Positions 1-64,000 of a stretch of 64,000 nt of DNA are shown here, piece after piece. Below the pieces are notes generated by a model. The model saw only the letters and a program-made list of their open reading frames with translations, did not search any database and was not told where the DNA came from. The position numbers and the translations under genes were made by a program. Location of the stretch: positions 124,001-188,000 of IMG/VR virus record IMGVR_UViG_3300017991_000001. The stretch is one strand, 5' to 3'. Position 1 is the first letter of the stretch. The number at the start of each line of letters is the position of its first letter.

Positions 1-2
1 AC

Positions 3-533
3 CTGGCCAACGACCGTGTCGAGATCACCAAGCTGGGCTACGCAGGCGGCGGCGAGGAGGAGACCGAGTCCTTCACCACGGTGGTGGGCGACGGCTCCGA
101 GACGGTCTTCGACATCGACGCGGGCTTCAACACGGCCAACGCCAGGGTCTTCGTTTACGACACCATCAGCGGCTCCCAGATCACGGCCTACCAGTTCCAG
201 CTGCAGACGCCCACGACCACCAGCGTGCGGCTGACCTTCAACCCCGCGCCGGCCGCGGGGCAGATCCGGGTCTTCATCTTCAGCCCGAGCACGGCGGAGG
301 GCGAGACCTACGATTCCGGCGACATCGGCAACGGCGCCGACACTGAATTCGTGCTCGATTTGGGCTTCCCGGCGGCCCTGGCGGACATCTACGTTTTCGA
401 TGCGCTTGGCGGAGGACCGATCTTCGGATACTCCTTGCAGCGCGCCACGCCCACCCTGAACAGCATCACGGTGGGGTTTTCCCCTGCTCCGGCTTCGGGG
501 CAGATTCGGCTGTTCGCGTTTGAGCGGTCTTGA
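3..533 (+). CDS. 5'-truncated virion/tail-fibre-associated protein with two ~70-aa GDGxETxFxxDxGF repeat domains
   Basis: Frame open from base 3 (LANDRVEITKLG...) through track ORF 81..533; two copies of G(D/N)G(S/A)(E/D)TxF...TPT...PAPAxGQIR. Confidence 0.6.
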   Translation: MANDRVEITKLGYAGGGEEETESFTTVVGDGSETVFDIDAGFNTANARVFVYDTISGSQITAYQFQLQTPTTTSVRLTFNPAPAAGQIRVFIFSPSTAEGETYDSGDIGNGADTEFVLDLGFPAALADIYVFDALGGGPIFGYSLQRATPTLNSITVGFSPAPASGQIRLFAFERS

Positions 534-581
534 CCGTAAAGATGCGGGCGCCTATCATGAGGCCGGTACGGAGAAGGGCCC

Positions 582-833
582 ATGGCAAAATCTCAAGGTA
601 CGTTTGGGAACGGCGCCGACACGCAATTCGACGTCAACGCGGGCTTCAGCACCGCCGTCGTTTGCGTGCGGCTCTTCGACCTTAACCGGGACGGACTTGA
701 GATCCCGGCTTTCCAGCTGCAAAAGCAGACGCCCACGGCCAACAGTGTAAGGTTCATCTTGACCCCGGCACCGGCGTCAAACTCGATCCAGTACGTGATT
801 ACGGACGGTACGGAACCGCCAGATCCGGCGTGA
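582..833 (+). CDS. Small protein with one copy of the same GNGADTxF repeat domain
   Basis: GNGADTQFDVNAGFSTAVVCVRLFD...TPTANS...PAPA is paralogous to the repeats in 3..533. Confidence 0.6.
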   Translation: MAKSQGTFGNGADTQFDVNAGFSTAVVCVRLFDLNRDGLEIPAFQLQKQTPTANSVRFILTPAPASNSIQYVITDGTEPPDPA

Positions 834-841
834 GGAGGTAG

Positions 842-1774
842 GTGATGGCTGACACTCCGATGTTCAACCCGATTGACATGCAAAACAATCGGATCAAGAA
901 CCTGCCCGCTCCCGTCGACGATGACGATCCGTTGCGCAAGGTCGACCAGTCTTCCGGCCCAACCGGGGTTACGGGGGCCACCGGCGCCTCGGGCGCGGCC
1001 GGTACGGACGGCGTGACAGGCGTGACGGGTGCCACCGGCGCGGCCGGTGTTACGGGCGTGACCGGGGTCTCGGGCGCGGCCGGTACGGACGGTGTCACGG
1101 GTGTGACCGGAGCCACAGGCTCCGCAGGGGCTCAGGGTGTGACCGGCGTGACTGGTGCTACAGGTTCCGCCGGGTCAGCGGGAGCGCAAGGCGTGACCGG
1201 CGTGACCGGTGCCACGGGCTCGGCGGGTGCTGCCGGCGCCACGGGTGTGACCGGTGCGCAAGGCGTGACCGGCGTGACCGGTGCGACCGGTCTTGGCGTG
1301 ACCGGCGTGACCGGGGCCACGGGCTCAGCGGGTTCCGTTGGCGCGACAGGCGCCACCGGGGCCACCGGTGCCACAGGACCGGCCATCAACGCCACGGAGT
1401 CCGCAATCGGTTCGGTTGAGCTGGCTACTGAGGCCGAAGCTAAGGCTGGTGCTACAGGCGCTGGTAGTGTGGGTCCGCTGGCCGTACGCCCCATTCATCT
1501 GATGGTATACCGCGACCCGAACTATGGTACGCTTATCGCCCGCGCAAACCTGACACCGCCGGCCTCAACTCCGTATGCCCGAGGCTCCTACGCTGTCGAA
1601 CTTCAGTCTGAGATCAACGCCGACGATCAGGTGGCCTATGGGGCCTATGATGTAGTGGTTGGCAGTCGGAATAAGAGTACCCTCGGCAGTTACGCCAACG
1701 TCGTTCATGGGCGAGCCAATTCCTGCGAGGGCGGTGACAACTTCGTTTTCGGCACGTCAAACAGCATCGGCTAG
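842..1774 (+). CDS. Collagen-like tail fibre protein
   Basis: RBS GAGGAGG; [14 protein letters not shown] neck motif, long G-X-Y repeat, [20 protein letters not shown] tail-fibre repeat. Confidence 0.75.
958..1385 (+). repeat. 9-bp-period collagen-like coding repeat ([12 protein letters not shown] triplets)
   Basis: Tandem degenerate GGCGTGACC/GGTGCCACG units encoding Gly at every third residue. Confidence 0.9.
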
Positions 1775-1799
1775 GTCGGGGTTCACTAGGAGATAGATC

Positions 1800-2951
1800 A
1801 TGGTCATCATTTTCGGTTCCGACATGAACACGATTACGGGACGGTCCAACCAAATCCCGGCGGCCGTGAATCGAAACGCAATCTTGAGCTGTTACAACGT
1901 GTACGCAGCCGGCTCGTACAACTTTCTGGCCAACGTATACGGCTATGTCAAGGTCTCCGGGTCCAACAACGTCATTGCCGCGAGCTACACGTCGAACTCG
2001 CTCTACGGCAACGGCAACGTGATCCTGGGCGGACAGCAGTGCTATCAGAGCACGGGCACCTACAGCCAGTACGGCTGCGTGCTGATTGGGGGATACCAAA
2101 ACCGGCTCTATGGCGCGGCAACCGGGCGCGGCTGCGTGGTCTTGGGCGGGTACAACAACAAGGTCCGCAATTACGACAACGCGATCGTCGGCGGCACCAA
2201 CGGCCTCATCAACGAGTCCGGCGCGACGGCCAACGCCGTGCTGGGCGGCGACTATGGCGAGATCAAGCAGGACGCTACGAACAGCGTGGTGCTGGGCGGC
2301 TACAAGAACAAGATCAACGCCTCCGGCGACAACAACGGCATCCTGGCCGGCTACCAGAACCAGACCTATTCCAGTGCGACGCAGTGCGCGGTGGTCGGGG
2401 GCAGCTACAACGTCGCACGCGGTGACGGCTCCGTGGTCCTGGGCGGACAGCAGAACACCGTCGGCGCATCCGGCGACCACTCGGCGATCATGGGTCAGTA
2501 CACGCACACCACGCGTACCGGCGAGGTTGCGCACAACAGTGTCGCCTTCAACGACGCTACCGGTGCCACGGTCTCCGACGACCGCGGCTACCACCGCATA
2601 ACCGGCAACCTGAAGACGGCGGACGCTACCGTAACATCGATCATCGACTTGACCCTGTCGGAGGCTACGGCTTACGCCTTCATGATCACGATCGTGGGCG
2701 TGGAGGACGGGGGCGGCAACCGGGCTTCCTACGTGCGACGTGCCACGGCCTACCGAGACGGCAGTGGTTCAGCCGCTTTGCAAGGCTCCGTTGAGACCAT
2801 CGGCACCGACGTGGAGTCCGACGCGGCCTGGGACGTGACCGTGGACGTGAATTCCAACGACCTCAGGATTCGTGCAACAGGCAAGGCGGCCACCGACATT
2901 AACTGGGTGGCGGTCGTGGAGTGGGCGGCGATTGGCGAGGTGGTCAACTAA
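1800..2951 (+). CDS. Tail fibre/adhesin-like protein with (V/I)(V/L)GGxxN beta-helix repeats
   Basis: RBS AGGAGA; repeated VLGGYNN/IVGGTNG/VLGGQQN units and a beta-rich C-terminal domain. Confidence 0.65.
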   Translation: MVIIFGSDMNTITGRSNQIPAAVNRNAILSCYNVYAAGSYNFLANVYGYVKVSGSNNVIAASYTSNSLYGNGNVILGGQQCYQSTGTYSQYGCVLIGGYQNRLYGAATGRGCVVLGGYNNKVRNYDNAIVGGTNGLINESGATANAVLGGDYGEIKQDATNSVVLGGYKNKINASGDNNGILAGYQNQTYSSATQCAVVGGSYNVARGDGSVVLGGQQNTVGASGDHSAIMGQYTHTTRTGEVAHNSVAFNDATGATVSDDRGYHRITGNLKTADATVTSIIDLTLSEATAYAFMITIVGVEDGGGNRASYVRRATAYRDGSGSAALQGSVETIGTDVESDAAWDVTVDVNSNDLRIRATGKAATDINWVAVVEWAAIGEVVN

Positions 2952-2970
2952 GTCGAAAGCGAGGATTCAA

Positions 2971-3486
2971 ATGCCTATCAGCAAGGAAGAGCGGCTGGCC
3001 AAGCGCAAAGCCAAGCGCGAGTCCCGGAAGAAGGACCGAGAGGCCAAACGCAAGGCACGCCTTGCCGCCAAGGGAGTGGCTGACACCAAGGACGACAGCC
3101 TGTGCACGCAGTGCGGCATCTGCTGCTACCTGTACCTGCCGGGTGAGAACGGGAGGCTTTTCTACACGCCTTTCCTGTGCGGCAATCTCAACCAGGTTAC
3201 GAAGCTCTGCGCCGTGTTCGATCAGCGCCTGAAGGTGTTCAAACCGTGCAACACCGCGGAGAGGGGTGTACGGCGCAAGGTCATGCCCGTTGGCTGCCCG
3301 TACACCGCCGGTGTCAAGGACTACGTCGGTCCCGCCCCGGACTACAACGCTTCACCCGCGGTGAAGGCGCGGGTGGACAAGATCCTGGCTGACGGCCCCA
3401 ACGAGCACGGCCAGTACGTCATCAACGGCGACGCGTACGTGTTGGACACGAACTGGACGCCGACAACCTGCGTTTATCCCACTTGA
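2971..3486 (+). CDS. YkgJ-like Zn/Fe-chelating cysteine-cluster protein with a basic N-terminus
   Basis: CTQCGICC...CGNL...LCAVFDQR...PC...GCPY; ATG 2971 after GAGGA is preferred over the track start at 2872. Confidence 0.65.
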   Translation: MPISKEERLAKRKAKRESRKKDREAKRKARLAAKGVADTKDDSLCTQCGICCYLYLPGENGRLFYTPFLCGNLNQVTKLCAVFDQRLKVFKPCNTAERGVRRKVMPVGCPYTAGVKDYVGPAPDYNASPAVKARVDKILADGPNEHGQYVINGDAYVLDTNWTPTTCVYPT

Positions 3487-3510
3487 GCTGTGACCAGGTC
3501 ATGGTATAGT
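3483..3510 (+). promoter_or_regulatory. Sigma70-like promoter with extended -10
   Basis: TTGAGC-N16-TATAGT with TG one base upstream of the -10, ahead of the sulfotransferase gene. Confidence 0.4.
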
Positions 3511-3551
3511 TCTTCGCCATAATCGAAAACTTCGATGGCGGAGAACAACCC

Positions 3552-4364
3552 ATGCCCACAATCCATTTTCTTGCCGGGCTGCCCCGCAGCGGCTCCACGC
3601 TGCTGATGAACATCCTGGCCCAGAACCCGGACATCCATCCCACGACCACGTCCCCGCTTCCCGAGGCGCTGGTGCGCGCCCGGAACAGCTGGCAGGATAT
3701 CGGGGCGTACAGTGCCAACCCGGACCACCGGGCACGGGACGGAGCGCTCAAGGGGTTGCTGCAGGGGTATTACGCCCACGTCGAGGAACCCGTGGTGATC
3801 GACAAGCACCGCGGGTGGCCGTCCCACATCGAACTGCTCGAACACCTGACGCAGTGCGACGTCAAGATCATTTGCACGGTGCGCTGCATCGTGGACATCC
3901 TTTCGTCGATGGAGAAGCTGTACCGCGCCAACAAGGCGGTGCGACGCCCCGAGGGTGAGGGCCAGGCAGCCGGGCAGTACCTGTCGGTGAAGGGGCGCGC
4001 CAACGTGTGGATGGGCGAAGTCGGGGTGATCGGCTCGGCTTACCTGAACATGCAGGACGCCTGTGCGCGCGGGTACCGGGACCGCCTCCACTTCGTGGAA
4101 TACGGCAACCTGACGAAGTTCCCCGACAAAACCCTCAAGAAGGTCTACAAGTTTCTGGGGATGGAACCCTACGACAGCCATGACTTCGTGAACGTGGAGC
4201 AGACCACGCAGGAGAACGACTACTTCCACGGTTTCGAGGACCTGCACACGATCCGACCCACCGTGGCCCACCAGCACAGCGACGCGACGGAGGTGCTGGG
4301 AGAGGAACTTGTGGCCCTGTACAGCAAGCCCGGCGCCCAGTTCTGGCGTGCTCCGGGCTTCTAA
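3552..4364 (+). CDS. Sulfotransferase-family protein
   Basis: PAPS-binding loop GLPRSGSTLL, DKHRGW, VRCIVDILSS, LHFVEYGNLTKFP. Confidence 0.85.
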   Translation: MPTIHFLAGLPRSGSTLLMNILAQNPDIHPTTTSPLPEALVRARNSWQDIGAYSANPDHRARDGALKGLLQGYYAHVEEPVVIDKHRGWPSHIELLEHLTQCDVKIICTVRCIVDILSSMEKLYRANKAVRRPEGEGQAAGQYLSVKGRANVWMGEVGVIGSAYLNMQDACARGYRDRLHFVEYGNLTKFPDKTLKKVYKFLGMEPYDSHDFVNVEQTTQENDYFHGFEDLHTIRPTVAHQHSDATEVLGEELVALYSKPGAQFWRAPGF

Positions 4365-4378
4365 CTCCAGGGACGATG

Positions 4379-4407
4379 TTTACATGTACCGGCAGTCTCG
4401 GTAGTAT
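4379..4407 (+). promoter_or_regulatory. Sigma70-like promoter
   Basis: TTTACA-N17-TAGTAT in the intergenic gap before ORF 4438. Confidence 0.55.
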
Positions 4408-4437
4408 ACGATTCGGATTCCGTGCCGAGGAACTGCC

Positions 4438-5199
4438 GTGGACGCGTTTGACGCCCGCATAAGACAACGTGCCCTTGAGAAGCGCGCAGCCATTCCCTCC
4501 AGACTGTATGAGATGGCCTCGTCCGGCGATCTGCCGAAGTCGCGTGTCGGTCTGGCGCTCGAAGAGGTGGCGTTGGATCGTACGCAAAAGGCCGTCGACG
4601 AGGGCGTCATCTCGCCCAACCAGGCACGTTCCTTTTACCGGATGCAAATGCTTTCGCTGGGGCGCCATCAGCCCGAACTTGAACAGGCCACCGAGGTACC
4701 CACCATGCGCCTGGGTGAGCAGGCCCCGGTGACGCCCGGTGAATTGGCATGGGCCGGCGGCATGTCCGTGGGTGTTCCCTGGCTGGGGTCTCGAATGCCC
4801 GGCGTGAGCAGCCTGTTCGGCGGCCCCATTAGCACAGGCGAAGCGGCGAAGTGGACAGTTTCTCCAAAGTTCATCGGTTTCTCGGTGCTGGGAGATGTAC
4901 TAGGTTCCGGTCTGGGAGCCTTCTCACAGCCCGGTTACCAGAAAGGCGAACAGGGATACATGTCGGCGGTGGGTTCGGCATTCAAGGAGCATATGCGCGG
5001 TGTCGGCCAGGCCAGTCGCGAGGCTCGTGATCGGTACGGCTTGTTCGGTGTGCCGCTCCAGGCGCTGCACGGTATCTGGAATCCGCTCGCCAGTACGGGC
5101 TACATGCTGAAGAACGTCAAGGACACCGTCTTCGACAAGGCGGGCAGCGCGGCGCTGCGCGCGCAGCACGCCGTGGAGAAAGCACTCAAGGAGGCCTAG
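4438..5199 (+). CDS. Putative virion protein with Gly-rich hydrophobic segments
   Basis: GTG start after GAGGA; LEKRAA motif near the N-terminus; GxxxG-rich core. Confidence 0.55.
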   Translation: MDAFDARIRQRALEKRAAIPSRLYEMASSGDLPKSRVGLALEEVALDRTQKAVDEGVISPNQARSFYRMQMLSLGRHQPELEQATEVPTMRLGEQAPVTPGELAWAGGMSVGVPWLGSRMPGVSSLFGGPISTGEAAKWTVSPKFIGFSVLGDVLGSGLGAFSQPGYQKGEQGYMSAVGSAFKEHMRGVGQASREARDRYGLFGVPLQALHGIWNPLASTGYMLKNVKDTVFDKAGSAALRAQHAVEKALKEA

Positions 5200-5200
5200 G

Positions 5201-5812
5201 ATGCCGTTCAAAAGCGAGGCACAACGACGCAAGTTCTACGCCATGGCCGACCGGGGTGAGATCTCCGACGAGACCGTGGACGAATGGGAGTCGAAAACGA
5301 AGGACAAGGACCTTCCCGAACGGGTTGAAAAGAAGGACGAGAAGAAAGAGAAGAAGGCGGCCCTGGCCCGTATACTGAAGGTGGCCAACGTCATGCTCGA
5401 CACCCGGCACCAGGCGCGTAAGGAGCGCCTGCTGCCCGTCCTCATGCAGAAGACGGCCATCATGCGCACCGCGCTGAAAGCAGTCGGCCGGGCGGCGGCG
5501 AAGAAGAAGCCGATGGCGTTCGGGGAGAGTGCGGAGCAGTTGGGCCTGTCCGTTGGCGACATCCTGGGTATGCGCGGCAAGGGCGGCTACCTGACGCGCC
5601 GCGGAGCCAAGGCCGGTTTGCGTGAAGCCGGCGAGAAGGCCAAGGGCAAGAAACTGAAGAAGCTGTTGATGGAGGAACTGGCGCGACGCCGGCGCATGGT
5701 CGGCTACGGCGCGCTGGGCACCGGCGGCACGGGCGTCGGCTTGCTGGGCTACATGCTGGGCAGTTCCGGCGCGCCCTCGCAGCCTTACCCCGATTACTAT
5801 CCATCTATGTGA
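5201..5812 (+). CDS. Putative head-associated protein with MPFKSEAQRR N-terminal module and C-terminal hydrophobic helix
   Basis: MPFKSEAQRRKFYAMADRGEIS...LPERV; KKAA and QKTA motifs; GYGALGTGGTGVGLLGYMLG. Confidence 0.65.
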   Translation: MPFKSEAQRRKFYAMADRGEISDETVDEWESKTKDKDLPERVEKKDEKKEKKAALARILKVANVMLDTRHQARKERLLPVLMQKTAIMRTALKAVGRAAAKKKPMAFGESAEQLGLSVGDILGMRGKGGYLTRRGAKAGLREAGEKAKGKKLKKLLMEELARRRRMVGYGALGTGGTGVGLLGYMLGSSGAPSQPYPDYYPSM

Positions 5813-5819
5813 GGTAATC

Positions 5820-6218
5820 ATGGGCGACGAGACCAGGGAGAGGATCAACGCCTTCAAGGTCGGCTTTCTGAGAAAGCTGGCCGAGGAGGGCATCACGCCT
5901 GACGAGTTCCACGAGCACGTCAAGCAGGCCTTCGACCCCATGGCGGCGGCGGTCGCCGGGGCCGGGGGCGCTGCGGACGTCGGAACGAAGCTGGTGGGAG
6001 CGGGGGCCGACGTGGGCGGCGCGCTGCTGAAGAACCTGGCGTATGCCGGGGTGTTGGCGCCCATGGCGCTGGGCGGCACGGCCGGCGCGATCGAGGCCCG
6101 CTTGACCAGCCCGTCCGTGGAGGACGTGGAGGCCATGCGCCGCGCCGAACTGGCGGCCAAGTACGAGCAGATGGCCCGCGTGATCAGGCAAAGGCTTAGA
6201 GCCAAGAGAGGCGCTTGA
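5820..6218 (+). CDS. Small Gly/Ala-rich putative virion protein
   Basis: RBS GAGGT; VKQA motif followed by a Gly-zipper-like segment. Confidence 0.6.
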   Translation: MGDETRERINAFKVGFLRKLAEEGITPDEFHEHVKQAFDPMAAAVAGAGGAADVGTKLVGAGADVGGALLKNLAYAGVLAPMALGGTAGAIEARLTSPSVEDVEAMRRAELAAKYEQMARVIRQRLRAKRGA

Positions 6219-6220
6219 GC

Positions 6221-6676
6221 ATGTCTGGCAACAATGGAAACGGGAGCAAGGCGCCCGAGGTCGAACCGGTAGGAGAGGTTTCGGACATCAGCGCCGAGGA
6301 GTCGCAACAGGCCGAGCGGCAAAAGCAGGAAGATCTGGACCCGCAGTTGGTGGACCCGTACGGCATGCACGGCAAGGAGTCCATCCTGCCGGGCTTCGAC
6401 GGCCTGCCTTTCCGGGGCCGCGTGCCGAACCTGAAGGAGACGGACCGGGTTCAGCCACAGGTCGCAGCGCAGGTCCACGTGCACGTGCTGGACCTGTCGA
6501 AGAGCGAGGACATGAAGCTGTACCGGAAGATCTGCCAGGTGGTCGGCAACGGTATGGGACAGATCTCCTTCGAGAAGCACGAGTACGACGAGGACATCAA
6601 GAACTGGCGCGTGTTCATCCGTTGGATGCTTAACTACGCGCACATGCCGTCCGAGTCCGGCAGCCTGTTCATGTGA
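6221..6676 (+). CDS. Hypothetical phage protein
   Basis: Typical codon usage; ATG 6221 preferred over TTG 6215. Confidence 0.6.
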   Translation: MSGNNGNGSKAPEVEPVGEVSDISAEESQQAERQKQEDLDPQLVDPYGMHGKESILPGFDGLPFRGRVPNLKETDRVQPQVAAQVHVHVLDLSKSEDMKLYRKICQVVGNGMGQISFEKHEYDEDIKNWRVFIRWMLNYAHMPSESGSLFM

Positions 6677-6684
6677 GGTGAGCT

Positions 6685-7557
6685 ATGGGTGAATTCGCGA
6701 AACGGGCCGCCGAGGTCCTGGAGCCGTGGGAGCTGGAGCTGGAGCGCCAGCAGAAGAAGCTCTACAAGAAGATCCCGTCCTCCAAGGAAGAGGCCACCAC
6801 TTCGGCGATCAACCGCATCAACGAGCTGCGCCAGAAGAGCTACATGGCCGGCTACCTGATGAGGCATCTGCGTAGCGAGGAAGAGGAAACCAAGCGCCTG
6901 CTGCCGGAGGACTCGGTGGGCGTGCCCGGCAGGGAGATCTCCCTGGCGCTCCCTGAGAAGAAGGCTGGTGCGCTGGACGCGTTGACGCGCCCGCTGCGCG
7001 AGACGGCCGAAGACCTCAAGATGCACGCCTCCCAACGCATCGACGAGGAGAAGGAACGGCTCACACGCACCACGTCCGATCCCGGCACGCTGCCCTGGTA
7101 CTACCCCATGATGGCGCTGACCGCCCCCAACGCCTTCGCCGAGGGGTTCCGCAAGGCGGAGAAGGACATCGACGCCGAGGAGCTGGCCCGCATCAACGAG
7201 CGGCTCGTCAAAGCCAAGGCCGAGTTCGAGAAGGCGCTCGAGGAGGAGTACAGCCAGTCGGGCAGCTTGAAGGTCAGCAGCGCCCGGCCTCAAAGCGCCG
7301 GCGAGATGATCGACGGGCTGGCGCAGATGCATGTCAAGTGCGCCGAGGGTGAGCTCAACCAGATCCTGGGCACCTACCTGGCGCTGGCCGCGCTGCTGGG
7401 TCAGGGCGCGCACATGACGGCCAAGGAATGGGCCGAGAAGCGCGACCCGAAGAGACAGAAGCTGAAACTCGTGCGCGAGGCCGTGCGCCAGCGCATGCGT
7501 TCGTACATGCCACCCATCCGGGTGGAGGCCGGGGAACCTGGACTGGCCATAAGCTGA
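6685..7557 (+). CDS. Helical putative virion protein
   Basis: RBS GAGGTG; AKRAA, EKKA, VKCA motifs; coiled-coil character. Confidence 0.6.
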   Translation: MGEFAKRAAEVLEPWELELERQQKKLYKKIPSSKEEATTSAINRINELRQKSYMAGYLMRHLRSEEEETKRLLPEDSVGVPGREISLALPEKKAGALDALTRPLRETAEDLKMHASQRIDEEKERLTRTTSDPGTLPWYYPMMALTAPNAFAEGFRKAEKDIDAEELARINERLVKAKAEFEKALEEEYSQSGSLKVSSARPQSAGEMIDGLAQMHVKCAEGELNQILGTYLALAALLGQGAHMTAKEWAEKRDPKRQKLKLVREAVRQRMRSYMPPIRVEAGEPGLAIS

Positions 7558-7571
7558 CACGGGGTCCTCAC

Positions 7572-10500
7572 ATGCCTGAAGCCCTTCTCAATGACACGCT
7601 GAGCGCGCCGGTCAAACCAAAACCGGCCGTCACGCATCGCACGTTCGACGACGTGGACACCATGCGCGGCTCCATCTTCGACGGGGTGCTCGACGCCGTG
7701 GCCAAGAAGTACCCGGTCGAGAACACCCGCTATCGCATGGAAGTGGCTGATCTGGGCTACGGCAAGGACAAGCCTTACTCCCTGGAAGACCAGAAAAAAG
7801 CGATCATGACGGGCCAGACGATGACCCGTCAGCTGTCCGGCACCTGGCGCCTGGTCGATAAGGAGTCGGGCAAGGTCGTCGATTCAAAGAAGGCCGTGAT
7901 CGCACACGTGCCCTATGTCACGCCTCGGGGCACCTTCATCTACCGCGGCAACGAGTACACCATCTCCAACCAGATGCGCCTCAAGCCCGGGGTCTACTCC
8001 CGCGTCAAGGACAACGGCATGATCGAGGCCCACTTCAACGTGGCGCCCGGCACCGGCCCGTCCTTCCGCATGTACATGGAGCCGGACACCGGCATCTTCC
8101 GCCTGGCCGTGGGCCAGTCGACGCTGAAGATGTACCCGATCCTGAAGGCCATGGGCGTGCCCGACCGCGAGATCGAGCAGATCTGGGGAAAGGAGCTCCT
8201 GCAGAAGAACACCGAGGCGGCCGACCCGCGCGCCGTCTCCCGCGCCTTCGCCAAGCTGGTGGCGACCCGCGCGGACCAGCCGGGCATCGACGCCGACCGG
8301 GAAGGGCTGGCCAAAGTCGCCCAGTTCACCCAGGTGGACAACGACCTGGTCGTGGGGCCTTCGCGGGTCCACGGCAACGGCTTGTACACGCAGCAGCCCG
8401 TCCCGGCCGGCACGCGCGTCACGCCGGCCTACATCCGCATCGGCATGACCGGCGACACCGAGGCCGACTTCGTGCGTTCCGGGCCGGCGCTGTGGGTCAA
8501 TCACCAGCCCGACGACATGGCCAACACGGTCACGGCCGTAGCACCCGACGGGCGCATGGCCAACCTGATCGCCACCCGCGACATCGAGCCGTGGGAGGAG
8601 ATCACCTGCGACTACGCCAAGAACCACGACACGCTGACGGACTGGGTCAAGCAGCTGTACGACATGGACGAGATGGAGGCCGAGAGGTCGATCTCCAAGA
8701 TCGCCATGTCGAAGACGGCGGCCAAGATCCCGACCGTGGCCGTGGACCTGGACGGCACGCTGGCCGAGATGTACGAGTCCTTCGATCCCAAGAAGATCCC
8801 CGACCCCCGCCCCGGCGCGCGCAAGGCCATGAAGAAGTTCCAGGACAAGGGCTACCGGGTCCTGATCCACACCGTGCGGGGCGACGACCAGCTGACCAAG
8901 GACTGGTTGCACAAGCACGACATCCCCTACGACTACGTCAACGAGAACCCGGACCAGCCCGACACTGCATCCGACAAGCTGATCGCCGACGCCTACGTGG
9001 ACGACCGCGGCGTGCAGGGTGCGCAGGCCTGGCACAAGATCGAGCAACAGGTCTCCGCCAAGCTGGAGAAGGAAGCCAAGATCGGTTTCAAGGACCAGGA
9101 GATGCGGTGGACGAAGTTGTGGTTCCACGGCACCGTGCGGGCCCAGCGCCAGGGCAACGACGGCAAACCGTGGGTCTATGTCCAGGTCCACAAGGGGCTT
9201 ATGGACGCTGCTCGGGACAGCCTCGCCAATGAAGGCGTGGACATCGAGAAGAACCCCAACGACCCGCACATCACGCTTCTGCGCTCCAGCGAAGCCCAGG
9301 AGCTGATCGACCGGCACGGCGAGGAGCAGTGGAAGGGCGCGGCCAAGGACGGCAAGTCCATACGCTTCGCGCTCAGGCGCATGATGTCCCTGATCCCGGA
9401 CGGGTGGGACGGCGTGGACCGGGTCTGGTTCATCGAGGTGGAGAGCCCGGACTTGAAGAAGTACCGGCGCGATCTGGGTTTTCCCGAGCTGCCCATCGGC
9501 GACAACGGCAACGAGCACCGCTTCCACATCACCTTTGCCATCCACCGCTCCAAGAACGAGCCCAAGCGCGCGGCGTACCTGCTTTCCGGTGCCGGCATCG
9601 GAATCGTGGAGCGCGCCTTTGAGAAGGCCGCCGGGGCCACCGACCAGGGCATCGAGCTCAACCAGGTCTTCGACCGCATGGAGCTGGACCCTGACGTGAC
9701 CAAGTCCACGGTCGGTGAGGGCTTCAAGAACGCCGGCATCCCGACGCTGCTCAGGGTCAGCCAGAAGCTCCTGAACATTTCAAAGGGGATGGAGGACACC
9801 GACGACCGGGACTCGCTGGCCTACCAGAAGCTGTACGGTCCCGAGGACTTCTTCACCGAGCGCGTGAACCGCGACGCCGGCCAGACCGGCCGGAAGCTGT
9901 TGTGGCGCGCCACGCTGCGGGGCAACCTGAAACACGTGCCTACGGGGGCGCTTTCCGGGCAAATGTTCGGCGTGCTGCTGAGAAGCGGCATGGGGATGAG
10001 TCTCGAAGAGACCAACCCCATGGACATCATGGACCAGAACCTCCGCGTGATCCGCCTGGGCGAGGGCGGCATTCCGTCGCTGGACTCGGTGCCGGAGGAG
10101 AGCCGAAACGTCCAGCCCAGCCACTTCGCCTACCTGGACCCGATCAGAAGCCCGGAGAGCGAGAAGATCGGCGTGGACTCGCGCGTGTCCCATCGCGTGA
10201 TGAAGGGTTCCGACGGGCAGTTCCACGCGCCCATGTTCAACCCGAAGACAGGCAAGGAGGAGATGGTCTCCGCGGCAAAGGCGGCCGAGTCGGTGGTGGC
10301 CTTTCCGGGCGAGCTGAACAAGAAGCGCGGCAAGGTCAGGGCCATGGTCAAGTCCAGGCAGGTCCAGTACGTGGACCGCAAGGACGTGGACTACGAGGTC
10401 GAAGACCCCAACCAGATGTTCACGCTCAGCTCCAACCTGGTTCCCCTGGTGTCGGGCATCAAGGGCGGGCGCCTGCTGATGGGCGCCAAGTACTTCACCC

Positions 10501-13500
10501 AGGCGCTGCCCCTGCGCGAGCGGGAGGCCCCGCTGGTCCGCAACCTGGAGAGGAGCGGCAAGTCCTTTGACGAGCTGTACGGGGACCGGGTGGGTGCCAT
10601 ACGCGCGCAGGCTCCGGGTGTGGTGACCTCGATGAACAAGAACGGCATCAAGGTCAAGTACGCCGACGGGACCACCAAGGAGCATGAGCTGTATCGCAAC
10701 TTCCCCTTCAACCGGAAGAGCCTGACCGGGGATTGCGAGGTGCTGATCAAGCGTAACGGCGAACTCCTTGTTACGCGACTGGACGCCTACGAATTCGAGC
10801 AGGGGGACCTGACGCTGTCGATCGACCCTGAAACGAAGTTGTCCGCATGGATGGAGGTAACTGGCTATACGCGTCACGAGTGTGACAAGCGCCTGTACCG
10901 GGTCAAAACGGATTCAGGCAGAGCCTTCACAATAACTGAGGATCACAGCTTGATGGTGATGGGCCCTGAAGGCGATCTCGTCCCCGCTTACCCAAGCGCT
11001 TGCGTCGTTGGGCACACGCGCATACCCGTGGCGCTGCCTCGTTTTGAAGGGTGTCGCGGATTTTTCGGCGAGGACAAGCTGGGAACGTTGACCGGCCTGT
11101 ACCTGGCGGAAGGACATATTCCTCAGAACCAGCCCAATCTCATCATCATAGCGGTTGCGCCGGAAGAGCGGGCAGACGAGGTAATGCGGCTGTTTCGCGA
11201 ACTTGGCTGCAAACCTTTCAGGAACGGCGGTTCCGTGTGCGCTACCGATGCTGATTTGAGCAAGTTTCTCATAAAGAACTGCGGACACCTTTCGCACGGC
11301 AAGTTTATCGGCCGACAGCTGATGAATGCCAACATGTCGTTCAAACAGGCTCTGTTACAAGGCTATTTGGCCGGCGACGGCAACTTGTGGGCGGACAGAA
11401 ACGGCACTGTTCAGCTCACGGCAGTGACCGTATCCAAACGTCTTCGCGACGATCTGGTCGTTCTCGCGGGCACTTTGGGAGTCTTCACGACGCTTTTCGA
11501 CGTACCCCGTGACAACGAGGCATGGCGTGACGGCTACGGGCTGCGCTTCCCGAACAAGGAATTGAAGCGGACGCGGTGGATGTTCTACGAGGACCGTCAA
11601 CGCCTGCTCGACGCGTTGGTTAGGGAGAACACGCGCGCGTCCAAGTTTGACGTGGTTCCGGTGCCACGGGAAGCGCGTAAAGCCTTGTATGGCGAGTTGG
11701 AAACTGTGCCGCATTTCGTCTACAAAACGGTTAACAAGGGCTACGTGGCGAAACACAGAGTGCGTACGGGGTCTGGTGTTTTTGGAAAGTGGGGCGCCTC
11801 CGACGTGTCCTGGGACCGGATCAAGTCGATTACGGAGGTGCCCAGCGAGGAATATGTTTATGACCTGTCCGTGGCGGCATCCGAGGCTTTTGCGGTAAAC
11901 GGCGGCGTCGTTGTCCACAACACGTTCATCCACAACACCCCGACCGTTAAGATCGGGGACCGGGTCCGCAAGGGGCAGTTGCTGGCCACCAGCAACTACA
12001 CGGACGACCAGGGCGCGCTGGCGCTGGGCACCAACCTGCGCACCGCCTACGTGCCCTACAAGGGCCTCAACTTCGAGGACGCCATTGTCATCTCCGAGTC
12101 GGCGGCCAAGCGGCTCTCCAGCGAGCACATGTACCAGCACACGCTCGACAAGGAGGACGACACGGTCACGGGGCGCAAGCAGTTCGTCTCGATCTACCCG
12201 ACGACCTTCAACCGCAAGCAGCTAGGCGCGCTGGACGAGCGCGGCGTGGCCAAGGTGGGCACCACCATCAAGTACGGCGACCCCGTGGTGCTGTCCATGC
12301 GCAAGAACCAACCCTCGGCCGTGCATCGGGGCCGCAAGCCCATGTACACCGACACCTCCATCACCTGGGATCACGAGTCCCCGGGCATGGTGACCGGCGT
12401 GGACGAGACGGACGACGGCGGCTTCAACGTGACGGTGAAGGCCTACATGCCGGCACAGGAGGGGGACAAGCTGGCCGGCCGCTACGGCGACAAGGGCGTG
12501 ATCTCCAAGGTCGTGCCCGACGACCAGATGATGCACGACCGGGACGGCAAGCCCTACGAGATCCTGCTCAACCCGTTGGGCATCATCACGCGCGGCAACC
12601 CCTCCCAGGTGTACGAGACGCTGCTGGGCAAGGTGGCCCGCAAGCGGGGCAAGCCCATTAGTGTGCCGGGCTTCATGGACGAGAGCATGGTGGACTACGT
12701 GCGGAAGGAGCTCAGCCGGGAGCGGATGAAGTCGCATGAGGACCTCTACGACCCGACCACCAACCGCAAGGTGCCGGACATCCTGACCGGGGACCGCTTC
12801 ATCTTCAAGCTGCACCACACCGCCGAGTCCAAGGGCAAGGGCCGCGACGTGGGCGCCTACACCTCCGAGGGCATCCCGGCCAAGGGCGGCGAGTTGGGCT
12901 CAAAGCGGGTCAGCAACATGGAGCAGAACGCCCTGCTGTCCCATGGCGCGACCGGCGTGCTGCGCGACGCCCAGGTGGTCAGGGGCCAGCGCAACGACGA
13001 CTTCTGGCGGGCCTTCAGGATGGGCTACACGCCCCCCTCGCCGAGCGTGCCCATGGTCTACGACAAGTTCCTCAACCACCTGCGCGGCGCCGGCATCAAC
13101 GTCAAGAAGAACGGCGACCGGACGCAGCTGCTGGCCATGACCGACAAGGACGTGGACGAGATGACCAGCGGGGAGATCACCGAGGCCAAGACGGTGGACT
13201 CCGACACGCTCAAGGAGATCGACGGTGGGCTGTTCGATCGCGGGCTCACCGGAGGGCACGGGGGCAGCCGCTGGAGCCATATAAAACTGGCCGAACCCAT
13301 GCCCAATCCCGTGATGGAAGAGCCCATTCGTCGCATGTTGGGCCTGACCAAGGTCAAGTTCGAGGAGGTCCTGCAGGGCAAGGAGGACATCGGCGGCGAG
13401 ACGGGCACCAAGGCCATCGGGGCGGCGCTGAAGCGCATCAACCTGGACGAGGCCATCGACAACGCCAAGCTGATCATCAAGGACGGCGCGAAGTCCAAGC

Positions 13501-14504
13501 GGGACAACGCGGTCAAGACGCTGGGCTACTACGAGACGCTCAAGAAGGCCGGGATGAAGCCCAGCGACCTGATGCTCTCCAAGGTGCCGGTGCTGCCGCC
13601 GTCCATGCGCCCGATCACCCAGTACCGGTCCATGCAGCTCTCGGCCGACCCGAACTTCCTGTACCGGGACCTGATCAACGCCAACACGGACCTCAAGGAG
13701 ATCTCGTCCGAGCTGGGCCGCAGGCACGGCGGCAGGGCGCGGTTGCGCACCTACCACGCCTTCAAGGCCGTGACCGGCCTGGGCGACCCCGTGCAGGCCA
13801 AGACCCAGGAGAAGCGGGTCAAGGGTCTCCTGGCCCACGTCTTCGGCTCCAGCCCGAAGTTCGGGATGTTCCAGCGCCGGGTGCTGGGCAGCCCCGTGGA
13901 CGTGGTGGGCCGGGCGGCGATCACGCCCAACCCGAGCCTGAGCATGGACCAGGTGGGCATCCCCGAGGACAAGGTCTGGACGATCTACCGGCCCTTCGTG
14001 GTCCGGCGCCTGATCCGCCGCGGCATGCCGGCGATGGACGCGGCCAAGGCTGCGGCCAACCGCACGGAGGTGGCGGCCAACGCGCTGCAGGAGGAGATTT
14101 CCACGCGGCCCGTTCTGATCAACCGCGCGCCCACGCTGCACCGCTACGGGTTCATGGCGGCCTGGCCGGTGCTGACCAAGGGCAAGACCCTGCAGGTCTC
14201 CCCGACCACGGTGGGCGGCTTCAACGCGGACTTCGACGGCGACGCGATGAACTACCACGTGCCGGTGACCGACGAGGCCGTCGCTGACGCGGTGGACAAG
14301 ATGCTGCCCAGCAAGAACCTGAAGTCCGCGAGGTTCTTCAAGACCCATTACGTGCCCGTCAACGAGTTCCTGATGGGCCTGTACCTGGCCAGTACGGCCA
14401 AGAGCGACAAGCCGTTACGGGTGTTCCGGGACAAGAAGGACGTGCTGGCTGCCTACCAGCGCGGGGACATCGGCCTGGGAGACCGTGTTTCCATAAGGAG
14501 CTGA
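7572..14504 (+). CDS. Phage multi-subunit RNA polymerase: beta fused to the N-terminal half of beta', with SET/HAD/2H insertion and an intein
   Basis: beta motifs GTFIYRGNEYTISNQMRLKPGVYS, GLNFEDAIVISE, GDKLAGRYGDKG, LNPLGIITRGN; beta' motifs PVLPPSMRP, NRAPTLHR and catalytic FNADFDGDAM; ATG 7572 follows the previous stop. Confidence 0.95.
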   Translation: MPEALLNDTLSAPVKPKPAVTHRTFDDVDTMRGSIFDGVLDAVAKKYPVENTRYRMEVADLGYGKDKPYSLEDQKKAIMTGQTMTRQLSGTWRLVDKESGKVVDSKKAVIAHVPYVTPRGTFIYRGNEYTISNQMRLKPGVYSRVKDNGMIEAHFNVAPGTGPSFRMYMEPDTGIFRLAVGQSTLKMYPILKAMGVPDREIEQIWGKELLQKNTEAADPRAVSRAFAKLVATRADQPGIDADREGLAKVAQFTQVDNDLVVGPSRVHGNGLYTQQPVPAGTRVTPAYIRIGMTGDTEADFVRSGPALWVNHQPDDMANTVTAVAPDGRMANLIATRDIEPWEEITCDYAKNHDTLTDWVKQLYDMDEMEAERSISKIAMSKTAAKIPTVAVDLDGTLAEMYESFDPKKIPDPRPGARKAMKKFQDKGYRVLIHTVRGDDQLTKDWLHKHDIPYDYVNENPDQPDTASDKLIADAYVDDRGVQGAQAWHKIEQQVSAKLEKEAKIGFKDQEMRWTKLWFHGTVRAQRQGNDGKPWVYVQVHKGLMDAARDSLANEGVDIEKNPNDPHITLLRSSEAQELIDRHGEEQWKGAAKDGKSIRFALRRMMSLIPDGWDGVDRVWFIEVESPDLKKYRRDLGFPELPIGDNGNEHRFHITFAIHRSKNEPKRAAYLLSGAGIGIVERAFEKAAGATDQGIELNQVFDRMELDPDVTKSTVGEGFKNAGIPTLLRVSQKLLNISKGMEDTDDRDSLAYQKLYGPEDFFTERVNRDAGQTGRKLLWRATLRGNLKHVPTGALSGQMFGVLLRSGMGMSLEETNPMDIMDQNLRVIRLGEGGIPSLDSVPEESRNVQPSHFAYLDPIRSPESEKIGVDSRVSHRVMKGSDGQFHAPMFNPKTGKEEMVSAAKAAESVVAFPGELNKKRGKVRAMVKSRQVQYVDRKDVDYEVEDPNQMFTLSSNLVPLVSGIKGGRLLMGAKYFTQALPLREREAPLVRNLERSGKSFDELYGDRVGAIRAQAPGVVTSMNKNGIKVKYADGTTKEHELYRNFPFNRKSLTGDCEVLIKRNGELLVTRLDAYEFEQGDLTLSIDPETKLSAWMEVTGYTRHECDKRLYRVKTDSGRAFTITEDHSLMVMGPEGDLVPAYPSACVVGHTRIPVALPRFEGCRGFFGEDKLGTLTGLYLAEGHIPQNQPNLIIIAVAPEERADEVMRLFRELGCKPFRNGGSVCATDADLSKFLIKNCGHLSHGKFIGRQLMNANMSFKQALLQGYLAGDGNLWADRNGTVQLTAVTVSKRLRDDLVVLAGTLGVFTTLFDVPRDNEAWRDGYGLRFPNKELKRTRWMFYEDRQRLLDALVRENTRASKFDVVPVPREARKALYGELETVPHFVYKTVNKGYVAKHRVRTGSGVFGKWGASDVSWDRIKSITEVPSEEYVYDLSVAASEAFAVNGGVVVHNTFIHNTPTVKIGDRVRKGQLLATSNYTDDQGALALGTNLRTAYVPYKGLNFEDAIVISESAAKRLSSEHMYQHTLDKEDDTVTGRKQFVSIYPTTFNRKQLGALDERGVAKVGTTIKYGDPVVLSMRKNQPSAVHRGRKPMYTDTSITWDHESPGMVTGVDETDDGGFNVTVKAYMPAQEGDKLAGRYGDKGVISKVVPDDQMMHDRDGKPYEILLNPLGIITRGNPSQVYETLLGKVARKRGKPISVPGFMDESMVDYVRKELSRERMKSHEDLYDPTTNRKVPDILTGDRFIFKLHHTAESKGKGRDVGAYTSEGIPAKGGELGSKRVSNMEQNALLSHGATGVLRDAQVVRGQRNDDFWRAFRMGYTPPSPSVPMVYDKFLNHLRGAGINVKKNGDRTQLLAMTDKDVDEMTSGEITEAKTVDSDTLKEIDGGLFDRGLTGGHGGSRWSHIKLAEPMPNPVMEEPIRRMLGLTKVKFEEVLQGKEDIGGETGTKAIGAALKRINLDEAIDNAKLIIKDGAKSKRDNAVKTLGYYETLKKAGMKPSDLMLSKVPVLPPSMRPITQYRSMQLSADPNFLYRDLINANTDLKEISSELGRRHGGRARLRTYHAFKAVTGLGDPVQAKTQEKRVKGLLAHVFGSSPKFGMFQRRVLGSPVDVVGRAAITPNPSLSMDQVGIPEDKVWTIYRPFVVRRLIRRGMPAMDAAKAAANRTEVAANALQEEISTRPVLINRAPTLHRYGFMAAWPVLTKGKTLQVSPTTVGGFNADFDGDAMNYHVPVTDEAVADAVDKMLPSKNLKSARFFKTHYVPVNEFLMGLYLASTAKSDKPLRVFRDKKDVLAAYQRGDIGLGDRVSIRS
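8346..8615 (+). other. SET domain inserted in RNAP beta
   Basis: PSRVHGNGLYT (GxG), WVNHQPDDMAN (NH motif), IATRDIEPWEEITCDY (EExxxDY). Confidence 0.85.
8727..9053 (+). other. HAD-superfamily phosphatase domain inserted in RNAP beta
   Basis: Motif I VAVDLDGTL, motif II IHTVR, YVNENP, motifs III/IV KLIADAYVDDR. Confidence 0.85.
9078..9551 (+). other. 2H phosphoesterase domain inserted in RNAP beta
   Basis: Two HxT motifs, PHITLL (9267) and FHITFA (9525), with intervening VWFIEVESPDLKKYRRDLG. Confidence 0.8.
10719..11921 (+). mobile_element. Intein (401 aa) with LAGLIDADG homing endonuclease in RNAP beta
   Basis: Starts SLTGDCEVLI, ends YVYDLSVAASEAFAVNGGVVVHN before Thr; LGTLTGLYLAEGH and LLQGYLAGDGN motifs; shifted codon usage; removal restores FPFNRK-TFIHNTPTVKIGDRVRKGQLLA. 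Confidence 0.93.
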
Positions 14505-14529
14505 CAAACAACGTATCGGACCCTATAAT
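14501..14529 (+). promoter_or_regulatory. Sigma70-like promoter
   Basis: CTGACA-N17-TATAAT overlapping the RNAP stop codon, 30 nt before ORF 14560. Confidence 0.65.
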
Positions 14530-14559
14530 CCGCTGCGTTGATGCACAGGGAGAACTATC

Positions 14560-15186
14560 ATGTCCGCGTCCAAAGGTGTTGCCAAGAAGGTGCTGCCCAA
14601 GCCGAAAGGCAAGGAGGGGAAGATTCTCGTGACCACGCCCAAGCCCGACAAGGTTTCCGTACAGGCGGTCAAGACGTCCGCGCTGCGCCGAGCAGAGATC
14701 CTCAGCCTGATCACCAAGGAAGGTTTCGGCTTTGCCACGAAGGAGGGTAGCGCTGCCAAGGGGCTCGTGAACGCTGCCGGCAAGCTGCGCTCCGGGGCTC
14801 GAAAGGGCCTCAAGTCTTACGGCAAACTGGTCGGTAGCAAGACGAAGCCCGGAATTGCTACAGACAAGGAACGGAAGTTGTTCAACAAGGCCAAGAAGAA
14901 GGGCGTCAAGAGCAAGAAAGGCGCCAAGGCTCTCGATAAGTTCAAGCGCGAGGCTTCCAAGAAGACCGTGAAGCACTTGAACCGTTCGCAGAAATTCTTC
15001 GGAAAGCTGAAGGACGACAAAGGCAATCGCATTAAACTCAGCTCCGCTCAGCTGTTGGGCCACTTCCTGAAAAGGGCGCTGACCAAGCAGGGTTCGGAGC
15101 AGATCATCAAGCAGGCTTCGGACCGCGAACGGGCGGCCCGTGTGCTTTCAGCCGTCCACAAGGCGGCACGCAGCTATGGACGCTAA
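14560..15186 (+). CDS. Very Lys-rich basic protein, possibly DNA-binding/internal head protein
   Basis: RBS GGGAG; dense Lys content; IIKQA motif. Confidence 0.65.
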   Translation: MSASKGVAKKVLPKPKGKEGKILVTTPKPDKVSVQAVKTSALRRAEILSLITKEGFGFATKEGSAAKGLVNAAGKLRSGARKGLKSYGKLVGSKTKPGIATDKERKLFNKAKKKGVKSKKGAKALDKFKREASKKTVKHLNRSQKFFGKLKDDKGNRIKLSSAQLLGHFLKRALTKQGSEQIIKQASDRERAARVLSAVHKAARSYGR

Positions 15187-15388
15187 GGCGTACCTCATCA
15201 AGCAGGCGCTGGGGATGAGTGGCCTCCAGATGCAGATGGAGATGCCCTTTTCACCACCCCGGCCCGTGGCGCACATGGACACGCTGGAGGACCGCCGTAC
15301 CCGGGAAAAGATGCTGGCGGACCTGCCGCCATCCAGACGTGAGGGGATCTTAAGGGCCATACAGGCCAGAATGAGGGCCAGACGATGA
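15176..15388 (+). CDS. Small protein with AYLIKQA leader
   Basis: Begins MDAKAYLIKQALG; overlaps both neighbours. Confidence 0.6.
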   Translation: MDAKAYLIKQALGMSGLQMQMEMPFSPPRPVAHMDTLEDRRTREKMLADLPPSRREGILRAIQARMRARR

Positions 15389-16167
15389 ACAGACTCAACC
15401 CGCAACTGATCAAGCTGGCACGCGGCGCGATCCGCAAGGCGGAGAAGACGGCTGCCAAGAAGGAAGCCTTCGTGCCCATGTCACCCGCCGGTGCGGCTCC
15501 CGCACCTCCGGGTGCGCCCATGCCGCCTCCACCGGCAGGCGCGCCAGCGGCCCCCATGCCGCCCGATCCCATGATGGCCGGCGCCATGCCGGCTGACCCC
15601 ATGGCTGCAGGTGGGGCACCGCCGGCTGAAGGCGCGCCCATGGACCCGGCGGCTGCCGGTGCCGGCGGCGAGACCATGACGGTTGCGCTGCCCGACCTGA
15701 TCCAACTCTTCACCATGATCGCCCAGCAGGGCGGCGCAGGCGGAGCGCCCGCTCCCGCGCCCGCCGAAGGCGGCGGTGGCGAAGGCGGCGCCGAGCCCGA
15801 GAAGAAGCCCAGCGCGGCGGCGGGCAAGGACGCCAAGATCGACATGATCCTGTCCAAGCTGGACCAGCTGATCGGGGCGCTGGGCATGGCCGACATGATG
15901 GCGCCCGCCGAGGGCGGGGCAGCCATGCCTCCCGCAGAGACGGGGATGGAAGGCGAAAACGCCCTGGCTCCCGCCGAAGGCGGCATGGCTCCCGAAGCAC
16001 CCATCCCGGCGATCGATGCCGGCGGCGCGGCACCGCCCCCGCCCACGGGTGGCATGATGGTGGCTGCCGCGGAGGGCGAGAAGAAGGCATCCGGCAACGG
16101 CAACGTATCCAGGGCGAAGATGCTCAGCCGCATTTGCAGCAACCTGAGGAGTGGCCAGCGACGCTGA
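15385..16167 (+). CDS. Pro/Ala/Met-rich low-complexity putative head protein
   Basis: MNRLNPQLIKLAR, EKTAAKKEA, EKKAS motifs. Confidence 0.65.
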   Translation: MNRLNPQLIKLARGAIRKAEKTAAKKEAFVPMSPAGAAPAPPGAPMPPPPAGAPAAPMPPDPMMAGAMPADPMAAGGAPPAEGAPMDPAAAGAGGETMTVALPDLIQLFTMIAQQGGAGGAPAPAPAEGGGGEGGAEPEKKPSAAAGKDAKIDMILSKLDQLIGALGMADMMAPAEGGAAMPPAETGMEGENALAPAEGGMAPEAPIPAIDAGGAAPPPPTGGMMVAAAEGEKKASGNGNVSRAKMLSRICSNLRSGQRR

Positions 16168-16415
16168 TGAACGTGCGTGTGCAGGGCGAGGGCTTCGAGC
16201 CCGTGCAGGTTTTGGACAATGTCCAGTCCGTGGTCATTCTGGACGACCACGGGCAGCCGGTCATCGCCGTGCAGCGCACGAAGGAGAATCAGATCCTTTC
16301 CATCAAAGCCGGGGACCCCCATTTCGACAAGACCTTGGAGGCGATGGGCATCGGGCTGAACGCCCGGGTGGTCAGTGGGCATTTTCCGAAAGGGGTACCA
16401 AGTGATCCGTCCTGA
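16167..16415 (+). CDS. Small hypothetical protein
   Basis: TGATG coupling to the upstream gene; MNVRVQGEGFEP... Confidence 0.55.
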   Translation: MNVRVQGEGFEPVQVLDNVQSVVILDDHGQPVIAVQRTKENQILSIKAGDPHFDKTLEAMGIGLNARVVSGHFPKGVPSDPS

Positions 16416-18252
16416 TTATGTCCCTCCCCTCCTGCCCGGCGTGGGGCCCCTGTCTTTTGAGAAGGCGGCGGTTGCCCCCTTGGTGGCGGCTGCCCTGCCC
16501 ACGGTCGGTAGAGTGGCGGGAGGGTGGCTTTTGCGGCGAGGGGGAGCAGCACTGCTTCGGCGGTTGGGGCAGCGAGTTATCCCTGCGCTGCGCAGGTTTT
16601 TTGGAAGAGGTACTTCAGCGGCACGTTCCGCTCTGCGTGCTGACATTACCCCCAGGAAAGCTTTTGAACGCATACCAGCACAAGTAAAGTTGCCGAAGCG
16701 TGATCCCATCACAGGCAAGAAAGCACCTCGTCACATGCGTGGTTGGCAGGATCGCTCCATGATTACAGAAGGTGTGGCACCTGGAACGCGTCCGCCTGCG
16801 GCGCCTGCCGCAGCGTCAGGGAAGCCGGGATTGGCTACACGTTTCGTTGACTGGGCCACGGGCCGCAAAAATGTGGACCCTTCCACGGGCAAAACACCTG
16901 GCGTGATGGGTCAGGCCATGAACGTGGGGGGCAAGGTATTGAACACCGCGCTCTACGGGAGCATAGGGGCTGACCTTTTGGGTTCACTGGGTTCGTTGTG
17001 GAAAGGCGGTTCGCCACCTGTAGCGTCCGGGTCTGCGGGACATCAAATGTGGAACTATCCCAAGACGGCCGAGCGTAGAGCTGCCTTCGAGGAGGGTGTG
17101 GACCGGTTTTGCAAGGAAGCCGACTTCGACGACGAGGACAAGCAAGCATTATACACGTTGATCGAAACAGCCGCTGAGTTGGAAAAGCGGGGCGTGGACA
17201 CTTGGGAGCTCCTTAAAAAGCCGGTTGTGGACCCTTTGGGCACGTGGATAGGCGTGGGGCATACTCTGCTGTCCGGGCTGGGAGGAATAGGTTCGGATAA
17301 GGGTATCTTAGGAGCAATGGAACACACGGGCAAGAAGTATATGAGAAGTGGACCAAATCCGTTCGAGAAAGGAATTTCAAGTATCTTTTGGGGCGACCCT
17401 GGCGCACGTGCTGAAAGTGCTGCCAAGAAAAATCAAACCCCCGAGCAGCGGGAACAGGCTTCTCGCAGGGATCAGGTTCGCGGCTTGAGCGAAGAGATCA
17501 TGAAGGACGAGGGGCTACGCGAAGACATTGAGAGGCGAGGGTTCAGGGAACTAAGGCGCTGGGCCAAATCCAGGAACGTGCCGTTGGGCGTGGCACGCGA
17601 CGCGCTGAAGGGTACGACTTCGGTGCATCCTCAACTCGCTGGTGCGCTAAAACAACCTACGAAGCCCGGTGTTACGCCCGGTTCACGGCTCATTGGTGTA
17701 CGAAGCGGAGCTAGGCAAACACAAGGTGGCTCCGTCCCACTCAGGCTGGGTCCAATGCCTGCGGCGAGGCCTCCGGCTTCAAATACACCTGGAGCGGCGC
17801 CCGCACCAACCGAACCCGCCACGGCGCCGGCGGCAAGTACATCCCCTTCTGCCGCCGAGGCGGCTTCATCGTTCAAGAACCAGGTGAACGCCCGGAACCC
17901 CGGCGCGAAGTGGCTCAACCTGAGCAAGGGCGAAGGTGCGATCCTGCCCGTGGATCAGTCGGCCGGCCCGAACCTGCAGCGCAGGGCCCAGACAAACGCC
18001 TTCTTCAACATGCAGCCGCAGCAGGGCAACGTGACCATGGCCCAGCGTGGCGGCACGGGCGTGGAGACGCTCACCCCGCGTACGCAGTCAAGCAACATGC
18101 CCTTCGCGGAGGGTACGGGTTCGCCGTCCACGGGCATGACCGACTTCAGCGACTGGATGAAGACCACCTACGGCGACACCAGTAAGATGACCGACCCCAG
18201 CAACATGATCTCTACGGGTGTGGACATGAAGACGCCCAAGCCGAACGTTTAG
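16402..18252 (+). CDS. Large mosaic putative virion protein
   Basis: Likely GTG start 16402 (track start 16375); FEKAA, PKTA, CKEA motifs; atypical codon usage over about 16450-17850. Confidence 0.6.
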   Translation: MIRPDYVPPLLPGVGPLSFEKAAVAPLVAAALPTVGRVAGGWLLRRGGAALLRRLGQRVIPALRRFFGRGTSAARSALRADITPRKAFERIPAQVKLPKRDPITGKKAPRHMRGWQDRSMITEGVAPGTRPPAAPAAASGKPGLATRFVDWATGRKNVDPSTGKTPGVMGQAMNVGGKVLNTALYGSIGADLLGSLGSLWKGGSPPVASGSAGHQMWNYPKTAERRAAFEEGVDRFCKEADFDDEDKQALYTLIETAAELEKRGVDTWELLKKPVVDPLGTWIGVGHTLLSGLGGIGSDKGILGAMEHTGKKYMRSGPNPFEKGISSIFWGDPGARAESAAKKNQTPEQREQASRRDQVRGLSEEIMKDEGLREDIERRGFRELRRWAKSRNVPLGVARDALKGTTSVHPQLAGALKQPTKPGVTPGSRLIGVRSGARQTQGGSVPLRLGPMPAARPPASNTPGAAPAPTEPATAPAASTSPSAAEAASSFKNQVNARNPGAKWLNLSKGEGAILPVDQSAGPNLQRRAQTNAFFNMQPQQGNVTMAQRGGTGVETLTPRTQSSNMPFAEGTGSPSTGMTDFSDWMKTTYGDTSKMTDPSNMISTGVDMKTPKPNV

Positions 18253-18261
18253 GGGTTGTGA

Positions 18262-20100
18262 ATGGAAACGACGGTTGGACAGCTCCTGCTGAACGAGGCC
18301 TTGCCCGAGGACATGCGCGACTACCGCCGTGTCATCGACAAGAAGTCCCTCGCGCCGCTGTTCACCGAACTGGCCGAGAAGCACCCCGACCACTACGCCG
18401 AGATCAACCAGCGCCTCCACACCCTGGCCGCCGACGCGGTGACGGGGCACGGCGGCGTGACCAGCCTCACGCTCGACTCGCTGCGCACGCCGCTGGGCAT
18501 CGAGCGCGCCCGCAAGGAACTGCAAAAGAAGATCGACAAGGTGCTGGACGGACCCGGCACCCAGGAACAGAAGAATGAAAGAATCGTGGGACTGATCTCC
18601 GACGCGCTGGAGCCCGTCACGCAGGAGAATTACAAAGAGAACCTGGCGGCCGACAACCCGCTGGCCGTGCAGGTTTCCTCCGGCAGCCGGGGCAACCCCG
18701 CCGGCCTGCGCTCCCTGACAGCAGGGGATCTGCTTTTCACGGACCACAAGGACCGCCCGATCCCGGTGCCGGTCCTTACGTCTTTCTCGGAAGGGTTGGA
18801 CCCCGTGCAGTACTGGGCCGGCGCGTACACGGCCCGCAAGGGCACCATCGCCACCAAGTTTGCCACCCCCAAGTCGGGGTTCCTGGGCAAGCAGCTCGCG
18901 GCGGCCTCCCACCGCCTGGTGGTCACCGAAAAGGATTGCGGCACGCCCAACGGCCTCGTGGTGGACGCTCACGACCCGGACAACGAGGGGGCCGTGCTGG
19001 CTTCGGACGCTGGCGCGTTCAAACGCGGCGAGGTGCTGGACCCCAATAACATGCGCAAGCTGAAGGACCAGATCGTGGTGCGTTCGCCCATGACCTGCCA
19101 GGCGGAGAACGGCATCTGCCAGCAGTGCGCCGGGGTGCGCGAGCGAGGCGGCTTCCCGCCTATCGGCGACAACGTCGGGATGGCCGCCGCACACGCCATC
19201 TCCGAACCCATCGGGCAGGGTCAGCTGAACGTCAAACACGGCGGCGGGAAGCTGAAAAAGCGCGACGAGGCCAAGACGGGCATCGACCTGATCAACCAAC
19301 TCGTGCAGGTTCCCAAGACTTTTGCCGGGGCTGCTGCGATATCAACCGTTGACGGTCGAGTCGAGCGGGTGGAGAATGCTCCACAAGGCGGCCAGTACAT
19401 TCGGATTGCGGGTACCGAACATTGGGTGCCGGCAGGCGAGGACCTGGTTGTCAAGCGTGGGGACAAGGTGGAGGCCGGGGACGTCCTTTCCAGCGGCATC
19501 CCGAACCCGGCCGAGATCACGCGCTTCAAGGGGATCGGGGAGGGCCGGCGGTACTTCATGGAGATGTTCCGCAAGACGCTGGAGGAGAACCGCTTCAAGG
19601 CGCACCGGCGCAACGTGGAACTGCTCTCCAGGGGCCTGATCAACCACGTCAGGGTGACGGATCTGGACGGACCGGCGGACACCCTGCCCGACGACGTGGC
19701 CGAGTACGACGACATCGTGCGCGGATATCAGGCCCGTTATGGCTCCAAAACGGTTGCCCCGAAGCGTGCCCTTGGGTTATACCTGGAACGTCCCGCACTG
19801 CACTATTCGATCGGGACGCGCGTCACGCCCCGCGTGGCCAAGAGTTTGCAGGACCACGGCGTAGAAAATGTGCTGGCCCATGCCGACGAACCAAGCTTCG
19901 TACCGGAGATGACACGGGCGATGGAAACCCTCTCACACTCCAGCGACTGGATGGTGCGATTGGGCGGTTTCCATTTGAAAAAGTCCTTAATGGGGGCGTT
20001 GCACCGTGGACGAGAGTCCAAGGAGCACGGCACCTCATTCATCCCTCCACTCGCGAAGGGCGTCGAGTTCGGCAAGCCAAAAGGCGACGTCGGATACTGA
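18262..20100 (+). CDS. RNA polymerase beta' C-terminal half
   Basis: SGSRGN, SFSEGL, bridge helix ARKGTIATKFATPKSGFLGKQL, Zn site KDCGT...RSPMTCQAENGICQQC, trigger loop AAAHAISEPIGQGQLNVKHGG. Confidence 0.93.
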   Translation: METTVGQLLLNEALPEDMRDYRRVIDKKSLAPLFTELAEKHPDHYAEINQRLHTLAADAVTGHGGVTSLTLDSLRTPLGIERARKELQKKIDKVLDGPGTQEQKNERIVGLISDALEPVTQENYKENLAADNPLAVQVSSGSRGNPAGLRSLTAGDLLFTDHKDRPIPVPVLTSFSEGLDPVQYWAGAYTARKGTIATKFATPKSGFLGKQLAAASHRLVVTEKDCGTPNGLVVDAHDPDNEGAVLASDAGAFKRGEVLDPNNMRKLKDQIVVRSPMTCQAENGICQQCAGVRERGGFPPIGDNVGMAAAHAISEPIGQGQLNVKHGGGKLKKRDEAKTGIDLINQLVQVPKTFAGAAAISTVDGRVERVENAPQGGQYIRIAGTEHWVPAGEDLVVKRGDKVEAGDVLSSGIPNPAEITRFKGIGEGRRYFMEMFRKTLEENRFKAHRRNVELLSRGLINHVRVTDLDGPADTLPDDVAEYDDIVRGYQARYGSKTVAPKRALGLYLERPALHYSIGTRVTPRVAKSLQDHGVENVLAHADEPSFVPEMTRAMETLSHSSDWMVRLGGFHLKKSLMGALHRGRESKEHGTSFIPPLAKGVEFGKPKGDVGY

Positions 20101-20110
20101 GGAGCAAGCG

Positions 20111-20602
20111 ATGTCGAGTGTCGAAGAGTTGACGAAGGAAGCCTCCGAGATGGGGCGCGCGAGCGCTGTGTCCCGTCTGGGTTACGCCGTGGGGTGCATC
20201 GAGGCGGCGATGCCCGATGACGCCTGCGTCGAGAAGGTGGCCCAGGTGATACGCGTGCCCAAGACCATGATCAAGGTGGCGATCGTGCTGAAGCGTGCCA
20301 GCCCGCTGCTCAAGGCATTGGGCGTCGGGGCCGCGCTGGCCGGCGGTTTGCCCATCCTGACGGGTCTGGGTCGCGGAGCGTCGCGTGGGCTGGAAAAGGC
20401 CGTCAGCCGCATTGGCGGGCCGTACTCCGACCTCCTGGGCGGCTCGTCCATGGGTGAGATCGGGGGCATGGCGCCCGACGAGATGAAGCGCGTCAACAAG
20501 CTCATCATGCGACAGGCCCTGCGGAACTACCAGATGCAGGGCATGCTGGAAAACCTGAGGTTCGCGAACACCCGTCCCCGAGGCGGCCTCTTCGGAGCGT
20601 AA
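20111..20602 (+). CDS. Putative virion protein with Gly-rich hydrophobic helix
   Basis: RBS GAGGAG; LTKEAS, VEKVA, LKRAS motifs. Confidence 0.6.
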   Translation: MSSVEELTKEASEMGRASAVSRLGYAVGCIEAAMPDDACVEKVAQVIRVPKTMIKVAIVLKRASPLLKALGVGAALAGGLPILTGLGRGASRGLEKAVSRIGGPYSDLLGGSSMGEIGGMAPDEMKRVNKLIMRQALRNYQMQGMLENLRFANTRPRGGLFGA

Positions 20603-20632
20603 CAACCCGCATAGATCAAGGAGCGCAGACGG

Positions 20633-23224
20633 ATGCCGGCGCCAAACGCATCAGAAAGCAACTTGGAGCGCACCTTTGCGGACGTGGCGTACGCCCGACT
20701 GCGCGACAAGGCTCCCTCCATGCTGGACTACCTGATCGGGTTCCAGCTCGTCGACAAGAACGAAGAGGAGACCCACGCGGTGGGGATCTTCGGGTTCAAG
20801 GTGGGATCAGAGTGGGTCTATGCCCCCGTGTTCTTCATCAACGGGGAGCTGAAGGGCCACGAGCTGATGTACATCAAGAGCCAGGACGCGTTCGTGCCGA
20901 TGACCGAGGAGTGGGTCAACTACATCCTCAACCGCAGGCCGTCCGTGCTGGGCGAGCCGGAGGAGCGGGAGCGCAACGAAATACCGCTGCGCCAGCCCGA
21001 CTTCGACGTGTTCGCCCGGAGTCCGTACATCGGCTCCAAGTTCGCGGCGCACACCCGGCCCAGCTTCAATCAGATCGTGGAGCGGATGGACCCGAACCTG
21101 CACGGGTTCATGCCCGTCTTCCACCCCGAGAACTGGCCCAACGGGAAGAAGTACGCGTCGCTGGGCACGCGCTTCACCGTGCCCGGAGCGCTCAAGGCGC
21201 TGGGCAAGCGGGCGATGCTCAACCTCGTGGCCTCTATGAAGGAGGACGAGAAGTTCGCCAACGCCGTATTGGGGTTCTACGACCTGAAGAATGACATCGC
21301 CGGCTTTGAGAAAGCGGCCAAGGCGGACAAGGACTCCGTCAACTACCAGGAGGACGCGGCCTTCTCGAAGTGTAGCGCCTGCAACAACTACACGGAGGGC
21401 GGCGGCTGCACCCAGGTCTCCGGTGACATCTCACCCAACGCGACCTGTTCCCTGTGGTCCGCCGCGACAGCCAAGCCGGTGGAACCCATCGAGCCGATCA
21501 AGGCCGGCTCCACCGACGCGGACAAAGGCCCGCATACGGAATCGACCGGCAAGGGCAAGAAGCCCAAGAACACCATCCCCGTGGACAAGCCCGTCACGCA
21601 GGAGGAGCAGGACGAGCACGGCCGCGAGGAGGACCTCCTCAACGACCTGCAGCCCGCCATGCCCCTCAAGGGCGCGGCCCTGGTGATCACGCAGGAGGAG
21701 GCCACGCAGTACGACCCCTACCTGACCGACACCGACCGCGAGGCGCTGATGCGGGAACGCTATCTGATCAAGGACGCCCGGCACGACGACGCGACCTCGC
21801 AGGTCTACTCTACCCAGGTCAACACGTCCGTGCAGGGACCGCGCGATCCGGGCCTGTACGACGTCTACAACCGCGACGGCGGCACGCGGAAGATGCTGAT
21901 CATCACCGCGCCGAAGCTCTTCTCGGCGTACGGTCGCCGGGACAAGAACGGCATGTGCGTGGTCGTGGACCTGGACCAGAAGGCCTACGGCAACTATTTC
22001 CCCGTCGACATCCTGACCCGCCAGCAGTATGGCTCCAGCGCCATGAAGAACCTGCTCAACAGTGGCACCGACCCGAAGAACATGAAGCCCGGGCAGACCG
22101 CCGTGCTTGTGGGCCCGGGGTGCAAAGGCACGTGCGTTTTCCAGGTGGACAACAAGCGCACCAACGGCGACGGGCAGGTGGAGTTCGACGTGTGGGGGCG
22201 GGACCACGACATGTCCTCCAACTCGCTGGTCAAGCGGCGCGACACCAACATCTCGGACGACGATTTCTCCGATTCGGTGCGCAGTCTGGTGATCACGGAC
22301 AAGGACGTGCCGGACATGCAGCAGGTCGGCGAGGCCCTGTACGTGCCGAAGGGGTTCAAGGCCATCGTGATCCGGGAGTCGGACAAGCTCAGGGACACCG
22401 TCTGTTGCCCCCCGCCGAAGTCCGCGCCGAAGTCCACGCTGGACCTGGGCAACATCAACGACTTCTGGCAGCAGCTGTGGAAGGCCGCCGGCGAGAAGAA
22501 GGGCCGGTACCGCCGCATGCGCATCCTGACCGACGGCATCACCTTCAAGACCGATCTCAACGGGACGCAGGGTCCGCCCCTGTCCAAGGTGGCCACCCTG
22601 AAGACCCTGGTCATGACCTACGGCCTGAACCAGAAGGATGCGGAACTGCTGGTCAAGCAGGCGCAGCCGCGCAAGGCTTGCAACTACATCGTAAAGCTGG
22701 CGCAAGGATACGGTGACGCGCCCGCGCCCGCCTACTTCCCGGAACCGGCTATGGGCAACGAAGGCGGCATCCCGGCCCCGATCCAGTACCCCCAGCACAA
22801 CCTGGAGAACCTGGGCCAGATCGATCCGTTCAACCGGGAGATGTACCGCGAGCACAACTACATCGACGAGGGCGCCAAGCGCTTCGCGGAGAACGCCTCC
22901 CAGCAGGGCCAGAAGGAGGTGCTCGACACCGCGGTGATCTCGGGCCTGGTGAAGACCATGGACTCGGACGCCGTCGTGGACAGCTACATCGGCGACCTGC
23001 TGTTGGGGCTGGACCGTATCGGGCGCATCCTGTTCATGTTCTACTGGCACAACGAGGCCTTCAAGGAGCGCTACGGCCAGCAGGACATGCCGGAGATGGA
23101 AGACAACCTTCGCAACGTCTTCAAGAACCTGGGCGAGCTGGCCCTGTTCCTGAAGCAGAAGACGATCGAGCCGGACGAAGCCGACAGTGGGGAGGCGGAA
23201 CTGACAAACGTCCTGGCATCATGA
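20633..23224 (+). CDS. Large putative head protein (863 aa) containing a HiPIP-like Cys4 motif
   Basis: RBS AAGGAG; several K-x-A motifs; NYQ...CSAC...C..VSGDI....CSLW at 21326-21457. Confidence 0.7.
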   Translation: MPAPNASESNLERTFADVAYARLRDKAPSMLDYLIGFQLVDKNEEETHAVGIFGFKVGSEWVYAPVFFINGELKGHELMYIKSQDAFVPMTEEWVNYILNRRPSVLGEPEERERNEIPLRQPDFDVFARSPYIGSKFAAHTRPSFNQIVERMDPNLHGFMPVFHPENWPNGKKYASLGTRFTVPGALKALGKRAMLNLVASMKEDEKFANAVLGFYDLKNDIAGFEKAAKADKDSVNYQEDAAFSKCSACNNYTEGGGCTQVSGDISPNATCSLWSAATAKPVEPIEPIKAGSTDADKGPHTESTGKGKKPKNTIPVDKPVTQEEQDEHGREEDLLNDLQPAMPLKGAALVITQEEATQYDPYLTDTDREALMRERYLIKDARHDDATSQVYSTQVNTSVQGPRDPGLYDVYNRDGGTRKMLIITAPKLFSAYGRRDKNGMCVVVDLDQKAYGNYFPVDILTRQQYGSSAMKNLLNSGTDPKNMKPGQTAVLVGPGCKGTCVFQVDNKRTNGDGQVEFDVWGRDHDMSSNSLVKRRDTNISDDDFSDSVRSLVITDKDVPDMQQVGEALYVPKGFKAIVIRESDKLRDTVCCPPPKSAPKSTLDLGNINDFWQQLWKAAGEKKGRYRRMRILTDGITFKTDLNGTQGPPLSKVATLKTLVMTYGLNQKDAELLVKQAQPRKACNYIVKLAQGYGDAPAPAYFPEPAMGNEGGIPAPIQYPQHNLENLGQIDPFNREMYREHNYIDEGAKRFAENASQQGQKEVLDTAVISGLVKTMDSDAVVDSYIGDLLLGLDRIGRILFMFYWHNEAFKERYGQQDMPEMEDNLRNVFKNLGELALFLKQKTIEPDEADSGEAELTNVLAS

Positions 23225-23225
23225 T

Positions 23226-24062
23226 ATGCAAAAAGCAGACCTTCAACTCCTCGAAGCCGCTCCTGACAAGGAGTGGCAGATGGTACAGGACGCGGTTACG
23301 AAGCGCCTCGAGCCGGGTCGCAGCCCCGAGCTGTCCCTGCGCCGGCGCTCCTACCGTTTCCTGCGCCGTTGGGTGAAGGCCTCCATCTGCGAAGCCGACA
23401 AGCTCAAGCGCGAATACCCCGACATCTACGTGGCCTACTGCCTGTACCTGAACCCGGCCAGCGTGCGCTGGATCATCGAGGCGGGGCTGCTGACCGACGT
23501 GTCGTACGAGGACATGGCCGAGTACGTGGGCAAGTCGGTCGACGTGCTCAAGACCTACGAGAAGCTCTTCTTCAACGTGCGCCACCGGCTGGACTCCAAG
23601 GGCGAGATCATGAACATGGTTCTGCTCCCCACGGTGGCCTCCGGCCTGGACGGCCGCGACTTCGACTTCCTCTACAAGACGCTGGCCTACTGCGCCGGCT
23701 GGAAGGCCCTGCAGGCGTTCATCGAGGTGGGCGAGATGGACGCCAACACCGAGGACTGGCTGCAGTCCTCGTTCCGTTCGCGCCTGAAGAAGCTGGGCTG
23801 GATTGCCGTGCACCGCGTCGAGGTCAACCAGTTCACGGCCATCGAGATCATCGACCGGTGCCTGGAACTGGTGCGTTTGGAGAAGGAGCACGGCACCGGA
23901 GCCGCCCAGGATCAGGCCTCCCAGCTGATGAAAGACTTGCTGGAGGGATCTTCGCTGACTATCATCTCTTCCAAGGCGAAGTTGTCGGCGAATGAACCGC
24001 GTGCACTGTTTGCCAAGGCCGGAACGTACGAGGGGCCTTTCGCGCTCCCACAGGAGACCTGA
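23226..24062 (+). CDS. Hypothetical protein, possible helix-turn-helix
   Basis: SYEDMAEYVGKSVDVLKTYE is HTH-like; typical codon usage. Confidence 0.6.
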   Translation: MQKADLQLLEAAPDKEWQMVQDAVTKRLEPGRSPELSLRRRSYRFLRRWVKASICEADKLKREYPDIYVAYCLYLNPASVRWIIEAGLLTDVSYEDMAEYVGKSVDVLKTYEKLFFNVRHRLDSKGEIMNMVLLPTVASGLDGRDFDFLYKTLAYCAGWKALQAFIEVGEMDANTEDWLQSSFRSRLKKLGWIAVHRVEVNQFTAIEIIDRCLELVRLEKEHGTGAAQDQASQLMKDLLEGSSLTIISSKAKLSANEPRALFAKAGTYEGPFALPQET

Positions 24063-24063
24063 G

Positions 24064-25452
24064 ATGGAAAAGCTCAGCAAGGAAAATGAACAGAAGGTCA
24101 TCGCCGCCATCGAGAGCGCGATCAAGCTGGCCAACGCCGGCTCCACGCCCAACGAGGCGCTGCGCAAGGTGGCCGAGGACAACAGCTTCACGCCGCCGCT
24201 GGTGCGCCGCATGGTCGAGGCCTTCAACGTTTCCAAGACGCTGGCGCACATGAAGCACGCTTCCGGCGAGGACCGCGTGAACTCCTTCCCGCTGGCCGAC
24301 GCCGGCGAGATCCTCAAGGAGATGTACCCGGAGAACCCGGTCGCGCCCGCCGACGAGAAGGCTGCCGAGTTCGAGCCGTCCTTCTACCGGTACCCCGAGC
24401 GTCACAACTACATGAAAGAGGCGGCCACGGAAGTCACGCTGCCGCCCCTGGTCGACAAGAAGGCCGAGGCGTACGGGCCCGACCCGGTCGTGGTGGCGCG
24501 CACGCGTGCGGACAGGTTGCAGGGGCTGAGCAAAAGGGCCGACAACAGGCGCTCGGTGTACCGCCAGAAGATCTGGGAGCTGAACAGTCTGGTGAAGGAG
24601 GGGGGCGCCTATTTCAGGCAGCTCTACCACACCCCGTTTGCCGAGGTCGAACGCAACATGGTCGGCGAGTACGGGGCCATGGGCAAGACGCTCATGGACA
24701 TGATCTACAAGGAGGGCCGGCTCAAGGAATCGCGCTACGCCGAGGACGCGCCCGTGCGGCAGTGGCTGTTCGACTCCAAGGCCGAACCTTACACCCACCT
24801 GACCATGGCGCTGAAGGTCGCGTCCGACTCCGTGAAGCTGGTGAAGGAGGCAGCACGGGCCCAGCTCGAGCACGAGAAGTTCGCACGGGAGTGCGGCTAT
24901 CCGCTGCCCGTCGACGACGAGGAGGAGGGTGAGGTCAAGGAGGCGCTTCTTGATGAAGTGCTGCACGAGCACCACACCCCCTTCGAGGAGAACGCGCTCG
25001 CGCCGGCCTCGGAGGTGGCCGAGGACCCTTTTGAGAAAGACGCCGTCCTTCCGGGTCTGCCGGAGACGGCTTTGGCTTCCGGCGCCATGAGCATCCTGGG
25101 CCTGAAGGAGACGGACGAGAAGGACAGGCAGCAGGCGCTCAGCGAGGCGCTGGACCCCGTGCATGAGTCGAAGCTCAGGTCCATCTCCACGCAGGCCATG
25201 CTGTCCGACTTCATGTCCAACGACCCGATCATCAGCTCCTACTCGCAGGACGACGTCGTGAACGCCTACAACCAGCTGGCGCAGCTGGCACCGTCCGTGT
25301 CGCAGCAGCCCGCGGTGGCGCGCGGCATGCTACGGCGGCTGCTGCAGTCCGAGAGCATCGTGGAACCGCACGAGGCCGGACAGCTGACGGACGTGGAGAC
25401 GAAGCTGAGGAAGGGCACACCGGGTATCGCGGAAGTCCCTCCACGCGTTTGA
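24064..25452 (+). CDS. Putative internal head protein rich in K-x-A motifs
   Basis: RBS GGAGA; IKLA, RKVA, EKAA, MKEAA, VKEAA, VKEA, EKDA. Confidence 0.65.
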   Translation: MEKLSKENEQKVIAAIESAIKLANAGSTPNEALRKVAEDNSFTPPLVRRMVEAFNVSKTLAHMKHASGEDRVNSFPLADAGEILKEMYPENPVAPADEKAAEFEPSFYRYPERHNYMKEAATEVTLPPLVDKKAEAYGPDPVVVARTRADRLQGLSKRADNRRSVYRQKIWELNSLVKEGGAYFRQLYHTPFAEVERNMVGEYGAMGKTLMDMIYKEGRLKESRYAEDAPVRQWLFDSKAEPYTHLTMALKVASDSVKLVKEAARAQLEHEKFARECGYPLPVDDEEEGEVKEALLDEVLHEHHTPFEENALAPASEVAEDPFEKDAVLPGLPETALASGAMSILGLKETDEKDRQQALSEALDPVHESKLRSISTQAMLSDFMSNDPIISSYSQDDVVNAYNQLAQLAPSVSQQPAVARGMLRRLLQSESIVEPHEAGQLTDVETKLRKGTPGIAEVPPRV

Positions 25453-25464
25453 TCGGAGCCTGAC

Positions 25465-26616
25465 ATGGAGCTGTCCCAAGAACTCGCCGTGACCTGTGTG
25501 GCCGTCAAGGAGGCTTCCGAGAAGGAGGCCATGCCTGGCGTGCCCGCCGCGCTGCCCATGAGCAATGCCCTGGCAGCCCCCGCCAAGAGCATGGCCGGCC
25601 AGGCAACGCAGATGGCCAACCAGCGCGTGGCGCAGGGGCAGGCCACCGAGCGTCAGCAGATCAACGATAAGGAACAACAGGGGCAAGTCCAGACGGCCAG
25701 CCCCATGACCAAGAACATTGCCCCCATCCGTCCCGCGAACATCGGCCAGCCCCTCATACGGCAGGGGTATCAGCCACCCGTGGTGCGCAATACCTGGTCA
25801 CCGCCGGTGCCCGTCAAGGCGGCAGCCGACCCCGACCTGACCCAGCTGCGCGCGAAGTTCGAGTCCATGGAAGCCAGGGAACGCCTGCTGCGTCGGCACG
25901 CGCAGAAGTGGGAGGAGTTGTCGGCTGCACGCGCGGCGCGCGAGGAGCCCAGCGCCGTGTCCACGGCGTTACAGCGCATGGCTCCGGTACCGCACACGAT
26001 GGGCGAGGCGGCCGTGCGTGCTCCGCTGGCGGCCCTTTCCGGGTACGGCGGATATAGAATGGGCGCCAAGTTGGAGCCGGCCGACGTGGAGGAACTGCAG
26101 CGCGTGCTGGGCGCTTCCCGCGCCAAGGGCGAGGGGCTGCGCCCGATCGAGCGCAACCTGTCCGACCTGGTCGGTGAGCAACGGGCAAAGAGACTGGCCA
26201 AGGCGTTGCGCCAGGCGGACCCGACCGTGACCGCGCAAGCGCTCAGGGAGGCGGACATCACCGCGCCTGGTGAAGACGTCGCCAAGCTGCGTAAGCGTAT
26301 GGGGAAGGCGGTGAAAGGTTCCAAGGGCAAGGCGTTGCGCGGCCTAGCCGGGCGCGCCCGCATCAAGTCCGAGATTTCCAACTTGTTTCGCCAGGGGCAG
26401 AGCCAGCCGCTTGTACCCAAGATGAGACCCTGGCGCATCGGCGGGGCGCTGGGCGGCCTGGCGCTGGGCGGACTGCTGTCCGGCATCCCGTACGCGGCAC
26501 ACGCTCTGTACCGCAAGGGCGAGGGCGGCGAGGCGGCCTACCGCGCCGCGCAGCGGGCGAAGGAACTTACCGAGGAGGCTGAGCGCGTCTCCGCTGAAAG
26601 GGAGGCGCTGCTGTGA
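25465..26616 (+). CDS. Putative virion protein with C-terminal Gly-zipper helix
   Basis: VKEASEKEA, VKAAA; IGGALGGLALGGLLSGIPY. Confidence 0.6.
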   Translation: MELSQELAVTCVAVKEASEKEAMPGVPAALPMSNALAAPAKSMAGQATQMANQRVAQGQATERQQINDKEQQGQVQTASPMTKNIAPIRPANIGQPLIRQGYQPPVVRNTWSPPVPVKAAADPDLTQLRAKFESMEARERLLRRHAQKWEELSAARAAREEPSAVSTALQRMAPVPHTMGEAAVRAPLAALSGYGGYRMGAKLEPADVEELQRVLGASRAKGEGLRPIERNLSDLVGEQRAKRLAKALRQADPTVTAQALREADITAPGEDVAKLRKRMGKAVKGSKGKALRGLAGRARIKSEISNLFRQGQSQPLVPKMRPWRIGGALGGLALGGLLSGIPYAAHALYRKGEGGEAAYRAAQRAKELTEEAERVSAEREALL

Positions 26617-28073
26617 TCAAGGTTATCCGTTCCGACAGCTACGACTTCGACATGCCCGCCGCGTCGCTGGTGCAGGTGTGGTCGCGCGGCATTGACCGCC
26701 ACTGGATCACCAAGCGCGCGGCGGTGCTCAACGACGTCGTGCGGGGCATTCAGCCCGAGAAGGGCTTCCAGTACATCCACCTGATCACCATGGGGGCGCA
26801 GGAGGCATACGGCCCCAACCGCAACGGGGACGGCTTCAACGAGAAGCGGGGCACCTTCGAGCTCCCGTACCCCAAGGACGGCGTGCCCGTCTACCACATG
26901 AGCGGTGGCCTGACCGAGCGGCACAACACCTTCACCAAGAACGCCCACGTCTTCGAGCACCACAAGAACAAGGACCCCAAGAAGGCCATCGGTTCGGTTC
27001 ACGCGGACGCCTACAACCCCGAGATGAAGCGGGGCGAGCTGATCGCGAAGGTGCCCGAGAACGACAACTGGCTGCCCCATCTGGAGAAGCTGGCCAACGG
27101 GGAAGATATTCCCTTCAGCATGGCGTGCAAAGTCCCCTATGACGTGTGCACGATCTGCGGGAACAAGGCCAAGTCCCGGGCGGAATACTGCAAGCACGCC
27201 TCCGACCACCTGACCGAGATCCTGAAGGAAGGCCACCAGTCCTTCGTGATCAACGACCAACCCAACTTCTTCGACATCTCGCGCGTCTTCCGGCCGGCCG
27301 ACCGCATCGCCTGGTCGCTCAGGAAAGTGGCCTCGGCGGGGGTCGTTTCGATCAAGTCGGGAGCCCAGTTGGCCGAGGAAGAGGGGCTGATGTTACCGGA
27401 GCGCTTCTGGGACGCGGACAGCCCCGATGCCTCGGCCAAGATCGCCGCCGCGAAGAAGCTGGCCGAGATTGAGAAACTAGTTGACGGATCGGCAAGGTCT
27501 GTGGACAATGCCGCCCGTTTGAAGGGGTTGGCTTGCGGGTGTCCATCCGAAAACCTTCCCCATGAAGCCATGGAGATCCTTCAGAAAGCGCAGCTCGGAC
27601 AGGCGCTACACGGACTGGCGGACGCCAAGATTTGCCTTTCCCTGGAGGACTTCATCAAGCTGGTATCGGGGTCAGAAGCGTGCGACTCCGCAGCCGGCGA
27701 CATCCCTGCCGCAATGGGGGTGCTGCCTGGTGTGTTCAGCCGACTCCTCCGTAATGGGGGAATTGAGGACTGCGCGACGGACTCGGCGTACGACCCGTCC
27801 CGCTCGGCGATACCCAGGTGCATCCGGGAGGCTTTAGCTCCACTGGCAGACGGACACTCGATGTCGGCCGGTCCAGCTACGCGGCGCATGCAAATCACCA
27901 TCATTCGCGCGACGCCCAAACCTTCCAAAGCACCCGTGAAACTCGCTTCCACCTCAAAGTCTGCTGAGCGCTTGGCCAGGGAGTACGCCAAGTACCAGCT
28001 TTCGTTCGTTGCAGCAGCGGGAAGGGACGACGAACTGGTTCACGGGCTGACGGTCCTGCGCAACCACACTTGA
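26613..28073 (+). CDS. Prohead (capsid maturation) protease with Zn-finger-like motif
   Basis: Upstream of scaffold and capsid genes; GPNRNGDGF, FEHHKNKD...IGSV (His), IPFSMACKVPYD (Ser), CTICGN...YCKH. Confidence 0.75.
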   Translation: MIKVIRSDSYDFDMPAASLVQVWSRGIDRHWITKRAAVLNDVVRGIQPEKGFQYIHLITMGAQEAYGPNRNGDGFNEKRGTFELPYPKDGVPVYHMSGGLTERHNTFTKNAHVFEHHKNKDPKKAIGSVHADAYNPEMKRGELIAKVPENDNWLPHLEKLANGEDIPFSMACKVPYDVCTICGNKAKSRAEYCKHASDHLTEILKEGHQSFVINDQPNFFDISRVFRPADRIAWSLRKVASAGVVSIKSGAQLAEEEGLMLPERFWDADSPDASAKIAAAKKLAEIEKLVDGSARSVDNAARLKGLACGCPSENLPHEAMEILQKAQLGQALHGLADAKICLSLEDFIKLVSGSEACDSAAGDIPAAMGVLPGVFSRLLRNGGIEDCATDSAYDPSRSAIPRCIREALAPLADGHSMSAGPATRRMQITIIRATPKPSKAPVKLASTSKSAERLAREYAKYQLSFVAAAGRDDELVHGLTVLRNHT

Positions 28074-28122
28074 AGACGCGGGACGTTTTTACAGTCATCA
28101 CAGTCCTCTAGGAGGCAGACGG

Positions 28123-29394
28123 ATGAGCAATCAGAGTCTCATGGCCATGATGGACACGCTCCTCAAGCAGGCCAATGACGTGGAAAAGGAAGCGCTTTCC
28201 GACGTCTCGGGCCCCGAACCGACGACCCATCCGGTCATGTCGGCCGACGATGGCACGCAGGCTGCCACCGAGGGGGCGAGAAGTTCCGAGAACGAAAGCG
28301 ACGCTCGCGAGGAACACGGCGACCTGGCCGTCACCGGACAGGAGGACGCCGAGAGTGCCGAGGCCGGTGAGAAGGACGAAGCCGACAGTATCGGCACCGA
28401 GACATCAGATTCGGACGAGATGCGAGGGAACGTGGAGCAGCCCAAGGCCACGAAGGACGCCCCGCCGGACAGCGGCCCGGGCGACCACACCTTCTCCGAG
28501 AAGTACTCCGCCGCGGCCATCGTGGATTCGGGCAACAAGCTGCTCGCCGCGCTGGGCAACCTCACCGGACAGCACAAGCAGGCCGATGAGAAGAAGGAAG
28601 GCGAGGAGAAGAAGGACAAGAAGAAGGATGAGAAGGGCGAAGCGTGTGACGACGGAGAGAACTGCGACAAGAGCGCTTCCGAACAGGAAAAGCGCGCCGC
28701 GGCCGAGAAGTATCAGGAGGACGCGGAAGCAGGGTACGTCGCCGCCCAAATGATCGCCGAGCAGCTGATGAGCAAGCAGGCTGAGGAGGAAGAGCTCGTC
28801 AAGCTGGCGGAGAACATCATCAAGACCGCGCACGCTGACGCGGATCTCCTCTGCGAATTCCTGGACAGCCACGAGAAGGGTGTCAAGGGCCTGGAGGCCG
28901 TCAAGAAGGCGTCTCTCAAGAAGAAGGCGCAGCCTCCCATGGGCGCGCTGCCTGCCATGGGTGGCGGCGGTGAGCTTGGCCCCGAAGCCGGCGGCATGAT
29001 CCCCCCGGAAGCACTGGCGGCGGGCGCTCCCCCCGAGGAGCTTCCTCCCGAAGCGGGCATGGAAGGCGCGCCCGGTGACGAAGAGGCGGCGATCGACGCC
29101 CTGGCCGATGCACTGGCCGAAGCGGGCGTGACCCCGGAAGAGCTGGCTGAAACCATCGCCGAGGCGGGTGGTGAAGGCGAAGTCGCACCCGAAGGCCTCG
29201 AAGAGGGCATGGAGGAAGAGGCCCCCGCAGAGGTGCCCGGAGAGGTCGTTGAAGACGCAGCCGAAGGGGCTGCCGAGGGTGCTGCTGAAGGCGCCACCGA
29301 GGGAACCGAAGAGGCGGAGGAGGAGGCGCCCAAGGCTGCCTCTATGAGCAAGCAGAGCATCAAGGAGGCTTTGCTGAACATCGCACGGGGCTAA
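28123..29394 (+). CDS. Capsid scaffolding protein
   Basis: Very acidic, low complexity, between protease and capsid genes; about ten K-x-A motifs. Confidence 0.7.
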   Translation: MSNQSLMAMMDTLLKQANDVEKEALSDVSGPEPTTHPVMSADDGTQAATEGARSSENESDAREEHGDLAVTGQEDAESAEAGEKDEADSIGTETSDSDEMRGNVEQPKATKDAPPDSGPGDHTFSEKYSAAAIVDSGNKLLAALGNLTGQHKQADEKKEGEEKKDKKKDEKGEACDDGENCDKSASEQEKRAAAEKYQEDAEAGYVAAQMIAEQLMSKQAEEEELVKLAENIIKTAHADADLLCEFLDSHEKGVKGLEAVKKASLKKKAQPPMGALPAMGGGGELGPEAGGMIPPEALAAGAPPEELPPEAGMEGAPGDEEAAIDALADALAEAGVTPEELAETIAEAGGEGEVAPEGLEEGMEEEAPAEVPGEVVEDAAEGAAEGAAEGATEGTEEAEEEAPKAASMSKQSIKEALLNIARG

Positions 29395-29443
29395 ACAAGC
29401 CGATTGTCGTTCGCGAGTCTGCAAGGATCAAGGAGATAGGACA

Positions 29444-29827
29444 ATGGCGAAGGTCGAAGTCGATACCAAGGTCCTCGAAGCTGTGGTGGACTATGTCGAG
29501 CAGGCGACCGGCTACGCTCAGAAGCAGGCGGAGATTGAAAAAGCCGTCGCGGAGCGGGGCCCCGAGGTTGTCGATGCGCTCATCAAGGCAGGGTTCGTCA
29601 CCGAGGACAAACGCGAGTCGGCCATCCGAGCAACCAGTGACCCGAGGAAGGTGCTCGAGTCGCTGGAGAAGACGGCGAAGCTCAAGGCCGGACGCAAGAG
29701 CGCGTCAGCGCCGGAACCGTTGGGTACCGGTGAAGACGTCAAGGAAGCTGGCGTGCAAAGGCCGGGGGACACGTCTCCCGCGATGGCCGCCGCCAACGAC
29801 AGGTTCATGCGCGCAATAGGCTTCTGA
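29444..29827 (+). CDS. Small helical head assembly protein
   Basis: RBS AAGGAG; QKQA, EKTA, RKSA, VKEA. Confidence 0.6.
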   Translation: MAKVEVDTKVLEAVVDYVEQATGYAQKQAEIEKAVAERGPEVVDALIKAGFVTEDKRESAIRATSDPRKVLESLEKTAKLKAGRKSASAPEPLGTGEDVKEAGVQRPGDTSPAMAAANDRFMRAIGF

Positions 29828-29895
29828 GAGAGGTCCGCGCTCAAACGGCGTTAGAGACAGTGACAGGAAACCTCAGGATTTAGGAGGAGACCAAG

Positions 29896-30402
29896 ATGCC
29901 GGGCACCAACGTTCCTGGACAGATGTACGACCACGAGCTCAATCCCGTAAAAGGGTGGCCGAGCCCGTACGCGGTCGACAAGATCGCCGAGATCGCTTCA
30001 GGCGTCGAGGGTATCCTCGGCGGCATGGTGATCTCACTGGATGCCAACGGAAAGTTCATTCGGGGCGCCGACGGCTCGGCCATGCCGTGCTTCGCGTTTC
30101 CGAACGCGTCGGACTTCGATGTGCTGTCCGATCGCGGGAACATTTCCGGCGGAAACATGATGGGCCTCGTGGCCGTTGGCGCCTACGAACTCGAGAGTAC
30201 CGAGTACATGGGCTCCGGCTTCGCGGTCAACACGCCGCTGACCGCGCACAACGTTGCCGGTGACGATCAGGGCAAACTCAAGGTTACGACCTTGGGCAGC
30301 TCCGACCTCATCGTTGGCGTCTGCAACCGCGGCCCGACGGCGAACGAGTACAACAAGGAGATGGTCCGCTTCTGGCCTGTCTATCTGCCCAAGCGTGCGT
30401 AA
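29896..30402 (+). CDS. Head decoration/cement-like protein
   Basis: RBS AGGAGGAG; Gly-rich beta-type 168-aa protein just upstream of the capsid gene. Confidence 0.55.
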   Translation: MPGTNVPGQMYDHELNPVKGWPSPYAVDKIAEIASGVEGILGGMVISLDANGKFIRGADGSAMPCFAFPNASDFDVLSDRGNISGGNMMGLVAVGAYELESTEYMGSGFAVNTPLTAHNVAGDDQGKLKVTTLGSSDLIVGVCNRGPTANEYNKEMVRFWPVYLPKRA

Positions 30403-30440
30403 GCGCTTCACCCTGAACATCCGTTTGGAGGTGAGGGCTG

Positions 30441-30821
30441 ATGGACAAAAAGTGTGCAGCGTACCTGATCAAGGAGGCGACCCGGCCATACGCCCGGGGT
30501 AGCTCCGGGGGTCGAGTCATCCCCGTGCCAGGTATGCAGGAGGCCGTCGCTGCAGCCACCCGGCAGGGTATCGGCAGGAAGACGCCCCCTGCGGGCGGCG
30601 GAGGAGGAGGTGGCGGCTTTCTGGCCCCCTTCCGCCGGATGGGTTGGCGGCGGGGCTTGCGAGCGGCCGGCATCGGAGGCGGTATCGGTGCCCTCCTTTG
30701 GGGCTTGGGCCATCTGTGGGCGAACAAGAATCGCCCCAGCGTGTCCGAGAACGTCACGCAAAACCTCAACGCGAGGATGCGTGGAGCTGGAGAAGAAGGC
30801 ATTTACATGAAACCTCAGTAA
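30441..30821 (+). CDS. Inserted small protein with AYLIKEA leader and TM-like helix
   Basis: MDKKCAAYLIKEAT; AAGIGGGIGALLWGLGHLW. Confidence 0.65.
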   Translation: MDKKCAAYLIKEATRPYARGSSGGRVIPVPGMQEAVAAATRQGIGRKTPPAGGGGGGGGFLAPFRRMGWRRGLRAAGIGGGIGALLWGLGHLWANKNRPSVSENVTQNLNARMRGAGEEGIYMKPQ

Positions 30822-30887
30822 TTGGTGCGGGCAGCTGCCAAGAGCGCATCCCGCGAGACGTAAGGCCAATTGATAAGGAGACAGGCC

Positions 30888-31835
30888 GTGGCTAACCCAA
30901 CTGCGAGCGAGCCGACCTCTCGGATGGTCAACGATGCATTCATCGATCAGTTGGCCAGCGGGAACGACCGGATCGTGAAGGAAGCCCAGGACGCGATCAA
31001 CGATTACGTCCGGGTAAGGATGCGTGAAGATGGCTTCTGGCGGAGAATCCTCCCGCCGGTGACCATCACCAACGACGAGCTGGATCGGCAGGTGGACACC
31101 GACAAGCCCGTCAAGGTGGTCGACAAGGAACCTGAGAGCCCTGCGGCGATCAGCGTGCCTTTTGCCTCGCTGCCCATGAACCGGTACATCCGCGGGCCCC
31201 GGTTCCGCGTGATGTTCGACCGCATCCTGACGCCCAAGTTCACGAAGGACGTGGACGAGCTCAGGACCTACGACATGGACATCCGGCAGATCCTGTCGGA
31301 CAACTCCATCAAGGACATGCTGGCCGAAGAAGACGGCAAGGCGATTGCCACCGTCAACTTCCTGCTCCTCGGCGTCAACACGCCCCTGGCCGAGACGGGC
31401 GTCGCGCAGTGGGTTGCCATCTCCGGTGGCGTCACCCGCGACAACCTGGCTGAAGCCATGAAGGTGCTCCCCCGCACCCCGAACCACCTGAACGTGGCCA
31501 CGGTGTTGGTCAACAACGTCACCATCTGGGACGTTGTCAAGTTCGGGCGCGACGAGGTCGGTGGTGACCTGTCCCAGGACCTGTTCGAGAACGGGTTCGC
31601 GGAGCGGGAGCTGCTCGGCCGGCGCTGGATCGTCACGATCAAGCGGGACCTGGTGCCTGACAGCACCATCTTCCTGTTTGCCGCGCCGAAGTTCCTCGGC
31701 AAGTTCTTCGTGCTCGAGGACACGACGATGTACATTGATCGCCGTGCCTTCATGCTCGAGTTCTTCGCGTACGAGAGCATTGGCTCCTCGATCGCGAACG
31801 TGGCCGGCATCGGGCGTGTCGACTTCGAGCCCTAA
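30888..31835 (+). CDS. Major capsid protein (HK97-like)
   Basis: RBS TAAGGAG plus GTG; ~315 aa; REDGFWRRILPP, TPKFTKDVDELRTYDMDI, DMLAEED; follows protease and scaffold. Confidence 0.8.
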   Translation: MANPTASEPTSRMVNDAFIDQLASGNDRIVKEAQDAINDYVRVRMREDGFWRRILPPVTITNDELDRQVDTDKPVKVVDKEPESPAAISVPFASLPMNRYIRGPRFRVMFDRILTPKFTKDVDELRTYDMDIRQILSDNSIKDMLAEEDGKAIATVNFLLLGVNTPLAETGVAQWVAISGGVTRDNLAEAMKVLPRTPNHLNVATVLVNNVTIWDVVKFGRDEVGGDLSQDLFENGFAERELLGRRWIVTIKRDLVPDSTIFLFAAPKFLGKFFVLEDTTMYIDRRAFMLEFFAYESIGSSIANVAGIGRVDFEP

Positions 31836-31934
31836 GCTCGCGCCGTAGGTCTGTGTGTAGCAGGCTTGCACCCTAACCCGGGCGGTCGGTGATCCGGCCG
31901 CCCCTATGCAAAACGAGCACTCGAGGAGAGTCCG

Positions 31935-32267
31935 ATGAGTCAGGAAATGACCCAGGAGGACGCGGCGCTGTTCGAGAACGTGTACGCGCCCGCCTTCGCC
32001 CAGAAGATGGCCTCCAACGGCCGCCCGCTCCACGACGACGAGTCGATGGAGCACGCGCTGGAGCTGACGGCGCGGGTGAAGCAGGAGGTGCAGTCTTCCG
32101 ACGCCAACTCGATCAAGGAAGCCAACCTGGCTTTCCGCAAGGCGACCGGCGCGGACGAGCGCGATGCCGAAGAGGCTCGCGAGACCAGCACCAAGGAGGC
32201 TGCCCGCAAGCTGGCGGCCGACCCCGGCTTCAGGCAGATGCTGGAAGCGGCGCGCAGCGCCCAGTAG
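31935..32267 (+). CDS. Small acidic helical head-module protein
   Basis: RBS GAGGAG; IKEA, TKEAA. Confidence 0.65.
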   Translation: MSQEMTQEDAALFENVYAPAFAQKMASNGRPLHDDESMEHALELTARVKQEVQSSDANSIKEANLAFRKATGADERDAEEARETSTKEAARKLAADPGFRQMLEAARSAQ

Positions 32268-32302
32268 GGATCGTTATCCTTCACACGCGGTGAGGTAATC
32301 CC

Positions 32303-32767
32303 ATGCCGGGTAAGCGTGGAATCGGTGAGGCGGACTTCGTAACGCCCCGCCAGGTATACCGGGAGGATGTCGATGCCGTCGACAGTGGCGGCGTCACGGA
32401 CACGGACATCCCCATCCTGGACAGCCGCGAGCTGGCGACTCAGCGACAGGGGTTGGGTCAGGGCGACGTGGCGCAGTACGGGCGCAACGCGCAGTTGAAC
32501 CTGGCTTGCATCCCTGAAGGTTTTTCCAGCGTCACGATGCAGTTGTGGCTCTGGGCCGACGTGGAGGAGCCGCTCGAACCGGGTACCTCTTCCTCTTCGT
32601 ACGGCGTGCTGCCGACCACGGAGGAGTGGGTACAGGTCGAGGAAAAGACGATCACGGGACCGGAGTTGTGGGTTGTCAAAGACGTTCCTCCGGGGCAATA
32701 TAAGGTTATCGTCACGGCCAAGACAGGCAGTGGCCATCTTCAGATCCGCGAGCAACACGCAGCGTAA
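32303..32767 (+). CDS. Putative virion structural protein
   Basis: RBS GAGGT; beta-rich with a Ser tract. Confidence 0.6.
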   Translation: MPGKRGIGEADFVTPRQVYREDVDAVDSGGVTDTDIPILDSRELATQRQGLGQGDVAQYGRNAQLNLACIPEGFSSVTMQLWLWADVEEPLEPGTSSSSYGVLPTTEEWVQVEEKTITGPELWVVKDVPPGQYKVIVTAKTGSGHLQIREQHAA

Positions 32768-32781
32768 GGAGTGAGGAGAAC

Positions 32782-33027
32782 ATGAGAACGACCATCACTA
32801 ACACTTCGGGCGCGGAAAAGACCTTCGGGTGGATTCCTCCGCACGGGCACACCTTGGCGAACGGAGCATCCGTCGTCATTGAGGGCGACCTGCGCACGAT
32901 CCTGGGAGGCGGCCGTGGTCGATACTCCAGGGGTCAGGAGCTTGCGGGCCTCAACGACGCGGTCACCCGCGGCCAAGTGACGGAAGAGGAGACCGTCGGT
33001 CCGTCCAGCTCTTCGAGCAGCGCCTAA
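32782..33027 (+). CDS. Small putative structural protein
   Basis: RBS GAGGAG; ends GPSSSSSA. Confidence 0.6.
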   Translation: MRTTITNTSGAEKTFGWIPPHGHTLANGASVVIEGDLRTILGGGRGRYSRGQELAGLNDAVTRGQVTEEETVGPSSSSSSA

Positions 33028-33069
33028 CCGCCGCCCGGCGGCGGTTTGCCGCGATACGGCGAATGAACC

Positions 33070-33106
33070 GCCGCCCGGCTATGTGTACATGGCCGGGCGG
33101 CTTTTT
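33070..33106 (+). terminator. Intrinsic terminator
   Basis: GCCGCCCGGCTATG-tgta-CATGGCCGGGCGGC followed by TTTTT. Confidence 0.75.
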
Positions 33107-33127
33107 CATTAGGAGAGGGACGCACAG

Positions 33128-34051
33128 ATGGCATTCGCGAACGAATGCATTGACGCTCAGGGGGTCTGCCCCAACCGCATCCCGTTCCTGGTGACCGGGC
33201 AGTGCGCCGTGGAGTCGCTGTACATCACCATCAAGGACATCAACAGCGGCGAGCCCATCGACCTGACTCAGTACGGGATCTTCTCCTCGTCGGACCCGAG
33301 CAGCTCATCGTCCTCGTCTTCCTCCAGCTTCTTCAGCAGCAGCTCCTCCTCGGGGGGCGACGACCCGGAGGACGGAGTCGAGTTCGTGGCCAAGGAGCTG
33401 CCTAAAACGCCCACGTACCTCTTCAAGAAGTACGGCGTCGTGGAGAGCGAGGAGGACGCGCGGAACGGTCGGGTGCGCCTGGACGTGACGGCCGAGGACA
33501 CGGCCCGCGCGGGGATCTGGTCCGCGATGGCCGGCGTCTGGTACAACGGCTACATACGCAAGCTGATGCCGTTCTACTACGAGGTCCAGCCCAACCTGCT
33601 GGCCGACTACTGGAACGGCCCCCTGACGACCTACCAGCTGCGCCTGTACCTGCGGGACAAGTGCGCTGAAGACAACTTCCTGCTCGACGACACGGAGTTC
33701 AAGCAGGAAGAGCTGCACGCGATGATGATCAAGGTGATCGACGAGTGGAACGAGGAGCCGCCGCCCGGCTTCGAGTCCAACCCGGTCGACTTCCCCTACC
33801 GTCACAACTGGGCCGAGGCGGTCATAGGCGAGCTGTTCACCATGGCGGCCTACCAGCTGCGCCGGAACAAGCTGGACTACACCGCCGGCGGGGTGCAGGT
33901 GGACGACGAGGCCCGCTGGGAGATGTACCTGGCCCGCGCGAAGGAACTCAAGTCGGAGTGGAAGGCGTTCATCATCCGCAAGAAGATCGAGCTGAACATT
34001 GAGGGTGGTTTCCAGAGCCTGGGAGGGTATCGGCACACGATACCGCGATAG
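33128..34051 (+). CDS. Head-tail connector/neck-like protein with poly-Ser tract
   Basis: After capsid genes; C-terminal LRLYLRD...NFLLDD...YTAGGVQVDD resembles head-completion proteins. Confidence 0.55.
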   Translation: MAFANECIDAQGVCPNRIPFLVTGQCAVESLYITIKDINSGEPIDLTQYGIFSSSDPSSSSSSSSSSFFSSSSSSGGDDPEDGVEFVAKELPKTPTYLFKKYGVVESEEDARNGRVRLDVTAEDTARAGIWSAMAGVWYNGYIRKLMPFYYEVQPNLLADYWNGPLTTYQLRLYLRDKCAEDNFLLDDTEFKQEELHAMMIKVIDEWNEEPPPGFESNPVDFPYRHNWAEAVIGELFTMAAYQLRRNKLDYTAGGVQVDDEARWEMYLARAKELKSEWKAFIIRKKIELNIEGGFQSLGGYRHTIPR

Positions 34052-34053
34052 TC

Positions 34054-34656
34054 ATGGAAAAAGAAGCCGTCGGGCCCGTTGCCGGGGCCCTTGGAAAGGC
34101 CTGGGGCATCGGTAAGGTTCTGCTGGGTTTCGGGGACAAGATGCCGAAGTGGTTGTGGCCCCTCTTCGGCATCGCCGCGGCGTCACCCGTCGTGGGCTAC
34201 GCCCTTGAGAGCCGGCGCGAGAAGTCCAAGCGCACCGACGAGATCAGGCGCCGCATGAACGTGATGCGGCAGCTGCCGGGCGGGGAGGCGCTCCCGATGA
34301 ACTTCGGGGAGACGCAGCCCCTGCAGGCCAAGCGAACGTCGGAGGAGGGGTACCTGCCCTTCCCGCTGCCCCCGAAGCAGGAGTCCATCCTGTCCAAGTT
34401 CGGGGAGGCGCGGGTCGTCGTGGCACGTTCGCTGGGACGGCCCGAGATCAAGGAGTCGGGGCTCAACGAGCTGGGGATCATGTTGCAGCAGGCCAAGAAC
34501 AGGGCCAAGCAGAAGAGCCCGGCGAGCACGCTGAACGAGGGCGTGGACACCGAGCCGAAGGGCGAGAAGCCCGAAGAGAAGCGCGAGCAGCAGGGTGAGG
34601 CTAGGCCTGCAGCCGACTACGCCAGCGTGGGCGGCGGCATGGCGCACGGAGTGTGA
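34054..34656 (+). CDS. Putative virion protein with N-terminal membrane-like segments
   Basis: MEKEA then VGPVAGALGKAWGIG...WLWPLFGIAAA. Confidence 0.6.
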   Translation: MEKEAVGPVAGALGKAWGIGKVLLGFGDKMPKWLWPLFGIAAASPVVGYALESRREKSKRTDEIRRRMNVMRQLPGGEALPMNFGETQPLQAKRTSEEGYLPFPLPPKQESILSKFGEARVVVARSLGRPEIKESGLNELGIMLQQAKNRAKQKSPASTLNEGVDTEPKGEKPEEKREQQGEARPAADYASVGGGMAHGV

Positions 34657-34657
34657 G

Positions 34658-35794
34658 ATGAATCACCGGGCTTACTTGTTTAAGGAAGCAGCCAAGTGGT
34701 CTCGCCGCTTGATGGGTATGCTACGTTCTGCGACCCCCAAGAGGCGTAAACGCTTACTTAATCAATTCTACGAAGGTCATCTTCCTGAAAAGGGAATGGT
34801 GAGTCGGTATGGCTTAGAGGACGATCTAAGGGAGATGCAAACGTATAGTAGAGCACTGGAAAGGGCCGAGGATGCTTCAGAAGCGATGTCAGGATTGAAA
34901 CAGCGTATGATAGAAAGAAAGATCCCTGTTCCGAAAACTGCCCCCACTCCAAAGGGCTTTCGTGACTATGGGTATGGTATGTCAGGTGCACGCACCATCG
35001 CTTCCGACCTGACAGAAGTGTTCCCTAAAGCAAAGAGATCAAAGATAAAAGGCATTGTGAAAAGAAGTCCGGCCGCTTTGTACAAATACCTGGCAAGTCA
35101 AGTTAGCGCTTATCCAATGAGTCCTGAAAGACGGTGGGGTGCCAATAGTCTACTGGAAAAGTGGCTTGTGTCGGGCAAAGGGAAAGCATTCAAACCACGT
35201 CCACCGCATAAGTATATGAAGACGCATAAGACAAAAGGGGGCAAAGTTGTCACGGAGGAATATAAGAAAAAGCAACCCGAGTATCAGCCCGAAGCACACG
35301 TCTGGAGAGGCTATGGTTCGGACCGTCCTCTGCTTGCTCGTACAAGCGATGTTTTTGTTTCACCACACCCGCAAGTGGCAACAAGTTTTGGTGACCTCGT
35401 GGCCCGCATCCCTTTATCCCGATACGGCAACGTAAAGTATAGCCCGGACGTGGGGCTGAAATTTGAAGGTGCTGTTTCCTCTGGGTATAAGTGGCGTAAG
35501 AAGCGCCTTGCAAAGATCAAAAAAAGAATGTTGAAGGGGAAAGGATACAAGAAGTTCATCTACCCCGGAATGAACGCTCCCCTTCGAGATTATGAAACCG
35601 TTTTACCGACAGTGGGACCAAAGGACATCGGGGAGCTGTACAGCAGCCATGACTACAAACTGCACCCGCTTCGTTTGAAACTGCCGAAAAGGATGCAGAC
35701 TGCAGGCAAGCGGACAGTACCGGCTACTGGCGAGAATCTGCTTTCACATCCCGTTACGAAGTCATTGTCTGAATTTGTAACACCAATCATGTAG
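34658..35794 (+). CDS. Low-GC basic protein with AYLFKEA leader; possible ADP-ribosyltransferase-like C-terminal domain
   Basis: MNHRAYLFKEAA; markedly lower GC; HVWRG...VFVSPHPQVATSFG. Confidence 0.65.
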   Translation: MNHRAYLFKEAAKWSRRLMGMLRSATPKRRKRLLNQFYEGHLPEKGMVSRYGLEDDLREMQTYSRALERAEDASEAMSGLKQRMIERKIPVPKTAPTPKGFRDYGYGMSGARTIASDLTEVFPKAKRSKIKGIVKRSPAALYKYLASQVSAYPMSPERRWGANSLLEKWLVSGKGKAFKPRPPHKYMKTHKTKGGKVVTEEYKKKQPEYQPEAHVWRGYGSDRPLLARTSDVFVSPHPQVATSFGDLVARIPLSRYGNVKYSPDVGLKFEGAVSSGYKWRKKRLAKIKKRMLKGKGYKKFIYPGMNAPLRDYETVLPTVGPKDIGELYSSHDYKLHPLRLKLPKRMQTAGKRTVPATGENLLSHPVTKSLSEFVTPIM

Positions 35795-35803
35795 AGGAAA
35801 AAC

Positions 35804-36781
35804 ATGACAGACGTGCCGGTCCTACAGGGTTACGACATCTCGGCCATCGACTGCGATGTGTTCGAGCGTATCCAGATCCAGACCAACCCTCTGGGCGGCA
35901 ACGTCATTGCGTGGGGCCTGCAGCAGGGCTTCAATCAACCCGGTCCCTATCACTTCTACGTGGACTTCGGCCGCTCCGGCACCAACGAGTGGGAGGTCCT
36001 CAACCAGACCCCCGTCGTGGACGACTGCTTCTTCGTGGACCCCTGCCAGCGCCACTGGGACACGCTGGTCGACTACTTCTACAGGGTTCGCCTGGTGCTG
36101 CCCAGCGTCAAGGACGACGCCGGCAACTGTGTAGCCTACGTCTCCCAGCCCCAGCAGGCCAACGGGCTGTGGAACAAGAAGGACTGGCTGAAGGCGCGCT
36201 ACATCATCCGCCAGGAACTGAAGTTGCAGGACAAGGCCACCACCCAGACGTCGAAGGGTGTGCTGCTCAAGCGCCGGCGCTACGGCGAGCAGTCGGTGAC
36301 GACCACCACCTGGGACGTCGGCGAGATCCAGCACACCGGTTCCACGGTGGATTACGGGACCGGCATCGTGGGCGGGTACTTCCGGGCCATCGATTACCGG
36401 ATCACCTTTGACACGCCCTGGCGGCGCGAGTTCGGGCGCGACAACCCCACCAAGGGCACCACGCACGAGATCAAGCGCTCCGGGCGGGCCATCGCCTACC
36501 CCTACGTTGAACACGACGATGTGTTCCATCGGCTGGACAGCGGAGAGCGCTTTGTCATCAAGGCGGTGGAGACCGTCGCCGAGATCGGCAACATCCCGAT
36601 CATCGTGAAGCTCGAGTTGAGCCTTGCCCCAACGACCGCTGAGATTTATAAGATACCCCTTTCAGGGGGTTCCTCGTCCGCCGCGCCTGAGTCGTCGGAC
36701 AGTTCGGAGTCAAGCCCAAGCGGCGTCGAACCCGAGAGCTGCGGCCCCACGGCCCGCATCGATGACGCCGGAGAGTGGTAA
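35804..36781 (+). CDS. Neck/head-closure-like structural protein
   Basis: RBS AGAGGA; N-terminal FN3/Ig-like segment ending YFYRVRL; position before the tail terminator. Confidence 0.5.
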   Translation: MTDVPVLQGYDISAIDCDVFERIQIQTNPLGGNVIAWGLQQGFNQPGPYHFYVDFGRSGTNEWEVLNQTPVVDDCFFVDPCQRHWDTLVDYFYRVRLVLPSVKDDAGNCVAYVSQPQQANGLWNKKDWLKARYIIRQELKLQDKATTQTSKGVLLKRRRYGEQSVTTTTWDVGEIQHTGSTVDYGTGIVGGYFRAIDYRITFDTPWRREFGRDNPTKGTTHEIKRSGRAIAYPYVEHDDVFHRLDSGERFVIKAVETVAEIGNIPIIVKLELSLAPTTAEIYKIPLSGGSSSAAPESSDSSESSPSGVEPESCGPTARIDDAGEW

Positions 36782-36794
36782 AAGGAGACACACA

Positions 36795-37040
36795 ATGGCC
36801 GGTAAGGAAGAGCAAGTCAAAGAGGCGGAAGCCAACATCCAGGAGCGCCTGCAGGCGTTCGACTACGGGATGGAACTCTTCTTCAAGGAAGCGGGCATCG
36901 AGAAAGCCGCGGTTGCGCAGGCCGTCGGTCTCGAAGAGCAGGACCTTGCCCCGAAGTCGGCACGATGGCTGAAGGAACAGATGGAGGCGGCGAACAAGGA
37001 AGCAGAGAGCAAAGACGCCGCCCCGACAAAGGAGGAGTAG
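36795..37040 (+). CDS. Small acidic protein with K-x-A motifs
   Basis: RBS AAGGAG before ATG 36795; VKEA, FKEA, EKAA. Confidence 0.6.
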   Translation: MAGKEEQVKEAEANIQERLQAFDYGMELFFKEAGIEKAAVAQAVGLEEQDLAPKSARWLKEQMEAANKEAESKDAAPTKEE

Positions 37041-37115
37041 GCCCGTTCGGTCGGGTCTCTCCGCTACTGCGCAGGATAGGCCTGACCTGGGAGCCCGACC
37101 ACGAGGAGATCCTCG

Positions 37116-37862
37116 ATGGCAGTCGACTGTGGAAACGATTCCGGGACGCCCGCACCAGGCGGGACACCGATTACAAAGGTCGGACTCGATGAGAAGTCGA
37201 GTCTCTGCACGACCGGTTTCCACCCGAATATCATCACGGGGTTCATCACGCGGGCTTTGCGGGACCACTTCTCGGACCCTGACAACCTGGAGTTCGGCGG
37301 GCGCAATGAGTTTCGCATCGTCGACGGCCAGCGGCTCATGGTCGAGGAGTTGCAGAATTACGTATGGACGGCGGGGCCGGACACGGAGCTCCTGATCGAT
37401 CCATCGTGGAAGTACAACCGGCAGAACATCCAGAAGCGGCCGGGCCTGCTCGTGCACCGAAACAAGTTCTCGCGCAGCAGCCCGATCGTGATGGGGGACG
37501 GCCAGACGGTCGGCCCCAAACGGGATCAAGCCGGTAACATTCAGCGGGTGCGGGGGAGATACCAGACCTGCGCCATTGCGGGGAGCCACACGGTCTTCTG
37601 TATCGGTGGCGCCGGAGCAGAAGCAGAGTTGCTGGGTGCGGAAGTGTTCAACCACTTCCTCATGTTCGGGCAGCTGTTCCGCGAGGAGTGGAAGATGCAC
37701 GAGTTCAGTGCAAATTCCGTGGAACCGGTTGCCTATCTTGAGGAATTCGACGATCATTACGTGGTGCCGGTCGTGCTGTCGTACGCCTACATGCCCACGT
37801 GGCGCGTCGAACGGGAAGCACCCTGGCTTAAAACACTCGCGATTGACATTCAATCGGAATAA
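37116..37862 (+). CDS. Tail completion/terminator-like protein
   Basis: Immediately upstream of the sheath; RPGLLVHRN...HTVFCIG...AELLG pattern. Confidence 0.5.
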   Translation: MAVDCGNDSGTPAPGGTPITKVGLDEKSSLCTTGFHPNIITGFITRALRDHFSDPDNLEFGGRNEFRIVDGQRLMVEELQNYVWTAGPDTELLIDPSWKYNRQNIQKRPGLLVHRNKFSRSSPIVMGDGQTVGPKRDQAGNIQRVRGRYQTCAIAGSHTVFCIGGAGAEAELLGAEVFNHFLMFGQLFREEWKMHEFSANSVEPVAYLEEFDDHYVVPVVLSYAYMPTWRVEREAPWLKTLAIDIQSE

Positions 37863-37874
37863 GGAGACGCTCAC

Positions 37875-40682
37875 ATGCCGTCGTACGTGCTCCCCCAGGT
37901 ACTGGTCTTTCAAGAGTTTGAAGCCCAGCCCGCGCAGATCGCGCAGCCGCAACACGCGTGCATTGTGGGTCCCCACTACAGCCTCCACCGTTACACCGAG
38001 GAGCGCTCCGAGATCTACGTGGGCACCTATGATCCGCTCAACGAGGAATGCTTTGCCTGGCCCAACCGGCCGGCGGGCGGCGAGGTGGACCCGGACTACA
38101 CGCGGGTCTACATGGAGAACGCCCTCCTCCAGTACTTCAACGACCCCGCGGGCGACAGCTCGCTGGTCAACCACGTCGCCCCCGGCAAGAACCGCATCCG
38201 GGCCGACTCCAAGATCTTCCAGACGGCCAACGGCTACGCCCGCAGCACCGACTTCCTCCGGGACGTCCAGGTGGGCGACGTGGCCAAGGTCCTGGCCAGC
38301 TCCTGTGGCGAGCCGGTCAGCCTGGTCGCCAACATTGTCGGCCTGGTCGCCGACGTGCTGGCCGCCGTGGTCGATTCGGCCGAGGTCGATATCGACAACC
38401 AGGCCGCCACCGTGGCCTCCACCGCCGACGCGCAAACGGCCGGCGCCATCAACAACGTGGGCGTCGACTCGGTCGACGGCTCCAGTTACGACGGCCTGCC
38501 GGACGGCGAGCCTTCCGAGACCTACACCATTGAAGTCATTGCCGGCTCCACCGGAGGGGACGCCACCTCGGCCCTTCTTCGGGTGACCTCGGCATCCGGG
38601 CTCGACAACGTGGCCGAGGTCACTCCGGCCGCATTCGCATCTCCGACCTCCATTGGCACCCGGGGCCTGACGGTAACCTTCGTCAACAACACCGGCAGTT
38701 CTTCGAGCGGCCCCGGCGGCCCGGTCGACCCCGACGACTTCCTGATCGGGCAGACCTGGGAGGTCGAGGTTTCGCAGACCTTCACGCCGGCCACGCCGGC
38801 TTCGGGCGGCACGTACGGCGGCGCGGCGGACACGACCTACATCGTGGAAGTCACCCGCGGCGGGCTGTTCTCGAGCTCCACCAAGCCCCAGATCACGGTC
38901 ACCACGACCACGGGCATCGACATCTCCGGCCCGACGGAAGTGCCCGCCTCCGCCACCGCGGTGGTGGTCGGCACCCAAGGCGTGACCATCGCCTTCACGG
39001 GCGCGGGCCTGAACAAGGGCGACCGCTACACGATCGCCGTGGAAGCGGCCAAGGACGGGCCGGTCCGCACGCTGGTGCTGGACCGCAACCTGCCCGATGC
39101 CCTGCGGGGTGTCTGTGACGCGGGCACGTCCTCCTCGTCCAGCGGCGCGCCGCCGGACCTGGACCTGACGCTCTACGTCAAGAAGGACATCGAGGTGACC
39201 GAGGAACGCCTCGGCTCGCCGCCCCTGGTCAACTGGGAGCAGAGCGATACGGAGATCTGCCTGAAGTCCGGCATCACCGCCTTCGACAGCGACTTCCAGT
39301 CCGGCGGAAGCCTGGTGGCGCTGCCCGTCATGGACGGCGACATCTACATCAACTACCGGGCGATGCTCTCCACCCGCTGCAGCACGGTGGGTTCGATCAG
39401 CGACGTCTCGGAGGTTTCCGGGGCGCTGGGTTCGGTCAGCCCGGACAACCCGCTGGCCTTCGGCGTCTACAAGGCGCTGGAGAACAACAACGGCGAGGAC
39501 GTGAAGTACCTGGCCGTGTGTGACGACAGCGGCAACGTGGACGCCACGCTGGAGCCGTGGCTGGACGCGCTGGAGATTCTGGTGGGCCGGGACGATGTCT
39601 ACAGCCTGGTCCCCCTGACCCAGTACAAGCCCGTCTGCGACGCCTTCCTGGCGCACTGCTCGGCGCAGTCCACGCCGGAGAACGGCCGCTGGCGGATCAC
39701 GTGGCTCAACCTGGCCGCCGAGGAGACCATCGGCGTCTACACGACCAGCGCGGTGGGCGGCGGTCCCGTCCTGGCCACGATCACGGACGACCCCGACACC
39801 TCCGGCACGCAGTACACGCTGGTGGAAGCGGTCGGCGAGCAGTTCGTGACCAACGGGGTGCGGGCCGGCGACACGGTCCGGGCGCTGTACACCTCCGACG
39901 GGTTCGGCAACTACACCTACACCGAGTTCGTGGTGGACGCCGTGCTCAACGAGGAGTCGATTCGTTTGGTCACGGGACCGGACGCGGCGGTCAACACGCC
40001 CTCCAAGATCGAGATCTGGAGGACGCTCAGCAAGGACGAGCTGGCCACCGAGATGGCCACCAAGCCGGGCCTGTTCAGCAGCCGGCGCGCCTACCTGGTG
40101 TGGCCGGACACGCTCGGCAACGCCGGCGTCACTTTCGAGGGGTTCTACCTGTGTTCGGCTCTGGCGGGGCTGCGCTCCGGCGTGCTCCCGCACCAGGGCC
40201 TGACCAACGTGGAGATCAACGGGTTCGACGACCTGTCCCGCACGGTCGACTTCTTCAGCGCCAACCAGCTGAACACGATGGCGGCCAGCGGGTACTGGAT
40301 CGTGACGCAGGACCCGAGCGACGGTTCGGTCTTCACCCGTCACCAGCTCTCGACGGGCGACCAGGACGAGCTGAACGAGAAGGAACAGAACATCACCACC
40401 AACCTGGACAACATCTCGGTGAACTTCCTGATCCGCATGAAGCAGTTCATCGGACGCGGGAACGTGACGCCCACGATGCTGGCCATCCTGCGCGGTGAGA
40501 TTCTGGGACTGATCGAGCAGTTCAAGAACACGATCATCAACGACCAGTTAGGACCTCAGATCCTGAACGCTGAGATCCTGGAACTCAGGCCGGACGATGT
40601 GCTGGGAGACCGGATCATCGCCCGCATCGACGTTGAGCTGCCGTACCCGCTCAACAACCTGGAGCTGCACCTGGTCGCTTAA
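37875..40682 (+). CDS. Contractile tail sheath protein with large inserted domains
   Basis: 935 aa; MPSYVLPQVLVFQEF start; ALEILVGRDDVYSLVPLT, ALAGLRSG, LTNVEING and C-terminal PYPLNNLELHL sheath-like motifs. Confidence 0.8.
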   Translation: MPSYVLPQVLVFQEFEAQPAQIAQPQHACIVGPHYSLHRYTEERSEIYVGTYDPLNEECFAWPNRPAGGEVDPDYTRVYMENALLQYFNDPAGDSSLVNHVAPGKNRIRADSKIFQTANGYARSTDFLRDVQVGDVAKVLASSCGEPVSLVANIVGLVADVLAAVVDSAEVDIDNQAATVASTADAQTAGAINNVGVDSVDGSSYDGLPDGEPSETYTIEVIAGSTGGDATSALLRVTSASGLDNVAEVTPAAFASPTSIGTRGLTVTFVNNTGSSSSGPGGPVDPDDFLIGQTWEVEVSQTFTPATPASGGTYGGAADTTYIVEVTRGGLFSSSTKPQITVTTTTGIDISGPTEVPASATAVVVGTQGVTIAFTGAGLNKGDRYTIAVEAAKDGPVRTLVLDRNLPDALRGVCDAGTSSSSSGAPPDLDLTLYVKKDIEVTEERLGSPPLVNWEQSDTEICLKSGITAFDSDFQSGGSLVALPVMDGDIYINYRAMLSTRCSTVGSISDVSEVSGALGSVSPDNPLAFGVYKALENNNGEDVKYLAVCDDSGNVDATLEPWLDALEILVGRDDVYSLVPLTQYKPVCDAFLAHCSAQSTPENGRWRITWLNLAAEETIGVYTTSAVGGGPVLATITDDPDTSGTQYTLVEAVGEQFVTNGVRAGDTVRALYTSDGFGNYTYTEFVVDAVLNEESIRLVTGPDAAVNTPSKIEIWRTLSKDELATEMATKPGLFSSRRAYLVWPDTLGNAGVTFEGFYLCSALAGLRSGVLPHQGLTNVEINGFDDLSRTVDFFSANQLNTMAASGYWIVTQDPSDGSVFTRHQLSTGDQDELNEKEQNITTNLDNISVNFLIRMKQFIGRGNVTPTMLAILRGEILGLIEQFKNTIINDQLGPQILNAEILELRPDDVLGDRIIARIDVELPYPLNNLELHLVA

Positions 40683-40690
40683 GGAGAGCG

Positions 40691-41392
40691 ATGGATTACA
40701 GGGGATACCTGATCAAGCAGGCGGCAGCGGGGCTTGTTGGCGAACAGGCCCCCGCGCCCGCTTCATGGTTTCTCAACCCCGTGAACAAGGGGGATCGGGT
40801 ACGCAAGTTCCTGAAGAACAGGAAGATCCAAAAGAGTCTCCAGAAGGAGGCGATGGGGCTGCGGCGGGCGCAACGTTTGGCGCGCCTGATGCGCAGCGGA
40901 AAGTTCAGCAAGCGCCGGGAGGTGTTCAAGCAGAAGCACGGGATTGAGACGCGGCATCCCTACGAGACAGCGCTGCATGACGTCAGGCGCAGGCTGCTGC
41001 GCCGGCAGCCGGAGAAGGCTTTTGGGGTGTTGACGGACCCGGACGTGCGGGACACGCTAAAGTATGTGGCGCGCAAGGGGCGCAACCCGCTGGAACACCT
41101 GGAGCGCATGGGCGCCACGTCGAAGGCGGAACTGTTGGGGTTGGGGTTCCCGCCTGGCGTGCGACCGCCTGTCGGGTTGGGCGTGTTCGACCCGCTGCAC
41201 AAGATCAAGGGTCGGTACCGGGGCGGCCAGGCAGCCAGCCGACCCATGGGTGCCTTGCCTGGCAGCCGGGTGATCGGGGCGCGGGAGAGTGCGCTGCCCG
41301 CGATACAGTTCGCCAAGGTCAAGGCCAAGGTGAAGGCGCCCGGCGGCAAATGGAAGAAGCGCAAGATGCGGATCGAGGACATGCCTGCATAA
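40691..41392 (+). CDS. Basic protein with GYLIKQA leader, inserted between sheath and tube
   Basis: MDYRGYLIKQAAAG; LQKEA. Confidence 0.65.
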   Translation: MDYRGYLIKQAAAGLVGEQAPAPASWFLNPVNKGDRVRKFLKNRKIQKSLQKEAMGLRRAQRLARLMRSGKFSKRREVFKQKHGIETRHPYETALHDVRRRLLRRQPEKAFGVLTDPDVRDTLKYVARKGRNPLEHLERMGATSKAELLGLGFPPGVRPPVGLGVFDPLHKIKGRYRGGQAASRPMGALPGSRVIGARESALPAIQFAKVKAKVKAPGGKWKKRKMRIEDMPA

Positions 41393-41407
41393 TCGGGAGG
41401 ATGAGCG

Positions 41408-41857
41408 ATGGCTCGTGACGTTTTCAATCGGGAAGTTGACCTGGGGACTCCGCTGGCGGCGGACGCCACGCGACTGCTGGTCACGGGCCTGACCGAAGAG
41501 GACATGCTCGCCCAGAACGTGCGGATCGAGTACCGCCAGAACGTGAACCGCCTCTGGGAGGTGGGGTCCTCGAAGCAGTTCTTCATCGCCGGCCGCACGG
41601 AAGGCACCATTGCCGTTGGCCGCATCATCGGGGGCAAGGGCGTCTCCGGTGAGTTCATTCGCCAGTACGGCGACGTCTGTAACATGCCGGGCAATCACAT
41701 CACGTTGCTGCTGGACTCGGGGTGCACGGACAACCAGACGCTGGGCAAGATCACGGCGTCCGGTGTCGTGGTTCAGTCCGTGGCCTACGCCGTCAACAGC
41801 CAGGAGATGGTGATCAACGAAGACATCGGCATGTTGTTCGCGCGCCTCGAGTTCTGA
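41408..41857 (+). CDS. Tail tube protein
   Basis: 149 aa after the sheath; QNVRIEYRQNVNRLWEVGS...GTIAVGRI. Confidence 0.7.
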   Translation: MARDVFNREVDLGTPLAADATRLLVTGLTEEDMLAQNVRIEYRQNVNRLWEVGSSKQFFIAGRTEGTIAVGRIIGGKGVSGEFIRQYGDVCNMPGNHITLLLDSGCTDNQTLGKITASGVVVQSVAYAVNSQEMVINEDIGMLFARLEF

Positions 41858-41897
41858 GGCGCCTTAGGCGCCGCTGCGGCGTCATTGAGTAGCAGAG

Positions 41898-44519
41898 GTG
41901 TATTCCGTGGCCTTCGATTTCAGGTCTGAAGACACGTTGTCTGCGCGCCTGCGTCGCAGGGACACGGGCACACGCTCGGACCCCACTTTCCAAGTTGGAC
42001 TGATCAAAGACACTTACGCGCATACGGGTTGCTACCTGGTGGGGTTGCCTGCCGGGCGAACCATCGTTGCCACCGAAGCTTTGCCGATGTTTTCGGGCAT
42101 ACCCATGGGTGCCCGACCCGTGGGTATGTACATGCCGGGTGCTCGTGTAGTCGTCGCGCAATTCCCCCAAGTTGAATACGGTTTGATACTGGGCACGTCG
42201 CTAAAACAGGTCTCCGACGCCCGAGTCGTATTGCCTGACAGCATCGGCCGCCCGCGTCTGGATGTAGGCGTGAAGAGCGACAACATGCATTACGGTCCGT
42301 TGCAGGACTACGACACGCCCGGCAACTTTAGCGTTGGCCGTCCCCTCGACACGCTGCCCGGCGACTGGGGAAGCATCAACGACATGGGCGTGGGCGTGCT
42401 CGTCGGCCGGATGATGGCCCTCCTGCGCGCCTCCGACCTGGCCAAGATCGAGGCCTTCTGGGGCGACGACCTGCTCAGAATCTTCGGCTACAACATGGAG
42501 ATCAGCACCGCCGCCACCGAAGAGCAGCGGGTCAACGACGAGGGCGAGTACAACGAGATCCTCTTCAAGACGCCGTATCCGTGGGAAGGGTTGGGCAGCC
42601 GGGGCGGCCCCGGCGGCACCAGCACCACCGACGACGCCCCGGCGAAGAAGGGTTCGGTCAAGGCCACCGTGGAGCCCGAGGAGGACGACCAGCACATCCT
42701 GCCGCGCTTCACCCGGCTGACGGGCTACCTGGGCGACATGGAGCGGGAGTGGATCTCCGCTCCGCCGTCCGAGCTGGAACTGGAGACCTTCAAGGGCCTG
42801 ACGCGGCACACGGGTCTGTACGAGCAGGTCAAGAGCATCGACGGGTCCTACGCCCTGCGCTCGGCCCGCGAGATCATGCTCGAGAAGACCATCCTCATCC
42901 CGGTGCCCAAGCAGATGACCTCGTCCGAGGACCCGACGGGGGACAATAGGGAGAACTACTCCGCGTCGGGCCTGTTCAACGGCACCCACGAGAAGAAACC
43001 CTACTTCTGGGGCGAGGACAAGGCCGGCATACGCAGCGCGCAGATGCTGGACTACCATACCTGGTTCTTCAACCGCTACACGCCCGTGGGCCTCAACAAG
43101 CACGAGCTGGACTGGTACTACCCAGAAGAGTCCGGCGGCGCCCTTGGCGACGGCACGCTCTACACGGGCGGCTACAACAACGGCCACGAGTTCCTCATGG
43201 AGCTGCCGCAGATCGCGGACATCACCATCGACCACCGCTCCGGGAACATCCAGAAGTACTACCGCTCGCGCAGCGCGTTCCACATGCATGACGACGGCTC
43301 GCTGACCATCGAGGACGGCTACGGTTCCCAGATCGTCATGGCGGGCGGCTCGATCTCCCTGAAGGCCTTCAACGACGTCTTCCTGCAGCCGGGCCGAAGC
43401 ATGGTCTGCTGGGCGCCGTACGACGCGATCGTGCGGGCCGGCAACTGCGCCGACGTCTCCGCGGCGCTGGGGGACGTGCGCCTCAAGGCCGAGCGCAACC
43501 TGCAGATCCTGGGCGGCAACTCCAAGTCCGACGGCGGCGTGCTGATCGAGAGCCGCTCGACGGGTCCGCAGACGGCCTCCGACTTCGGCGAGAAGACCGG
43601 TGCCCGGGTGACCAGCCACGGCATCACGATCAAGAGCGCCGCCTCCCCGGTCTACGTCGTCGGCAGCGAGGTCTACGTGGGCCGCTACGCCGAGGGCGCC
43701 GGCTCCGTCATCATCGACGGCGGGGACCAGGGCCGTGTGCTGACACGCGGCGCGCAGATCCTGACACGCTCCACCGACGTCATCTCCCAGACGGTCGTGG
43801 CTCCGGGCGACGGCCCCGAGGAGGAGATGTTCGCGCTCAACCTGAACGGGGCGCTCCTCTCCACCAACATCGACATCGGCGGCTCGATCCGCACGTCGCC
43901 TTCGGGCACCGGCAAGACCGGGGACGCGGTCATCGGCGGACAGATCCTCTGCCATGGCCTGGGTGTCTTCGGGGACAACGTGCTGACCAACGGCCAGATG
44001 GCCCAGCGCGAGGGCTCCAACTTCGTGGCCAGCATCGAGCGCGACATCGACCTGGGCACCGAGCCCAGCGAGATCGCCGCCAAGCTCAACCGGCAGGTGG
44101 AGGCCGTGCGTGAAGTGATCGACGAGCTGAACGACGAAGCCGTGGAGGAGGCGGAAACGTCCCCCGGCAACAAGGAGTTCCAGGACAGCATCGGGGCCTC
44201 CATGCGGGCGACGGAGGAGGACCTGAAGCTGGGCGACTCGTTCATCATCTACGAGTCCCGTTGGCAGCAGGTCATGCGCGCCAACGGCAACGCCTCGACG
44301 TGGAACGAACCCGTCGTGGAGGCGCCCAGCGGGGAGCCCACGCGGCCTCACCCGGGCGAGGCGGCCTGGGAGGAGGGCGATCATTACGCCACGGTCGACC
44401 CGCTCAACCTGAGCCTGTCCGAGAACAAGACGCTGGAGCGCGAGAACATGCAGAACGAGGGGGCCGAGCCCGAACTGGCCACCCTCGCCGAGGGGTATCT
44501 GATCAACACGCAGACATGA
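41898..44519 (+). CDS. Baseplate central spike/hub protein (gp5/VgrG-like)
   Basis: N-terminal OB-like region; HMHDDGSLTIEDGYGSQIVMAGGSISL and later Gly-spaced beta-strand repeats. Confidence 0.55.
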   Translation: MYSVAFDFRSEDTLSARLRRRDTGTRSDPTFQVGLIKDTYAHTGCYLVGLPAGRTIVATEALPMFSGIPMGARPVGMYMPGARVVVAQFPQVEYGLILGTSLKQVSDARVVLPDSIGRPRLDVGVKSDNMHYGPLQDYDTPGNFSVGRPLDTLPGDWGSINDMGVGVLVGRMMALLRASDLAKIEAFWGDDLLRIFGYNMEISTAATEEQRVNDEGEYNEILFKTPYPWEGLGSRGGPGGTSTTDDAPAKKGSVKATVEPEEDDQHILPRFTRLTGYLGDMEREWISAPPSELELETFKGLTRHTGLYEQVKSIDGSYALRSAREIMLEKTILIPVPKQMTSSEDPTGDNRENYSASGLFNGTHEKKPYFWGEDKAGIRSAQMLDYHTWFFNRYTPVGLNKHELDWYYPEESGGALGDGTLYTGGYNNGHEFLMELPQIADITIDHRSGNIQKYYRSRSAFHMHDDGSLTIEDGYGSQIVMAGGSISLKAFNDVFLQPGRSMVCWAPYDAIVRAGNCADVSAALGDVRLKAERNLQILGGNSKSDGGVLIESRSTGPQTASDFGEKTGARVTSHGITIKSAASPVYVVGSEVYVGRYAEGAGSVIIDGGDQGRVLTRGAQILTRSTDVISQTVVAPGDGPEEEMFALNLNGALLSTNIDIGGSIRTSPSGTGKTGDAVIGGQILCHGLGVFGDNVLTNGQMAQREGSNFVASIERDIDLGTEPSEIAAKLNRQVEAVREVIDELNDEAVEEAETSPGNKEFQDSIGASMRATEEDLKLGDSFIIYESRWQQVMRANGNASTWNEPVVEAPSGEPTRPHPGEAAWEEGDHYATVDPLNLSLSENKTLERENMQNEGAEPELATLAEGYLINTQT

Positions 44520-44527
44520 GGTGAACC

Positions 44528-45199
44528 ATGCCGGACGGATTCGCGATCAAGGAACCGCCCAAGCAGCCGCTTGAGCAGATGAAGAAGGGCGCCGGACCGC
44601 CCTCGCAGAAGAGGGTGATCTCCGAAGAGAACACGGTGGACAGCATCCCCTTCCCGGAGACAAAGCTGGATGAGAATTCGATGCCGGCACCGGAATCCAA
44701 CGAGCCGGACAAGGAGCCGGGGCCGCCGCTGCCGAAGGACGTGCCGGACGAACGCGACAAGAAGAACTTCATGCGCGTGGTCTTCGCCAACAAGCGGTAT
44801 GAGCGGACCTACAAGCTCTTCGGTGGCGGGATGACGATCACGTTCGAGGACCGGTCCACGCTCGAGACGGAGCTGATGTACGCGCTGCTGGACAAGAAGA
44901 GCATCCCCACCGAGGAGGAGTTCGCCACGGAGCTGGAGCGTCTCCAGCTGGCGCTGCAGTTCAGGAAGCTGGACGTCAAGGGCGAGCAGCAGCCGGTGAA
45001 GATGGGCCCGCTGCCGACGGAGGAGACGGAGACGGCGCAGGAGGAGGAGCTCACGAAGCGGCTGGAGCGGATCATGAAGTTGCCGCGGCCGGTCTACCAC
45101 GCGTTGATGGAGGCCAACCGCCGCTTCGAGGACCACGTGCGGTACCTGACCGACCAGGCCCTGCACGCGGATTTTTGGAAAGCCGGTGGGGGCGCCTGA
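44528..45199 (+). CDS. Tail assembly chaperone-like protein
   Basis: RBS GAGGTG; acidic; overlaps a -1-frame ORF at a slippery site. Confidence 0.5.
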   Translation: MPDGFAIKEPPKQPLEQMKKGAGPPSQKRVISEENTVDSIPFPETKLDENSMPAPESNEPDKEPGPPLPKDVPDERDKKNFMRVVFANKRYERTYKLFGGGMTITFEDRSTLETELMYALLDKKSIPTEEEFATELERLQLALQFRKLDVKGEQQPVKMGPLPTEETETAQEEELTKRLERIMKLPRPVYHALMEANRRFEDHVRYLTDQALHADFWKAGGGA

Positions 45200-45669
45200 T
45201 CGTACACGCTTTCCGCACCGGCGCGCTCGACTTCTCGCAGTACAGCCAGGGGGATGCCTATTGGGAGCTGAGGGAGGAGCTGGTTCTCGAAGACATCCAC
45301 ATGGCGTTCGACGCGAAGGTTTCGGAGCTGTCGCTGCTGTGGCACTCCTGCGCCGGTCAGCCCACGGGTTGGGAGGAGGACGAGGAGCGTGCGAACTATC
45401 ACTTCAAGGAAGCGGATAAGACGTGGAAGGATGTGGGCAGGTGTCTGCTGCCTTGGTATGATCTCTTCAAGAAGCGGGAGTTGTCGGCACAGCAGTTGTG
45501 GGAGGTGTTCAAGGAGCAGGAGAAGGACCCGGCATACGCGGCCTATCTGAAGAGTGAACGGCAGCGGTTGCGGACGATGGCGCGTCGTGCCGTGGAGGGC
45601 GTGGAGGCGGAGAAGGACGCCGTCGCCGCGCTGCGTGAGCTTCGGAGGCGGTTCAGGGAGAAGCGTTGA
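45175..45669 (+). CDS. -1-frame ORF, probable frameshift extension of the chaperone
   Basis: TTG start with no evident RBS; overlaps G GAT TTT at the end of 44528..45199. Confidence 0.5.
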   Translation: MESRWGRLIVHAFRTGALDFSQYSQGDAYWELREELVLEDIHMAFDAKVSELSLLWHSCAGQPTGWEEDEERANYHFKEADKTWKDVGRCLLPWYDLFKKRELSAQQLWEVFKEQEKDPAYAAYLKSERQRLRTMARRAVEGVEAEKDAVAALRELRRRFREKR

Positions 45670-47195
45670 TGCCCGACTTCGTATCCAAGCGCAAGGAGGA
45701 CCGCAAGCGGCTCGTGAAGAGCCCCGGGCGTAAGCCTCTGTCCATCTCCCCGGTTGCGACGCCCCGAACCAAACAGTCAAAGCGAGGACCGCTGGCCACG
45801 CTGCGCAAGCTGGCCCGCGACTTCCGCAGCGGGATAAGTGCTCTACAGAGAATGGCTTATGAGAAAGCCGCGGTGTCCGGCAAGCAACGGCCGGCCGAGA
45901 AATCGTCAACCGTGGAACATAGGAAGTTCATAACCAGAGAACACGTAAAGGATTACACCCCGTCTGCAATGTCTGCCGCAGGACGGGAGCGCCTCTACCG
46001 GGCAAACGAGGCCTCGCGCCAGGCGCCTCGTCCGGTCACGCTGCCCGAGCAGCACACGTCCCGGTCGCCTCGTCCGGTCACGCTGCCCGAGCGGAACACG
46101 GTCAAATCGTCAAAAAAGACAGAGGGTCGTCGCACTGAGGTCGTACGTGAGCGTACGCAGCGCCTGCGTGACGATCGCAAGCCTGAACATCCGATAAGAC
46201 CACCCGCCATTTCACGCTCGTACAGGGCGTTTAAGCGGCCTTTACAGCGGCCTTCCGGTGCACGTGGAGAGGGCGCACGGCAGGGCGTCTTCGCATACGG
46301 ACGGCAGGGGATTGTGACCTCGGCCGACCGGGAGGCCGCTCAACAAGTGCACGAGCCCTACACGGGCGCGTTCCACCAACTGCCGGCAGCGGCCCGCGTG
46401 GCTCAGGTCATCCGGGCCGACGCGCTGATCAGAAGCGGAGAGGGAAAAGAGCACCCGACCATCCGCGCGCTGGCCCAGGCCGCGCGTGAGGGGCGCAAGC
46501 GCTACGTCGCGGACGCCGATCCGGTTCACTTGCAGCAGGCATTCAACGAGGCGTTCGGCGGGGCCACACGAGCCGAACAAGTTCTTAGCACACCTGTGAT
46601 TCACAACATGGTCGAACGACACCGTTTTGCGGTAGAATCAGTACAGCGTCGCCTTGAAACCATATCGCGGCGCGAAGCACCCGGCAGGGTGCCGAACACG
46701 GGCTCCGGGACAGTTTCTGTGCGGCGGGGGCGCGGTTCAGGTGTACGTCGGTCGGCCTCCCCCCCACGATTGGCGTCACCTTCCGCGTCCTCGCTCCATC
46801 ATACACCAGGCGGGGATGAAAGAACACACGTGCACGAACTTCGTGCACAACTCTCACACAACGACTTCGGACACCTTCCCTCCGCGGCCGACCAGGCCGA
46901 GCGGGAGGAACGCCTAAGGTCAACATCTCCATCCATATATGCGAGCAAGCAGGTTCGGACAGCGGAAACCAAGAAGTCCGACCGGCGCGTGACGCCGCCG
47001 CAGATGCCGCAGTCAGAGAGCGGCAGGCCGTCGATGCCGGCACCCACGCGGGTCTCGAAAGCGCCCGCCTCGGCGAACCAGCAGCGCAGTCAGGACGCCA
47101 AGCCAAAGCAGAACAAGTTCACGGGCGAGTTGCGCATGGTCTCTTCCACCGGCAAGGACATCGGCCGGGCGGAAGTCGAGATGAAGGGAGGTTGA
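45669..47195 (+). CDS. Arg/Ser-rich protein at the usual tape-measure position
   Basis: TGATG coupling; atypical codon usage; internal 27-bp direct repeat. Confidence 0.5.
   Translation: MPDFVSKRKEDRKRLVKSPGRKPLSISPVATPRTKQSKRGPLATLRKLARDFRSGISALQRMAYEKAAVSGKQRPAEKSSTVEHRKFITREHVKDYTPSAMSAAGRERLYRANEASRQAPRPVTLPEQHTSRSPRPVTLPERNTVKSSKKTEGRRTEVVRERTQRLRDDRKPEHPIRPPAISRSYRAFKRPLQRPSGARGEGARQGVFAYGRQGIVTSADREAAQQVHEPYTGAFHQLPAAARVAQVIRADALIRSGEGKEHPTIRALAQAAREGRKRYVADADPVHLQQAFNEAFGGATRAEQVLSTPVIHNMVERHRFAVESVQRRLETISRREAPGRVPNTGSGTVSVRRGRGSGVRRSASPPRLASPSASSLHHTPGGDERTHVHELRAQLSHNDFGHLPSAADQAEREERLRSTSPSIYASKQVRTAETKKSDRRVTPPQMPQSESGRPSMPAPTRVSKAPASANQQRSQDAKPKQNKFTGELRMVSSTGKDIGRAEVEMKGG
46024..46092 (+). 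repeat. 27-bp direct repeat encoding PRPVTLPE twice
   Basis: CGCCTCGTCCGGTCACGCTGCCCGAGC at 46024-46050 and 46066-46092. Confidence 0.9.
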
Positions 47196-47196
47196 G

Positions 47197-47649
47197 GTGG
47201 CCGACATCTTCAACTCCCGACCGGGCGTGGTGCAGGTGATCGAGGCCGAGCAGGCCATCCCGGCGCGCCTCCGCATAGGCGGCTTCGACCCCAAGGCGGT
47301 ACTGGTCAGCGGCGTCGACTACACCCAGCGCACGAACCAGCAGTTCCAGTACTCGCTGGACCGCAACGTGTACATCTACGTGTTCGGCGACCTGATGGGC
47401 ACGCTGATGGTCAGCGGGTTGGCCTTCCCCGAAACCTGCGCGGGCGAGGACGGGATCGTCGAGATCCTGGAGTTCTACCGGCAGGGGCGGGCGGCCATCA
47501 ACCCGGCCACGGTCAACGTGGCCATCGGTAACGAGCTGATCGTGGGCTTCATGACGGAGGTCAGGCTGCGGGCCATGACCGGCGGGTACGACGCCGTCGC
47601 ACCCACGGAGGAGTTTCACATCGGAATCAACGCGCTGCCGAGGGAATGA
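47197..47649 (+). CDS. Tube-like/baseplate protein
   Basis: RBS GGAGG; YTQRTNQQFQYSL...YVFGD...VSG resembles the tube protein pattern. Confidence 0.5.
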   Translation: MADIFNSRPGVVQVIEAEQAIPARLRIGGFDPKAVLVSGVDYTQRTNQQFQYSLDRNVYIYVFGDLMGTLMVSGLAFPETCAGEDGIVEILEFYRQGRAAINPATVNVAIGNELIVGFMTEVRLRAMTGGYDAVAPTEEFHIGINALPRE

Positions 47650-48434
47650 TGATCAACCACGCCAGAACCCTCCTGCTGAACCGCAGCGGTGCGTCGCGCC
47701 CCCCGGCGGACTTCTTTCTCGAGGAGTACGTCTCGCCCGACTTCGCCCGGTTGGAGCTGCCGGACTACCTGCAGACGCTGCATCACGCGCTGGTGGGCGA
47801 GAACGCGGACGACGCCTGGGCCAACTTCAGGATGCGGCAGTACACCACGCTCCTGCACGCGACCGAGTTCGCCTCTTATGTGCTGGATCTGGACAGCCGC
47901 GTAACCTACCTGCGTGAGAACTCCACCCTGGACGACATCGAGACGCGTACGGCGGTGCCGCTGAACGGCCTGGCCGGCACAGCCTATATTTTGGGCACGC
48001 TGGAGCCTTCATCCGGGCAACCGCGCCTGCTATATGAGTGGACCGTGGAGATGGTCATGCCCCTGCTGGCCCGCTCCAAGGACCTGCGCACGGGCACCAT
48101 CCAGGACACGGTGATCACCGTGGCCGACAGCCTGAGCAGCGCTATCGCGCTGGCCGGGCAACAGGACCTGAACGTCAAGGTGGAGGACCCCGTGCAGAAC
48201 GCGGCCTGGAAGGTGTCGGTCTTCGCGGAGCCGCCGAGCGACCTGAGCGCGCTGATGGACACCCTCAAGCAGACGGGCGGCGCCACACTGGGCCGGCTGT
48301 TCGCGGGGGCGAGCCCGTACGACACGTTCAAGGAGCTGTGGGAGCGGCACCCCTTTCTGTCCTATCAACTCAGCGGCCTCCTGTTGGCCTTCATCTACCG
48401 CGCGGAGGGCGCGAGGGTTGGCGATACGGCTTGA
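47646..48434 (+). CDS. Putative tail/baseplate protein
   Basis: Coupled ORF within the tail module. Confidence 0.5.
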   Translation: MMINHARTLLLNRSGASRPPADFFLEEYVSPDFARLELPDYLQTLHHALVGENADDAWANFRMRQYTTLLHATEFASYVLDLDSRVTYLRENSTLDDIETRTAVPLNGLAGTAYILGTLEPSSGQPRLLYEWTVEMVMPLLARSKDLRTGTIQDTVITVADSLSSAIALAGQQDLNVKVEDPVQNAAWKVSVFAEPPSDLSALMDTLKQTGGATLGRLFAGASPYDTFKELWERHPFLSYQLSGLLLAFIYRAEGARVGDTA

Positions 48435-50070
48435 AAACTTCTACCGCGTCGATGTGCAGGTGCGGGCCGAGATCGGCGGGCAATCCGTGCCCGTGAACAG
48501 CGTCTCCGTGCGCTACTCGATCGACCGTATACCGGAAGCCGCTATTACCATACCAGTGGGCCGCTCAGCGCGCGGGGACGCCGTACACGTGGGTGCGGGT
48601 GTTTTCGGCACGCTGCCTCCCTTTACGTCCATGCGTATCTACGCGCTTGCTGAGGCGACGCCCGCCGGTCGCGACGCTCCGCGAAAAGGAGGATTGCCGC
48701 AAGGGGAGTTCCTTCTGTTCGATGGGTACGTGTCCGCGCCGTCCATGCATCTCGATGTTTCAGGCGGCATGGGCAGTGCCACGCTCCGTGTACAAGGTTT
48801 TGGAAGGCTGGGCGGCTTGGCTGGAGCAACCACGCTGGGCGTGGGCGTGACCTTGAACAAGCCTCCGGGCGGTACGGACGTGTTTATGAGTAGTTTTGGT
48901 CAGAACGAGAAGAACAACCACCTGACGATTACTGACCAGCTCATGAAGAAGGGGTATTACAGAGACATCGGTGAAGCCGTTTTGGAACTGTTTGACGACG
49001 CGCTGAACGTGACCAGCGTTTGGGCCCACGATCAGCCGGGTTCGGCCAACGCTGGAGCTGCCGCGGACCGTGCCCACGCGAGTCTGGTGTCGGGCGCCAG
49101 CTTCGACCTGCTCAAGCGCGCGTCTCAGGTCAATCAGCAGGCGTTCGGACGCATGGTGGCGGAAACATTAGCGAATGTTTTCTGGGGCGTGTGGTCGGGC
49201 GTCGACAAAGCTGGAAACTTCTCGCCCAGCGCGGGCGGCGATTTGTGGGAAGTGATGCAGAAGCTCCAAGGCGTTTTCTACTTCCACGTCGTACCCACGG
49301 CGGCCACGGATTACATGGCGCCGATTACCCCCAACCTTGGCGGCGACCCGAACAACCTCTTCCCGGCCGGTGAATATTCCATCATAGGCGGGGGTGAGGA
49401 TTTCTTTGAAGGAGGGGGCGCCCGTTACATGTACGCCTATATCACACAGGTGGGTTTGGCGGCGTCGAGTTTCCAATCCTCTCCGTGGAATGACGGTTCG
49501 TCGGTAACCGGGCGCGTAGGGTACGCGAACTTGTCGTTGGGCGATGAAGACTTCGTGTTGGACGGTGGGCGCATCTTCATGTGCGGTTCACCGCCGTGGC
49601 TCATACCTGCCGGTTCACAAGCCAAGGACACACTGAATCCGTTCAAGGGCATCAGCGACGCGGCAGGTTCCGGCGGTTGGTTTAGCAGTGGCAAGCGGGC
49701 GTCGGAAATCGCCATGTTCGGTTCAACGCTGGGTGACCGTGTCGCCAGAACCATCCTGCATGAGCTGGTCTTTGAGCACCGTAAGCTTGCCGTTGCCGGC
49801 CGCCTGCGCACGGACGTGGCACCCGGCAACATCGTACGAGTTACGCTGCCCGCGGAAGGGTTCATCGGTCAACCCGGTGACAACCTGTATGGGATGGCAA
49901 GCGATGTTATCCTGAGGATTATGACTCAGGAAGGCGGCAGTTTGGCGCGAACGGAGGTGGGCATTTCGCACCTGCGCACCGAAAGCGAGCACGAACGCCT
50001 CACGTTGGACGAACACCCCGTATACGGGGAGACTTGGTCGGGCGTGCCGTTAGTCGTGGAGGAGAGCTGA
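48418..50070 (+). CDS. Baseplate hub-like protein
   Basis: N-terminal VNSVSVRYSIDRIPEAAI...LLFDGYV and C-terminal LRTDVAPG..VRV hub-like pattern; atypical codon usage. Confidence 0.5.
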   Translation: MAIRLENFYRVDVQVRAEIGGQSVPVNSVSVRYSIDRIPEAAITIPVGRSARGDAVHVGAGVFGTLPPFTSMRIYALAEATPAGRDAPRKGGLPQGEFLLFDGYVSAPSMHLDVSGGMGSATLRVQGFGRLGGLAGATTLGVGVTLNKPPGGTDVFMSSFGQNEKNNHLTITDQLMKKGYYRDIGEAVLELFDDALNVTSVWAHDQPGSANAGAAADRAHASLVSGASFDLLKRASQVNQQAFGRMVAETLANVFWGVWSGVDKAGNFSPSAGGDLWEVMQKLQGVFYFHVVPTAATDYMAPITPNLGGDPNNLFPAGEYSIIGGGEDFFEGGGARYMYAYITQVGLAASSFQSSPWNDGSSVTGRVGYANLSLGDEDFVLDGGRIFMCGSPPWLIPAGSQAKDTLNPFKGISDAAGSGGWFSSGKRASEIAMFGSTLGDRVARTILHELVFEHRKLAVAGRLRTDVAPGNIVRVTLPAEGFIGQPGDNLYGMASDVILRIMTQEGGSLARTEVGISHLRTESEHERLTLDEHPVYGETWSGVPLVVEES

Positions 50071-50768
50071 TGGACAAGGAATATGAGATCTGGAAGGGCA
50101 AGCCCAGCGACGCGAACTTCGACGCGGTGCTGAAGAAGGCCGACCCCGTCATCAACTCGGCGCTGCAGTCTTACGCTGGCGGGGACAAAGGGCTGCATTC
50201 CAGGGCGAAACTGCTGGCCGCGCGGGCGATCAAGAGCTACGACGCGACCAAGGGGACCAAGCTGCGCACCCACCTGATGACCCAGCTGCAGCCGCTCTCC
50301 CGTACGCACCGCGAGCGCACCCAGGTCGTGCGCGTGCCCGAGCGCGTCACCGCGGACCTCTACAAGATGAGGCAGGAGGAACAGCGCTTCAAGGATCAGT
50401 TCGGCCGCTCGGCCTCCGACAGCGAGCTGTCCTCGGCGACGGGCCTCTCCCGCAAGCGGCTCATGCATGTGCGCAAGTTCGCCCGGGGAGAGATGGCCGA
50501 GTCGGGCCTGGTGGGGGACGAGGGCGAGATCCTGTACCCCGGCGTGTCCAAGCCGGACCCCGAGCAGGTGCTGATCGAGTACGTCCACCACGACCTGGAC
50601 CCGATCGACCAGACCATCCTGGAGCATCGCTCCGGCCTGTACGGGAAGCCCGTTTTGAGCAACAATGATATCGCGGCGCGGTTAAGATTATCGCCGGGCG
50701 CCGTATCGCAGCGGGCGGCGAAGATCGCCAAGCGGATCAGCGAGTTGCGTGACCAGGGGGTCGCCTGA
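50070..50768 (+). CDS. Sigma70-family RNA polymerase sigma factor
   Basis: Region 2 AARAIKSYDATKGTKLRTHL; region 3 VRVPER...FGRSASDSELSSATGLS; region 4 HTH SNNDIAARLRLSPGAVSQR. Confidence 0.85.
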   Translation: MDKEYEIWKGKPSDANFDAVLKKADPVINSALQSYAGGDKGLHSRAKLLAARAIKSYDATKGTKLRTHLMTQLQPLSRTHRERTQVVRVPERVTADLYKMRQEEQRFKDQFGRSASDSELSSATGLSRKRLMHVRKFARGEMAESGLVGDEGEILYPGVSKPDPEQVLIEYVHHDLDPIDQTILEHRSGLYGKPVLSNNDIAARLRLSPGAVSQRAAKIAKRISELRDQGVA

Positions 50769-51205
50769 TGGCCATCGACAACCAGTTCGAGGACCTCGTC
50801 AACGCCCTGATCAGCGCGCAGAGCGCGGTGTCCGACGGCACGCGGGACGGCGGCCAGCGCAGGTGGATGGACTACCTGGAGATCAAGGAGGCCGGCCAGT
50901 TCGATCTCGATGCCATCGCGGAGATCTTCTCACGGGCCGGCTTGAACGACACCTTCAGCAAGCTGATGGGCACGGACGGGGCGCGCGTGAAGGAGTTCCA
51001 CGCGTCCAAGCTGTCCAACGACTTCATGGCCGGGATGGAGCGCGACCACGTGGCCCGCGTGCGCTCACGCGTCGCCACGATCATGCACGGCGCCTCCCGG
51101 TCCCGGGCGAACGGCAAGTCCACGGGCCCGCTGCGGCGCAACACCATTGACTTCATCACCCGCGTGGTGGACGAGGATGACGCCACGGCCAGGGCGGAGA
51201 GCTGA
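50768..51205 (+). CDS. Hypothetical protein
   Basis: TGATG-coupled ORF with typical codon usage. Confidence 0.6.
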   Translation: MAIDNQFEDLVNALISAQSAVSDGTRDGGQRRWMDYLEIKEAGQFDLDAIAEIFSRAGLNDTFSKLMGTDGARVKEFHASKLSNDFMAGMERDHVARVRSRVATIMHGASRSRANGKSTGPLRRNTIDFITRVVDEDDATARAES

Positions 51206-51207
51206 GC

Positions 51208-51678
51208 ATGGCCAGCACGAACTACACGGGACGGACGGTGGACCTGTTCATCTTCCAGGGGGCGCTGCCCGCCGGGGAGCAGCTGATCGAGACGGGCTTC
51301 GGCACTGCGGGCGAGGTCATCACCGGCATCCAGAAACTCGTGCAGTCGTTCACGACACTGTTCCTGACACGCATCGGCACCGTGAAGTACAACGCCTCGC
51401 TGGGCTCGGGTTTCATCGCGGCCATCCAACGCGGGCGCATCCGCGACGAGTCGGGCGCGCGCACGGAGTTCGCGCTGGCCGCCGAGGACGTGCGCAAGAT
51501 TCTGGCCGAAGATGCGGAGGCCAACAACCCGCCGGACGACGAGACGTATGCGGGCGCGGACCTGGAGAGTCTTGAATTAAACAGGGCTGAATCGTTGCTC
51601 GTGTTGAAGGTTCGCGTAAACTCCGTAGCGGGCGAGAGTCGTGAAGTTTTCCTCCCCGTGCCCCTGGCGATCAGGTAA
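51208..51678 (+). CDS. Baseplate wedge protein, gp25-like
   Basis: TGIQKLVQSFTTLFLTRIGTVKYNASLGS; size and position before baseplate J. Confidence 0.7.
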   Translation: MASTNYTGRTVDLFIFQGALPAGEQLIETGFGTAGEVITGIQKLVQSFTTLFLTRIGTVKYNASLGSGFIAAIQRGRIRDESGARTEFALAAEDVRKILAEDAEANNPPDDETYAGADLESLELNRAESLLVLKVRVNSVAGESREVFLPVPLAIR

Positions 51679-51747
51679 AACGATCGCGCGGGCGCGTTAC
51701 CATCTCCTAAGGCCGGCTTCATAGCCCCCGGCCGGAAAGGAGACACG

Positions 51748-52017
51748 ATGGGAGAGAAAGAAAAGGACCCCTTGTGGTACAGGGTGTTCCTGAAACTGGC
51801 CATACTCGCGGCCATCGCGGCGTTCCTGTACGGTTTCGTGGACGGATGGGTGTCCGCACGGGCCGAACGGCGTGAGAAGGTCATGGAGAGGATCAGGGAG
51901 GAGAACGAGCTGCGGCGCATGGAGTCCGAGCTGATGCGTCCACGCATGGGGCAGCTTCCACCCCCGCCTCCGCCCGCGTCCCCTCCGCCCGACAAGAAGG
52001 ATCAGTGGATCTTCTAG
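51748..52017 (+). CDS. Small single-pass membrane protein with Pro-rich tail
   Basis: RBS AAGGAG; VFLKLAILAAIAAFLYGFV; PPPPPPASPPP. Confidence 0.7.
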   Translation: MGEKEKDPLWYRVFLKLAILAAIAAFLYGFVDGWVSARAERREKVMERIREENELRRMESELMRPRMGQLPPPPPPASPPPDKKDQWIF

Positions 52018-52036
52018 GCCCGAGAGGGCTGGGCCC

Positions 52037-52062
52037 GGAAGGGCGCCCCCGGGCGCTTTTCC
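52037..52062 (+). terminator. Probable intrinsic terminator
   Basis: GGAAGGGCGCCC-cc-GGGCGCTTTTCC hairpin with T run. Confidence 0.55.
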
Positions 52063-52081
52063 ATAGCTATCAGGCAGAGCC

Positions 52082-53731
52082 ATGTCCAGCGACTTGACAA
52101 TCAACGACCTCGATTCGGACGACGTCCAACAGGCGGAAGGCTTCCTGGTGGACTTCCTGGCCACGGAGTACCCGAGCCTGGACCTGACGGCCGGCAAGGT
52201 TCTGCGTGATCTTCTGATCCGCCCGAACGCGATCTTCCACTCGCTCAACCAGGAGGACATCGACCGGCTGCGCAGGTCCATGAGCCTAAAAGCCATCGAG
52301 GAGGACCCCACCCTGGCCGACGACGACATCGTCGACGGGGTGCTCTCCAACTACCGCGTGGAGCGCGGCGAGGGCACCAAGGCCGAGGGGCAGGTCACCA
52401 TCATCGTCGCCACGTTCACGACGACCACCGTCAGCGTGGGCACGGTCTTCACGGCCAACGGCGTCAACTTCGTCACCACCCAGACCTACAGCGGCGTGAC
52501 GACGGCCGACGCCGTGGTCTCGGACCAGCAGAAGGAGATCCAGCCCAGGAGCGACGGCACGTACGGTTTCACGATCCCCGTGGAGGCCGAGGAGGTGGGC
52601 GCCGTGGAGGTGCGGCGCAGCACGCGCTTCGCCGTGGTGCCCGAACCGGCGGGCCTGGTGGACGCCGTCGCGGCGGAGGACTTCTCGGGCGGCTCGGACA
52701 CCGAGACCAACTCGGAGCTGATCGAGCGGTTCAAACTGGGGATCTCCCCGTCCACGTTCGCCGGCCGCGTGCACATCCAGTCGCTGCTGCGGGAGGAGGT
52801 CCCGAACCTGCAGGCCAGTTCCATCACCGGCTTCGGCGACCCCGAGATGCTGCGGGACCGCCACAACATCTTCGCCGTGTCGCAGGGCGGCAAGGCCGAC
52901 ATCTGGGCCCGGACGGGCACGCTGCCCACCACCCGCACGCTGACCAAGACGGCCACCCTGATCGACGCGGACAGCAAGACGTGGCAGGTTTCGATCCTGC
53001 GGGACGACGCGCCGGGCTTCTACACCGTGCCGTTCATCCTCCCGGAAGGGGCCGGCACGGACGAGAACACCTTTGAGATCACCGCGGAGACGCGGGGGAT
53101 GGACCTGACCGCCGAGACGGGGGCGTTCGTGCCGGACGTGGACGACCTCGTCGAGGGCGGCTACTCGCGGTACCAGACGGCGGTGCTGCAGTTCGTCGAC
53201 CCGGACACGGACACCTCGGGCCTGACCGAGCACGAGTCCACCCAGACGGTCCAGGTGGGCGTGCTGGCGTTGCCCGACATCGACACGCTGCAGGCCCTGT
53301 CCAACGACCGGGACCGCCGCAACCCGCAGGCCGACTACCTGGTCAAGGCGCCGGTGCCGGCCTTCGTGGCGATCACGCTGACGGTCCAGTACAAGACCGA
53401 CACCGAGGCGCCGGACGCCGACGCGATCAAGGAGTCGATCGCCGGCCGGGTCAACGACCTGGGCTTCGAGGTGGGCAAGCTGCCCTCCAGCATGGTCTAC
53501 GACGCCGTACACAATGCCACTTCCGAGCTGGACGCGCTGGTGGTCGCGCCCATCGACATGTTCTGCCAGATCCGCAGGCCCGACGGGACCGTCGTCTCCA
53601 TCCGCGACGGGAACGAGATCAGGATTCCCGACGAGCCGGAGCTGGGCGTGACCTCCCGCACGACGATGTTCTACGTGGACGTGAGCGACATTGACGTGAC
53701 CGTCGAACCGCTGCCGGTGCTGCCGGCGTGA
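52082..53731 (+). CDS. Baseplate J/gp6-like wedge protein
   Basis: GTKAEGQVTI...GTVF...FVTT, IPVEAEEVG, FSGGSDTETNSELIERF. Confidence 0.8.
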   Translation: MSSDLTINDLDSDDVQQAEGFLVDFLATEYPSLDLTAGKVLRDLLIRPNAIFHSLNQEDIDRLRRSMSLKAIEEDPTLADDDIVDGVLSNYRVERGEGTKAEGQVTIIVATFTTTTVSVGTVFTANGVNFVTTQTYSGVTTADAVVSDQQKEIQPRSDGTYGFTIPVEAEEVGAVEVRRSTRFAVVPEPAGLVDAVAAEDFSGGSDTETNSELIERFKLGISPSTFAGRVHIQSLLREEVPNLQASSITGFGDPEMLRDRHNIFAVSQGGKADIWARTGTLPTTRTLTKTATLIDADSKTWQVSILRDDAPGFYTVPFILPEGAGTDENTFEITAETRGMDLTAETGAFVPDVDDLVEGGYSRYQTAVLQFVDPDTDTSGLTEHESTQTVQVGVLALPDIDTLQALSNDRDRRNPQADYLVKAPVPAFVAITLTVQYKTDTEAPDADAIKESIAGRVNDLGFEVGKLPSSMVYDAVHNATSELDALVVAPIDMFCQIRRPDGTVVSIRDGNEIRIPDEPELGVTSRTTMFYVDVSDIDVTVEPLPVLPA

Positions 53732-53738
53732 GGATGCC

Positions 53739-54548
53739 ATGAACGCGAAAGCTTATCTCATCAAGCAGGCCGTCGAACCCATCGAGCTCCTCATGGGCGG
53801 CGGCACGTTGGGAGGTGGCTACCTGGCCGGCGAGTTGGCCGACGCGGGCGCGAACACGATGCTGAGCGACGTGGTGGCCCGTCAGATCGAGCGGTCCGCC
53901 GGCAAGATGTCGCCCAAGGAGCGGCGTGCCATACAAAAGGGCATTGGCGGGGTGAAGAAGGTACCCGTGCATGTCGTGGGCCCGAAAAAGCTTCACCACG
54001 GCAGCGAATACTTCGCGGCCGTGCCCGGCAAAAAGGGTATCGGCGAGGTGGTGATAACGAAACGCACGCCCGACTTCGTGTTGGCCCACGAGTTGGGGCA
54101 CGCGAAGGTAAAGCCTACGTTCTTCAGCAAACGGATGTCGCGGTTGGAAGGATTATCCGAACGCCACGGCAAGATGTTGGGCGGCGGGGCCGGCGCGCTG
54201 TGGGCGGCACTCAGTGCCGACCCGGAAGAGAGCGCGCTGCGCACGGGCGTGGAAAGCGGCCTCAAGGGCGCGCTGACCGGCGTGGCGTCGCACGCGCCCA
54301 TCCTCGCACACGAGGGGGCCGCATCGTTCCATGGCCTGCGCGGCATGGCTCGCGCGGGTGTGCCGTGGCGCAGCATGGCCCGTTCGGTACCCGGACTGGC
54401 CGCCCTGTTCGGCACGTACCTGGCTTCGGCCGCCCTACCTTCGGCGGGTGTCGCGGCCGGCGCGGGCCTGATCGCGCGCGAGGTCAAGAAGCGGCAGCTC
54501 AAGAGGGAGCTGCGCAAGGCTCGGCGGGAGGGCAAGCTTGGACGCTAA
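53739..54548 (+). CDS. Membrane zincin-like metallopeptidase with AYLIKQA leader
   Basis: MNAKAYLIKQA; VLAHELGH, Gly-rich helices, ILAHEGAAS. Confidence 0.7.
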   Translation: MNAKAYLIKQAVEPIELLMGGGTLGGGYLAGELADAGANTMLSDVVARQIERSAGKMSPKERRAIQKGIGGVKKVPVHVVGPKKLHHGSEYFAAVPGKKGIGEVVITKRTPDFVLAHELGHAKVKPTFFSKRMSRLEGLSERHGKMLGGGAGALWAALSADPEESALRTGVESGLKGALTGVASHAPILAHEGAASFHGLRGMARAGVPWRSMARSVPGLAALFGTYLASAALPSAGVAAGAGLIAREVKKRQLKRELRKARREGKLGR

Positions 54549-55170
54549 AGCCTACCTGATCAAGCAGGCCACGACGGTCGGTCGCCTGGCACGCATCGCC
54601 AAGCGGCATGGCATACCACTGGTCGGCGACTGGCGCTACGCGGCCAAGCTGCTGGGTCGGCAGGCCACGCCCAAGGGCAAGGCGCATTACCGGCGCGCGG
54701 CCGGCCTGATCGAGCCGGGCGAACGAAAGATCCTGCGCCGCCTACAGGCGAAGACCAAGGACCCCTTGGCAGAGCTCGGCGTGCAGCGCCTGCCGGGGGA
54801 GCGCCGGCTCGGGGTCATGGGAGATCGTACCGGCTTGGAGGTGACTGAGGGTGCCGTGCGTACGGTTCATACACACCCGGAAGCAGTGGAAAAGGTATTG
54901 GGGGTGGACCTTCCGCCTTTCAGGAGGAACCGGCTGGGGCAGGTGTTCCCCTCGAGCGGGCTGGACTACCGTTACAAGAAGTTCATGCCCAAGACGATTA
55001 GGGAAGCCATAGCGGACCTAAAGAAGGGACCCTACTTCTTCAAGCACGACCTGGGTGATCTGGAAGATAACTTAGGACTGACCCACGCCATCCTGGACCC
55101 GAGCACGGGCGTGCAGTCGGTGATAAAAGGTGGTCGGGGTAAGCTGAGAAGGCTGTTCTTCAAGGAGTGA
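54538..55170 (+). CDS. Protein with AYLIKQA leader and possible JAB/MPN-like motif
   Basis: TTG start, MDAKAYLIKQATT; TVHTHP...FPSSGLD. Confidence 0.6.
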   Translation: MDAKAYLIKQATTVGRLARIAKRHGIPLVGDWRYAAKLLGRQATPKGKAHYRRAAGLIEPGERKILRRLQAKTKDPLAELGVQRLPGERRLGVMGDRTGLEVTEGAVRTVHTHPEAVEKVLGVDLPPFRRNRLGQVFPSSGLDYRYKKFMPKTIREAIADLKKGPYFFKHDLGDLEDNLGLTHAILDPSTGVQSVIKGGRGKLRRLFFKE

Positions 55171-55937
55171 TGATGAACCCGCGCGCGTACCTCTTGAAGA
55201 GGGCCAAGGACCTGGACGCGGATCTGTCCACGGCGGGCCAGCTCATGACCGGAAACGTGCTGGGTGGCATAGGGGGAGGCTTGGCTGCCGCCGGTTCAAC
55301 AGGTCTCCTGGCAAAGGTGCTCATGCCGGGGCTGGGCAGCCTGGCCGGGCCCGTTTCTTCATCGGAGCGCAAGCAGCTTCAAAAGGCCATGGGCGTCAAG
55401 AAGGTGCCCGTGAAGACGCTCAACCCTTTCAAGATGCCCGTGGAAGGGGAGCACTTCGACCCACAAGCAGGCAAGCGTGGAAAGGTGGTGATCTCCAAAC
55501 GTTCGCCGGATTACATCCTGGCGCACGAGCTGGGCCACGCGCAGGACCCCGCCTGGACCAGCCCGAGGATGATGAGGGTTTACGACATCGCAAGGGATGT
55601 AGGAATTCCATTGGGCAGTCTGGCCGGTTCCATCTGGGCCGCGCACGGCGCGGACCCGGAGGATAGCGTAGCCCGCACGGCAGTCGAGAGCGCGTTGAAA
55701 GGTGCCGCAGGTGGAACGGTCGGGTTCTCGCCCGTACTCGCCAGAGAGACGGTGGCATCCTTGCGGGGTTTCCAGGGGATGTACAACGCGGGCATGCCTT
55801 GGCATAGGATACTCCGGTCAGCGCCCGGTTTGGCAGTGGGCATCCTCACATACATAGCCACGGGGGCGCTACCCGCTGCCGGCGCGGCAGTGGGTACGGG
55901 CCTTGCCGCCAGAGAGCTGAAGAAAGAGGAAGACTAG
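55167..55937 (+). CDS. Paralogous membrane zincin-like metallopeptidase with AYLLKRA leader
   Basis: MNPRAYLLKRA (likely start 55173); ILAHELGH, VLARETVAS; clear similarity to 53739..54548. Confidence 0.7.
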   Translation: MMMNPRAYLLKRAKDLDADLSTAGQLMTGNVLGGIGGGLAAAGSTGLLAKVLMPGLGSLAGPVSSSERKQLQKAMGVKKVPVKTLNPFKMPVEGEHFDPQAGKRGKVVISKRSPDYILAHELGHAQDPAWTSPRMMRVYDIARDVGIPLGSLAGSIWAAHGADPEDSVARTAVESALKGAAGGTVGFSPVLARETVASLRGFQGMYNAGMPWHRILRSAPGLAVGILTYIATGALPAAGAAVGTGLAARELKKEED

Positions 55938-57562
55938 TGTCTGAGCTGCCGGGATACCCGGAGAACGACCTCAACAACGGACGTGACCTGCTGGTCATGC
56001 TGGGCAGCTTCTGGTCCGAGCTGTTCGGTGACCGGGACATCCTGCAAACCCACCTGCAATCCTCCGCCCACGAGCAGGCCCAGACGCACCTGAACTATCT
56101 CGAGGCCGTGGCCAACGTTTCCCGCTTCACCATCCCGGTCTTCCACCGCGAGGACTGGCACCTGCTGACCTTCAAGCAGAGCGAGGCCAACGCGACGGCG
56201 AGCACGTACCGGGAAGGCGACCTGGTCTACGGGGAGCAGCCCGGCACGGTGGCGGGACGCGACGCCGGCTTCGTGCAGACCTACGGCGGCACGGACCGCC
56301 CGGACCAGACGCGGGTGGTGCTGCCCGAGACCCTGGTCGACGCGCCCGTGACCCTCCAGAACCTGGTCATCGACCCCAGCCGCGTGTTGCTCAAGGACCT
56401 GGACTACGACATCGAGGAGCGCTACGGGAGCCGCGTGATGCGCTTCCGCGCCGACCCCTTCACGGACGACCTGATCCCGCGGCGCGACGTGGTGGATGAC
56501 GACGGCAACGTGGTGGACGTGGAGATCGCCCTGTGGATCTACGTCGGCGAGTTCGACCTGGAGTACGTCTACACCCAGTTCGGGTACGCCATCGGTCTGC
56601 AGCTGCCGTCCACCGAGTTCTACAAGCAGCTCCTCAACGCCATCTGGGACTCGCACGTGCTGGGCTTCTCAAGGGCCGGTATGGAGAGCTTCCTGTCCGC
56701 CGTGTCGGGCGCGCCGATCATACTGGGCGCGCGGGAGACGGTGGAGGTGATCCGCGACGAGGGTGACTCGACCCTGGTCGTGACCGATGCCAACGTTTAT
56801 CGCGTGCCGGCTGGTGGCAACGTACTGTTGTCGGTGGGAACCACCTACCTGGCCGGTACGACGGTATCGGACATCTTCCAGATCAGGGAGCTGTCGGGTC
56901 ACAGCCCGAGCTACGACCTGCTACCGGCCATGGCGTTCAGCAAGAGCCTGCTCAGCGGGCAGTTCATCTCCGAGCTGTTCATGGAGGACAAGCTCGCCGA
57001 GCTGTCGTACGAGGGGCTCGACGAGGACGGCAAGGCCATCGTGACCTTCGAGGTGTCCGGCTTCCCCAGCGACGTGGAAGCGTTCTGGGATGCGGTGCAC
57101 GAGCGCGGCAAGGCGGATGGGCAGACGCTGGCCAACCTGCTAGACACGCGGGAGAATCCGGTGGGCGAGCCCGGCGAGAGTGACCTGCCGTCCACGGTGA
57201 ACCCGCTGGAGTTCATGCTGGATAACCTGTTGAAGAACAACCTCTTCCTGCTGCGCGTGAAGCCCGGGGCGTTCGATCCCGACGCTCCCGGCTTGAGCCT
57301 GTTCAGCCGGCTGCGCGAGATCATGCCGCCGCACACGACGTATATCGTGTTCATTGAGGTGACACCTGACGCGGAGAGCGTTGACTTATCTCAGGCTGGC
57401 GGAGAAGATGAACCTGGTGCGGAGGTTAGCGCCGGTATGTTCCACGGGTCAGGGCTGCTGCTGGACGAGCTGTACGAGGGTACATCGGCTCCCGCAGGCG
57501 ACGTGTTGACATACGATGAGGCGGTCGTGGCCGCGCGCCACGTTTCGTTCACCTGTCAATGA
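55937..57562 (+). CDS. Baseplate wedge-like protein
   Basis: Follows baseplate J once the inserted genes are skipped; LGSFW...YTQFGYAIG...MPPHT pattern. Confidence 0.55.
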   Translation: MSELPGYPENDLNNGRDLLVMLGSFWSELFGDRDILQTHLQSSAHEQAQTHLNYLEAVANVSRFTIPVFHREDWHLLTFKQSEANATASTYREGDLVYGEQPGTVAGRDAGFVQTYGGTDRPDQTRVVLPETLVDAPVTLQNLVIDPSRVLLKDLDYDIEERYGSRVMRFRADPFTDDLIPRRDVVDDDGNVVDVEIALWIYVGEFDLEYVYTQFGYAIGLQLPSTEFYKQLLNAIWDSHVLGFSRAGMESFLSAVSGAPIILGARETVEVIRDEGDSTLVVTDANVYRVPAGGNVLLSVGTTYLAGTTVSDIFQIRELSGHSPSYDLLPAMAFSKSLLSGQFISELFMEDKLAELSYEGLDEDGKAIVTFEVSGFPSDVEAFWDAVHERGKADGQTLANLLDTRENPVGEPGESDLPSTVNPLEFMLDNLLKNNLFLLRVKPGAFDPDAPGLSLFSRLREIMPPHTTYIVFIEVTPDAESVDLSQAGGEDEPGAEVSAGMFHGSGLLLDELYEGTSAPAGDVLTYDEAVVAARHVSFTCQ

Positions 57563-57569
57563 GGTGGCC

Positions 57570-57938
57570 ATGAATCATCGGGCTTTCCTGCTTAAAGAGG
57601 CTGTGCAGAAGCGGTCCTACAGTCTGCTTCTGGGCCCTGTCGGCGGTGGTGCCGTGGGGGGCACCATGGCCGCACGGAACATCGATCCCGAGCACAAGGA
57701 ACGCATCAAGAAGATCCTGTACGGCGTGATGTACGGCACCGGCGGCGGCCTGATAGGAGGGGTGGGCGGACAGCTGGCCGGCGGCGCGGTGGGCGGTTTC
57801 GGTGGCAAGCACATCGGCAGGTTGGGGGGTATGGGGAGAGTCGGCGGAGCGGCCGGCATGACCCTCGGGGCGCTGCTGGGGGCCTTCGGAGGCATGGCTG
57901 CGGGCGGGCGCCTGGGCGGCATTAAAGCATCGGAATAG
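57570..57938 (+). CDS. Gly-zipper protein with AFLLKEA leader
   Basis: RBS GAGGT; MNHRAFLLKEA; repeated GxxxG helices. Confidence 0.65.
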   Translation: MNHRAFLLKEAVQKRSYSLLLGPVGGGAVGGTMAARNIDPEHKERIKKILYGVMYGTGGGLIGGVGGQLAGGAVGGFGGKHIGRLGGMGRVGGAAGMTLGALLGAFGGMAAGGRLGGIKASE

Positions 57939-57942
57939 CGTC

Positions 57943-58548
57943 ATGAATGATCTGAAAAAGATGATGGAGACGTACGAGCCGGGGCGGAAGATGTGGGGCG
58001 ACATCAGGATCTTCCTGTTCGACCCCGTCACGAAACGGATCAAGCGCCTGATCCGCAGGCGCAACCTGATCCTGTACAGCGGCGCGGACGTCCTGGCGCT
58101 GATGGCTTCGGGCGCGCCCGGCTTCCACGTCGCCACGATGTACATGGAGTACGAGAACCTGGCCGACCCCGGCGACACGCCGTCGATCCCGTCGTACGAC
58201 CGCACGGGCGGCATCGCCTACTACAACGGCCTGTCCGCCTCCCCGAACAAGGACTTCCTGCGCATTCCGATCACGGTGTCCCCGAGCCTGTCCTCGTCCG
58301 ACGATGCCATCTACGACGGCAACGTGGTGACCTTCTTCGCCGTCTCGGAAGGCTTGGCAGGCTTCCACGGCAAACCGTTCGGGCCCTCATCGAACTCGGC
58401 GGTATACGGTGCGGGCCTGGTGGCCTCGCCCGACCCCAGCGATCAGACGCAGGACCGGGTGTTCGCCCGGACGTACACGGGCATCGGCAAGATCCTGAAG
58501 GAAACGGGTTTCGAGATCGGAATCACGTGGCAGTTGCGTTTCAATTGA
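57943..58548 (+). CDS. Baseplate/fibre-attachment-like protein
   Basis: RNLILYSGADVLA...GLVA...VFAR...GITWQLRF pattern typical of myophage baseplate-fibre junction genes. Confidence 0.55.
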   Translation: MNDLKKMMETYEPGRKMWGDIRIFLFDPVTKRIKRLIRRRNLILYSGADVLALMASGAPGFHVATMYMEYENLADPGDTPSIPSYDRTGGIAYYNGLSASPNKDFLRIPITVSPSLSSSDDAIYDGNVVTFFAVSEGLAGFHGKPFGPSSNSAVYGAGLVASPDPSDQTQDRVFARTYTGIGKILKETGFEIGITWQLRFN

Positions 58549-58558
58549 GGTGGCGCCC

Positions 58559-60430
58559 ATGGCATCCCCCGTCACACCCTGGATAAGCCGGGTCAATCCC
58601 ATCCGCGATGGGGAAGAGGTACGCCAGCAGGTCGCGAACCGGTACCCGCACGAGCTGAAGGATCGCACCCAGCACCTCAAGGACCTGCTGGACGCGATGA
58701 GTGCCGGACAGGCGCTGTTCCTGCGCGACGTGGCGCTCGACAGCGCCGTCGAGGTGGGGCACTACGTCTACTGGGACGCCTCCGCGCTGGAGTACAAGCG
58801 GGCCGTGGCGGCCCTGGTCTACGACGCTTCGGTGGGCGGTCTGGTCGTGGCGGACTCCAGCTACGCGGTCGGCATCGTGGTCTACAAGGCCGGCGCCACG
58901 CGCGGCGACATCCTGCAGACGGGCTTCCTCAACGGCGACTTCGACTTCACCAACACGATCGGCTCGGCGGGCGACACGGCGGCGGAGGCGGGCGCCTACT
59001 ACCTGTCCGGGACCACGCCGGGCATGGCGGTCAAACAGAAGCCGCCCGTCGGCATCTACCTCATGTTCCTGCGCGGCGACGGCGGCGCGCACGTGGCCCC
59101 GGCCCCCAGAGAGGTGCTGGAGGATCACATCCACTACGTGATGGATCTACACGCCCAACCGGCCGGCACGCTGGAATGCACCGAACCACACAACGAATAC
59201 GAATTCCTTACCGTTGACGACACGATGCCAGGCTGGCTGCCGGCCGACCATTCATCGTTCAACGGCGCGGCCCCCTCGGGTGCCGTGCTGGGCTACAACC
59301 TGGCCATGCACACGGAGCTGGAGCGCGTGTGGCCCCCGTTCCCCATGGACAGCGTCTTCGTGGAGCGCGACGGCGTGGGCGAGCACCCCAACCGCTACAT
59401 CGTCGACGCCACGACGCTGTGGTGGACGGAGAAGTGCTACGGCAAGGCCCCGTGGTCGCCGGAGATCCTGGACTGCGGTTCGCCCGCCTCGTCATCGTCA
59501 TCGTCTTCCTCGAGCAGCAGCAGCAGCGAGGCCGGACCCGTGGCGCGCGAGTGTGAGAGCGGCGGCGTGCTTGAGCAGATGGGCTTCGTCAAGGGCGACC
59601 CCTTCGAGCGGCGCTTGCGCCTGTACTTCACCAAGATGCTGGCGAAGACCTCCAACACGGTGGTGACCAGCCTGAGGGCGGCCGAGGGCAGCCCGATCAC
59701 CGTGCAGGGCTGTGACGGGGAGGAAGCCGGCACCGGGGACCTGGAAGTCGACATCGACCTGGCGCTGGGCCTGACCGAAGGGGAGGGCGGCTACCAGGCG
59801 ATCAAGGACATCGACGGGCTGACGTTCAAGCGCGGCCCCGTCATCGAGGCGATCAAGGCCGGCACCAACGTTGAAATCAACGCGGTGTCGGGCGAGAGCG
59901 CCATGGACACGAACGGGTACGTGTACGGCAAGGCCGTGATCAACGCCGTACTGCCCGGTTCCGACCAGCAGGAAGGCAGCATCGTGCTGGTCTCGCTGGA
60001 CAAGGCGCGCGAGGACGTGGTCGATGACATCTTCGTGCTGTCGCTGCCGGCCGGGATCAACTCCTCCTTCCGCGGCAAGATCGACGTGCCCCGCGACGGG
60101 ATCGTGGCCAACCCGCAGATGGAGCTGTGGTTCTGGCTGCTGGCCAACTCGGCCGGCGAGCTGCCCGAGCTGCCGCTTTCGTACCGCCGCCTGCCCCGCC
60201 CGGACGGGTGTACGTCCCTGGCGTGGCCGGAGGCCGACACGGCGCTGGCGAACCTGAACCCGGGCTGCGGCACCCTGACCGCCAAGCGCTACGTGGAGGT
60301 GACCGGCGCGGCCTTCTCCATCGCCGAGGGCGACCAGGTGAACTTCGAGTTGGGACGGCTCTCTACGGACACGTACGCGGGCAAGGTGAGCATCGCCCGC
60401 ATGGGCTTTCGGATAACAGCAGGCAGCTAG
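58559..60430 (+). CDS. Tail fibre/baseplate structural protein with poly-Ser tract
   Basis: ATG 58559 after GAGGT; VNPIRDGEEV...ANRYP..L..RTQHL fibre N-terminal motif. Confidence 0.6.
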   Translation: MASPVTPWISRVNPIRDGEEVRQQVANRYPHELKDRTQHLKDLLDAMSAGQALFLRDVALDSAVEVGHYVYWDASALEYKRAVAALVYDASVGGLVVADSSYAVGIVVYKAGATRGDILQTGFLNGDFDFTNTIGSAGDTAAEAGAYYLSGTTPGMAVKQKPPVGIYLMFLRGDGGAHVAPAPREVLEDHIHYVMDLHAQPAGTLECTEPHNEYEFLTVDDTMPGWLPADHSSFNGAAPSGAVLGYNLAMHTELERVWPPFPMDSVFVERDGVGEHPNRYIVDATTLWWTEKCYGKAPWSPEILDCGSPASSSSSSSSSSSSSEAGPVARECESGGVLEQMGFVKGDPFERRLRLYFTKMLAKTSNTVVTSLRAAEGSPITVQGCDGEEAGTGDLEVDIDLALGLTEGEGGYQAIKDIDGLTFKRGPVIEAIKAGTNVEINAVSGESAMDTNGYVYGKAVINAVLPGSDQQEGSIVLVSLDKAREDVVDDIFVLSLPAGINSSFRGKIDVPRDGIVANPQMELWFWLLANSAGELPELPLSYRRLPRPDGCTSLAWPEADTALANLNPGCGTLTAKRYVEVTGAAFSIAEGDQVNFELGRLSTDTYAGKVSIARMGFRITAGS

Positions 60431-60439
60431 GGATGAGAC

Positions 60440-61369
60440 ATGCCTCCAGTAGGCCCGGTTTGGAACGCGGACTGGCTGAACGCGAACAGCCAGCGGCACT
60501 ACCCGATCTCGGAGAGTGCCACCCTTAAGGACTTGACGGGCAGCTTCGAGTTGCCCAAGGACTTCCTTGTCGACCTGCTTCTGCCCGTACATTCCGATGC
60601 CGGCATCGATCCGACCCTCTTTCACGTGCACAGCGTCGGCATCTTCGGTACCGGCATCTCGCTGACGCTGGGCTACAACGGCACGGCAATCGGCAGCATC
60701 TCTACAGATTCATCGACGTTCACCGGCAACCAGAGCTTCATCTTCGAGGGGACGGGCGCCTTCTTCGACACGGTCGGGAAGGTGATCCTGGGTTCCCTGG
60801 ACAACATCCTGAACTTTGCCGGCTCCTATGAGTTCGACGTCGCGGGGGCCCGTCTCGAACCACATGCCATCGTCCCGGACCTTCGCGGCGTATCTGCTCT
60901 GTACCTCAAGAACGGGGACGACACGATTGGTCCCCTGACCGGCGACATCGTCTTCCAGGCCGGCCGCAACTTCCTCATGAACTACGTGAACGGCCCGGCG
61001 GGAGAGCCGGACCGGCTCCTGATGAACGCCATCTCGGGTGAGGGGCTGACCGAGGACTGTGACTGCGGGGAGGCCGCGTCGCGCCCCTGCATCGAGACCA
61101 TCAACGGGATCAGCCCGGACGAGGACGGCGACTACACGCTTCTGGGTGACGAGTGTCTGGAGCTGGAAGCCATCGCCAACGGGCTCCAGCTAACGGACAA
61201 GTGTGCCAATCCCTGCTGCGGATGTCCTGAACTGGAGGTGGTGGAGACCCACATGCAGTCCCTGACGGAAGCCATCTACCGGCTCGAGCAGCAGGCGTCG
61301 AAGCTGGAAACGGCGATCATCACCATGGAGAACGTGATCCTTGCCTCCAAAACGGAACTTCAGGAATGA
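60440..61369 (+). CDS. Cys-rich structural protein, paralog 1
   Basis: WLNANSQRHYP; CIETINGISPDEDG; C-terminal coiled coil. Confidence 0.6.
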   Translation: MPPVGPVWNADWLNANSQRHYPISESATLKDLTGSFELPKDFLVDLLLPVHSDAGIDPTLFHVHSVGIFGTGISLTLGYNGTAIGSISTDSSTFTGNQSFIFEGTGAFFDTVGKVILGSLDNILNFAGSYEFDVAGARLEPHAIVPDLRGVSALYLKNGDDTIGPLTGDIVFQAGRNFLMNYVNGPAGEPDRLLMNAISGEGLTEDCDCGEAASRPCIETINGISPDEDGDYTLLGDECLELEAIANGLQLTDKCANPCCGCPELEVVETHMQSLTEAIYRLEQQASKLETAIITMENVILASKTELQE

Positions 61370-62790
61370 CGCAGCCCGTCTTCGAGTTCTACAGTGCCAA
61401 CGAGTTCCGCGAGTACCCCTTCGACACGCGGCGTGATGACGGTCTGCACGAGCTTTTCGTGGACGCTTACGTGATGCATACGGCGCACCGGGATAACGCC
61501 GGACGCCTGCGCATGGTGAGTTTCAATACGACCGGGGACCTGGAGCTGCGCTTCGAGGACGGCACGTTGCTGGGCACTCTCACAAGTGCAGACGGGTTTA
61601 TTTCCAGCTCTTTTGGCCGCTATACCTTGTACGAATGGCGAAAATCAGTTACGTATGGGGCCGGGTTCACGTCAGAGGATCTTATCGCCCGCCTAGTGAC
61701 AGTCACCGAGAAGTTGAGCAGCTTCTCTTTTCCAATCTCACCGTCAGACGCCTACCTCCTCGCCTCCAGGGTGAACCCACGTCCGTTGAACGTGATCTCC
61801 ACGGCTTTGGCGTTCCCAGGTTTGGCTTGTTGTCTGGGCGGCCCCAATCGCAATGCTTTGCAGATGGAATCAGGCTATAACCTTGAGCTTTCCACGCAAG
61901 CACCAGAAAGCGAAGTCGGCCTGGCCCTGGCCGAGACGCCGGAAGTGAGGGCACCGGAAGAAGTGTCCGTGTCGGCGTTGGCTGGCGCGGGCGCGGGCAC
62001 CTTCCCCTTGTGCGAGGACCCCTCCGAGTTCGTGCGCTCGCTCAACGGTGTCCAGCCCAACGACGAGAAGGACTTCCGCCTCGGACTGGTGGACTGCACC
62101 TGGGAGGAGACGCGGCTGGTGGGCGGCACCTCCTCGCCGGTCAATCCCAACACCGATTACCTGGGCTCGATCATCGATGCCACGGAGAAGATCATCCTGC
62201 AGCTGCACCAGGCCTGTCGGGCCTGCTGCGACTGCCCGGACTACGGCCGCGCCTACGACATCATCTATACGACCTGGTCGCGCGCGAAGACCGTGAACAA
62301 CCGTCTCATCGAGGTGCTTGGAGACTACGAGCGCATCCTGAACGAGTACAAGGAGATCAAGGCGGACCGCGAGACCGACCTGCAGGTGAAACTGCGCCTC
62401 ATCGCGACGCCCGACTACCAGGTGGCCATCGCCGTGCAGATCGGGAACAACTCCCACACGGACCTGAACCCGATGACGCTGACGGTCGACGCGAACAACG
62501 TTGCGTCGCCGACCATCTATCCCGTGTACACCGAGGGTAGCGGCTTCGTGGAGATGGAAGGTACCCACAACGCACAGAGAGACCCAGCCGGAACGCCGGG
62601 CGGTCCCTTCACGCTCGAGATGCCGGCGCTGGCGCCCGGCAAGTACGCCATCTTTCGGATGGCGGTGCGGTACACCGGCAACCTGCGCTACCAGAAGTAC
62701 TCGGAGGTTTCGGCAAGGGTGGTGAACGACGAGTTTGACGAGCTGGCGGAGCGGCGCATCCTGCTTCGTGGGCCCCTGGTGAAAGAATAA
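61366..62790 (+). CDS. Cys-rich structural protein, paralog 2
   Basis: FYSANEFREYP; VRSLNGVQPNDEK; CRACCDCPDY. Confidence 0.6.
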   Translation: MTQPVFEFYSANEFREYPFDTRRDDGLHELFVDAYVMHTAHRDNAGRLRMVSFNTTGDLELRFEDGTLLGTLTSADGFISSSFGRYTLYEWRKSVTYGAGFTSEDLIARLVTVTEKLSSFSFPISPSDAYLLASRVNPRPLNVISTALAFPGLACCLGGPNRNALQMESGYNLELSTQAPESEVGLALAETPEVRAPEEVSVSALAGAGAGTFPLCEDPSEFVRSLNGVQPNDEKDFRLGLVDCTWEETRLVGGTSSPVNPNTDYLGSIIDATEKIILQLHQACRACCDCPDYGRAYDIIYTTWSRAKTVNNRLIEVLGDYERILNEYKEIKADRETDLQVKLRLIATPDYQVAIAVQIGNNSHTDLNPMTLTVDANNVASPTIYPVYTEGSGFVEMEGTHNAQRDPAGTPGGPFTLEMPALAPGKYAIFRMAVRYTGNLRYQKYSEVSARVVNDEFDELAERRILLRGPLVKE

Positions 62791-64000
62791 TGCTTGTCTT
62801 TTCGGAATGGCTGAACGCGAATGAGGTCCGCCGCTACCCCCTCCATGACAGTGCGAGCGGGGAGCTGCAGGACAATATCCTCGTGGACGCCCGGCTTTGG
62901 GTGCCCAAGAGCGCGGGGCGCGTGGTCTACGTCTCTTCCGTGGGCATCACCAGCGGGCTGGTCACCCTGACCTTCCTGGCCGCGGCGGACTCCCCTTTCC
63001 TGGACGGCACCGGCACGCCGGTCTCCTTCACGCCGCTGGCGGTCGTGCGCGCCTCGCGGCCCGTGACCAGGTTCGTGAACATGGCCGTCGAGGCGCTCTA
63101 CCCCGGCGTGGGTGGGTGGATCGCGCTCGGGGAAGGCGCCGTCGAGATCGAGAGCCTGAACGCCCGCTTTACCGGCCCGGCCGAGACCCAGCTCAACGAG
63201 CGCTGCGTGAACGTCTACGACGACGCGGCCGTGTCCAGCGTGGGCAAGGAAAACGTTGCCGAGGGGCTGACGGGCCTGATCACGCTCCGCGGCGAAGCCG
63301 GTGTGCTGAAGACGTTCAAGGCCACCCGTACGGTCGAAGGGGTGGACCGCGAGGTAGCCGTAGTGGCCATGGACCTGGGCGACAACAAGGTGTCCAGGCT
63401 GCAGGACTTCTCCGGCGTGTGTGGCGGCCGGCCGCAAGCCAACACCTGCAGGAAGCGCGTGGTCGAGCGGATCAACACGGTCACCCCGGACGACGACGGC
63501 AACATCGACCTGGTCTTCGAGGGGGACATGACGGTCGGGGACGTGCAGCGGGGGCTCATCGTGGACTTCCCCGTGGGACTGGACGACGTGTGCCCCGAGT
63601 CGATCTCCAACGAGATCCCGTTCCCCGTACCGGGCGGCCCGCCGAGCCCGACGCCGCCCGAGCCGCCGCCGGAACCGTCCGGGTCTTCGGGCCAGTCCGA
63701 CTCATCCGAGGGGCTTCCTTCGGGCTATTGCGAGGACTTCGAGGACGGCGTGGCCGAGGAGCTGGACAACTTCGTGGGCAGCTTCACAATCGAGGACGTA
63801 CCCGGGCGCACCAAGCGTTACGTCAGCGCCGCCGATGACACCGGTCAGCAGCTTGCCACCAACTACCTGCGGCAGTTCAACACGGAAGAGGGTGAGACTT
63901 ATACGGTCGTAAGCATCATTCGTCCGCGCAGCGTGGATGGCAAGAGTTTCCTGATCGCGGGCTTCAAGAACGACAACCTGTTCACGTTCGCTGGCATTAC
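62790..64000 (+). CDS. Cys-rich structural protein, paralog 3 (3'-truncated by the window)
   Basis: TAATG coupling; MLVFSEWLNANEVRRYP; VERINTVTPDDDG; no stop seen before the window end, so absent from the ORF track. Confidence 0.65.
   Translation, partial: MLVFSEWLNANEVRRYPLHDSASGELQDNILVDARLWVPKSAGRVVYVSSVGITSGLVTLTFLAAADSPFLDGTGTPVSFTPLAVVRASRPVTRFVNMAVEALYPGVGGWIALGEGAVEIESLNARFTGPAETQLNERCVNVYDDAAVSSVGKENVAEGLTGLITLRGEAGVLKTFKATRTVEGVDREVAVVAMDLGDNKVSRLQDFSGVCGGRPQANTCRKRVVERINTVTPDDDGNIDLVFEGDMTVGDVQRGLIVDFPVGLDDVCPESISNEIPFPVPGGPPSPTPPEPPPEPSGSSGQSDSSEGLPSGYCEDFEDGVAEELDNFVGSFTIEDVPGRTKRYVSAADDTGQQLATNYLRQFNTEEGETYTVVSIIRPRSVDGKSFLIAGFKNDNLFTFAGI

Follow-up and report, generated by a model that had tools for sequence, protein, structure and literature searches.

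The T4 prohead protease gp21 cleaves head proteins at an L/I-x-E motif, and the internal proteins IPI-III and Alt of T4 carry a capsid-targeting sequence, a short N-terminal leader that ends in this motif and is cleaved. The proteases of giant phages, including phiKZ gp175, 201phi2-1 and SPN3US gp245, recognize S/A/G-x-E, cut many head proteins carrying multiple motif copies, and also cut themselves (PMC5694885, PMC10052503). All characterized members of this giant-phage group cut after Glu. Herpesvirus assemblin, a maturational protease with release and maturation sites, belongs to the same fold superfamily as gp21 and HK97 gp4 and cuts between Ala and Ser in the consensus (V/L/I)-x-A-S. In an uncultured 211-kb phage and hundreds of relatives, we found that the head-building proteins are marked with a short Lys-x-Ala (K-x-A) signal, which most likely tells the phage's own head protease where to cut, unlike the cut-after-glutamate rule of T4 and phiKZ. 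The window analyzed here is a 64,000-nucleotide stretch of this phage (IMGVR_UViG_3300017991_000001:124001-188000).

Over-representation of K-x-A in the head region

The initial annotation reported recurrent K-x-A tetrapeptides in the scaffold, the capsid, the protease and several other head-region ORFs, and we confirmed this observation. The scaffold ORF contains LKQA15, EKEA22, HKQA152, DKSA183, EKRA190, SKQA218, VKLA227, IKTA234, VKKAS261 and PKAA404, together with TKDA111, KKKA267 and IKEA414, which had not been listed. The capsid contains IVKEA, and the protease contains TKRA34, RKVA238, SKSA449 and the sequence FSMAC with Ser169. Comparison of each ORF with composition-matched shuffles had been put forward in advance as a way to test the observation, and the enrichment survived this correction. 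In ORFs 4438-37040, 125 K-x-A were seen against 76.0 expected (1.65x, z 5.6), which is rank 1 of 400 residue-x-residue pairs, while KA (78 vs 76), KxxA (79 vs 76) and KxxxA (67 vs 76) were flat. When the ORFs were shuffled one by one, enrichment was strong in five of them and weaker in three others (Table 1). Several ORFs that had been flagged were not individually enriched: ORFs 4438-7557, 14560-15186, 16375-20100 and 25465-26616 were at or below expectation, 23226-24062 had no site, and 34054 had a single site. The impression that the motif is sparser in sheath, tube and baseplate proteins is true in raw counts, but it is largely a low-lysine effect, since the tail-block ORFs after 37116 have 26 sites against 31 expected, which is neutral rather than depleted. 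K-x-A also concentrates at N-termini, as 19 of 28 head ORFs have one in the first 40 residues against 7.6 expected, a value reached by 0/3000 shuffles.

We then applied the same blind scan to phages with experimentally known motifs (PMC5694885). SxE was rank 1 in phiKZ head proteins and not in phiKZ non-head proteins, and in T4 gp67/68/21/22/23/24 IxE was rank 1 and LxE rank 3. K-x-A ranked only 38 in phiKZ and 20 in T4, although it was mildly above expectation in both (z 1.4-1.6). In the window head ORFs, the Glu-type pairs LxE, IxE, SxE, AxE and GxE ran at 0.95-1.22x (z <=1.2) and the herpes-type pairs VxA, LxA and IxA at 0.84-0.95x, and none was enriched. Among 75 loci around protease homologs of 31-53% identity and GC 32-68%, K-x-A was rank 1 in about 60, and it was rank 2 in the cultured phages Arash and D69, indicating that the signal is at the protein level and not at the DNA level. 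Pooled over 70 related loci, K-x-A was 5023 vs 2700 (1.86x), whereas KA was 0.98, KxxA 1.13, KxxxA 0.97, AxK 0.96, RxA 0.95, KxS 0.89 and KxG 0.81; replacement of Lys by Glu or Gln likewise gave no enrichment. Here, we need to consider that related loci share ancestry, and the pooled z-scores therefore overstate independence. The ortholog groups fall into two classes, marked (2.2-3.3x) and unmarked (0.6-1.1x).

Table 1. Positions in the window of the ORFs discussed, with K-x-A counts (seen vs expected from per-ORF shuffles) and sites.
Feature	Position	Strand	Length (aa)	K-x-A count	Sites and properties
Small ORFs upstream of the RNA polymerase gene	4438..7557	+		none individually enriched	three with K-x-A near the N-terminus (4438: LEKRA15-17; 5820: LRKLA19-21; 6685: FAKRA6-8)
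Giant RNA polymerase protein	7428..14504	+		20 vs 12.8, p=0.027	beta plus N-terminal part of beta', intein and accessory domains
Leader ORF 1	15176..15388	+	70		starts MDAKAYLIKQA; net charge +6
ORF	20111..20602	+	163	4 vs 1.25, p=0.03 (counted over 20006-20602)	first at residues 9-11 (MSSVEELTKEA)
Unknown function	20633..23224	+	863	13 vs 4.8, p<0.0005 (0/2000 shuffles)	conserved cluster at aa 617-688
Unknown function	24064..25452	+	462	12 vs 3.3, p<0.0005 (0/2000 shuffles; counted over 23992/24064-25452)	K35-V-A37 (nt 24166-24174), K325-D-A327 (nt 25036-25044)
Head maturation protease (predicted)	26613..28073	+	486	10 vs 4.1, p=0.003	protease domain about aa 40-230, then a helical C-terminal domain; His117 (nt 26961-26963), Ser169 in FSMAC (nt 27117-27119); candidate self-cleavage sites K34-R-A36 (nt 26712-26720), K238-V-A240 (nt 27324-27332), K443-L-A445 (nt 27939-27947)
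Probable scaffolding protein	28123..29394	+	423	13 vs 5.6, p<0.0005 (0/2000 shuffles)	sites spread along it; conserved K22-E-A24 (nt 28186-28194), K404-A-A406 (nt 29332-29340); net charge -66
Leader ORF 2	30441..30821	+	126		starts MDKKCAAYLIKEA; +13, Gly-rich
Major capsid protein (predicted HK97 fold)	30888..31835	+		1	K31-E-A33 (nt 30978-30986), predicted to end a 33-residue propeptide; probable GTG start at 30888, preceded by AAGGAG
ORF	31935..32267	+	110	4 vs 1.2, p=0.013	
Leader ORF 3	34658..35794	+	378		starts MNHRAYLFKEA; +44
ORF	36795..37040	+	81	6 vs 1.6, p=0.0005 (counted over 36624/36795-37040)	first at residues 9-11 (MAGKEEQVKEA)
Leader ORF 4	40691..41392	+	233		starts MDYRGYLIKQA; +35; tail block
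Leader ORF 5	53739..54548	+	269		starts MNAKAYLIKQA; +21, HELGH motif; baseplate block
Leader ORF 6	54538..55170	+	210		starts (M)DAKAYLIKQA; +20, TTG start
Leader ORF 7	55173..55937	+	254		starts MNPRAYLLKRA; +8, HELGH motif; paralog of ORF 5
Leader ORF 8	57570..57938	+	122		starts MNHRAFLLKEA; +9, 30% Gly

The predicted protease, its marked neighbors and a shared leader

The protease ORF was examined by structure prediction and by alignment of its homologs. The AF2 model has pLDDT 82.5, and the three chains of T4 gp21 (5jbl) are the only convincing PDB hits in Foldseek (prob 0.98-0.99, E 9e-3 to 2e-2, TM 0.54 on the target), while all other hits have prob <=0.13. The E-value is modest, and the link to gp21 rests on fold only, since the ORF has no Pfam hit, its only PHROG match is the unannotated phrog_2774, a PDB profile search gave only chance hits, and hhalign against T4 gp21 gave prob 0.2; it was thus not placed in a curated family such as Pfam S77/S78. 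In a 44-sequence alignment reaching down to 36% identity, His117, Ser169, K238 and A240 are invariant. The spacing of His117 and Ser169 (52) is close to that of gp21 and HK97, but their superposition on the gp21 catalytic residues was not checked and activity was not assayed, so that a catalytic role for this pair is neither established nor excluded by our data. The K34 site is kept in 63/65 orthologs, K238 in 65/65 and K443 in 49/65, and the ortholog group is 3.26x enriched. K238-V-A240 lies in the disordered linker after the protease domain, which is the lowest-confidence linker of the model (228-245). The gene order is protease, acidic scaffold-like ORF, three small ORFs and then the capsid gene; self-processing is only inferred from the invariant motif sites in linkers.

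The scaffold-position ORF is acidic and poorly modeled (pLDDT 0.43), and it has no family match, so that its designation as a scaffold is an inference. Its K22 site is kept in 33/34 orthologs and K404 in 27/34, and the ortholog group is 2.17x enriched. The capsid protein matches phrog_2522 (major head protein), its AF2 model has pTM 0.77, and Foldseek gives 321 PDB hits at E<=0.001, led by HK97 Prohead II at 1.7e-9. Its start codon was read from the sequence. The single K-x-A, at the predicted propeptide border, is kept in 68/69 orthologs, 24-39 residues from the N-terminus, and in 13/13 representatives below 60% identity, while its neighbors vary; however, the site lies in a predicted helix inside a generally conserved stretch, and removal of the propeptide in virions was not measured, the conserved single K-x-A being the only evidence for it. 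K-x-A is rare in the mature part (24 vs 72 pooled), although this depletion fades from 0.33x to 0.62x (11 vs 17.7, P=0.06) when thinned to 13 lineages. In ORF 20633-23224, the sites at 617, 652, 675 and 688 are kept in 26-35 of 49 orthologs and the group is 2.44x enriched, and its Arash homolog gp218 was found in virions by MS. In ORF 24064-25452, K35 is kept in 44/45 orthologs and K325 in 37/45, and the group is 2.77x enriched. The domains of the giant RNA polymerase protein come from Pfam and PHROG hits, and its Arash homolog gp206 is the most-detected virion protein; its K-x-A sites at module borders (aa 548, 713 and 1953) are not conserved in Arash or D69. For the small ORFs at 4438-7557, only self matches turned up in IMG/VR.

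Eight otherwise unrelated ORFs share an 11-residue N-terminal leader, M-[D/N]-x-[K/R]-[A/G]-[Y/F]-L-[I/L/F]-K-x-A. BLAST finds similarity among them only in residues 1-13, apart from one paralog pair. Codons differ at synonymous positions, and each ORF has a ribosome-binding site. All eight proteins are net basic, like T4 internal proteins, and this is the only indirect support for their delivery into the prohead, as neither targeting nor removal of the leader was assayed. Similar leaders occur in relatives. A homolog of Leader ORF 5 designated P0123 (30% identity) keeps an AYLMKVA leader and carries PF04298, whereas the homolog P0122 (54% identity) has YLIKQS, that is K-Q-S instead of K-Q-A.

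A proposed processing code read by the head protease

Based on these observations, we suggest with good but not complete confidence that K-x-A is the core of the recognition site of the prohead protease encoded by ORF 26613-28073, a His/Ser protease with the predicted T4 gp21 / HK97 / herpesvirus assemblin fold. The fuller site is about [L/F/M]-[E/V/I]-K-[Q/E/T]-A followed by [A/S/E]. In this view, within the assembled prohead the protease would remove a roughly 33-residue propeptide from the capsid protein at its single K-x-A, and would chop the acidic scaffold and the two large, heavily marked proteins (20633 and 24064) into fragments. It would free itself from its C-terminal domain at K238-V-A240 and trim its C-terminal tail near K443, a layout that resembles the release and maturation sites of assemblin. 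It would also clip the leader from at least eight basic proteins, the leader acting like the T4 capsid-targeting sequence and carrying them into the head. What our analysis demonstrates directly is the motif statistics, the conservation of the motif, the predicted folds, the invariant His/Ser pair and the shared leader, whereas it is by inference that cutting happens at all, that the bond cut is after Ala (Lys at P3, Ala at P1), and that leader-bearing proteins end up inside the head. No proteomic or biochemical observation of any cleavage exists for this clade; the Arash paper does not analyze processing, and its coverage column is unusable. The cut after Ala is favored by sequence preferences that extend from P5 to P2' with A/S at P1', by leader identity that stops exactly at the Ala, and by the cleavage of assemblin, which has the same fold.

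The interpretation given in the initial annotation was therefore supported in part. Its core idea, that K-x-A is a processing code read by a head protease encoded in the window with a specificity different from the Glu-specific T4 and phiKZ enzymes, is strongly supported by indirect evidence, but its register of P3 Lys and P1 Ala is inferred only. Its claim that the motif predicts the internal proteome from sequence alone goes beyond the evidence, since about 60% of head-region occurrences (76 of 125) are expected by chance, only about nine ORFs are individually enriched, and usable prediction needs the extended motif, an N-terminal position or conservation. In addition, the head/tail split is not clean, because five of the leader proteins, which carry the clearest signal, are encoded inside the tail/baseplate block, beyond the head region that had been delimited.

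An alternative that we consider unlikely is that the protease reads the same motif but cuts after the lysine (Lys at P1, Ala at P2'), in the register [L/F/M]-x-K|x-A, mirroring the [L/I]-x-E| of T4 with a hydrophobic P3 and a charge-swapped P1. The strongest upstream preference (L/F/M, two residues before K) falls exactly where T4 has Leu/Ile relative to its P1 Glu, the HK97 protease cuts after a lysine, and Pro is disfavored after K as much as after A. However, specificity would then sit mostly on the prime side (x, A, A/S, D/A/E), which is unusual for serine proteases, and all eight leaders would leave the same Q/E/R-Ala dipeptide on unrelated mature proteins, whereas sequence identity stops right after Ala. 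Moreover, Arg never substitutes for Lys, unlike most basic-P1 proteases, and the preference for Ala followed by Ser matches assemblin.

It is still less likely that K-x-A is an uncleaved docking or modification motif, either a contact for scaffold-capsid or cargo-shell binding or a target for lysine modification, for example by the SET-like module in the RNA polymerase protein. Such a segment is present, though below the Pfam cut-off (21.9 vs 22.4 bits), many sites lie in predicted helices, and the strict Lys would fit a lysine-directed enzyme. On the contrary, the heaviest marking is on the protease itself and the scaffold, which are the proteins removed from heads in every studied system, the invariant site lies in a disordered inter-domain linker, the capsid has one site at the propeptide position and few elsewhere, the motif closes a leader on unrelated proteins as the cleaved T4 targeting sequence does, and the scan picks out true cleavage motifs in T4 and phiKZ. 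A by-product of composition or secondary structure seems very improbable and is already largely refuted. The marked proteins are Ala- and Lys-rich and largely helical or disordered, L-x-K-x-A also fits an amphipathic-helix pattern, and K-x-A is slightly above expectation in T4 and phiKZ, but expectations were computed per protein and checked by shuffling, only the one-residue spacing and these two residues are enriched, and individual sites are invariant across relatives of 31-53% identity while their neighbors vary.

Comparison with known head proteases

True sequence homologs of the protease domain (27-43% identity over the N-terminal domain) are found in Salmonella phage Arash (gp222), Vibrio phages D69/D148/D181, Bacillus phage G (gp19), cluster-C mycobacteriophages (Myrna gp97) and Gordonia phage Stormageddon (gp13, annotated as capsid maturation protease). 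They are encoded in the head-gene block upstream of the major head protein, with the same layout in Arash, D69, Myrna, Stormageddon and phage G, and in Myrna and Stormageddon the domain heads the protein directly upstream of the capsid gene. Arash and D69 share the K-x-A enrichment and the capsid K-E-A site, and the Arash scaffold-position protein gp223 has eight [L/M]-x-K-x-A sites. None of these homologs has a described cleavage specificity, and the Arash paper does not mention a protease. In the actinophages the domain is fused to a protein of more than 1000 aa, and the signal is weaker or shifted, RxA being top in Stormageddon and K-x-A rank 9 in Myrna.

Assemblin shares Ala at the inferred P1 and Ser/Ala at P1', while P3 here is Lys rather than Val/Leu/Ile; there is no sequence similarity, and the assemblin Ser-His-His triad was not examined in this study. 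With phiKZ, 201phi2-1 and SPN3US, the phage shares a large myovirus-type genome, many head proteins with multiple motif copies and a multisubunit-type RNA polymerase, which is packaged in the virion in the relative Arash. It differs from them in that Glu-type pairs are flat, the genome shares no near DNA match with any deposited phage, and RNA polymerase beta and part of beta' are fused in one intein-containing ORF. With T4, it shares the predicted protease fold, a protease gene next to the scaffold gene and upstream of the capsid gene, a three-residue motif with two specified positions, marking of the capsid propeptide, scaffold and protease, and a roughly 10-residue N-terminal leader ending in the motif on unrelated basic proteins. 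Compared with T4, the specified residues are Lys and Ala rather than Leu/Ile and Glu, no sequence similarity to gp21 is detectable, the protease is 486 aa, with a large helical C-terminal domain and an invariant Cys cluster, and the predicted capsid propeptide is about 33 residues against 65 in T4.

Lys-x-Ala statistics in the window and its relatives

The window belongs to a 211-kb uncultured viral contig (IMGVR_UViG_3300017991_000001), it has a GC content of 63-65%, and every convincing gene is on the + strand. It has no near DNA match among 50,697 deposited phages, and searches against Pfam and PHROG were blank for most ORFs. The recognizable genes encode RNA polymerase parts, a weak major-head-protein match, a baseplate wedge and a sigma-like protein. 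The giant polymerase ORF fuses RNA polymerase beta to the N-terminal part of beta' and is interrupted by an intein with a LAGLIDADG domain (aa 1124-1498), while a SET-like segment (just under the Pfam cut-off), a HAD/polynucleotide-kinase-phosphatase-like module and a 2H-phosphoesterase module lie ahead of the polymerase part. The C-terminal part of beta' is a separate gene. The homologs in Salmonella phage Arash were the most-detected (gp206) and fifth most-detected (gp216) virion proteins by mass spectrometry, and a protein annotated as a sigma factor in Arash (gp10) was also detected in virions. The nearest cultured relatives are Arash and Vibrio phages D69, D148 and D181, which share about 40% identity over the protease domain and the same gene order.

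The initial annotation had noticed Lys-x-Ala tetrapeptides across the head-region proteins, and this observation held, since every tetrapeptide listed there is present. A loss of the excess after correction for Lys and Ala content had been named beforehand as an outcome that would count against the motif. We computed expectations protein by protein from each protein's own Lys and Ala content. ORFs 4438-37040 hold 125 K-x-A against 76.0 expected (z 5.6), which is the top pair of all 400 residue-x-residue pairs and of the 1600 pairs tested at spacings 0-3. In contrast, KA (78 vs 76), KxxA (79 vs 76) and KxxxA (67 vs 76) were flat, which excludes a simple co-occurrence of Lys and Ala in the same segments. 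ORFs after 37116 have 26 K-x-A against 31 expected, indicating that the sparseness in sheath, tube and baseplate proteins suspected in the initial annotation is mostly a low-lysine effect. With regard to those labels, PHROG and Pfam recognized only the baseplate wedge and the sigma-like protein in this part of the window, and sheath and tube were not confirmed.

When each ORF was shuffled 2000 times, as had likewise been proposed in advance, five ORFs were singled out, and signals were weaker in three others. Several ORFs flagged by the initial annotation were not individually enriched. For ORFs 4438-7557, the search of IMG/VR returned only the window's own contigs and gave no comparative support. 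Sites are concentrated at N-termini: 19 of 28 head-region ORFs have a K-x-A in their first 40 residues against 7.6 expected, a number reached by none of 3000 shuffles. In the giant polymerase ORF, K-x-A at module borders (aa 548, 713 and 1953) is not conserved in the only full-length orthologs in hand, Arash and D69, and processing of this protein at its module borders remains speculation.

Features of the window, with K-x-A counts (observed vs expected from shuffles) and conservation among orthologs
Position	Feature	K-x-A in the ORF	Ortholog-group enrichment	Conserved sites (orthologs keeping the site)
4438-7557	ORFs flagged by the initial annotation	not individually enriched
7428-14504	RNA polymerase beta fused to the N-terminal part of beta', 2358 aa	weaker signal
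14560-15186	Region flagged by the initial annotation	not individually enriched
15176-15388	Leader ORF, 70 aa, previously unlisted
16375-20100	Region flagged by the initial annotation	not individually enriched
18262-20100	C-terminal part of beta'
20111-20602	ORF	weaker signal
20633-23224	Most heavily marked large protein	13 vs 4.8	2.44x
23226-24062	ORF flagged by the initial annotation	not individually enriched
24064-25452	ORF	12 vs 3.3	2.77x	K35 (44/45), K325 (37/45)
25465-26616	ORF flagged by the initial annotation	not individually enriched
26613-28073	Predicted head protease	10 vs 4.1	3.26x	K34 (63/65), K238 (65/65), K443 (49/65)
27141-27197	Asp/Cys cluster of the protease, aa 177-195
	Probable scaffold	13 vs 5.6	2.17x	K22 (33/34), K404 (27/34)
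30441-30821	Leader ORF
30870/30888-31835	Capsid protein, weak major-head-protein match			K31-E-A33 (68/69)
31935-32267	ORF	weaker signal
34658-35794	Leader ORF
36795-37040	ORF	6 vs 1.6
40691-41392	Leader ORF
50034-50768	Sigma-factor-like protein (phrog_351, E 1.6e-11), inside the tail/baseplate block
52082-53731	Baseplate wedge
53739-54548	Leader ORF with H-E-L-G-H motif
54538-55170	Leader ORF
55173-55937	Leader ORF with H-E-L-G-H motif
57570-57938	Leader ORF

In order to examine whether the method finds real protease motifs, we ran the same blind scan on two phages whose cleavage motifs are known from experiment. In phiKZ head proteins the top pair was SxE (53 vs 33.9), which was not enriched in phiKZ non-head proteins. 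In T4 gp67, gp68, gp21, gp22, gp23 and gp24 the top pair was IxE (23 vs 10.4), and LxE was third (23 vs 12.0). These are the published motifs, S/A/G-x-E and L/I-x-E (PMC5694885). K-x-A ranked 38 in the phiKZ set and 20 in the T4 set, while the Glu-type pairs and the herpes-type V/L/I-x-A pairs were flat in the window.

The protease has at least 800 database relatives and at least 575 loci in IMG/VR. We scanned 10 kb on each side of about 75 of these loci, which span 31-53% protease identity and GC 32-68%; whole contigs were not scanned, and no tree-aware model of motif gain and loss was applied. K-x-A was the top pair in about 60 of them and in the top three in nearly all others, and it was second in Arash and in D69. 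Pooled, it was 5023 vs 2700 (1.86x), whereas KA was 0.98, KxxA 1.13, KxxxA 0.97, AxK 0.96, RxA 0.95, KxS 0.89 and KxG 0.81. KxxS was 1.32, which fits Ser after the Ala. Thus the motif needs Lys and not Arg, and Ala and not Ser or Gly. Explanations at the DNA level were rejected, because the excess holds from 32% to 68% GC and leader codons vary at synonymous positions, which puts the constraint on protein. The flanking preferences give a longer site, with L/F/M two residues before K, E/V/I just before K, Q/E/T between K and A, and A/S/E after A followed by D/A/E, while Gly and Pro are disfavored throughout. The scaffold-position protein of Arash, gp223, shows this plainly, with eight [L/M]-x-K-x-A sites, most of them followed by Ser or Ala.

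Conserved sites and the predicted head protease

Ortholog alignments revealed that the capsid protein has exactly one K-x-A. It is kept in 68 of 69 orthologs and in 13 of 13 representatives below 60% identity, while its neighbors vary (IVKEAQ, FNKTAE, HIKNAA, LEKGAS and others). In Arash, the capsid protein gp226 has L-V-K27-E-A29, followed by Gly30, and the protease homolog gp222 has L-E-K218-V-A220. With the likely GTG start at 30888, which is preceded by AAGGAG, the site would end a 33-residue propeptide. The protein models as an HK97 fold. The mature part of the capsid protein has few K-x-A when orthologs are pooled (24 vs 72, 0.33x), but this weakens to 11 vs 17.7 (0.62x, P=0.06) after thinning to 13 lineages, and avoidance of the motif is suggestive only. 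Ortholog groups fall into two classes, the marked one being formed by the protease, ORF 24064, ORF 20633 and the probable scaffold, and the unmarked one (0.6-1.1x) by beta', 23226, 29896, 33128, 35804 and 37116. When functions for 20633-23224, 24064-25452 and the probable scaffold were sought in the ESM Atlas, all scores were below the reliable range. The product of 20633-23224 gave only weak ADP-ribosyltransferase-like leads (score 0.69); if real, it would parallel T4 Alt, a packaged and cleaved ADP-ribosyltransferase.

The predicted protease, ORF 26613-28073, has no Pfam match, but His117, and Ser169 in the FSMAC motif, are invariant across 44 homologs. Its AF2 model (pLDDT 82.5) has an N-terminal beta-rich domain and a helical C-terminal domain, and a low-confidence linker at residues 228-245 joins them and holds the invariant K238-V-A240. 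The only convincing PDB matches were the three chains of T4 gp21 (prob 0.98-0.99, E about 1e-2). A PDB profile search and hhalign against T4 gp21 were negative, so the relationship rests on fold, and the model was not superposed on the gp21 structure 5jbl to compare His117 and Ser169 with the gp21 catalytic pair, nor were the S1 and S3 pockets compared. Invariant Asp177, Cys179, Cys182 and Cys193 (D-x-C-x-x-C ... C-x-H) lie just after the predicted catalytic Ser169 and look like a metal-binding insertion in the protease domain; we are not aware of such an insertion in gp21 or HK97 gp4.

Homologous domains head the long proteins just upstream of the capsid gene in Myrna (gp97) and Gordonia phage Stormageddon (gp13, annotated as capsid maturation protease), and gp19 of Bacillus phage G is called a head maturation protease in PMC12484599. 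Among these more distant homologs, the phage G head module has K-x-A as its top pair (25 vs 14.7, z 2.7), and gp19 itself has 8 vs 2.4. The top pair of Stormageddon is R-x-A (45 vs 26), and the Myrna and Stormageddon capsid proteins share a K-L-A about 46 residues from the N-terminus. A basic-x-Ala specificity may therefore be older than the Arash-like clade.

A shared N-terminal leader

Eight ORFs, which had not been seen as a group in the initial annotation, begin with M-[D/N]-x-[K/R]-[A/G]-[Y/F]-L-[I/L/F]-K-x-A. The pattern never occurs on the minus strand and only once internally; leader-bearing ORFs were not catalogued across whole genomes. Beyond residue 13 the proteins are unrelated, except for one paralog pair, and all are net basic (+6 to +44). 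Codons differ at synonymous positions, and each start has a ribosome-binding site. Closer relatives have similar leaders, such as MNHLGYLIKTA and MAINKYLLKQA. A 30%-identity homolog of 53739 keeps AYLMKVA, although a 54%-identity homolog reads YLIKQS. Five of the eight genes lie in the tail/baseplate block, and the code therefore does not follow the head/tail gene boundary.

The 70-aa ORF has the full leader (MDAKAYLIKQA) and sits in what looks like an intergenic gap, overlapping the end of the preceding ORF and the start of the next one. The products of 30441-30821 and 57570-57938 are glycine-rich (21% and 30% Gly; one has a run of eight Gly) with hydrophobic Gly/Ala stretches. The two paralogs, 53739-54548 and 55173-55937 (44% identity), carry the H-E-L-G-H motif, and a 30%-identity homolog has Pfam PF04298 (Zn_peptidase_2); they may be packaged zinc peptidases encoded among baseplate genes.

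Proposed specificity and comparison with known systems

Based on these observations, we conclude with fairly high confidence that K-x-A is the core recognition site of this head protease. In this view, the protease would trim the capsid propeptide, degrade the scaffold and itself, process ORFs 20633 and 24064, and clip the leader from cargo proteins. The motif statistics, their conservation and the shared leader were read directly from the sequences, but no cleavage was observed here, and the cutting itself and its position are inferred. The proposal of the initial annotation, that this protease differs from the Glu-specific T4 and phiKZ enzymes and has Lys at P3 and Ala at P1, was supported in part. 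We also looked for experimental support in the Arash paper (PMC10585845), which lists 116 virion proteins without recognizing a protease or any processing, and whose supplements hold only gene sequences. The 'coverage' column of its Table 2 cannot be true sequence coverage (for example 92% from 2 unique peptides) and may be an identification probability, so it should not be used to infer processed regions, and an apparent match between the 13% uncovered residues of the capsid protein and the predicted propeptide was rejected.

Cutting after Ala is favored, since the sequence preferences run from P5 to P2', identity among the leaders stops exactly at the Ala, and assemblin, which has the same fold, cuts Ala|Ser. 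Cutting after Lys nevertheless remains possible. A docking or lysine-modification motif that is not cleaved is less likely, and a purely compositional artefact is essentially excluded.

A wider reading is compatible with the data, although we regard it as tentative. A very large, almost entirely uncultured clade of roughly 150-230-kb phages, with at least 575 IMG/VR loci and at least 800 protein clusters, and with Arash and a few Vibrio phages as its only named members, might use a head-assembly code not described for any phage. In this reading, a gp21-fold protease has switched from Glu-P1 to Ala-P1 with an obligatory Lys at P3, giving a specificity close to that of herpesvirus assemblin, and a transferable 11-residue address tag ending in that site sends arbitrary cargo into the capsid, including basic DNA-binding-type proteins and Zn-peptidase-like enzymes encoded among tail genes. 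If true, the packaged and ejected proteome of hundreds of dark-matter phages could be read from sequence, and the tag could also be used to load foreign proteins into capsids.

Head proteases, their short cleavage motifs and capsid-targeting leaders are the handles by which T4 and phiKZ-type phages were shown to package and eject dozens of proteins. In a clade where almost every gene is unannotated, a sequence-readable code would name the protease and sort the head-region genes into those predicted to be cut (protease, scaffold, capsid propeptide and leader-tagged cargo) and those predicted to stay intact, and the prediction is directly testable in Arash, an existing laboratory phage. It would also extend known gp21-fold specificities beyond cutting after Glu, towards the Ala|Ser rule of assemblin, which bears on how specificity evolved in this ancient protease lineage.

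A literature search for a Lys/Ala-type motif of any phage prohead protease found no description of one. The combination of head protease, motif and targeting leader is already known, whereas the specificity, the leader sequence and the clade are new. The layout of the predicted protease, consisting of a protease domain, a linker site, a helical domain, a second site near the C-terminus and then a conserved tail, parallels the release and maturation sites of herpesvirus assemblin (PMC4498786). The leader shows the pattern of the capsid-targeting sequence of T4, a roughly 10-residue leader ending in the gp21 motif on basic internal proteins.

What the first reader, a model, noticed from the sequence alone, without database searches (positions are those of the whole stretch)
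8313..9632. RNA polymerase as a polyprotein: SET + HAD + 2H cassette inside beta, each domain bounded by K-x-A motifs
Seen: a ~440-aa insert interrupts the beta lobe region. It reads LAKVA | SET | SKIAMSKTAA | HAD | EKEA | 2H phosphoesterase | PKRAA...FEKAA, after which beta sequence resumes. The same K-x-A motif is abundant in the scaffold and occurs near the capsid N-terminus. Established: phiKZ-like virion RNAP subunits and T4 head proteins are cut by the prohead protease at short motifs. Inference: the RNAP is packaged as a precursor, and the protease releases three free enzymes that are co-injected in fixed stoichiometry with a split, matured polymerase. I know of no RNAP used as an effector carrier this way.
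Basis: partly seen in the sequence, partly recalled or inferred. Interest (0 to 1): 0.96.

Follow-up and report, generated by a model that had tools for sequence, protein, structure and literature searches.

The report
Enzyme cassette inside phage RNA polymerase
A large uncultured phage carries three small enzymes (SET, HAD, 2H) spliced in-frame into a surface loop of its RNA polymerase, each flanked by a short K-x-A motif that comparative evidence marks as the likely cutting site of the phage's head protease, so the polymerase probably doubles as a cleavable carrier of injected enzymes.

Summary
ORF 7572..14504 is a fused beta/beta'-N RNA polymerase. It carries a ~440-aa insert (8313..9632) in a beta-lobe loop that is only 10-35 aa long in 35 of 83 homologs. 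The insert holds SET, HAD and 2H phosphoesterase domains with intact catalytic motifs.

K-x-A is not chance:
- It is the most enriched of 273 gapped dipeptides in the head-module proteins (56 seen, 21 expected, z 8.2), and is not enriched in tail and other proteins.
- It is conserved in the capsid N-arm (K 86%, A 84% of 137 representatives) and invariant in a disordered linker of the protease.
- It flanks the 2H module in 40-41 of 46 homologs, against 11% background.
- All six junction motifs lie in or next to low-confidence linkers of the model.

ORF 26613..28073 has the T4 gp21 prohead-protease fold. One relative encodes the pieces as separate genes, broken at module borders. In the cultured relative Arash, the RNAP is the most abundant virion protein by mass spectrometry.

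Cleavage and injection remain inferred. The phage is not phiKZ-like. The carrier idea has a precedent in N4-type virion RNAP "polyvalent proteins". I rate it a new variant of a known kind.

The parts
7572..14504 (+). Single ORF: RNAP beta fused to the N-terminal half of beta', carrying the enzyme insert and an intein
   Evidence: Pfam Rpb2_6 E 4e-48, Rpb1_2 E 6e-24 with NADFDGD at 14223..14243, Rpb1_1, Rpb2_3. The identical protein P0001 is seen on 6 contigs up to 211 kb.
7572..8312 (+). Beta N-terminal fragment (beta1/beta2, protrusion-lobe region) upstream of the insert
   Evidence: Foldseek hits to bacterial beta chains and to the Mtb beta B1-B2 domains 4KBJ. Sequence alignment of the insert-less homolog P0184 to cyanobacterial beta 8gzg_C.
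8313..8321 (+). Junction 1: K249-V-A251
   Evidence: Sits between low-confidence segments 234-242 and 254-256 of the model. K-x-A in most homologs in the alignment of 15; P0002 and P0003 have K-E-S.
8331..8666 (+). SET domain (putative protein lysine methyltransferase); NH motif at 8493..8507, C-terminal Tyr motif at 8601..8615
   Evidence: PF00856 28.9 bits, above cut-off. PDB SET methyltransferase hits. BFVD SET fold hits at probability 1.00. pLDDT 84-95.
8697..8720 (+). Junction 2: K377-I-A379 and K382-T-A384
   Evidence: Lies at low-confidence segment 384-386. K-x-A within 20 aa before the HAD domain in 7 of 9 homologs.
8724..9068 (+). HAD-superfamily phosphatase domain (DLDGT at 8742..8759; YVDD at 8994..9011)
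   Evidence: phrog_1238 E 3.6e-22, phrog_415 polynucleotide-kinase family E 3.7e-9. PDB 2obb E 8e-5. Pfam LNS2 27.4 against 27.7.
9069..9077 (+). Junction 3: K501-E-A503, followed by the conserved K-I-G
   Evidence: Inside low-confidence segment 501-515. K-x-A just before 2H in 40 of 46 homologs against 10.7% background. The stop codon of the split-gene relative L007 sits next to this motif, judged by eye from the two translations.
9114..9554 (+). 2H phosphoesterase domain (HxT motifs at 9264..9281 and 9522..9539); the constant module of the cassette
   Evidence: PF22547 2H-SAK 32.6 bits, above cut-off. Detected in 46 of the 48 insert-bearing homologs. pLDDT 81-96.
9564..9632 (+). Junction 4: K666-R-A668 ... 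K686-A-A688, after which beta resumes
   Evidence: Inside low-confidence segment 663-689. K-x-A just after 2H in 41 of 46 homologs.
10719..11921 (+). Intein with LAGLIDADG homing endonuclease, Ser1 ... His-Asn, +1 Thr; a separate insertion in beta
   Evidence: Pfam Intein_splicing E 8.7e-15, LAGLIDADG_3 E 1.1e-8. The exteins rejoin to the homolog consensus NRK|TFxHNTP.
18262..20100 (+). Beta' C-terminal half, a separate gene
   Evidence: Pfam Rpb1_5 E 1.6e-18. phrog_25354 positions 680-1101. 29% identity to Arash gp216.
26613..28073 (+). Prohead protease candidate. N-domain has the T4 gp21 fold; disordered linker holds the invariant K238-V-A240 (27324..27332); C-terminal helical domain
   Evidence: AF2 pLDDT 82, linker 229-244 below 50. 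The three best Foldseek hits are all T4 gp21 5JBL, probability 0.98-0.99. Invariant H117, S169, K238, A240 in 35 sequences.
28123..29394 (+). Acidic scaffold-like protein rich in K-x-A
   Evidence: 13 K-x-A against 5.8 expected, z 3.4. Sits between protease and capsid genes. No family hit.
30870..31835 (+). Major capsid protein (true start probably the ATG at 30924); conserved K37-E-A39 at 30978..30986
   Evidence: PDB 6wkk phage G gp27 capsid protein, E 1.2e-5. In 137 representatives K is 86% and A 84% conserved while the middle residue varies.

Best explanation
The insert is a cassette of effector-type enzyme modules of the kind found in phage 'polyvalent proteins'. It has been built into a surface loop of the beta lobe of a multisubunit RNAP that is probably packaged in the virion.

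Each module is joined by a flexible linker carrying K-x-A. In this phage clade K-x-A is most likely the recognition motif of the prohead protease (26613..28073, T4 gp21 fold).

Proposed course:
1. The beta/beta'-N precursor, with beta'-C, enters the prohead.
2. The protease cuts at the K-x-A linkers as it cuts scaffold, capsid N-arm and itself.
3. This leaves a beta that is split at the lobe but still assembled, plus free SET, HAD and 2H enzymes.
4. All of these are ejected with the DNA, so early transcription and early counter-defence or host modification start together.

Shown here: the architecture, the domain identities, variable cassette content at one loop, motif conservation and enrichment, linker disorder in the model, the protease fold, and a gene-level split in a relative.

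Inferred: packaging of this RNAP, actual cleavage and the bond cut, ejection, and the enzymes' substrates. Likely substrates are RNA-end healing or degradation of signalling nucleotides for 2H and HAD, and protein lysine methylation for SET.
For: 1. Of 83 RNAP homologs, 35 have only a 10-35 aa loop at this site. The other 48 carry inserts of 105-587 aa with shuffled content: 2H in 46, SET in about 11, HAD in 9, plus other modules not identified here.
2. K-x-A lies just before 2H in 40 of 46 homologs and just after it in 41 of 46, against 10.7% of random windows in the same proteins. It precedes HAD in 7 of 9. The neighbouring residues vary. Insert-less loops show no conserved K-x-A.
3. In Mu-portal polyvalent proteins P0022 and P0025 no K-x-A precedes the same HAD domain (P0016 has one some 10 residues upstream), so the motif is not intrinsic to the domain.
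4. All six junction motifs lie in or at the edge of low-confidence linkers of the 800-aa model.
5. K.A ranks first of 273 gapped dipeptides in six head-module proteins (56 against 21.3, z 8.2; the next best is 3.6). In tail and other proteins it ranks 317 of 352. The enrichment recurs around the protease gene in a 32%-GC relative (L004), a 63%-GC relative (L006) and cultured phage Arash.
6. The capsid N-arm K-x-A is conserved in 125 of 137 representatives, and in Arash gp226.
7. K238-V-A240 is invariant in the disordered interdomain linker of the protease, as expected for a self-cleavage site. The protease N-domain matches T4 gp21.
8. L007 encodes three separate, overlapping or abutting genes: betaN+HAD, a 597-aa module, and 2H+beta-rest. 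Chain continuity across the insert is therefore dispensable, and module borders coincide with gene borders.
9. Arash gp206 and gp216 RNAP are among the most abundant proteins in virion mass spectrometry.
10. The HAD, 2H and DUF5661 modules recur in portal-fused polyvalent proteins.
Against: - There are no proteomic or biochemical data for any insert-bearing phage.
- Characterised relatives of this protease fold cut after Glu. SPN3US cuts after AXE; T4's L/I-x-E is from my own knowledge. K-x-A would be a new specificity, and the scissile bond is unknown.
- In SPN3US the protease makes only N-terminal propeptides, not internal excisions.
- N4 virion RNAP, the precedent, is packaged unprocessed.
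- The Arash virion preparation listed 116 proteins, so some contamination is possible. Arash is only about 30% identical and lacks the insert.
- Homologs are related, so conservation counts are not independent events.
- Lys/Ala/Glu-rich helical linkers could favour K-x-A for structural reasons.
Confidence: 0.55

Rival explanations
1. The cassette is a permanent, uncleaved decoration of the beta lobe. The RNAP is packaged and ejected as one polypeptide, as N4 virion RNAP is. The SET, HAD and 2H domains then act while tethered to the polymerase. K-x-A in the linkers is conserved for another reason, such as linker structure or docking in the prohead.
For: - N4 virion RNAP, the known polyvalent RNAP, is packaged unprocessed.
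- Lineage-specific insertions in the bacterial beta lobe are normally permanent (own knowledge: Lane and Darst 2010).
- SPN3US protease produces only N-terminal propeptides.
- No cleavage data exist.
Against: - The same motif is conserved in the capsid N-arm and the protease linker, and is enriched only in head-module proteins.
- The motif is absent from insert-less loops and does not precede the same HAD domain in two portal-fused proteins.
- L007 shows the pieces work as separate polypeptides.
Confidence: 0.3
2. The RNAP is not a virion protein in this phage. The insert domains serve transcription or host takeover in the cytoplasm, and the K-x-A borders are a by-product of linker composition and shared ancestry.
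For: - Packaging is inferred only from a 30%-identical relative.
- K-x-A is a loose motif: 12.5 are expected by chance in this protein.
- The homologs are phylogenetically related.
Against: - The RNAP genes sit next to the head module.
- K.A is the single outlier among all gapped dipeptides in head proteins, across genomes of 32-64% GC.
- The junction motif persists while the flanking residues diverge.
- The module vocabulary is that of packaged polyvalent proteins (PMC5512222).
Confidence: 0.12
3. The fusion is an assembly or gene-calling artefact that joins separate genes.
For: One relative (L007) does have separate genes.
Against: - The ORF is uninterrupted, with uniform codon bias (GC3 0.89).
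- The identical protein is seen on 6 contigs.
- 47 further homologs from independent metagenomes carry in-frame inserts at the same loop.
Confidence: 0.01

Closest known systems
Polyvalent proteins of phages and conjugative elements (Iyer, Burroughs, Anand, de Souza, Aravind 2017, PMC5512222), including N4-type virion RNAP fused to MPTase, ART, lysozyme or PBECR domains
   Same: Several unrelated effector-type enzyme domains share one polypeptide of a phage, next to packaging genes, and are proposed to be delivered with the DNA. The module vocabulary is shared: 2H-SAK, an LNS2-like HAD domain and DUF5661 occur in portal-fused proteins that also carry InPase and LPD3. An RNAP acts as carrier.
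   Different: Here the carrier is a multisubunit beta/beta' RNAP, not the single-subunit N4 type. The modules are inserted inside a loop of a folded subunit, not appended. No MPTase domain is present. Processing is proposed to use the prohead protease at K-x-A. The word 'multisubunit' does not occur in that paper.
Prohead-protease maturation of head and ejection proteins in T4 (gp21, L/I-x-E; IPs, Alt) and phiKZ-like phages (phiKZ gp175, SPN3US gp245, AXE)
   Same: A protease of the same fold. A short motif is reused in capsid, scaffold, protease (self-cleavage) and internal proteins. Enzymes, including a virion RNAP, are packaged and ejected.
   Different: The motif here is K-x-A rather than x-x-E. 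The proposed cuts are internal, excising whole domains and splitting beta, whereas SPN3US cuts only N-terminal propeptides. The phage is unrelated to phiKZ at sequence level.
Lineage-specific insertions in the bacterial beta lobe (E. coli beta SI1 / beta-i4; own knowledge: Lane and Darst 2010)
   Same: An in-frame insertion in a surface loop of the beta2/lobe region that leaves the core fold intact.
   Different: Bacterial insertions are non-enzymatic BBM2 or SBHM repeats and are permanent. Here the inserts are catalytic SET, HAD and 2H domains, their content varies between close relatives, and they are flanked by a putative protease motif.
Salmonella phage Arash gp206/gp216 and Vibrio phages D69, D148, D181
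   Same: The same beta-beta'N fusion plus a separate beta'-C gene. The protease N-domain is 41% identical and the capsid protein 31%. K-x-A is conserved in the capsid N-arm and protease linker and enriched in neighbouring head proteins.
   Different: No insert in the lobe loop (the tblastn match is in two pieces). Arash gp206 is 1525 aa.

Membership tests
Multisubunit (double-psi beta-barrel) RNAP beta/beta' | Beta catalytic-region domain (Rpb2_6) and beta' active-site motif NADFDGD | tested here: met
   Rpb2_6 E 4e-48; Rpb1_2 E 6e-24; NADFDGD at 14223..14243. A homolog aligns to bacterial beta chains at E 1e-68.
SET-domain methyltransferase | Pfam SET above the gathering score; NH and C-terminal Tyr motifs; SET fold | tested here: met
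   28.9 bits against 22.4. WVNHQ and ITCDY are present, and the equivalent motifs appear in the homologs that have SET. BFVD SET hits at probability 1.00.
HAD-superfamily phosphatase | Motif I DxDxT and motif IV acidic pair; profile match | tested here: met
   DLDGT and YVDD are conserved. phrog_1238 E 3.6e-22. PDB 2obb E 8e-5. Pfam LNS2 is 0.3 bit below its cut-off.
2H phosphoesterase (2H-SAK subfamily) | Two H-x-T/S motifs; profile above the gathering score | tested here: met
   PHITLL and FHITFA are kept in all 15 homologs in the alignment; the second motif is seen in all 46. PF22547 32.6 against 27.
Polyvalent proteins (Iyer et al. 2017) | Two or more effector-type domains in one phage polypeptide, sharing the module vocabulary of known polyvalent proteins | tested here: met
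   Three enzyme domains plus the RNAP. The same 2H, HAD and DUF5661 modules occur in proteins with Portal_Mu, LPD3 and InPase.
Polyvalent proteins (Iyer et al. 2017) | Packaged in the capsid and delivered with the DNA | not testable with these tools
   Indirect only: Arash RNAP is abundant in virions, and the gene sits next to the head module.
T4 gp21 / HK97-type prohead serine protease | Assemblin-like fold with a conserved His and Ser | tested here: met
   The top three Foldseek hits are all 5JBL, probability 0.98-0.99, TM(target) 0.52-0.54. H117 and S169 are invariant, 52 residues apart. Their equivalence to the T4 catalytic residues was not checked residue by residue.
T4 gp21 / phiKZ-type prohead protease | Cleavage after Glu in an (L/I/A/S/G)-x-E motif | tested here: not met
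   The conserved and enriched motif is K-x-A with a variable middle residue. No x-x-E motif is conserved at the junctions. The actual cleavage chemistry is untested.
phiKZ-like virion RNAP | Sequence relationship to phiKZ-group phages and their 4-5 split subunits | tested here: not met
   No phiKZ-group hit. The nearest isolates are Arash and Vibrio D69. Beta is fused to beta'-N rather than split.
Bacterial beta-lobe lineage-specific insertion (BBM2 type) | The insert is made of BBM2/SBHM repeats | tested here: not met
   The insert consists of SET, HAD and 2H catalytic domains.
Intein (for 10719..11921) | Splicing blocks, terminal His-Asn, nucleophile at +1, and exteins that rejoin to the homolog sequence | tested here: met
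   Intein_splicing and LAGLIDADG_3. S1 ... HN|T; the flanks match the consensus NRKTFxHNTP.

The most novel reading that the evidence does not exclude
A multisubunit RNA polymerase subunit is a true polyprotein. A prohead protease with a previously undescribed K-x-A specificity, used across a very large uncultured phage clade and in cultured phage Arash, excises free SET, HAD and 2H effector enzymes from the beta lobe inside the capsid. It leaves a nicked but functional virion RNAP. All of these are co-ejected in 1:1 stoichiometry.
Probability: 0.45. Interest if true: 0.9.

Novelty: new variant of a known kind. Interest (0 to 1): 0.8.

Why it matters
If true, three things follow.

1. Effector delivery by polyvalent proteins would extend from appended domains on single-subunit N4-type polymerases to domains nested inside a cellular-type beta subunit. 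A multisubunit RNAP would then be matured by internal proteolytic excision.

2. It would define a new cleavage motif, K-x-A, for a T4 gp21-fold head protease. That protease family has more than 800 homologs and its capsid family more than 1100 cluster representatives in metagenomes. The motif would allow mature head proteomes and ejected proteins to be predicted for that whole clade.

3. The insertion loop is a natural, permissive site for building domains into RNAP beta. The variable cassette is a catalogue of candidate early counter-defence enzymes: 2H is nearly always present, with SET, HAD and other modules. These can be tested in laboratory strains.

The motif can be tested at once in the cultured phage Arash, for which virion mass-spectrometry data already exist.

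Tried and rejected
- Nucleotide search of the first 25 kb against isolated phages found nothing. No insert-bearing phage appeared among the 32 isolate matches to the RNAP N-terminal region.
- Pfam and PHROGs gave no name for the protease, scaffold, or ORFs 20633, 23226, 24064 and 25465. A PDB sequence search for the protease found nothing. Its identity came only from the predicted fold.
- Foldseek of the 800-aa model against PDB returned only RNAP beta chains, so it did not confirm the HAD or 2H folds. BFVD confirmed SET only. The PDB sequence hit for 2H is weak (E 0.45).
- I tested whether ORF 20633 is a Mu-type portal like those in P0022. There is no similarity. Its N-terminus weakly matches Arash gp218, annotated 'structural protein'.
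- I tested whether K-x-A is a general feature of polyvalent proteins. It is not enriched in 8 of 9 non-RNAP polyvalent-like proteins and does not precede HAD in P0022 or P0025. The motif therefore belongs to this clade, not to the modules.
- The phage G papers gave no cleavage-motif information. The Weinheimer and Aylward RNAP-phage paper does not mention inserts, inteins or virions.
- Rejected: the phiKZ-like label; a T4-style x-x-E motif at the junctions; an assembly artefact.
Full report
**What is there**

The window is high-GC (about 64%) and nearly all of its genes are on the + strand. It is part of a 211-kb viral contig, IMGVR_UViG_3300017991_000001.

ORF 7428..14504 most likely starts at the ATG at 7572. 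Residue numbers below count from codon 7569. In order, the protein reads:
- the beta N-terminus;
- an insert of about 440 aa;
- the rest of beta, itself interrupted by a Ser1...HN|Thr+1 intein with a LAGLIDADG endonuclease (10719..11921);
- with no stop, the N-terminal half of beta', including NADFDGD.

The beta' C-terminal half is a separate gene at 18262..20100. The nearest isolated phages, Salmonella phage Arash and Vibrio phages D69, D148 and D181, have the same beta-beta'N fusion plus a separate beta'-C gene. They are about 30% identical and match in two pieces, that is, without the insert.

**The insert**

Three domains are supported.
- SET: Pfam above its cut-off. All of the 16 best PDB sequence hits are SET methyltransferases. 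There are many viral SET fold matches at probability 1.00.
- HAD: the DLDGT and YVDD motifs are present. phrog_1238 E 3.6e-22. PDB 2obb E 8e-5.
- 2H: two HxT motifs, and 2H-SAK above its cut-off.

The catalytic motifs are kept in the homologs. The AlphaFold model of residues 1-800 (46-sequence alignment, mean pLDDT 82.6) gives three confident globular units separated by low-confidence linkers.

**Where it sits**

The insert-less homolog P0184 aligns along bacterial beta. The site lies in the beta1/beta2 (protrusion-lobe) region, upstream of the DDxDxL motif. The model's N-terminal part matches bacterial beta chains and the isolated Mtb B1-B2 domains.

**Comparative anatomy of the site**

I collected 83 RNAP homologs.
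- 35 have only 10-35 residues between the two flanking anchors.
- 48 carry inserts of 105-587 aa.
- 2H is detected in 46 of those 48 and is the constant module.
- SET is found in about 11 and HAD in 9. Other modules occur that I did not identify: a Cys-rich module before 2H in one subclade, an extra stretch of about 165 aa after 2H, DUF5661, and a Gly-rich hydrophobic module. P0180 carries a GNAT domain at its N-terminus.

The loop is thus a hot spot where modules are added and exchanged.

**Is K-x-A meaningful?**

In one sequence it is not: 12.5 are expected by chance in this protein. Five independent lines say it is.

1. *Enrichment.* Across all gapped dipeptides, K.A is the single outlier in six head-module proteins: 56 observed against 21.3 expected, z 8.2, with the next motif at 3.6. 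In tail and other proteins it ranks 317 of 352. The same local enrichment around the protease gene recurs in a 32%-GC relative, a 63%-GC relative and Arash.

2. *Capsid.* The capsid protein is related to phage G gp27. In 137 representatives of it, K37 is 86% and A39 84% conserved, while the middle and flanking positions are nearly free. A K-x-A lies in that short window in 125 of 137.

3. *Protease.* ORF 26613..28073 has an N-domain whose only significant fold matches are the three chains of T4 gp21. H117 and S169 are invariant. K238-V-A240 is invariant inside a disordered interdomain linker. That is the pattern of a self-cleavage site.

4. *RNAP junctions.* K-x-A lies just before 2H in 40 of 46 homologs and just after it in 41 of 46, against a 10.7% background. 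It precedes HAD in 7 of 9. The neighbouring residues vary.

5. *Controls.* Insert-less loops have no conserved K-x-A. In two Mu-portal polyvalent proteins no K-x-A precedes the same HAD domain.

All six junction motifs of the window protein lie in or next to low-confidence linkers.

**A natural split**

In contig L007 the region is three genes:
- betaN+HAD, whose stop codon sits next to the window's K-E-A junction, judged by eye from the two translations;
- a 597-aa module whose start overlaps that stop in the usual operon fashion;
- 2H + the rest of beta + beta'-N. This gene still has K-x-A after 2H.

The polymerase therefore does not need an unbroken chain across this loop, and module borders behave as protein borders.

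**Packaging**

In Arash, gp206 (beta-beta'N) has the most spectra of any protein in virion mass spectrometry, and gp216 (beta'-C) is among the top five. This supports a virion RNAP for the group. The caveat is that 116 proteins were listed for that preparation.

A prohead protease acts inside proheads. Conserved protease motifs in the RNAP are themselves an argument that it enters the prohead. This is inference.

**Most likely mechanism (confidence about 0.55)**

The precursor enters the prohead. The protease cuts at the K-x-A linkers. Free SET, HAD and 2H enzymes and a nicked RNAP are then ejected with the DNA.

The enzymes' roles are inferred from family knowledge.
- 2H domains of polyvalent proteins have been proposed to act as RNases or to degrade defence signalling nucleotides (PMC5512222). 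A literature search links the anti-CBASS nuclease Acb1 with the 2H phosphoesterase family.
- The HAD domain resembles polynucleotide-kinase-type phosphatases.
- SET domains methylate protein lysines.

**Rivals**
- A permanently tethered decoration, as in unprocessed N4 virion RNAP (0.3).
- A cytoplasmic, non-virion RNAP with coincidental motifs (0.12).
- An assembly artefact (0.01).

**Comparison with what is known**

The concept of effector domains carried on a virion RNAP and delivered at infection exists for single-subunit N4-type enzymes within the polyvalent-protein framework.

Head-protease trimming of ejected proteins is established for T4 and phiKZ-like phages. There it occurs after Glu, and in SPN3US, apart from the protease's own self-cleavage, only at N-terminal propeptides.

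Four things are new here:
- the multisubunit carrier;
- nesting of the modules inside a beta-lobe loop;
- the variable cassette;
- the K-x-A motif.

I therefore rate it a new variant of a known kind, of high interest, and directly testable.

Noticed in passing
window 10719..11921: A class-1 intein (Ser1, terminal His-Asn, Thr+1) with a LAGLIDADG homing endonuclease interrupts beta just before the conserved TFxHNTP block. Many homologs carry inteins or LAGLIDADG domains in this RNAP, and some have none.
   Followed up: partly
window 14560..18252: About 3.7 kb of ORFs with no family hits lie between beta'-N and beta'-C. They include a 208-aa protein that is 20.7% lysine (14560..15186), an Ala-rich 260-aa protein and a 625-aa protein. 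Arash also has unrelated genes between its two RNAP genes.
   Followed up: no
window 26613..28073 (residues 177-193): The protease domain has an invariant D177, C179, C182 and C193 cluster (D-x-C-x-x-C ... C-x-H), which looks like a small metal-binding insertion. A C-terminal helical domain of about 240 aa follows the K-V-A linker. No Pfam family covers any of this protein, although more than 800 homologs exist.
   Followed up: partly
window 20633..23224 and 24064..25452: Two head-module proteins of unknown function are strongly K-x-A-rich: 13 against 4.7 and 12 against 3.6 expected. They are candidates for processed internal or ejection proteins. The N-terminus of ORF 20633 weakly matches Arash gp218, annotated 'structural protein'.
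   Followed up: partly
window 30870..30924: The listed TTG start of the capsid gene is probably about 18 codons too far upstream. Homologs begin near the ATG at 30924.
   Followed up: partly
L007 3061..10326: A relative has the RNAP insert resolved into separate genes (betaN+HAD | 597-aa Gly-rich hydrophobic module | 2H+beta rest). The first junction is a 4-nt start/stop overlap and the second a 35-nt overlap. Sequencing frameshifts were not excluded, but the operon-style junction argues against them.
   Followed up: partly
P0180, P0201 and P0163-P0179 (RNAP homologs): Other module placements occur. P0180 has a GNAT acetyltransferase at the N-terminus of beta. P0201 has an N-terminal extension of about 470 aa. 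One subclade has a Cys-rich 'C..C...GWC.LW' module followed by K-[WLF]-A-Q just before 2H, and about 165 extra residues after it.
   Followed up: no
P0014-P0016 (non-RNAP giant proteins): Three polyvalent-like proteins start with the same 2H module, preceded by K-x-A-A within their first 25-45 residues. They also carry NUDIX, InPase, LigD phosphoesterase, ligase and intein modules. Whether they come from the same phage clade is unknown.
   Followed up: no
window 33128..34051: This protein contains a long serine run (SSSDPSSSSSSSSSSFFSSSSSSGG) near its N-terminus.
   Followed up: no
window, minus strand (e.g. 36600..40343, 5186..6643): Long minus-strand ORFs of up to 1247 aa appear to be shadow ORFs of the high-GC + strand genes. 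They overlap + strand genes with strong GC3 bias and have Arg/Gly/Ala-rich translations.
   Followed up: partly

Follow-up and report, generated by a model that had tools for sequence, protein, structure and literature searches.

We analysed a window of 64,000 nucleotides (the whole 64-kb stretch, positions 124,001 to 188,000) of the IMG/VR record IMGVR_UViG_3300017991_000001, an uncultured phage of 211,084 bp with direct terminal repeats. The locus is built around a gene that codes for the beta subunit of a multisubunit RNA polymerase (RNAP) fused to the N-terminal half of beta'. The genes and features around the insert described below are:

7572..14504, + strand: RNAP beta plus N-terminal half of beta' fusion gene, 2310 aa (Pfam Rpb2_2, Rpb2_3, Rpb2_6, Rpb1_1 and Rpb1_2)
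10719..11921, + strand: intein with a LAGLIDADG homing-endonuclease domain, in the beta part (Pfam Intein_splicing and LAGLIDADG_3; Ser1 ... Asn, +1 Thr)
14560..15186, + strand: Lys-rich ORF directly after the RNAP gene, 208 aa, 20.7% K, proposed as a substrate in an earlier note on this DNA
18262..20100, + strand: C-terminal half of beta' (Rpb1_5), a separate gene, 29% identity to Arash gp216
30870..31835, + strand: major capsid protein homologue, 31% identity to Arash gp226 over 321 aa (E 5e-33)

The true start of the fusion is the ATG at 7572, which corresponds to M49 of ORF 7428..14504 (2358 aa); the ORF upstream stops at 7557 and the database copy of the protein, P0002, has 2310 aa. The catalytic motif NADFDGD was found at 14223-14243 and, with the matches to Rpb2_6, Rpb1_1 and Rpb1_2 in a viral record, identifies the gene as a bacteriophage RNAP gene, as the earlier note had stated. 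The gene at 18262..20100 completes the polymerase that the fusion begins. The genome has a single polymerase of this beta-beta'N type and a single SET domain (see below); it contains neither a sigma-70 region 2 nor an HU-type protein, and no tRNAs were found within the window. A megablast search of the fusion gene against 50,697 phage records gave zero matches. The identical stretch was recovered from several sediment and seawater runs, showing that it is real and recurrent: in run X3 one contig with 0 differences spans all of 7900-9900, and contigs of X6 and X7 cover the SET region. No SET variants appeared among the contigs of four runs aligned to 7900-9900. Two apparent joints at 8761-8917 were considered as deletions and rejected, being short matches to the HAD motifs of other organisms.

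Three enzyme modules form one block (residues 301-740 of P0001) in the beta lobe of the fusion, in the order SET, capless HAD phosphatase and 2H phosphoesterase:

8337..8660, + strand: SET domain, beta-strand core with C-terminal flanking helix, residues 304-411 of P0001 (Pfam, profile, AF2 and Foldseek)
8370..8387, + strand: SET motif I, HGNGLY (GxG, SAM binding), H315-G-N-G318-L-Y in alignments A1 and A2
8493..8525, + strand: SET motif III, WVNHQPDDMAN (NH pair and distal Asn), aligned to NHS..PN of MLL4
8595..8615, + strand: SET motif IV, EEITCDY, aligned to EELTYDY of MLL4
8661..8735, + strand: helical linker joining SET to HAD, with low conservation (25% identity to P0004)
8736..9107, + strand: capless HAD-type phosphatase module (Pfam LNS2, HAD_PNKP and Hydrolase; PHROG 1238 and 415; match to PDB 2obb)
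9108..9647, + strand: 2H phosphoesterase module of 2H-SAK type (Pfam 2H-SAK, 32.6 bits against a cut-off of 27; LigT_PEase)

Alignment A1 comprises five RNAP-embedded SET copies and A2 comprises 19 homologues. Positions 8346-8615 encode the core of a SET domain of ~110 residues, which in the frame of ORF 7428..14504 reads VVGPSRVHGNGLY ... WVNHQPDDMAN ... EEITCDY; the folded domain is somewhat larger, about 8337-8660. Pfam SET (PF00856) matched the excised segment with 28.4 bits (E 2.3e-6; curated cut-off 22.4), the genome scan with 24.4 bits and the whole 2358-aa protein with 21.9 bits, just under the cut-off. A profile built from the five RNAP-embedded copies retrieved the SET domains of MLL4, MLL3 and MLL1 in PDB with E values of 1.7e-8 to 1e-6. 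Structure prediction, which the earlier note had named as a test of its reading, gave a SET fold: the AF2 model had a mean pLDDT of 89.9 and a pTM of 0.83; the best 50 Foldseek matches in PDB were all SET/PR domains with probability 1.00, vSET at the top; and VIA-align gave Z scores of 10.3 for EZH2, 9.9 for MLL1 and 9.8 for vSET over 82-99 residues. SET was present in 99 of the 100 ESM Atlas clusters nearest to the phage domain, and the best neighbours in BFVD and the Atlas were viral SET proteins, some of them labelled 'uncultured Caudovirales'. Identity was below 40% to every sequence among 1.8 billion representatives, and the segment matched no family in PHROGs or PADLOC. The assignment to the SET methyltransferases made in the earlier note is thus confirmed by Pfam, profile, fold and motifs, from which activity is predicted.

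The GxG, NH and EEITCDY motifs reported in that note were all present. In A2 the motif I pattern S-x-x-H-G-x-G had both Gly invariant and the His nearly so; in motif III N358-H359 was invariant and the distal N366 nearly invariant; and in motif IV (E390-E-I-T-C-D-Y396) E391 and Y396 were invariant, Y396 being the conserved catalytic Tyr. NHQPDDMAN does stand in place of the usual NHSCxPN, with a spacing longer by one residue and no Cys. The 'Phe/Tyr switch' position, two residues before the catalytic Tyr, is occupied by Cys, a small non-aromatic residue; by the Phe/Tyr-switch reading, which is established SET enzymology, the phage domain is therefore predicted to be able to add more than one methyl group. 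Neither pre-SET nor post-SET zinc modules were found in the phage SET, where a helix takes the place of a Cys-rich tail. The post-SET Cys/Zn cluster defines the SUV39/SET1/SET2/EZ subfamilies alone, not the superfamily, so the phage domain lies outside those subfamilies. Its helical C-flank resembles those of vSET, SET8 and SET7/9.

The atypical NH motif and the missing post-SET module could be taken to mean that the SET fold serves here as a structural or docking domain devoid of methyltransferase activity, all the more as most lineage-specific insertions in the beta lobe of bacteria lack catalytic activity. However, no post-SET zinc cluster is needed for the activity of vSET, SET7/9 and SET8, and the neighbouring HAD and 2H modules retain their catalytic motifs (see below). 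Moreover, the RNAP-embedded copies are only 25-38% identical, yet they keep S-x-x-H-G-x-G, NH, N and E..Y; such invariance or near invariance of SAM-binding and catalytic residues is unexpected for a pure scaffold. We regard a purely structural role as quite unlikely and describe the phage domain as a minimal SET-type protein-lysine methyltransferase, with SAM-binding and catalytic motifs intact and apparently active. Its nearest known counterparts are free-standing proteins: vSET (A612L), a dimer that methylates histone H3K27 and comes from a virus of eukaryotes, Paramecium bursaria chlorella virus 1, and small SET proteins found in giant viruses and in uncultured tailed phages. They likewise have a core of ~100-120 residues, the same motifs and no zinc modules; the phage SET, in contrast, is internal to a polymerase subunit of a bacterial virus.

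All three modules of the block retain catalytic motifs, on top of the polymerase. The HAD module has the DxDGT motif in VAVDLDGTLAE and the distal DD in YVDDRG. The two HxT motifs of the 2H module are HITLL (9267-9281) and HITFA (9525-9539), both His-Ile pairs being invariant in 16 relatives. The placement in the lobe was given by alignment to a Firmicute beta subunit (PDB 8x6f_C), which the residues before the insert match up to ~224 and those after it from ~331. The insertion is clean: Arash gp206 aligns on both flanks with nothing between, and relatives with the 2H module only are without residues 242-497 of P0002. An AF2 model of residues 1-770 (mean pLDDT 57.5, pTM 0.27) was too poor to place the modules relative to the lobe or the DNA. 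E. coli carries its insertion SI1/beta-i4 in this region of beta. Such cellular inserts are beta-rich and non-catalytic, whereas the phage insert consists of three catalytic domains, one of which is predicted to modify proteins.

Among about 25 metagenomic relatives of the polymerase, 2H was found in nearly all, HAD in some and SET in about six, so the SET domain is dispensable for the polymerase itself. SET, HAD, DUF5661 and 2H occur in varied combinations but in constant order, including SET and 2H with no HAD as well as HAD and 2H with no SET. The closest kin of the HAD module (45-57% identity) were proteins with ART-PolyVal, with Portal_Mu and InPase, or with NUDIX, InPase and 2H-SAK. Together these data show that phage polymerases of this family exchange effector modules of the polyvalent pool (2H, HAD, DUF5661 and SET) at a docking site in the beta lobe. 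Between the window and P0004, dN was 0.20 for SET, 0.19 for 2H and 0.12-0.15 for the polymerase core, given alone and not as dN/dS because dS was saturated; with the conserved motifs, this suggests that the SET domain is under purifying selection. As compared with P0006, SET was 26% identical and HAD and 2H 56-58%; the low value of SET could reflect faster divergence or replacement. A tree of 19 SET sequences had no resolution at depth and was compatible with either a single origin or separate origins of the RNAP-embedded copies.

The second-nearest SET lay inside P0036, a protein with LigD-PE, SET and SNF2 helicase domains, and in L020 a weak DHH-like N-domain was located beside SET. This recurrence of SET next to phosphoesterases (HAD and 2H in the window, LigD-PE in P0036, the DHH-like domain in L020) could mean that SET, HAD and 2H act jointly on something other than protein (the ends of nascent RNA or a nucleotide signal), for instance within a pathway that modifies RNA ends. 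We know of no SET-fold enzyme that methylates RNA or nucleotides, and the modules also occur independently of each other. The beta lobe, in addition, is on the downstream-DNA side of RNAP, away from the RNA exit. Joint action on RNA or nucleotides is therefore very improbable in our judgement, and the preferred substrate class remains protein lysines.

The capsid protein homologue at 30870..31835 places the RNAP genes in the head or structural module. Most ORFs near the RNAP gene matched no PHROG or Pfam family. The nearest cultured relative is Salmonella phage Arash, in which the beta-beta'N fusion adjoins the portal and capsid genes; the order of RNAP genes with structural and capsid genes is common to both phages. 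Arash gp206 (1525 aa) and gp216, and their counterparts in Vibrio phages D69, D181 and D148, show the same polymerase split and gene placement with 28-33% core identity, but have no SET, HAD or 2H in the lobe and no intein. Mass spectrometry of Arash virions gave the highest spectral count for the beta-beta'N protein, and beta'C was abundant too; the authors caution that abundant enzymes may contaminate particle preparations (PMC10585845). These virion data are those of a relative whose polymerase is ~30% identical and carries no lobe insertion. By this analogy we infer that the polymerase in the window is packaged in the virion and would enter the cell with the DNA. The earlier note had suggested that host proteins could be methylated on entry; that suggestion gains indirect support from the Arash virion data and from the kinship of the HAD module with injected polyvalent proteins.

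Phage polyvalent proteins combine several unrelated enzymatic effectors in one polypeptide, probably packaged in the virion and delivered along with the DNA, and the RNAP fusion resembles them in this respect. In their description 2H phosphoesterase is a named module and SET is not mentioned in the text (Iyer, Burroughs, Anand, de Souza and Aravind 2017). Their carriers are MuF, portal, ArdC or similar proteins, whereas here the effectors are borne by a multisubunit RNAP, in its catalytic subunit. Pfam searches revealed none of the hub domains (MuF, ArdC-N, zincin-like MPTase, ART and others) in the fusion; these were confined to proteins with which it has HAD or 2H modules in common. The fusion is thus polyvalent-like in its working rather than a typical member of the class, and the polyvalent-protein concept would extend to multisubunit virion polymerases. 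A phosphohydrolase on a phage RNAP has a precedent in AR9/PBS1-like Bacillus jumbo phages, where an HD phosphohydrolase is fused to a C-terminal piece of beta (PMC7824862); that fusion is terminal, not internal, and is not a methyltransferase.

On these grounds we tentatively favour an active lysine methyltransferase that is delivered with the virion RNAP and acts early on DNA- or RNAP-proximal proteins. The polymerase would enter the cell with the DNA, its lobe insert acting like the effector cassette of a polyvalent protein. Using host SAM, the SET domain would methylate lysines of proteins close to the lobe of the template-bound polymerase, most likely host DNA-bound, transcription or defence proteins at the start of infection. 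HAD and 2H would act independently, on phosphorylated or cyclic-phosphate RNA ends or on nucleotide signals. Tied in this way to a defined and probably injected multisubunit RNAP, the SET domain would have a narrower place and time of action. Should the target be a nucleoid or defence protein of the host, the phage would represent a novel kind of counter-defence or host take-over through protein methylation.

The enzyme could instead modify the phage's own proteins (the polymerase, the ORF 14560 product, virion or internal proteins), tuning transcription or shielding lysines from host modification. For a fused enzyme, no proteins are locally more concentrated than the polypeptide it belongs to and the partners in its complex, and the Lys-rich ORF 14560 adjoins the RNAP gene; known substrates of prokaryotic and viral SET enzymes are mostly Lys-rich DNA-binding proteins (chlamydial Hc1/Hc2, archaeal MC1, histones). 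One Lys in the linker after SET was also aligned in 5/5 RNAP-embedded copies (A1), but no part is less conserved than this linker (25% identity), so that the alignment may be due to chance. The ORF 14560 product has no recognisable family or fold and belongs to no recognisable DNA-binding family, and small Lys-rich ORFs occupy the same position beside SET-less RNAPs (L008, L009), hence ORF 14560 does not co-vary with SET. We accordingly rejected it as the specific substrate suggested in the earlier note; the K-x-A sites put forward there found no support either. Methylation of phage proteins is a possibility that we rate as rather doubtful, and we retain early action on proteins near the incoming DNA or RNAP as the preferred reading.

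Only one other bacterial-type polymerase is known to have a SET protein attached, the plastid-encoded polymerase (PEP). Its SET-fold subunit PAP7/pTAC14 has conserved active-site residues and a substrate that is not known; this separate subunit is encoded in the nucleus, resembles Rubisco LSMT, has an additional C-terminal domain and binds beta''/omega near the secondary channel (PMC11561172). A structural role of PAP7 has been discussed and stabilisation of the core proposed (PMC11561172), which lends some weight to a structural role of the phage domain as well. Both are part of a bacterial-type multisubunit RNAP, but the phage SET is an insert of ~110 residues in beta with no LSMT C-lobe. 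The two are of independent origin, and the phage polymerase thus offers an independent parallel to the unexplained plastid subunit. We found no described precedent of a SET domain inside a phage RNAP catalytic subunit, and the searchable literature reports no role of SET-domain lysine methylation in phage infection; a 'SET domain' mention in a crassvirus paper proved irrelevant, as it refers to 'C2-set' immunoglobulin domains.

The virion polymerase might even write methyl-Lys on DNA-bound host proteins, nucleoid-associated or defence proteins, while moving along the template. We consider this unlikely; if true, a bacterial virus would have its own version of the co-transcriptional histone methylation that Set1/Set2 carry out when tethered to RNAPII, here built directly into the catalytic subunit. 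The closely related SET of P0036, fused to an SNF2 DNA translocase, would be in line with this idea of a methyltransferase carried by a DNA motor.

Small SET proteins also form sizeable clusters in tailed-phage metagenomes. The intein at 10719..11921 is separate from the SET insertion and is precisely missing from P0003, P0018, P0015 and Arash.

The segment at 8346-8615 of the window is in frame with a giant ORF on the positive strand (7428..14504), whose true start is most likely the ATG at 7572, judging from the end of the upstream ORF at 7557 and the length of the database copy P0002 (2310 residues). Pfam searches gave the domain order of the gene product as Rpb2 domains 2, 3 and 6 followed by Rpb1 domains 1 and 2, and the NADFDGD motif was found in the protein, which is therefore a beta subunit fused to the N-terminal half of beta'. 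The remainder of beta' (Rpb1_5, its C-terminal half) is encoded by a gene of its own at 18262-20100. The record containing the window is a 211,084-bp IMG/VR virus with terminal repeats, in which a record-wide scan counted one beta and one SET domain and no others. An earlier note had placed a SET methyltransferase in a bacteriophage RNAP gene, and this location was borne out by the Rpb2/Rpb1 domains, the NADFDGD motif and the viral record. The nearest cultured phages (~30% identity) were Vibrio phages D69, D181 and D148 and Salmonella phage Arash, whose gp206 (1525 aa) is a fusion of this architecture too and whose gp216 supplies beta'C. In contrast to Arash, the genome gave no match for sigma-70 region 2. 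For the N-terminal beta part (window 7428-8300) the best solved-structure matches were cyanobacterial beta subunits (8syi, 8h3v and 8gzg; E 3e-11 to 2e-9), with proteobacterial ones ranking behind. Between the beta-beta'N and beta'C genes (14505-18261, positive strand) lie four ORFs of 208, 260, about 75 and 625 aa in an order kept in relatives; no Pfam or PHROG family was found for them, and they could encode additional subunits of the polymerase or factors that serve it.

The translation of 8346-8615 reads VVGPSRVHGNGLY ... PAYIRIG ... WVNHQPDDMAN ... EEITCDY. The GxG, NH and EEITCDY motifs, and NHQPDDMAN in place of NHSCxPN, had been described accurately; their positions, read in frame in the translation of ORF 7428..14504, include:

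8370-8387, positive strand, HGNGLY
8493-8525, positive strand, WVNHQPDDMAN
8595-8615, positive strand, EEITCDY

Profile search and predicted fold both upheld the SET domain and established its identity. The excised segment scored 28.4 bits against Pfam SET (E 2.3e-6; curated cut-off 22.4), and 21.9 bits inside the whole protein. Run against the PDB, a profile of five polymerase-embedded SET copies picked up MLL4, MLL3 and MLL1 through their SET domains (E 1.7e-8 to 1e-6), aligning NH on NH and EEITxDY on EELTYDY. The AlphaFold2 model of residues 292-436, built with a 19-sequence alignment, had a mean pLDDT of 89.9 and a pTM of 0.83; in Foldseek its best PDB match was chlorovirus vSET and the rest of the top 50 were SET/PR domains only, each with probability 1.00. 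VIA-align Z scores were 10.3 for EZH2, 9.9 for MLL1 and 9.8 for vSET over 82-99 residues, and structurally the domain is closest to the vSET-like minimal viral SETs. The best-matching predicted viral structures were SET proteins, from giant viruses as well as uncultured tailed phages, and 99 of the 100 nearest ESM Atlas clusters were SET, with phage proteins of 119-141 residues at the top. HMMER, run exhaustively over 1.84 billion representatives, yielded 19 matches in all (best E 3e-7, identity up to 38%). We regard the assignment as a SET domain as highly probable and place the domain within a phage-borne SET clade, of which it is a divergent member.

The domain is also intact and conserved. 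Across the 19 homologues the Ser, both Gly and, nearly so, the His of S-x-x-H-G-x-G are invariant or almost invariant, as are the NH pair, the distal Asn, and the Glu and Tyr of motif IV. In characterised SET enzymes those positions serve SAM binding and the lysine channel, and they are retained in polymerase-embedded copies that are only 25-38% identical to the window copy. The non-synonymous distance between the window protein and P0004, a metagenomic relative, was 0.20 for SET, 0.19 for the 2H module described below and 0.12-0.15 for the polymerase core, in a comparison where synonymous sites were saturated; a SET value similar to that of 2H and near that of the core indicates purifying selection. 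The domain has no post-SET zinc cluster; in the model a well-predicted helix follows the SET core, as it does in vSET, SET8 and SET7/9. At the Phe/Tyr switch, two residues ahead of the catalytic Tyr, the window has Cys where the other polymerase-embedded copies have Ala, Gly or Leu; by analogy, a non-aromatic residue there predicts a channel that would permit multiple methylation. Methyltransferase activity is thus likely.

The SET domain is the first module of an insertion. Arash gp206 aligns to P0002 at 38-253 and then from 681 onward, with nothing in between, and a multiple alignment showed that relatives with 2H only do not have P0002 residues 242-497. In P0001, the product of the whole ORF, the insertion comprises:

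residues 304-411, SET, module 1
between SET and HAD, a poorly conserved helical linker
residues 437-560 (window 8736-9647 together with 2H), positive strand, capless HAD phosphatase, DxDGT and DD motifs intact
residues 561-740, positive strand, 2H phosphoesterase of the 'Swiss Army Knife' type, both HxT motifs intact

In 16 relatives the pair of catalytic His in 2H shows no variation. Against the beta subunit of PDB 8x6f (chain C) the flanks align up to about residue 224 before the block and from about 331 after it, so that the lobe of beta is split by the block, within the segment that holds the SI1 insert in E. coli. A model of the first 770 residues, meant for module arrangement, reached a pTM of only 0.27. 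Identical DNA recurs in several sediment and seawater runs of different studies: a contig with 0 differences spans the entire 7900-9900 in run X3, zero-difference contigs cover the SET region in X6 and X7, and a second IMG/VR contig holds the identical segment. The SET-in-polymerase architecture, and with it the place of the domain in the protein, is confirmed. Farther along the beta part, window 10719-11921 (positive strand) encodes a 401-residue intein with a LAGLIDADG homing-endonuclease domain (junctions FNRK|SLTGDCEV...VVHN|TFIH; Ser1, +1 Thr), precisely missing from Arash gp206 and from the related proteins P0003, P0015 and P0018; some relatives have intein-like matches elsewhere in the polymerase.

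Searching with the insertion retrieved about 25 metagenomic beta-beta'N fusions, and domain-by-domain mapping placed 2H at the insertion site in nearly all and HAD in about eight. SET is present in the window protein, P0003, P0004, P0006 and P0012, and the exhaustive search added P0035. The modular pattern is plain: SET+HAD+2H, SET+2H, SET+DUF5661+2H, HAD+2H, HAD+DUF5661+2H and 2H alone all occur, in a fixed order with SET first, and DUF5661 is found in adjacent genes of some relatives as well. That the modules vary independently argues for independent action and not for one obligatory pathway. The simplest history is insertion of 2H in the family ancestor after the split from Arash-like phages, followed by module gain and loss; going by the SET tree, SET may have been acquired once or several times.

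The HAD module has its nearest relatives (45-57% identity) inside very large proteins, where they are internal modules beside the partner domains ART-PolyVal; Portal_Mu and InPase; NUDIX, InPase and 2H-SAK; LigD 3'-phosphoesterase; or SNF2 helicase. These are the 'polyvalent proteins' of Iyer et al., proposed to be packaged and injected as an early counter to host defence; SET is unmentioned among the domains in the text of that paper (PMC5512222). A protein with LigD-PE, SET and SNF2 helicase domains (P0036, L004 1662-5417) holds the second-best SET relative. In IMG/VR some related SETs stand alone as small proteins, one is part of a protein of 1889 residues or more (L019 2582-8248), and others belong to proteins of ~750 residues whose N-terminal domain is weakly DHH-like (L020 2444-4675). 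SET is thus a recurrent module of large multi-domain phage proteins.

In purified Arash virions the beta-beta'N protein led all proteins by spectral count (3516 spectra, 128 unique peptides) and beta'C ranked near the top as well, with the authors' caveat that abundant enzymes may co-purify (PMC10585845). The window and Arash share a gene order with polymerase genes amid structural genes: the product of window 26613-28073 matches structural protein gp222 at 41% identity over 224 aa, and that of 30870-31835 matches major capsid protein gp226 at 31%. This synteny is kept in relatives, and by analogy the polymerase is likely packaged in the virion. It would then arrive with the genome and begin early transcription, with the lobe insertion as carrier of three independent enzymes. 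SET would use host SAM to methylate lysines of proteins close to the polymerase on DNA, most plausibly host DNA-bound, transcription or defence proteins and less plausibly the polymerase of the phage itself or the Lys-rich protein encoded by the next gene. Virion delivery combined with SET action on host proteins is plausible, at just under an even chance. 2H and HAD could process 2',3'-cyclic or 3'-phosphate RNA ends or degrade nucleotide signals, the roles also proposed for 2H of polyvalent proteins (PMC5512222).

The nearest functional analogue is PAP7/pTAC14, the SET subunit of the plastid bacterial-type polymerase, with a conserved active site and a substrate still to be found (PMC11561172); PAP7 is a separate LSMT-like subunit docked at another polymerase site, whereas the window SET is an insert. 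An enzyme fused to a phage polymerase subunit has one precedent, the HD phosphohydrolase of Bacillus jumbo phages (PMC7824862), and the searched literature neither described SET within a polymerase of a phage nor assigned a function to any SET of phages. The arrangement combines known kinds: a SET methyltransferase, a lineage-specific polymerase insertion and a polyvalent effector cassette.

The product of ORF 14560, suggested earlier as a substrate, is indeed Lys-rich (20.7% K), but its tie to SET found no support, since Lys-rich ORFs stand at that place in the SET-less loci L008 and L009 as well. No recognisable family or fold was found for it. For the K-x-A sites, also suggested earlier, the analysis turned up no evidence. 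A small, fast-evolving Lys-rich protein (13-21% K) always follows the polymerase gene:

14560-15186, positive strand, in the window
15428-15898, in viral locus L006
10346-10750, in L007
13815-14534, in L008
15037-15636, in L009

The L006 protein carries DUF5661, which elsewhere lies in the polymerase insertion or an upstream gene. A sulfotransferase-family ORF (window 3552-4364, positive strand; Sulfotransfer_3, E 9e-17), unusual in a phage, has conserved counterparts in L006 and L008, where they too lie a few genes upstream of the polymerase. Just upstream of the window, an ORF of ~515 aa (L026; G000:C1:122895-123227 of the full record) had a weak ATP-dependent ligase match, and its counterpart, the first gene of L006, has a LigD 3'-phosphoesterase and a faint ligase domain; this ORF could be a sealing partner of the HAD/2H end-healing modules.
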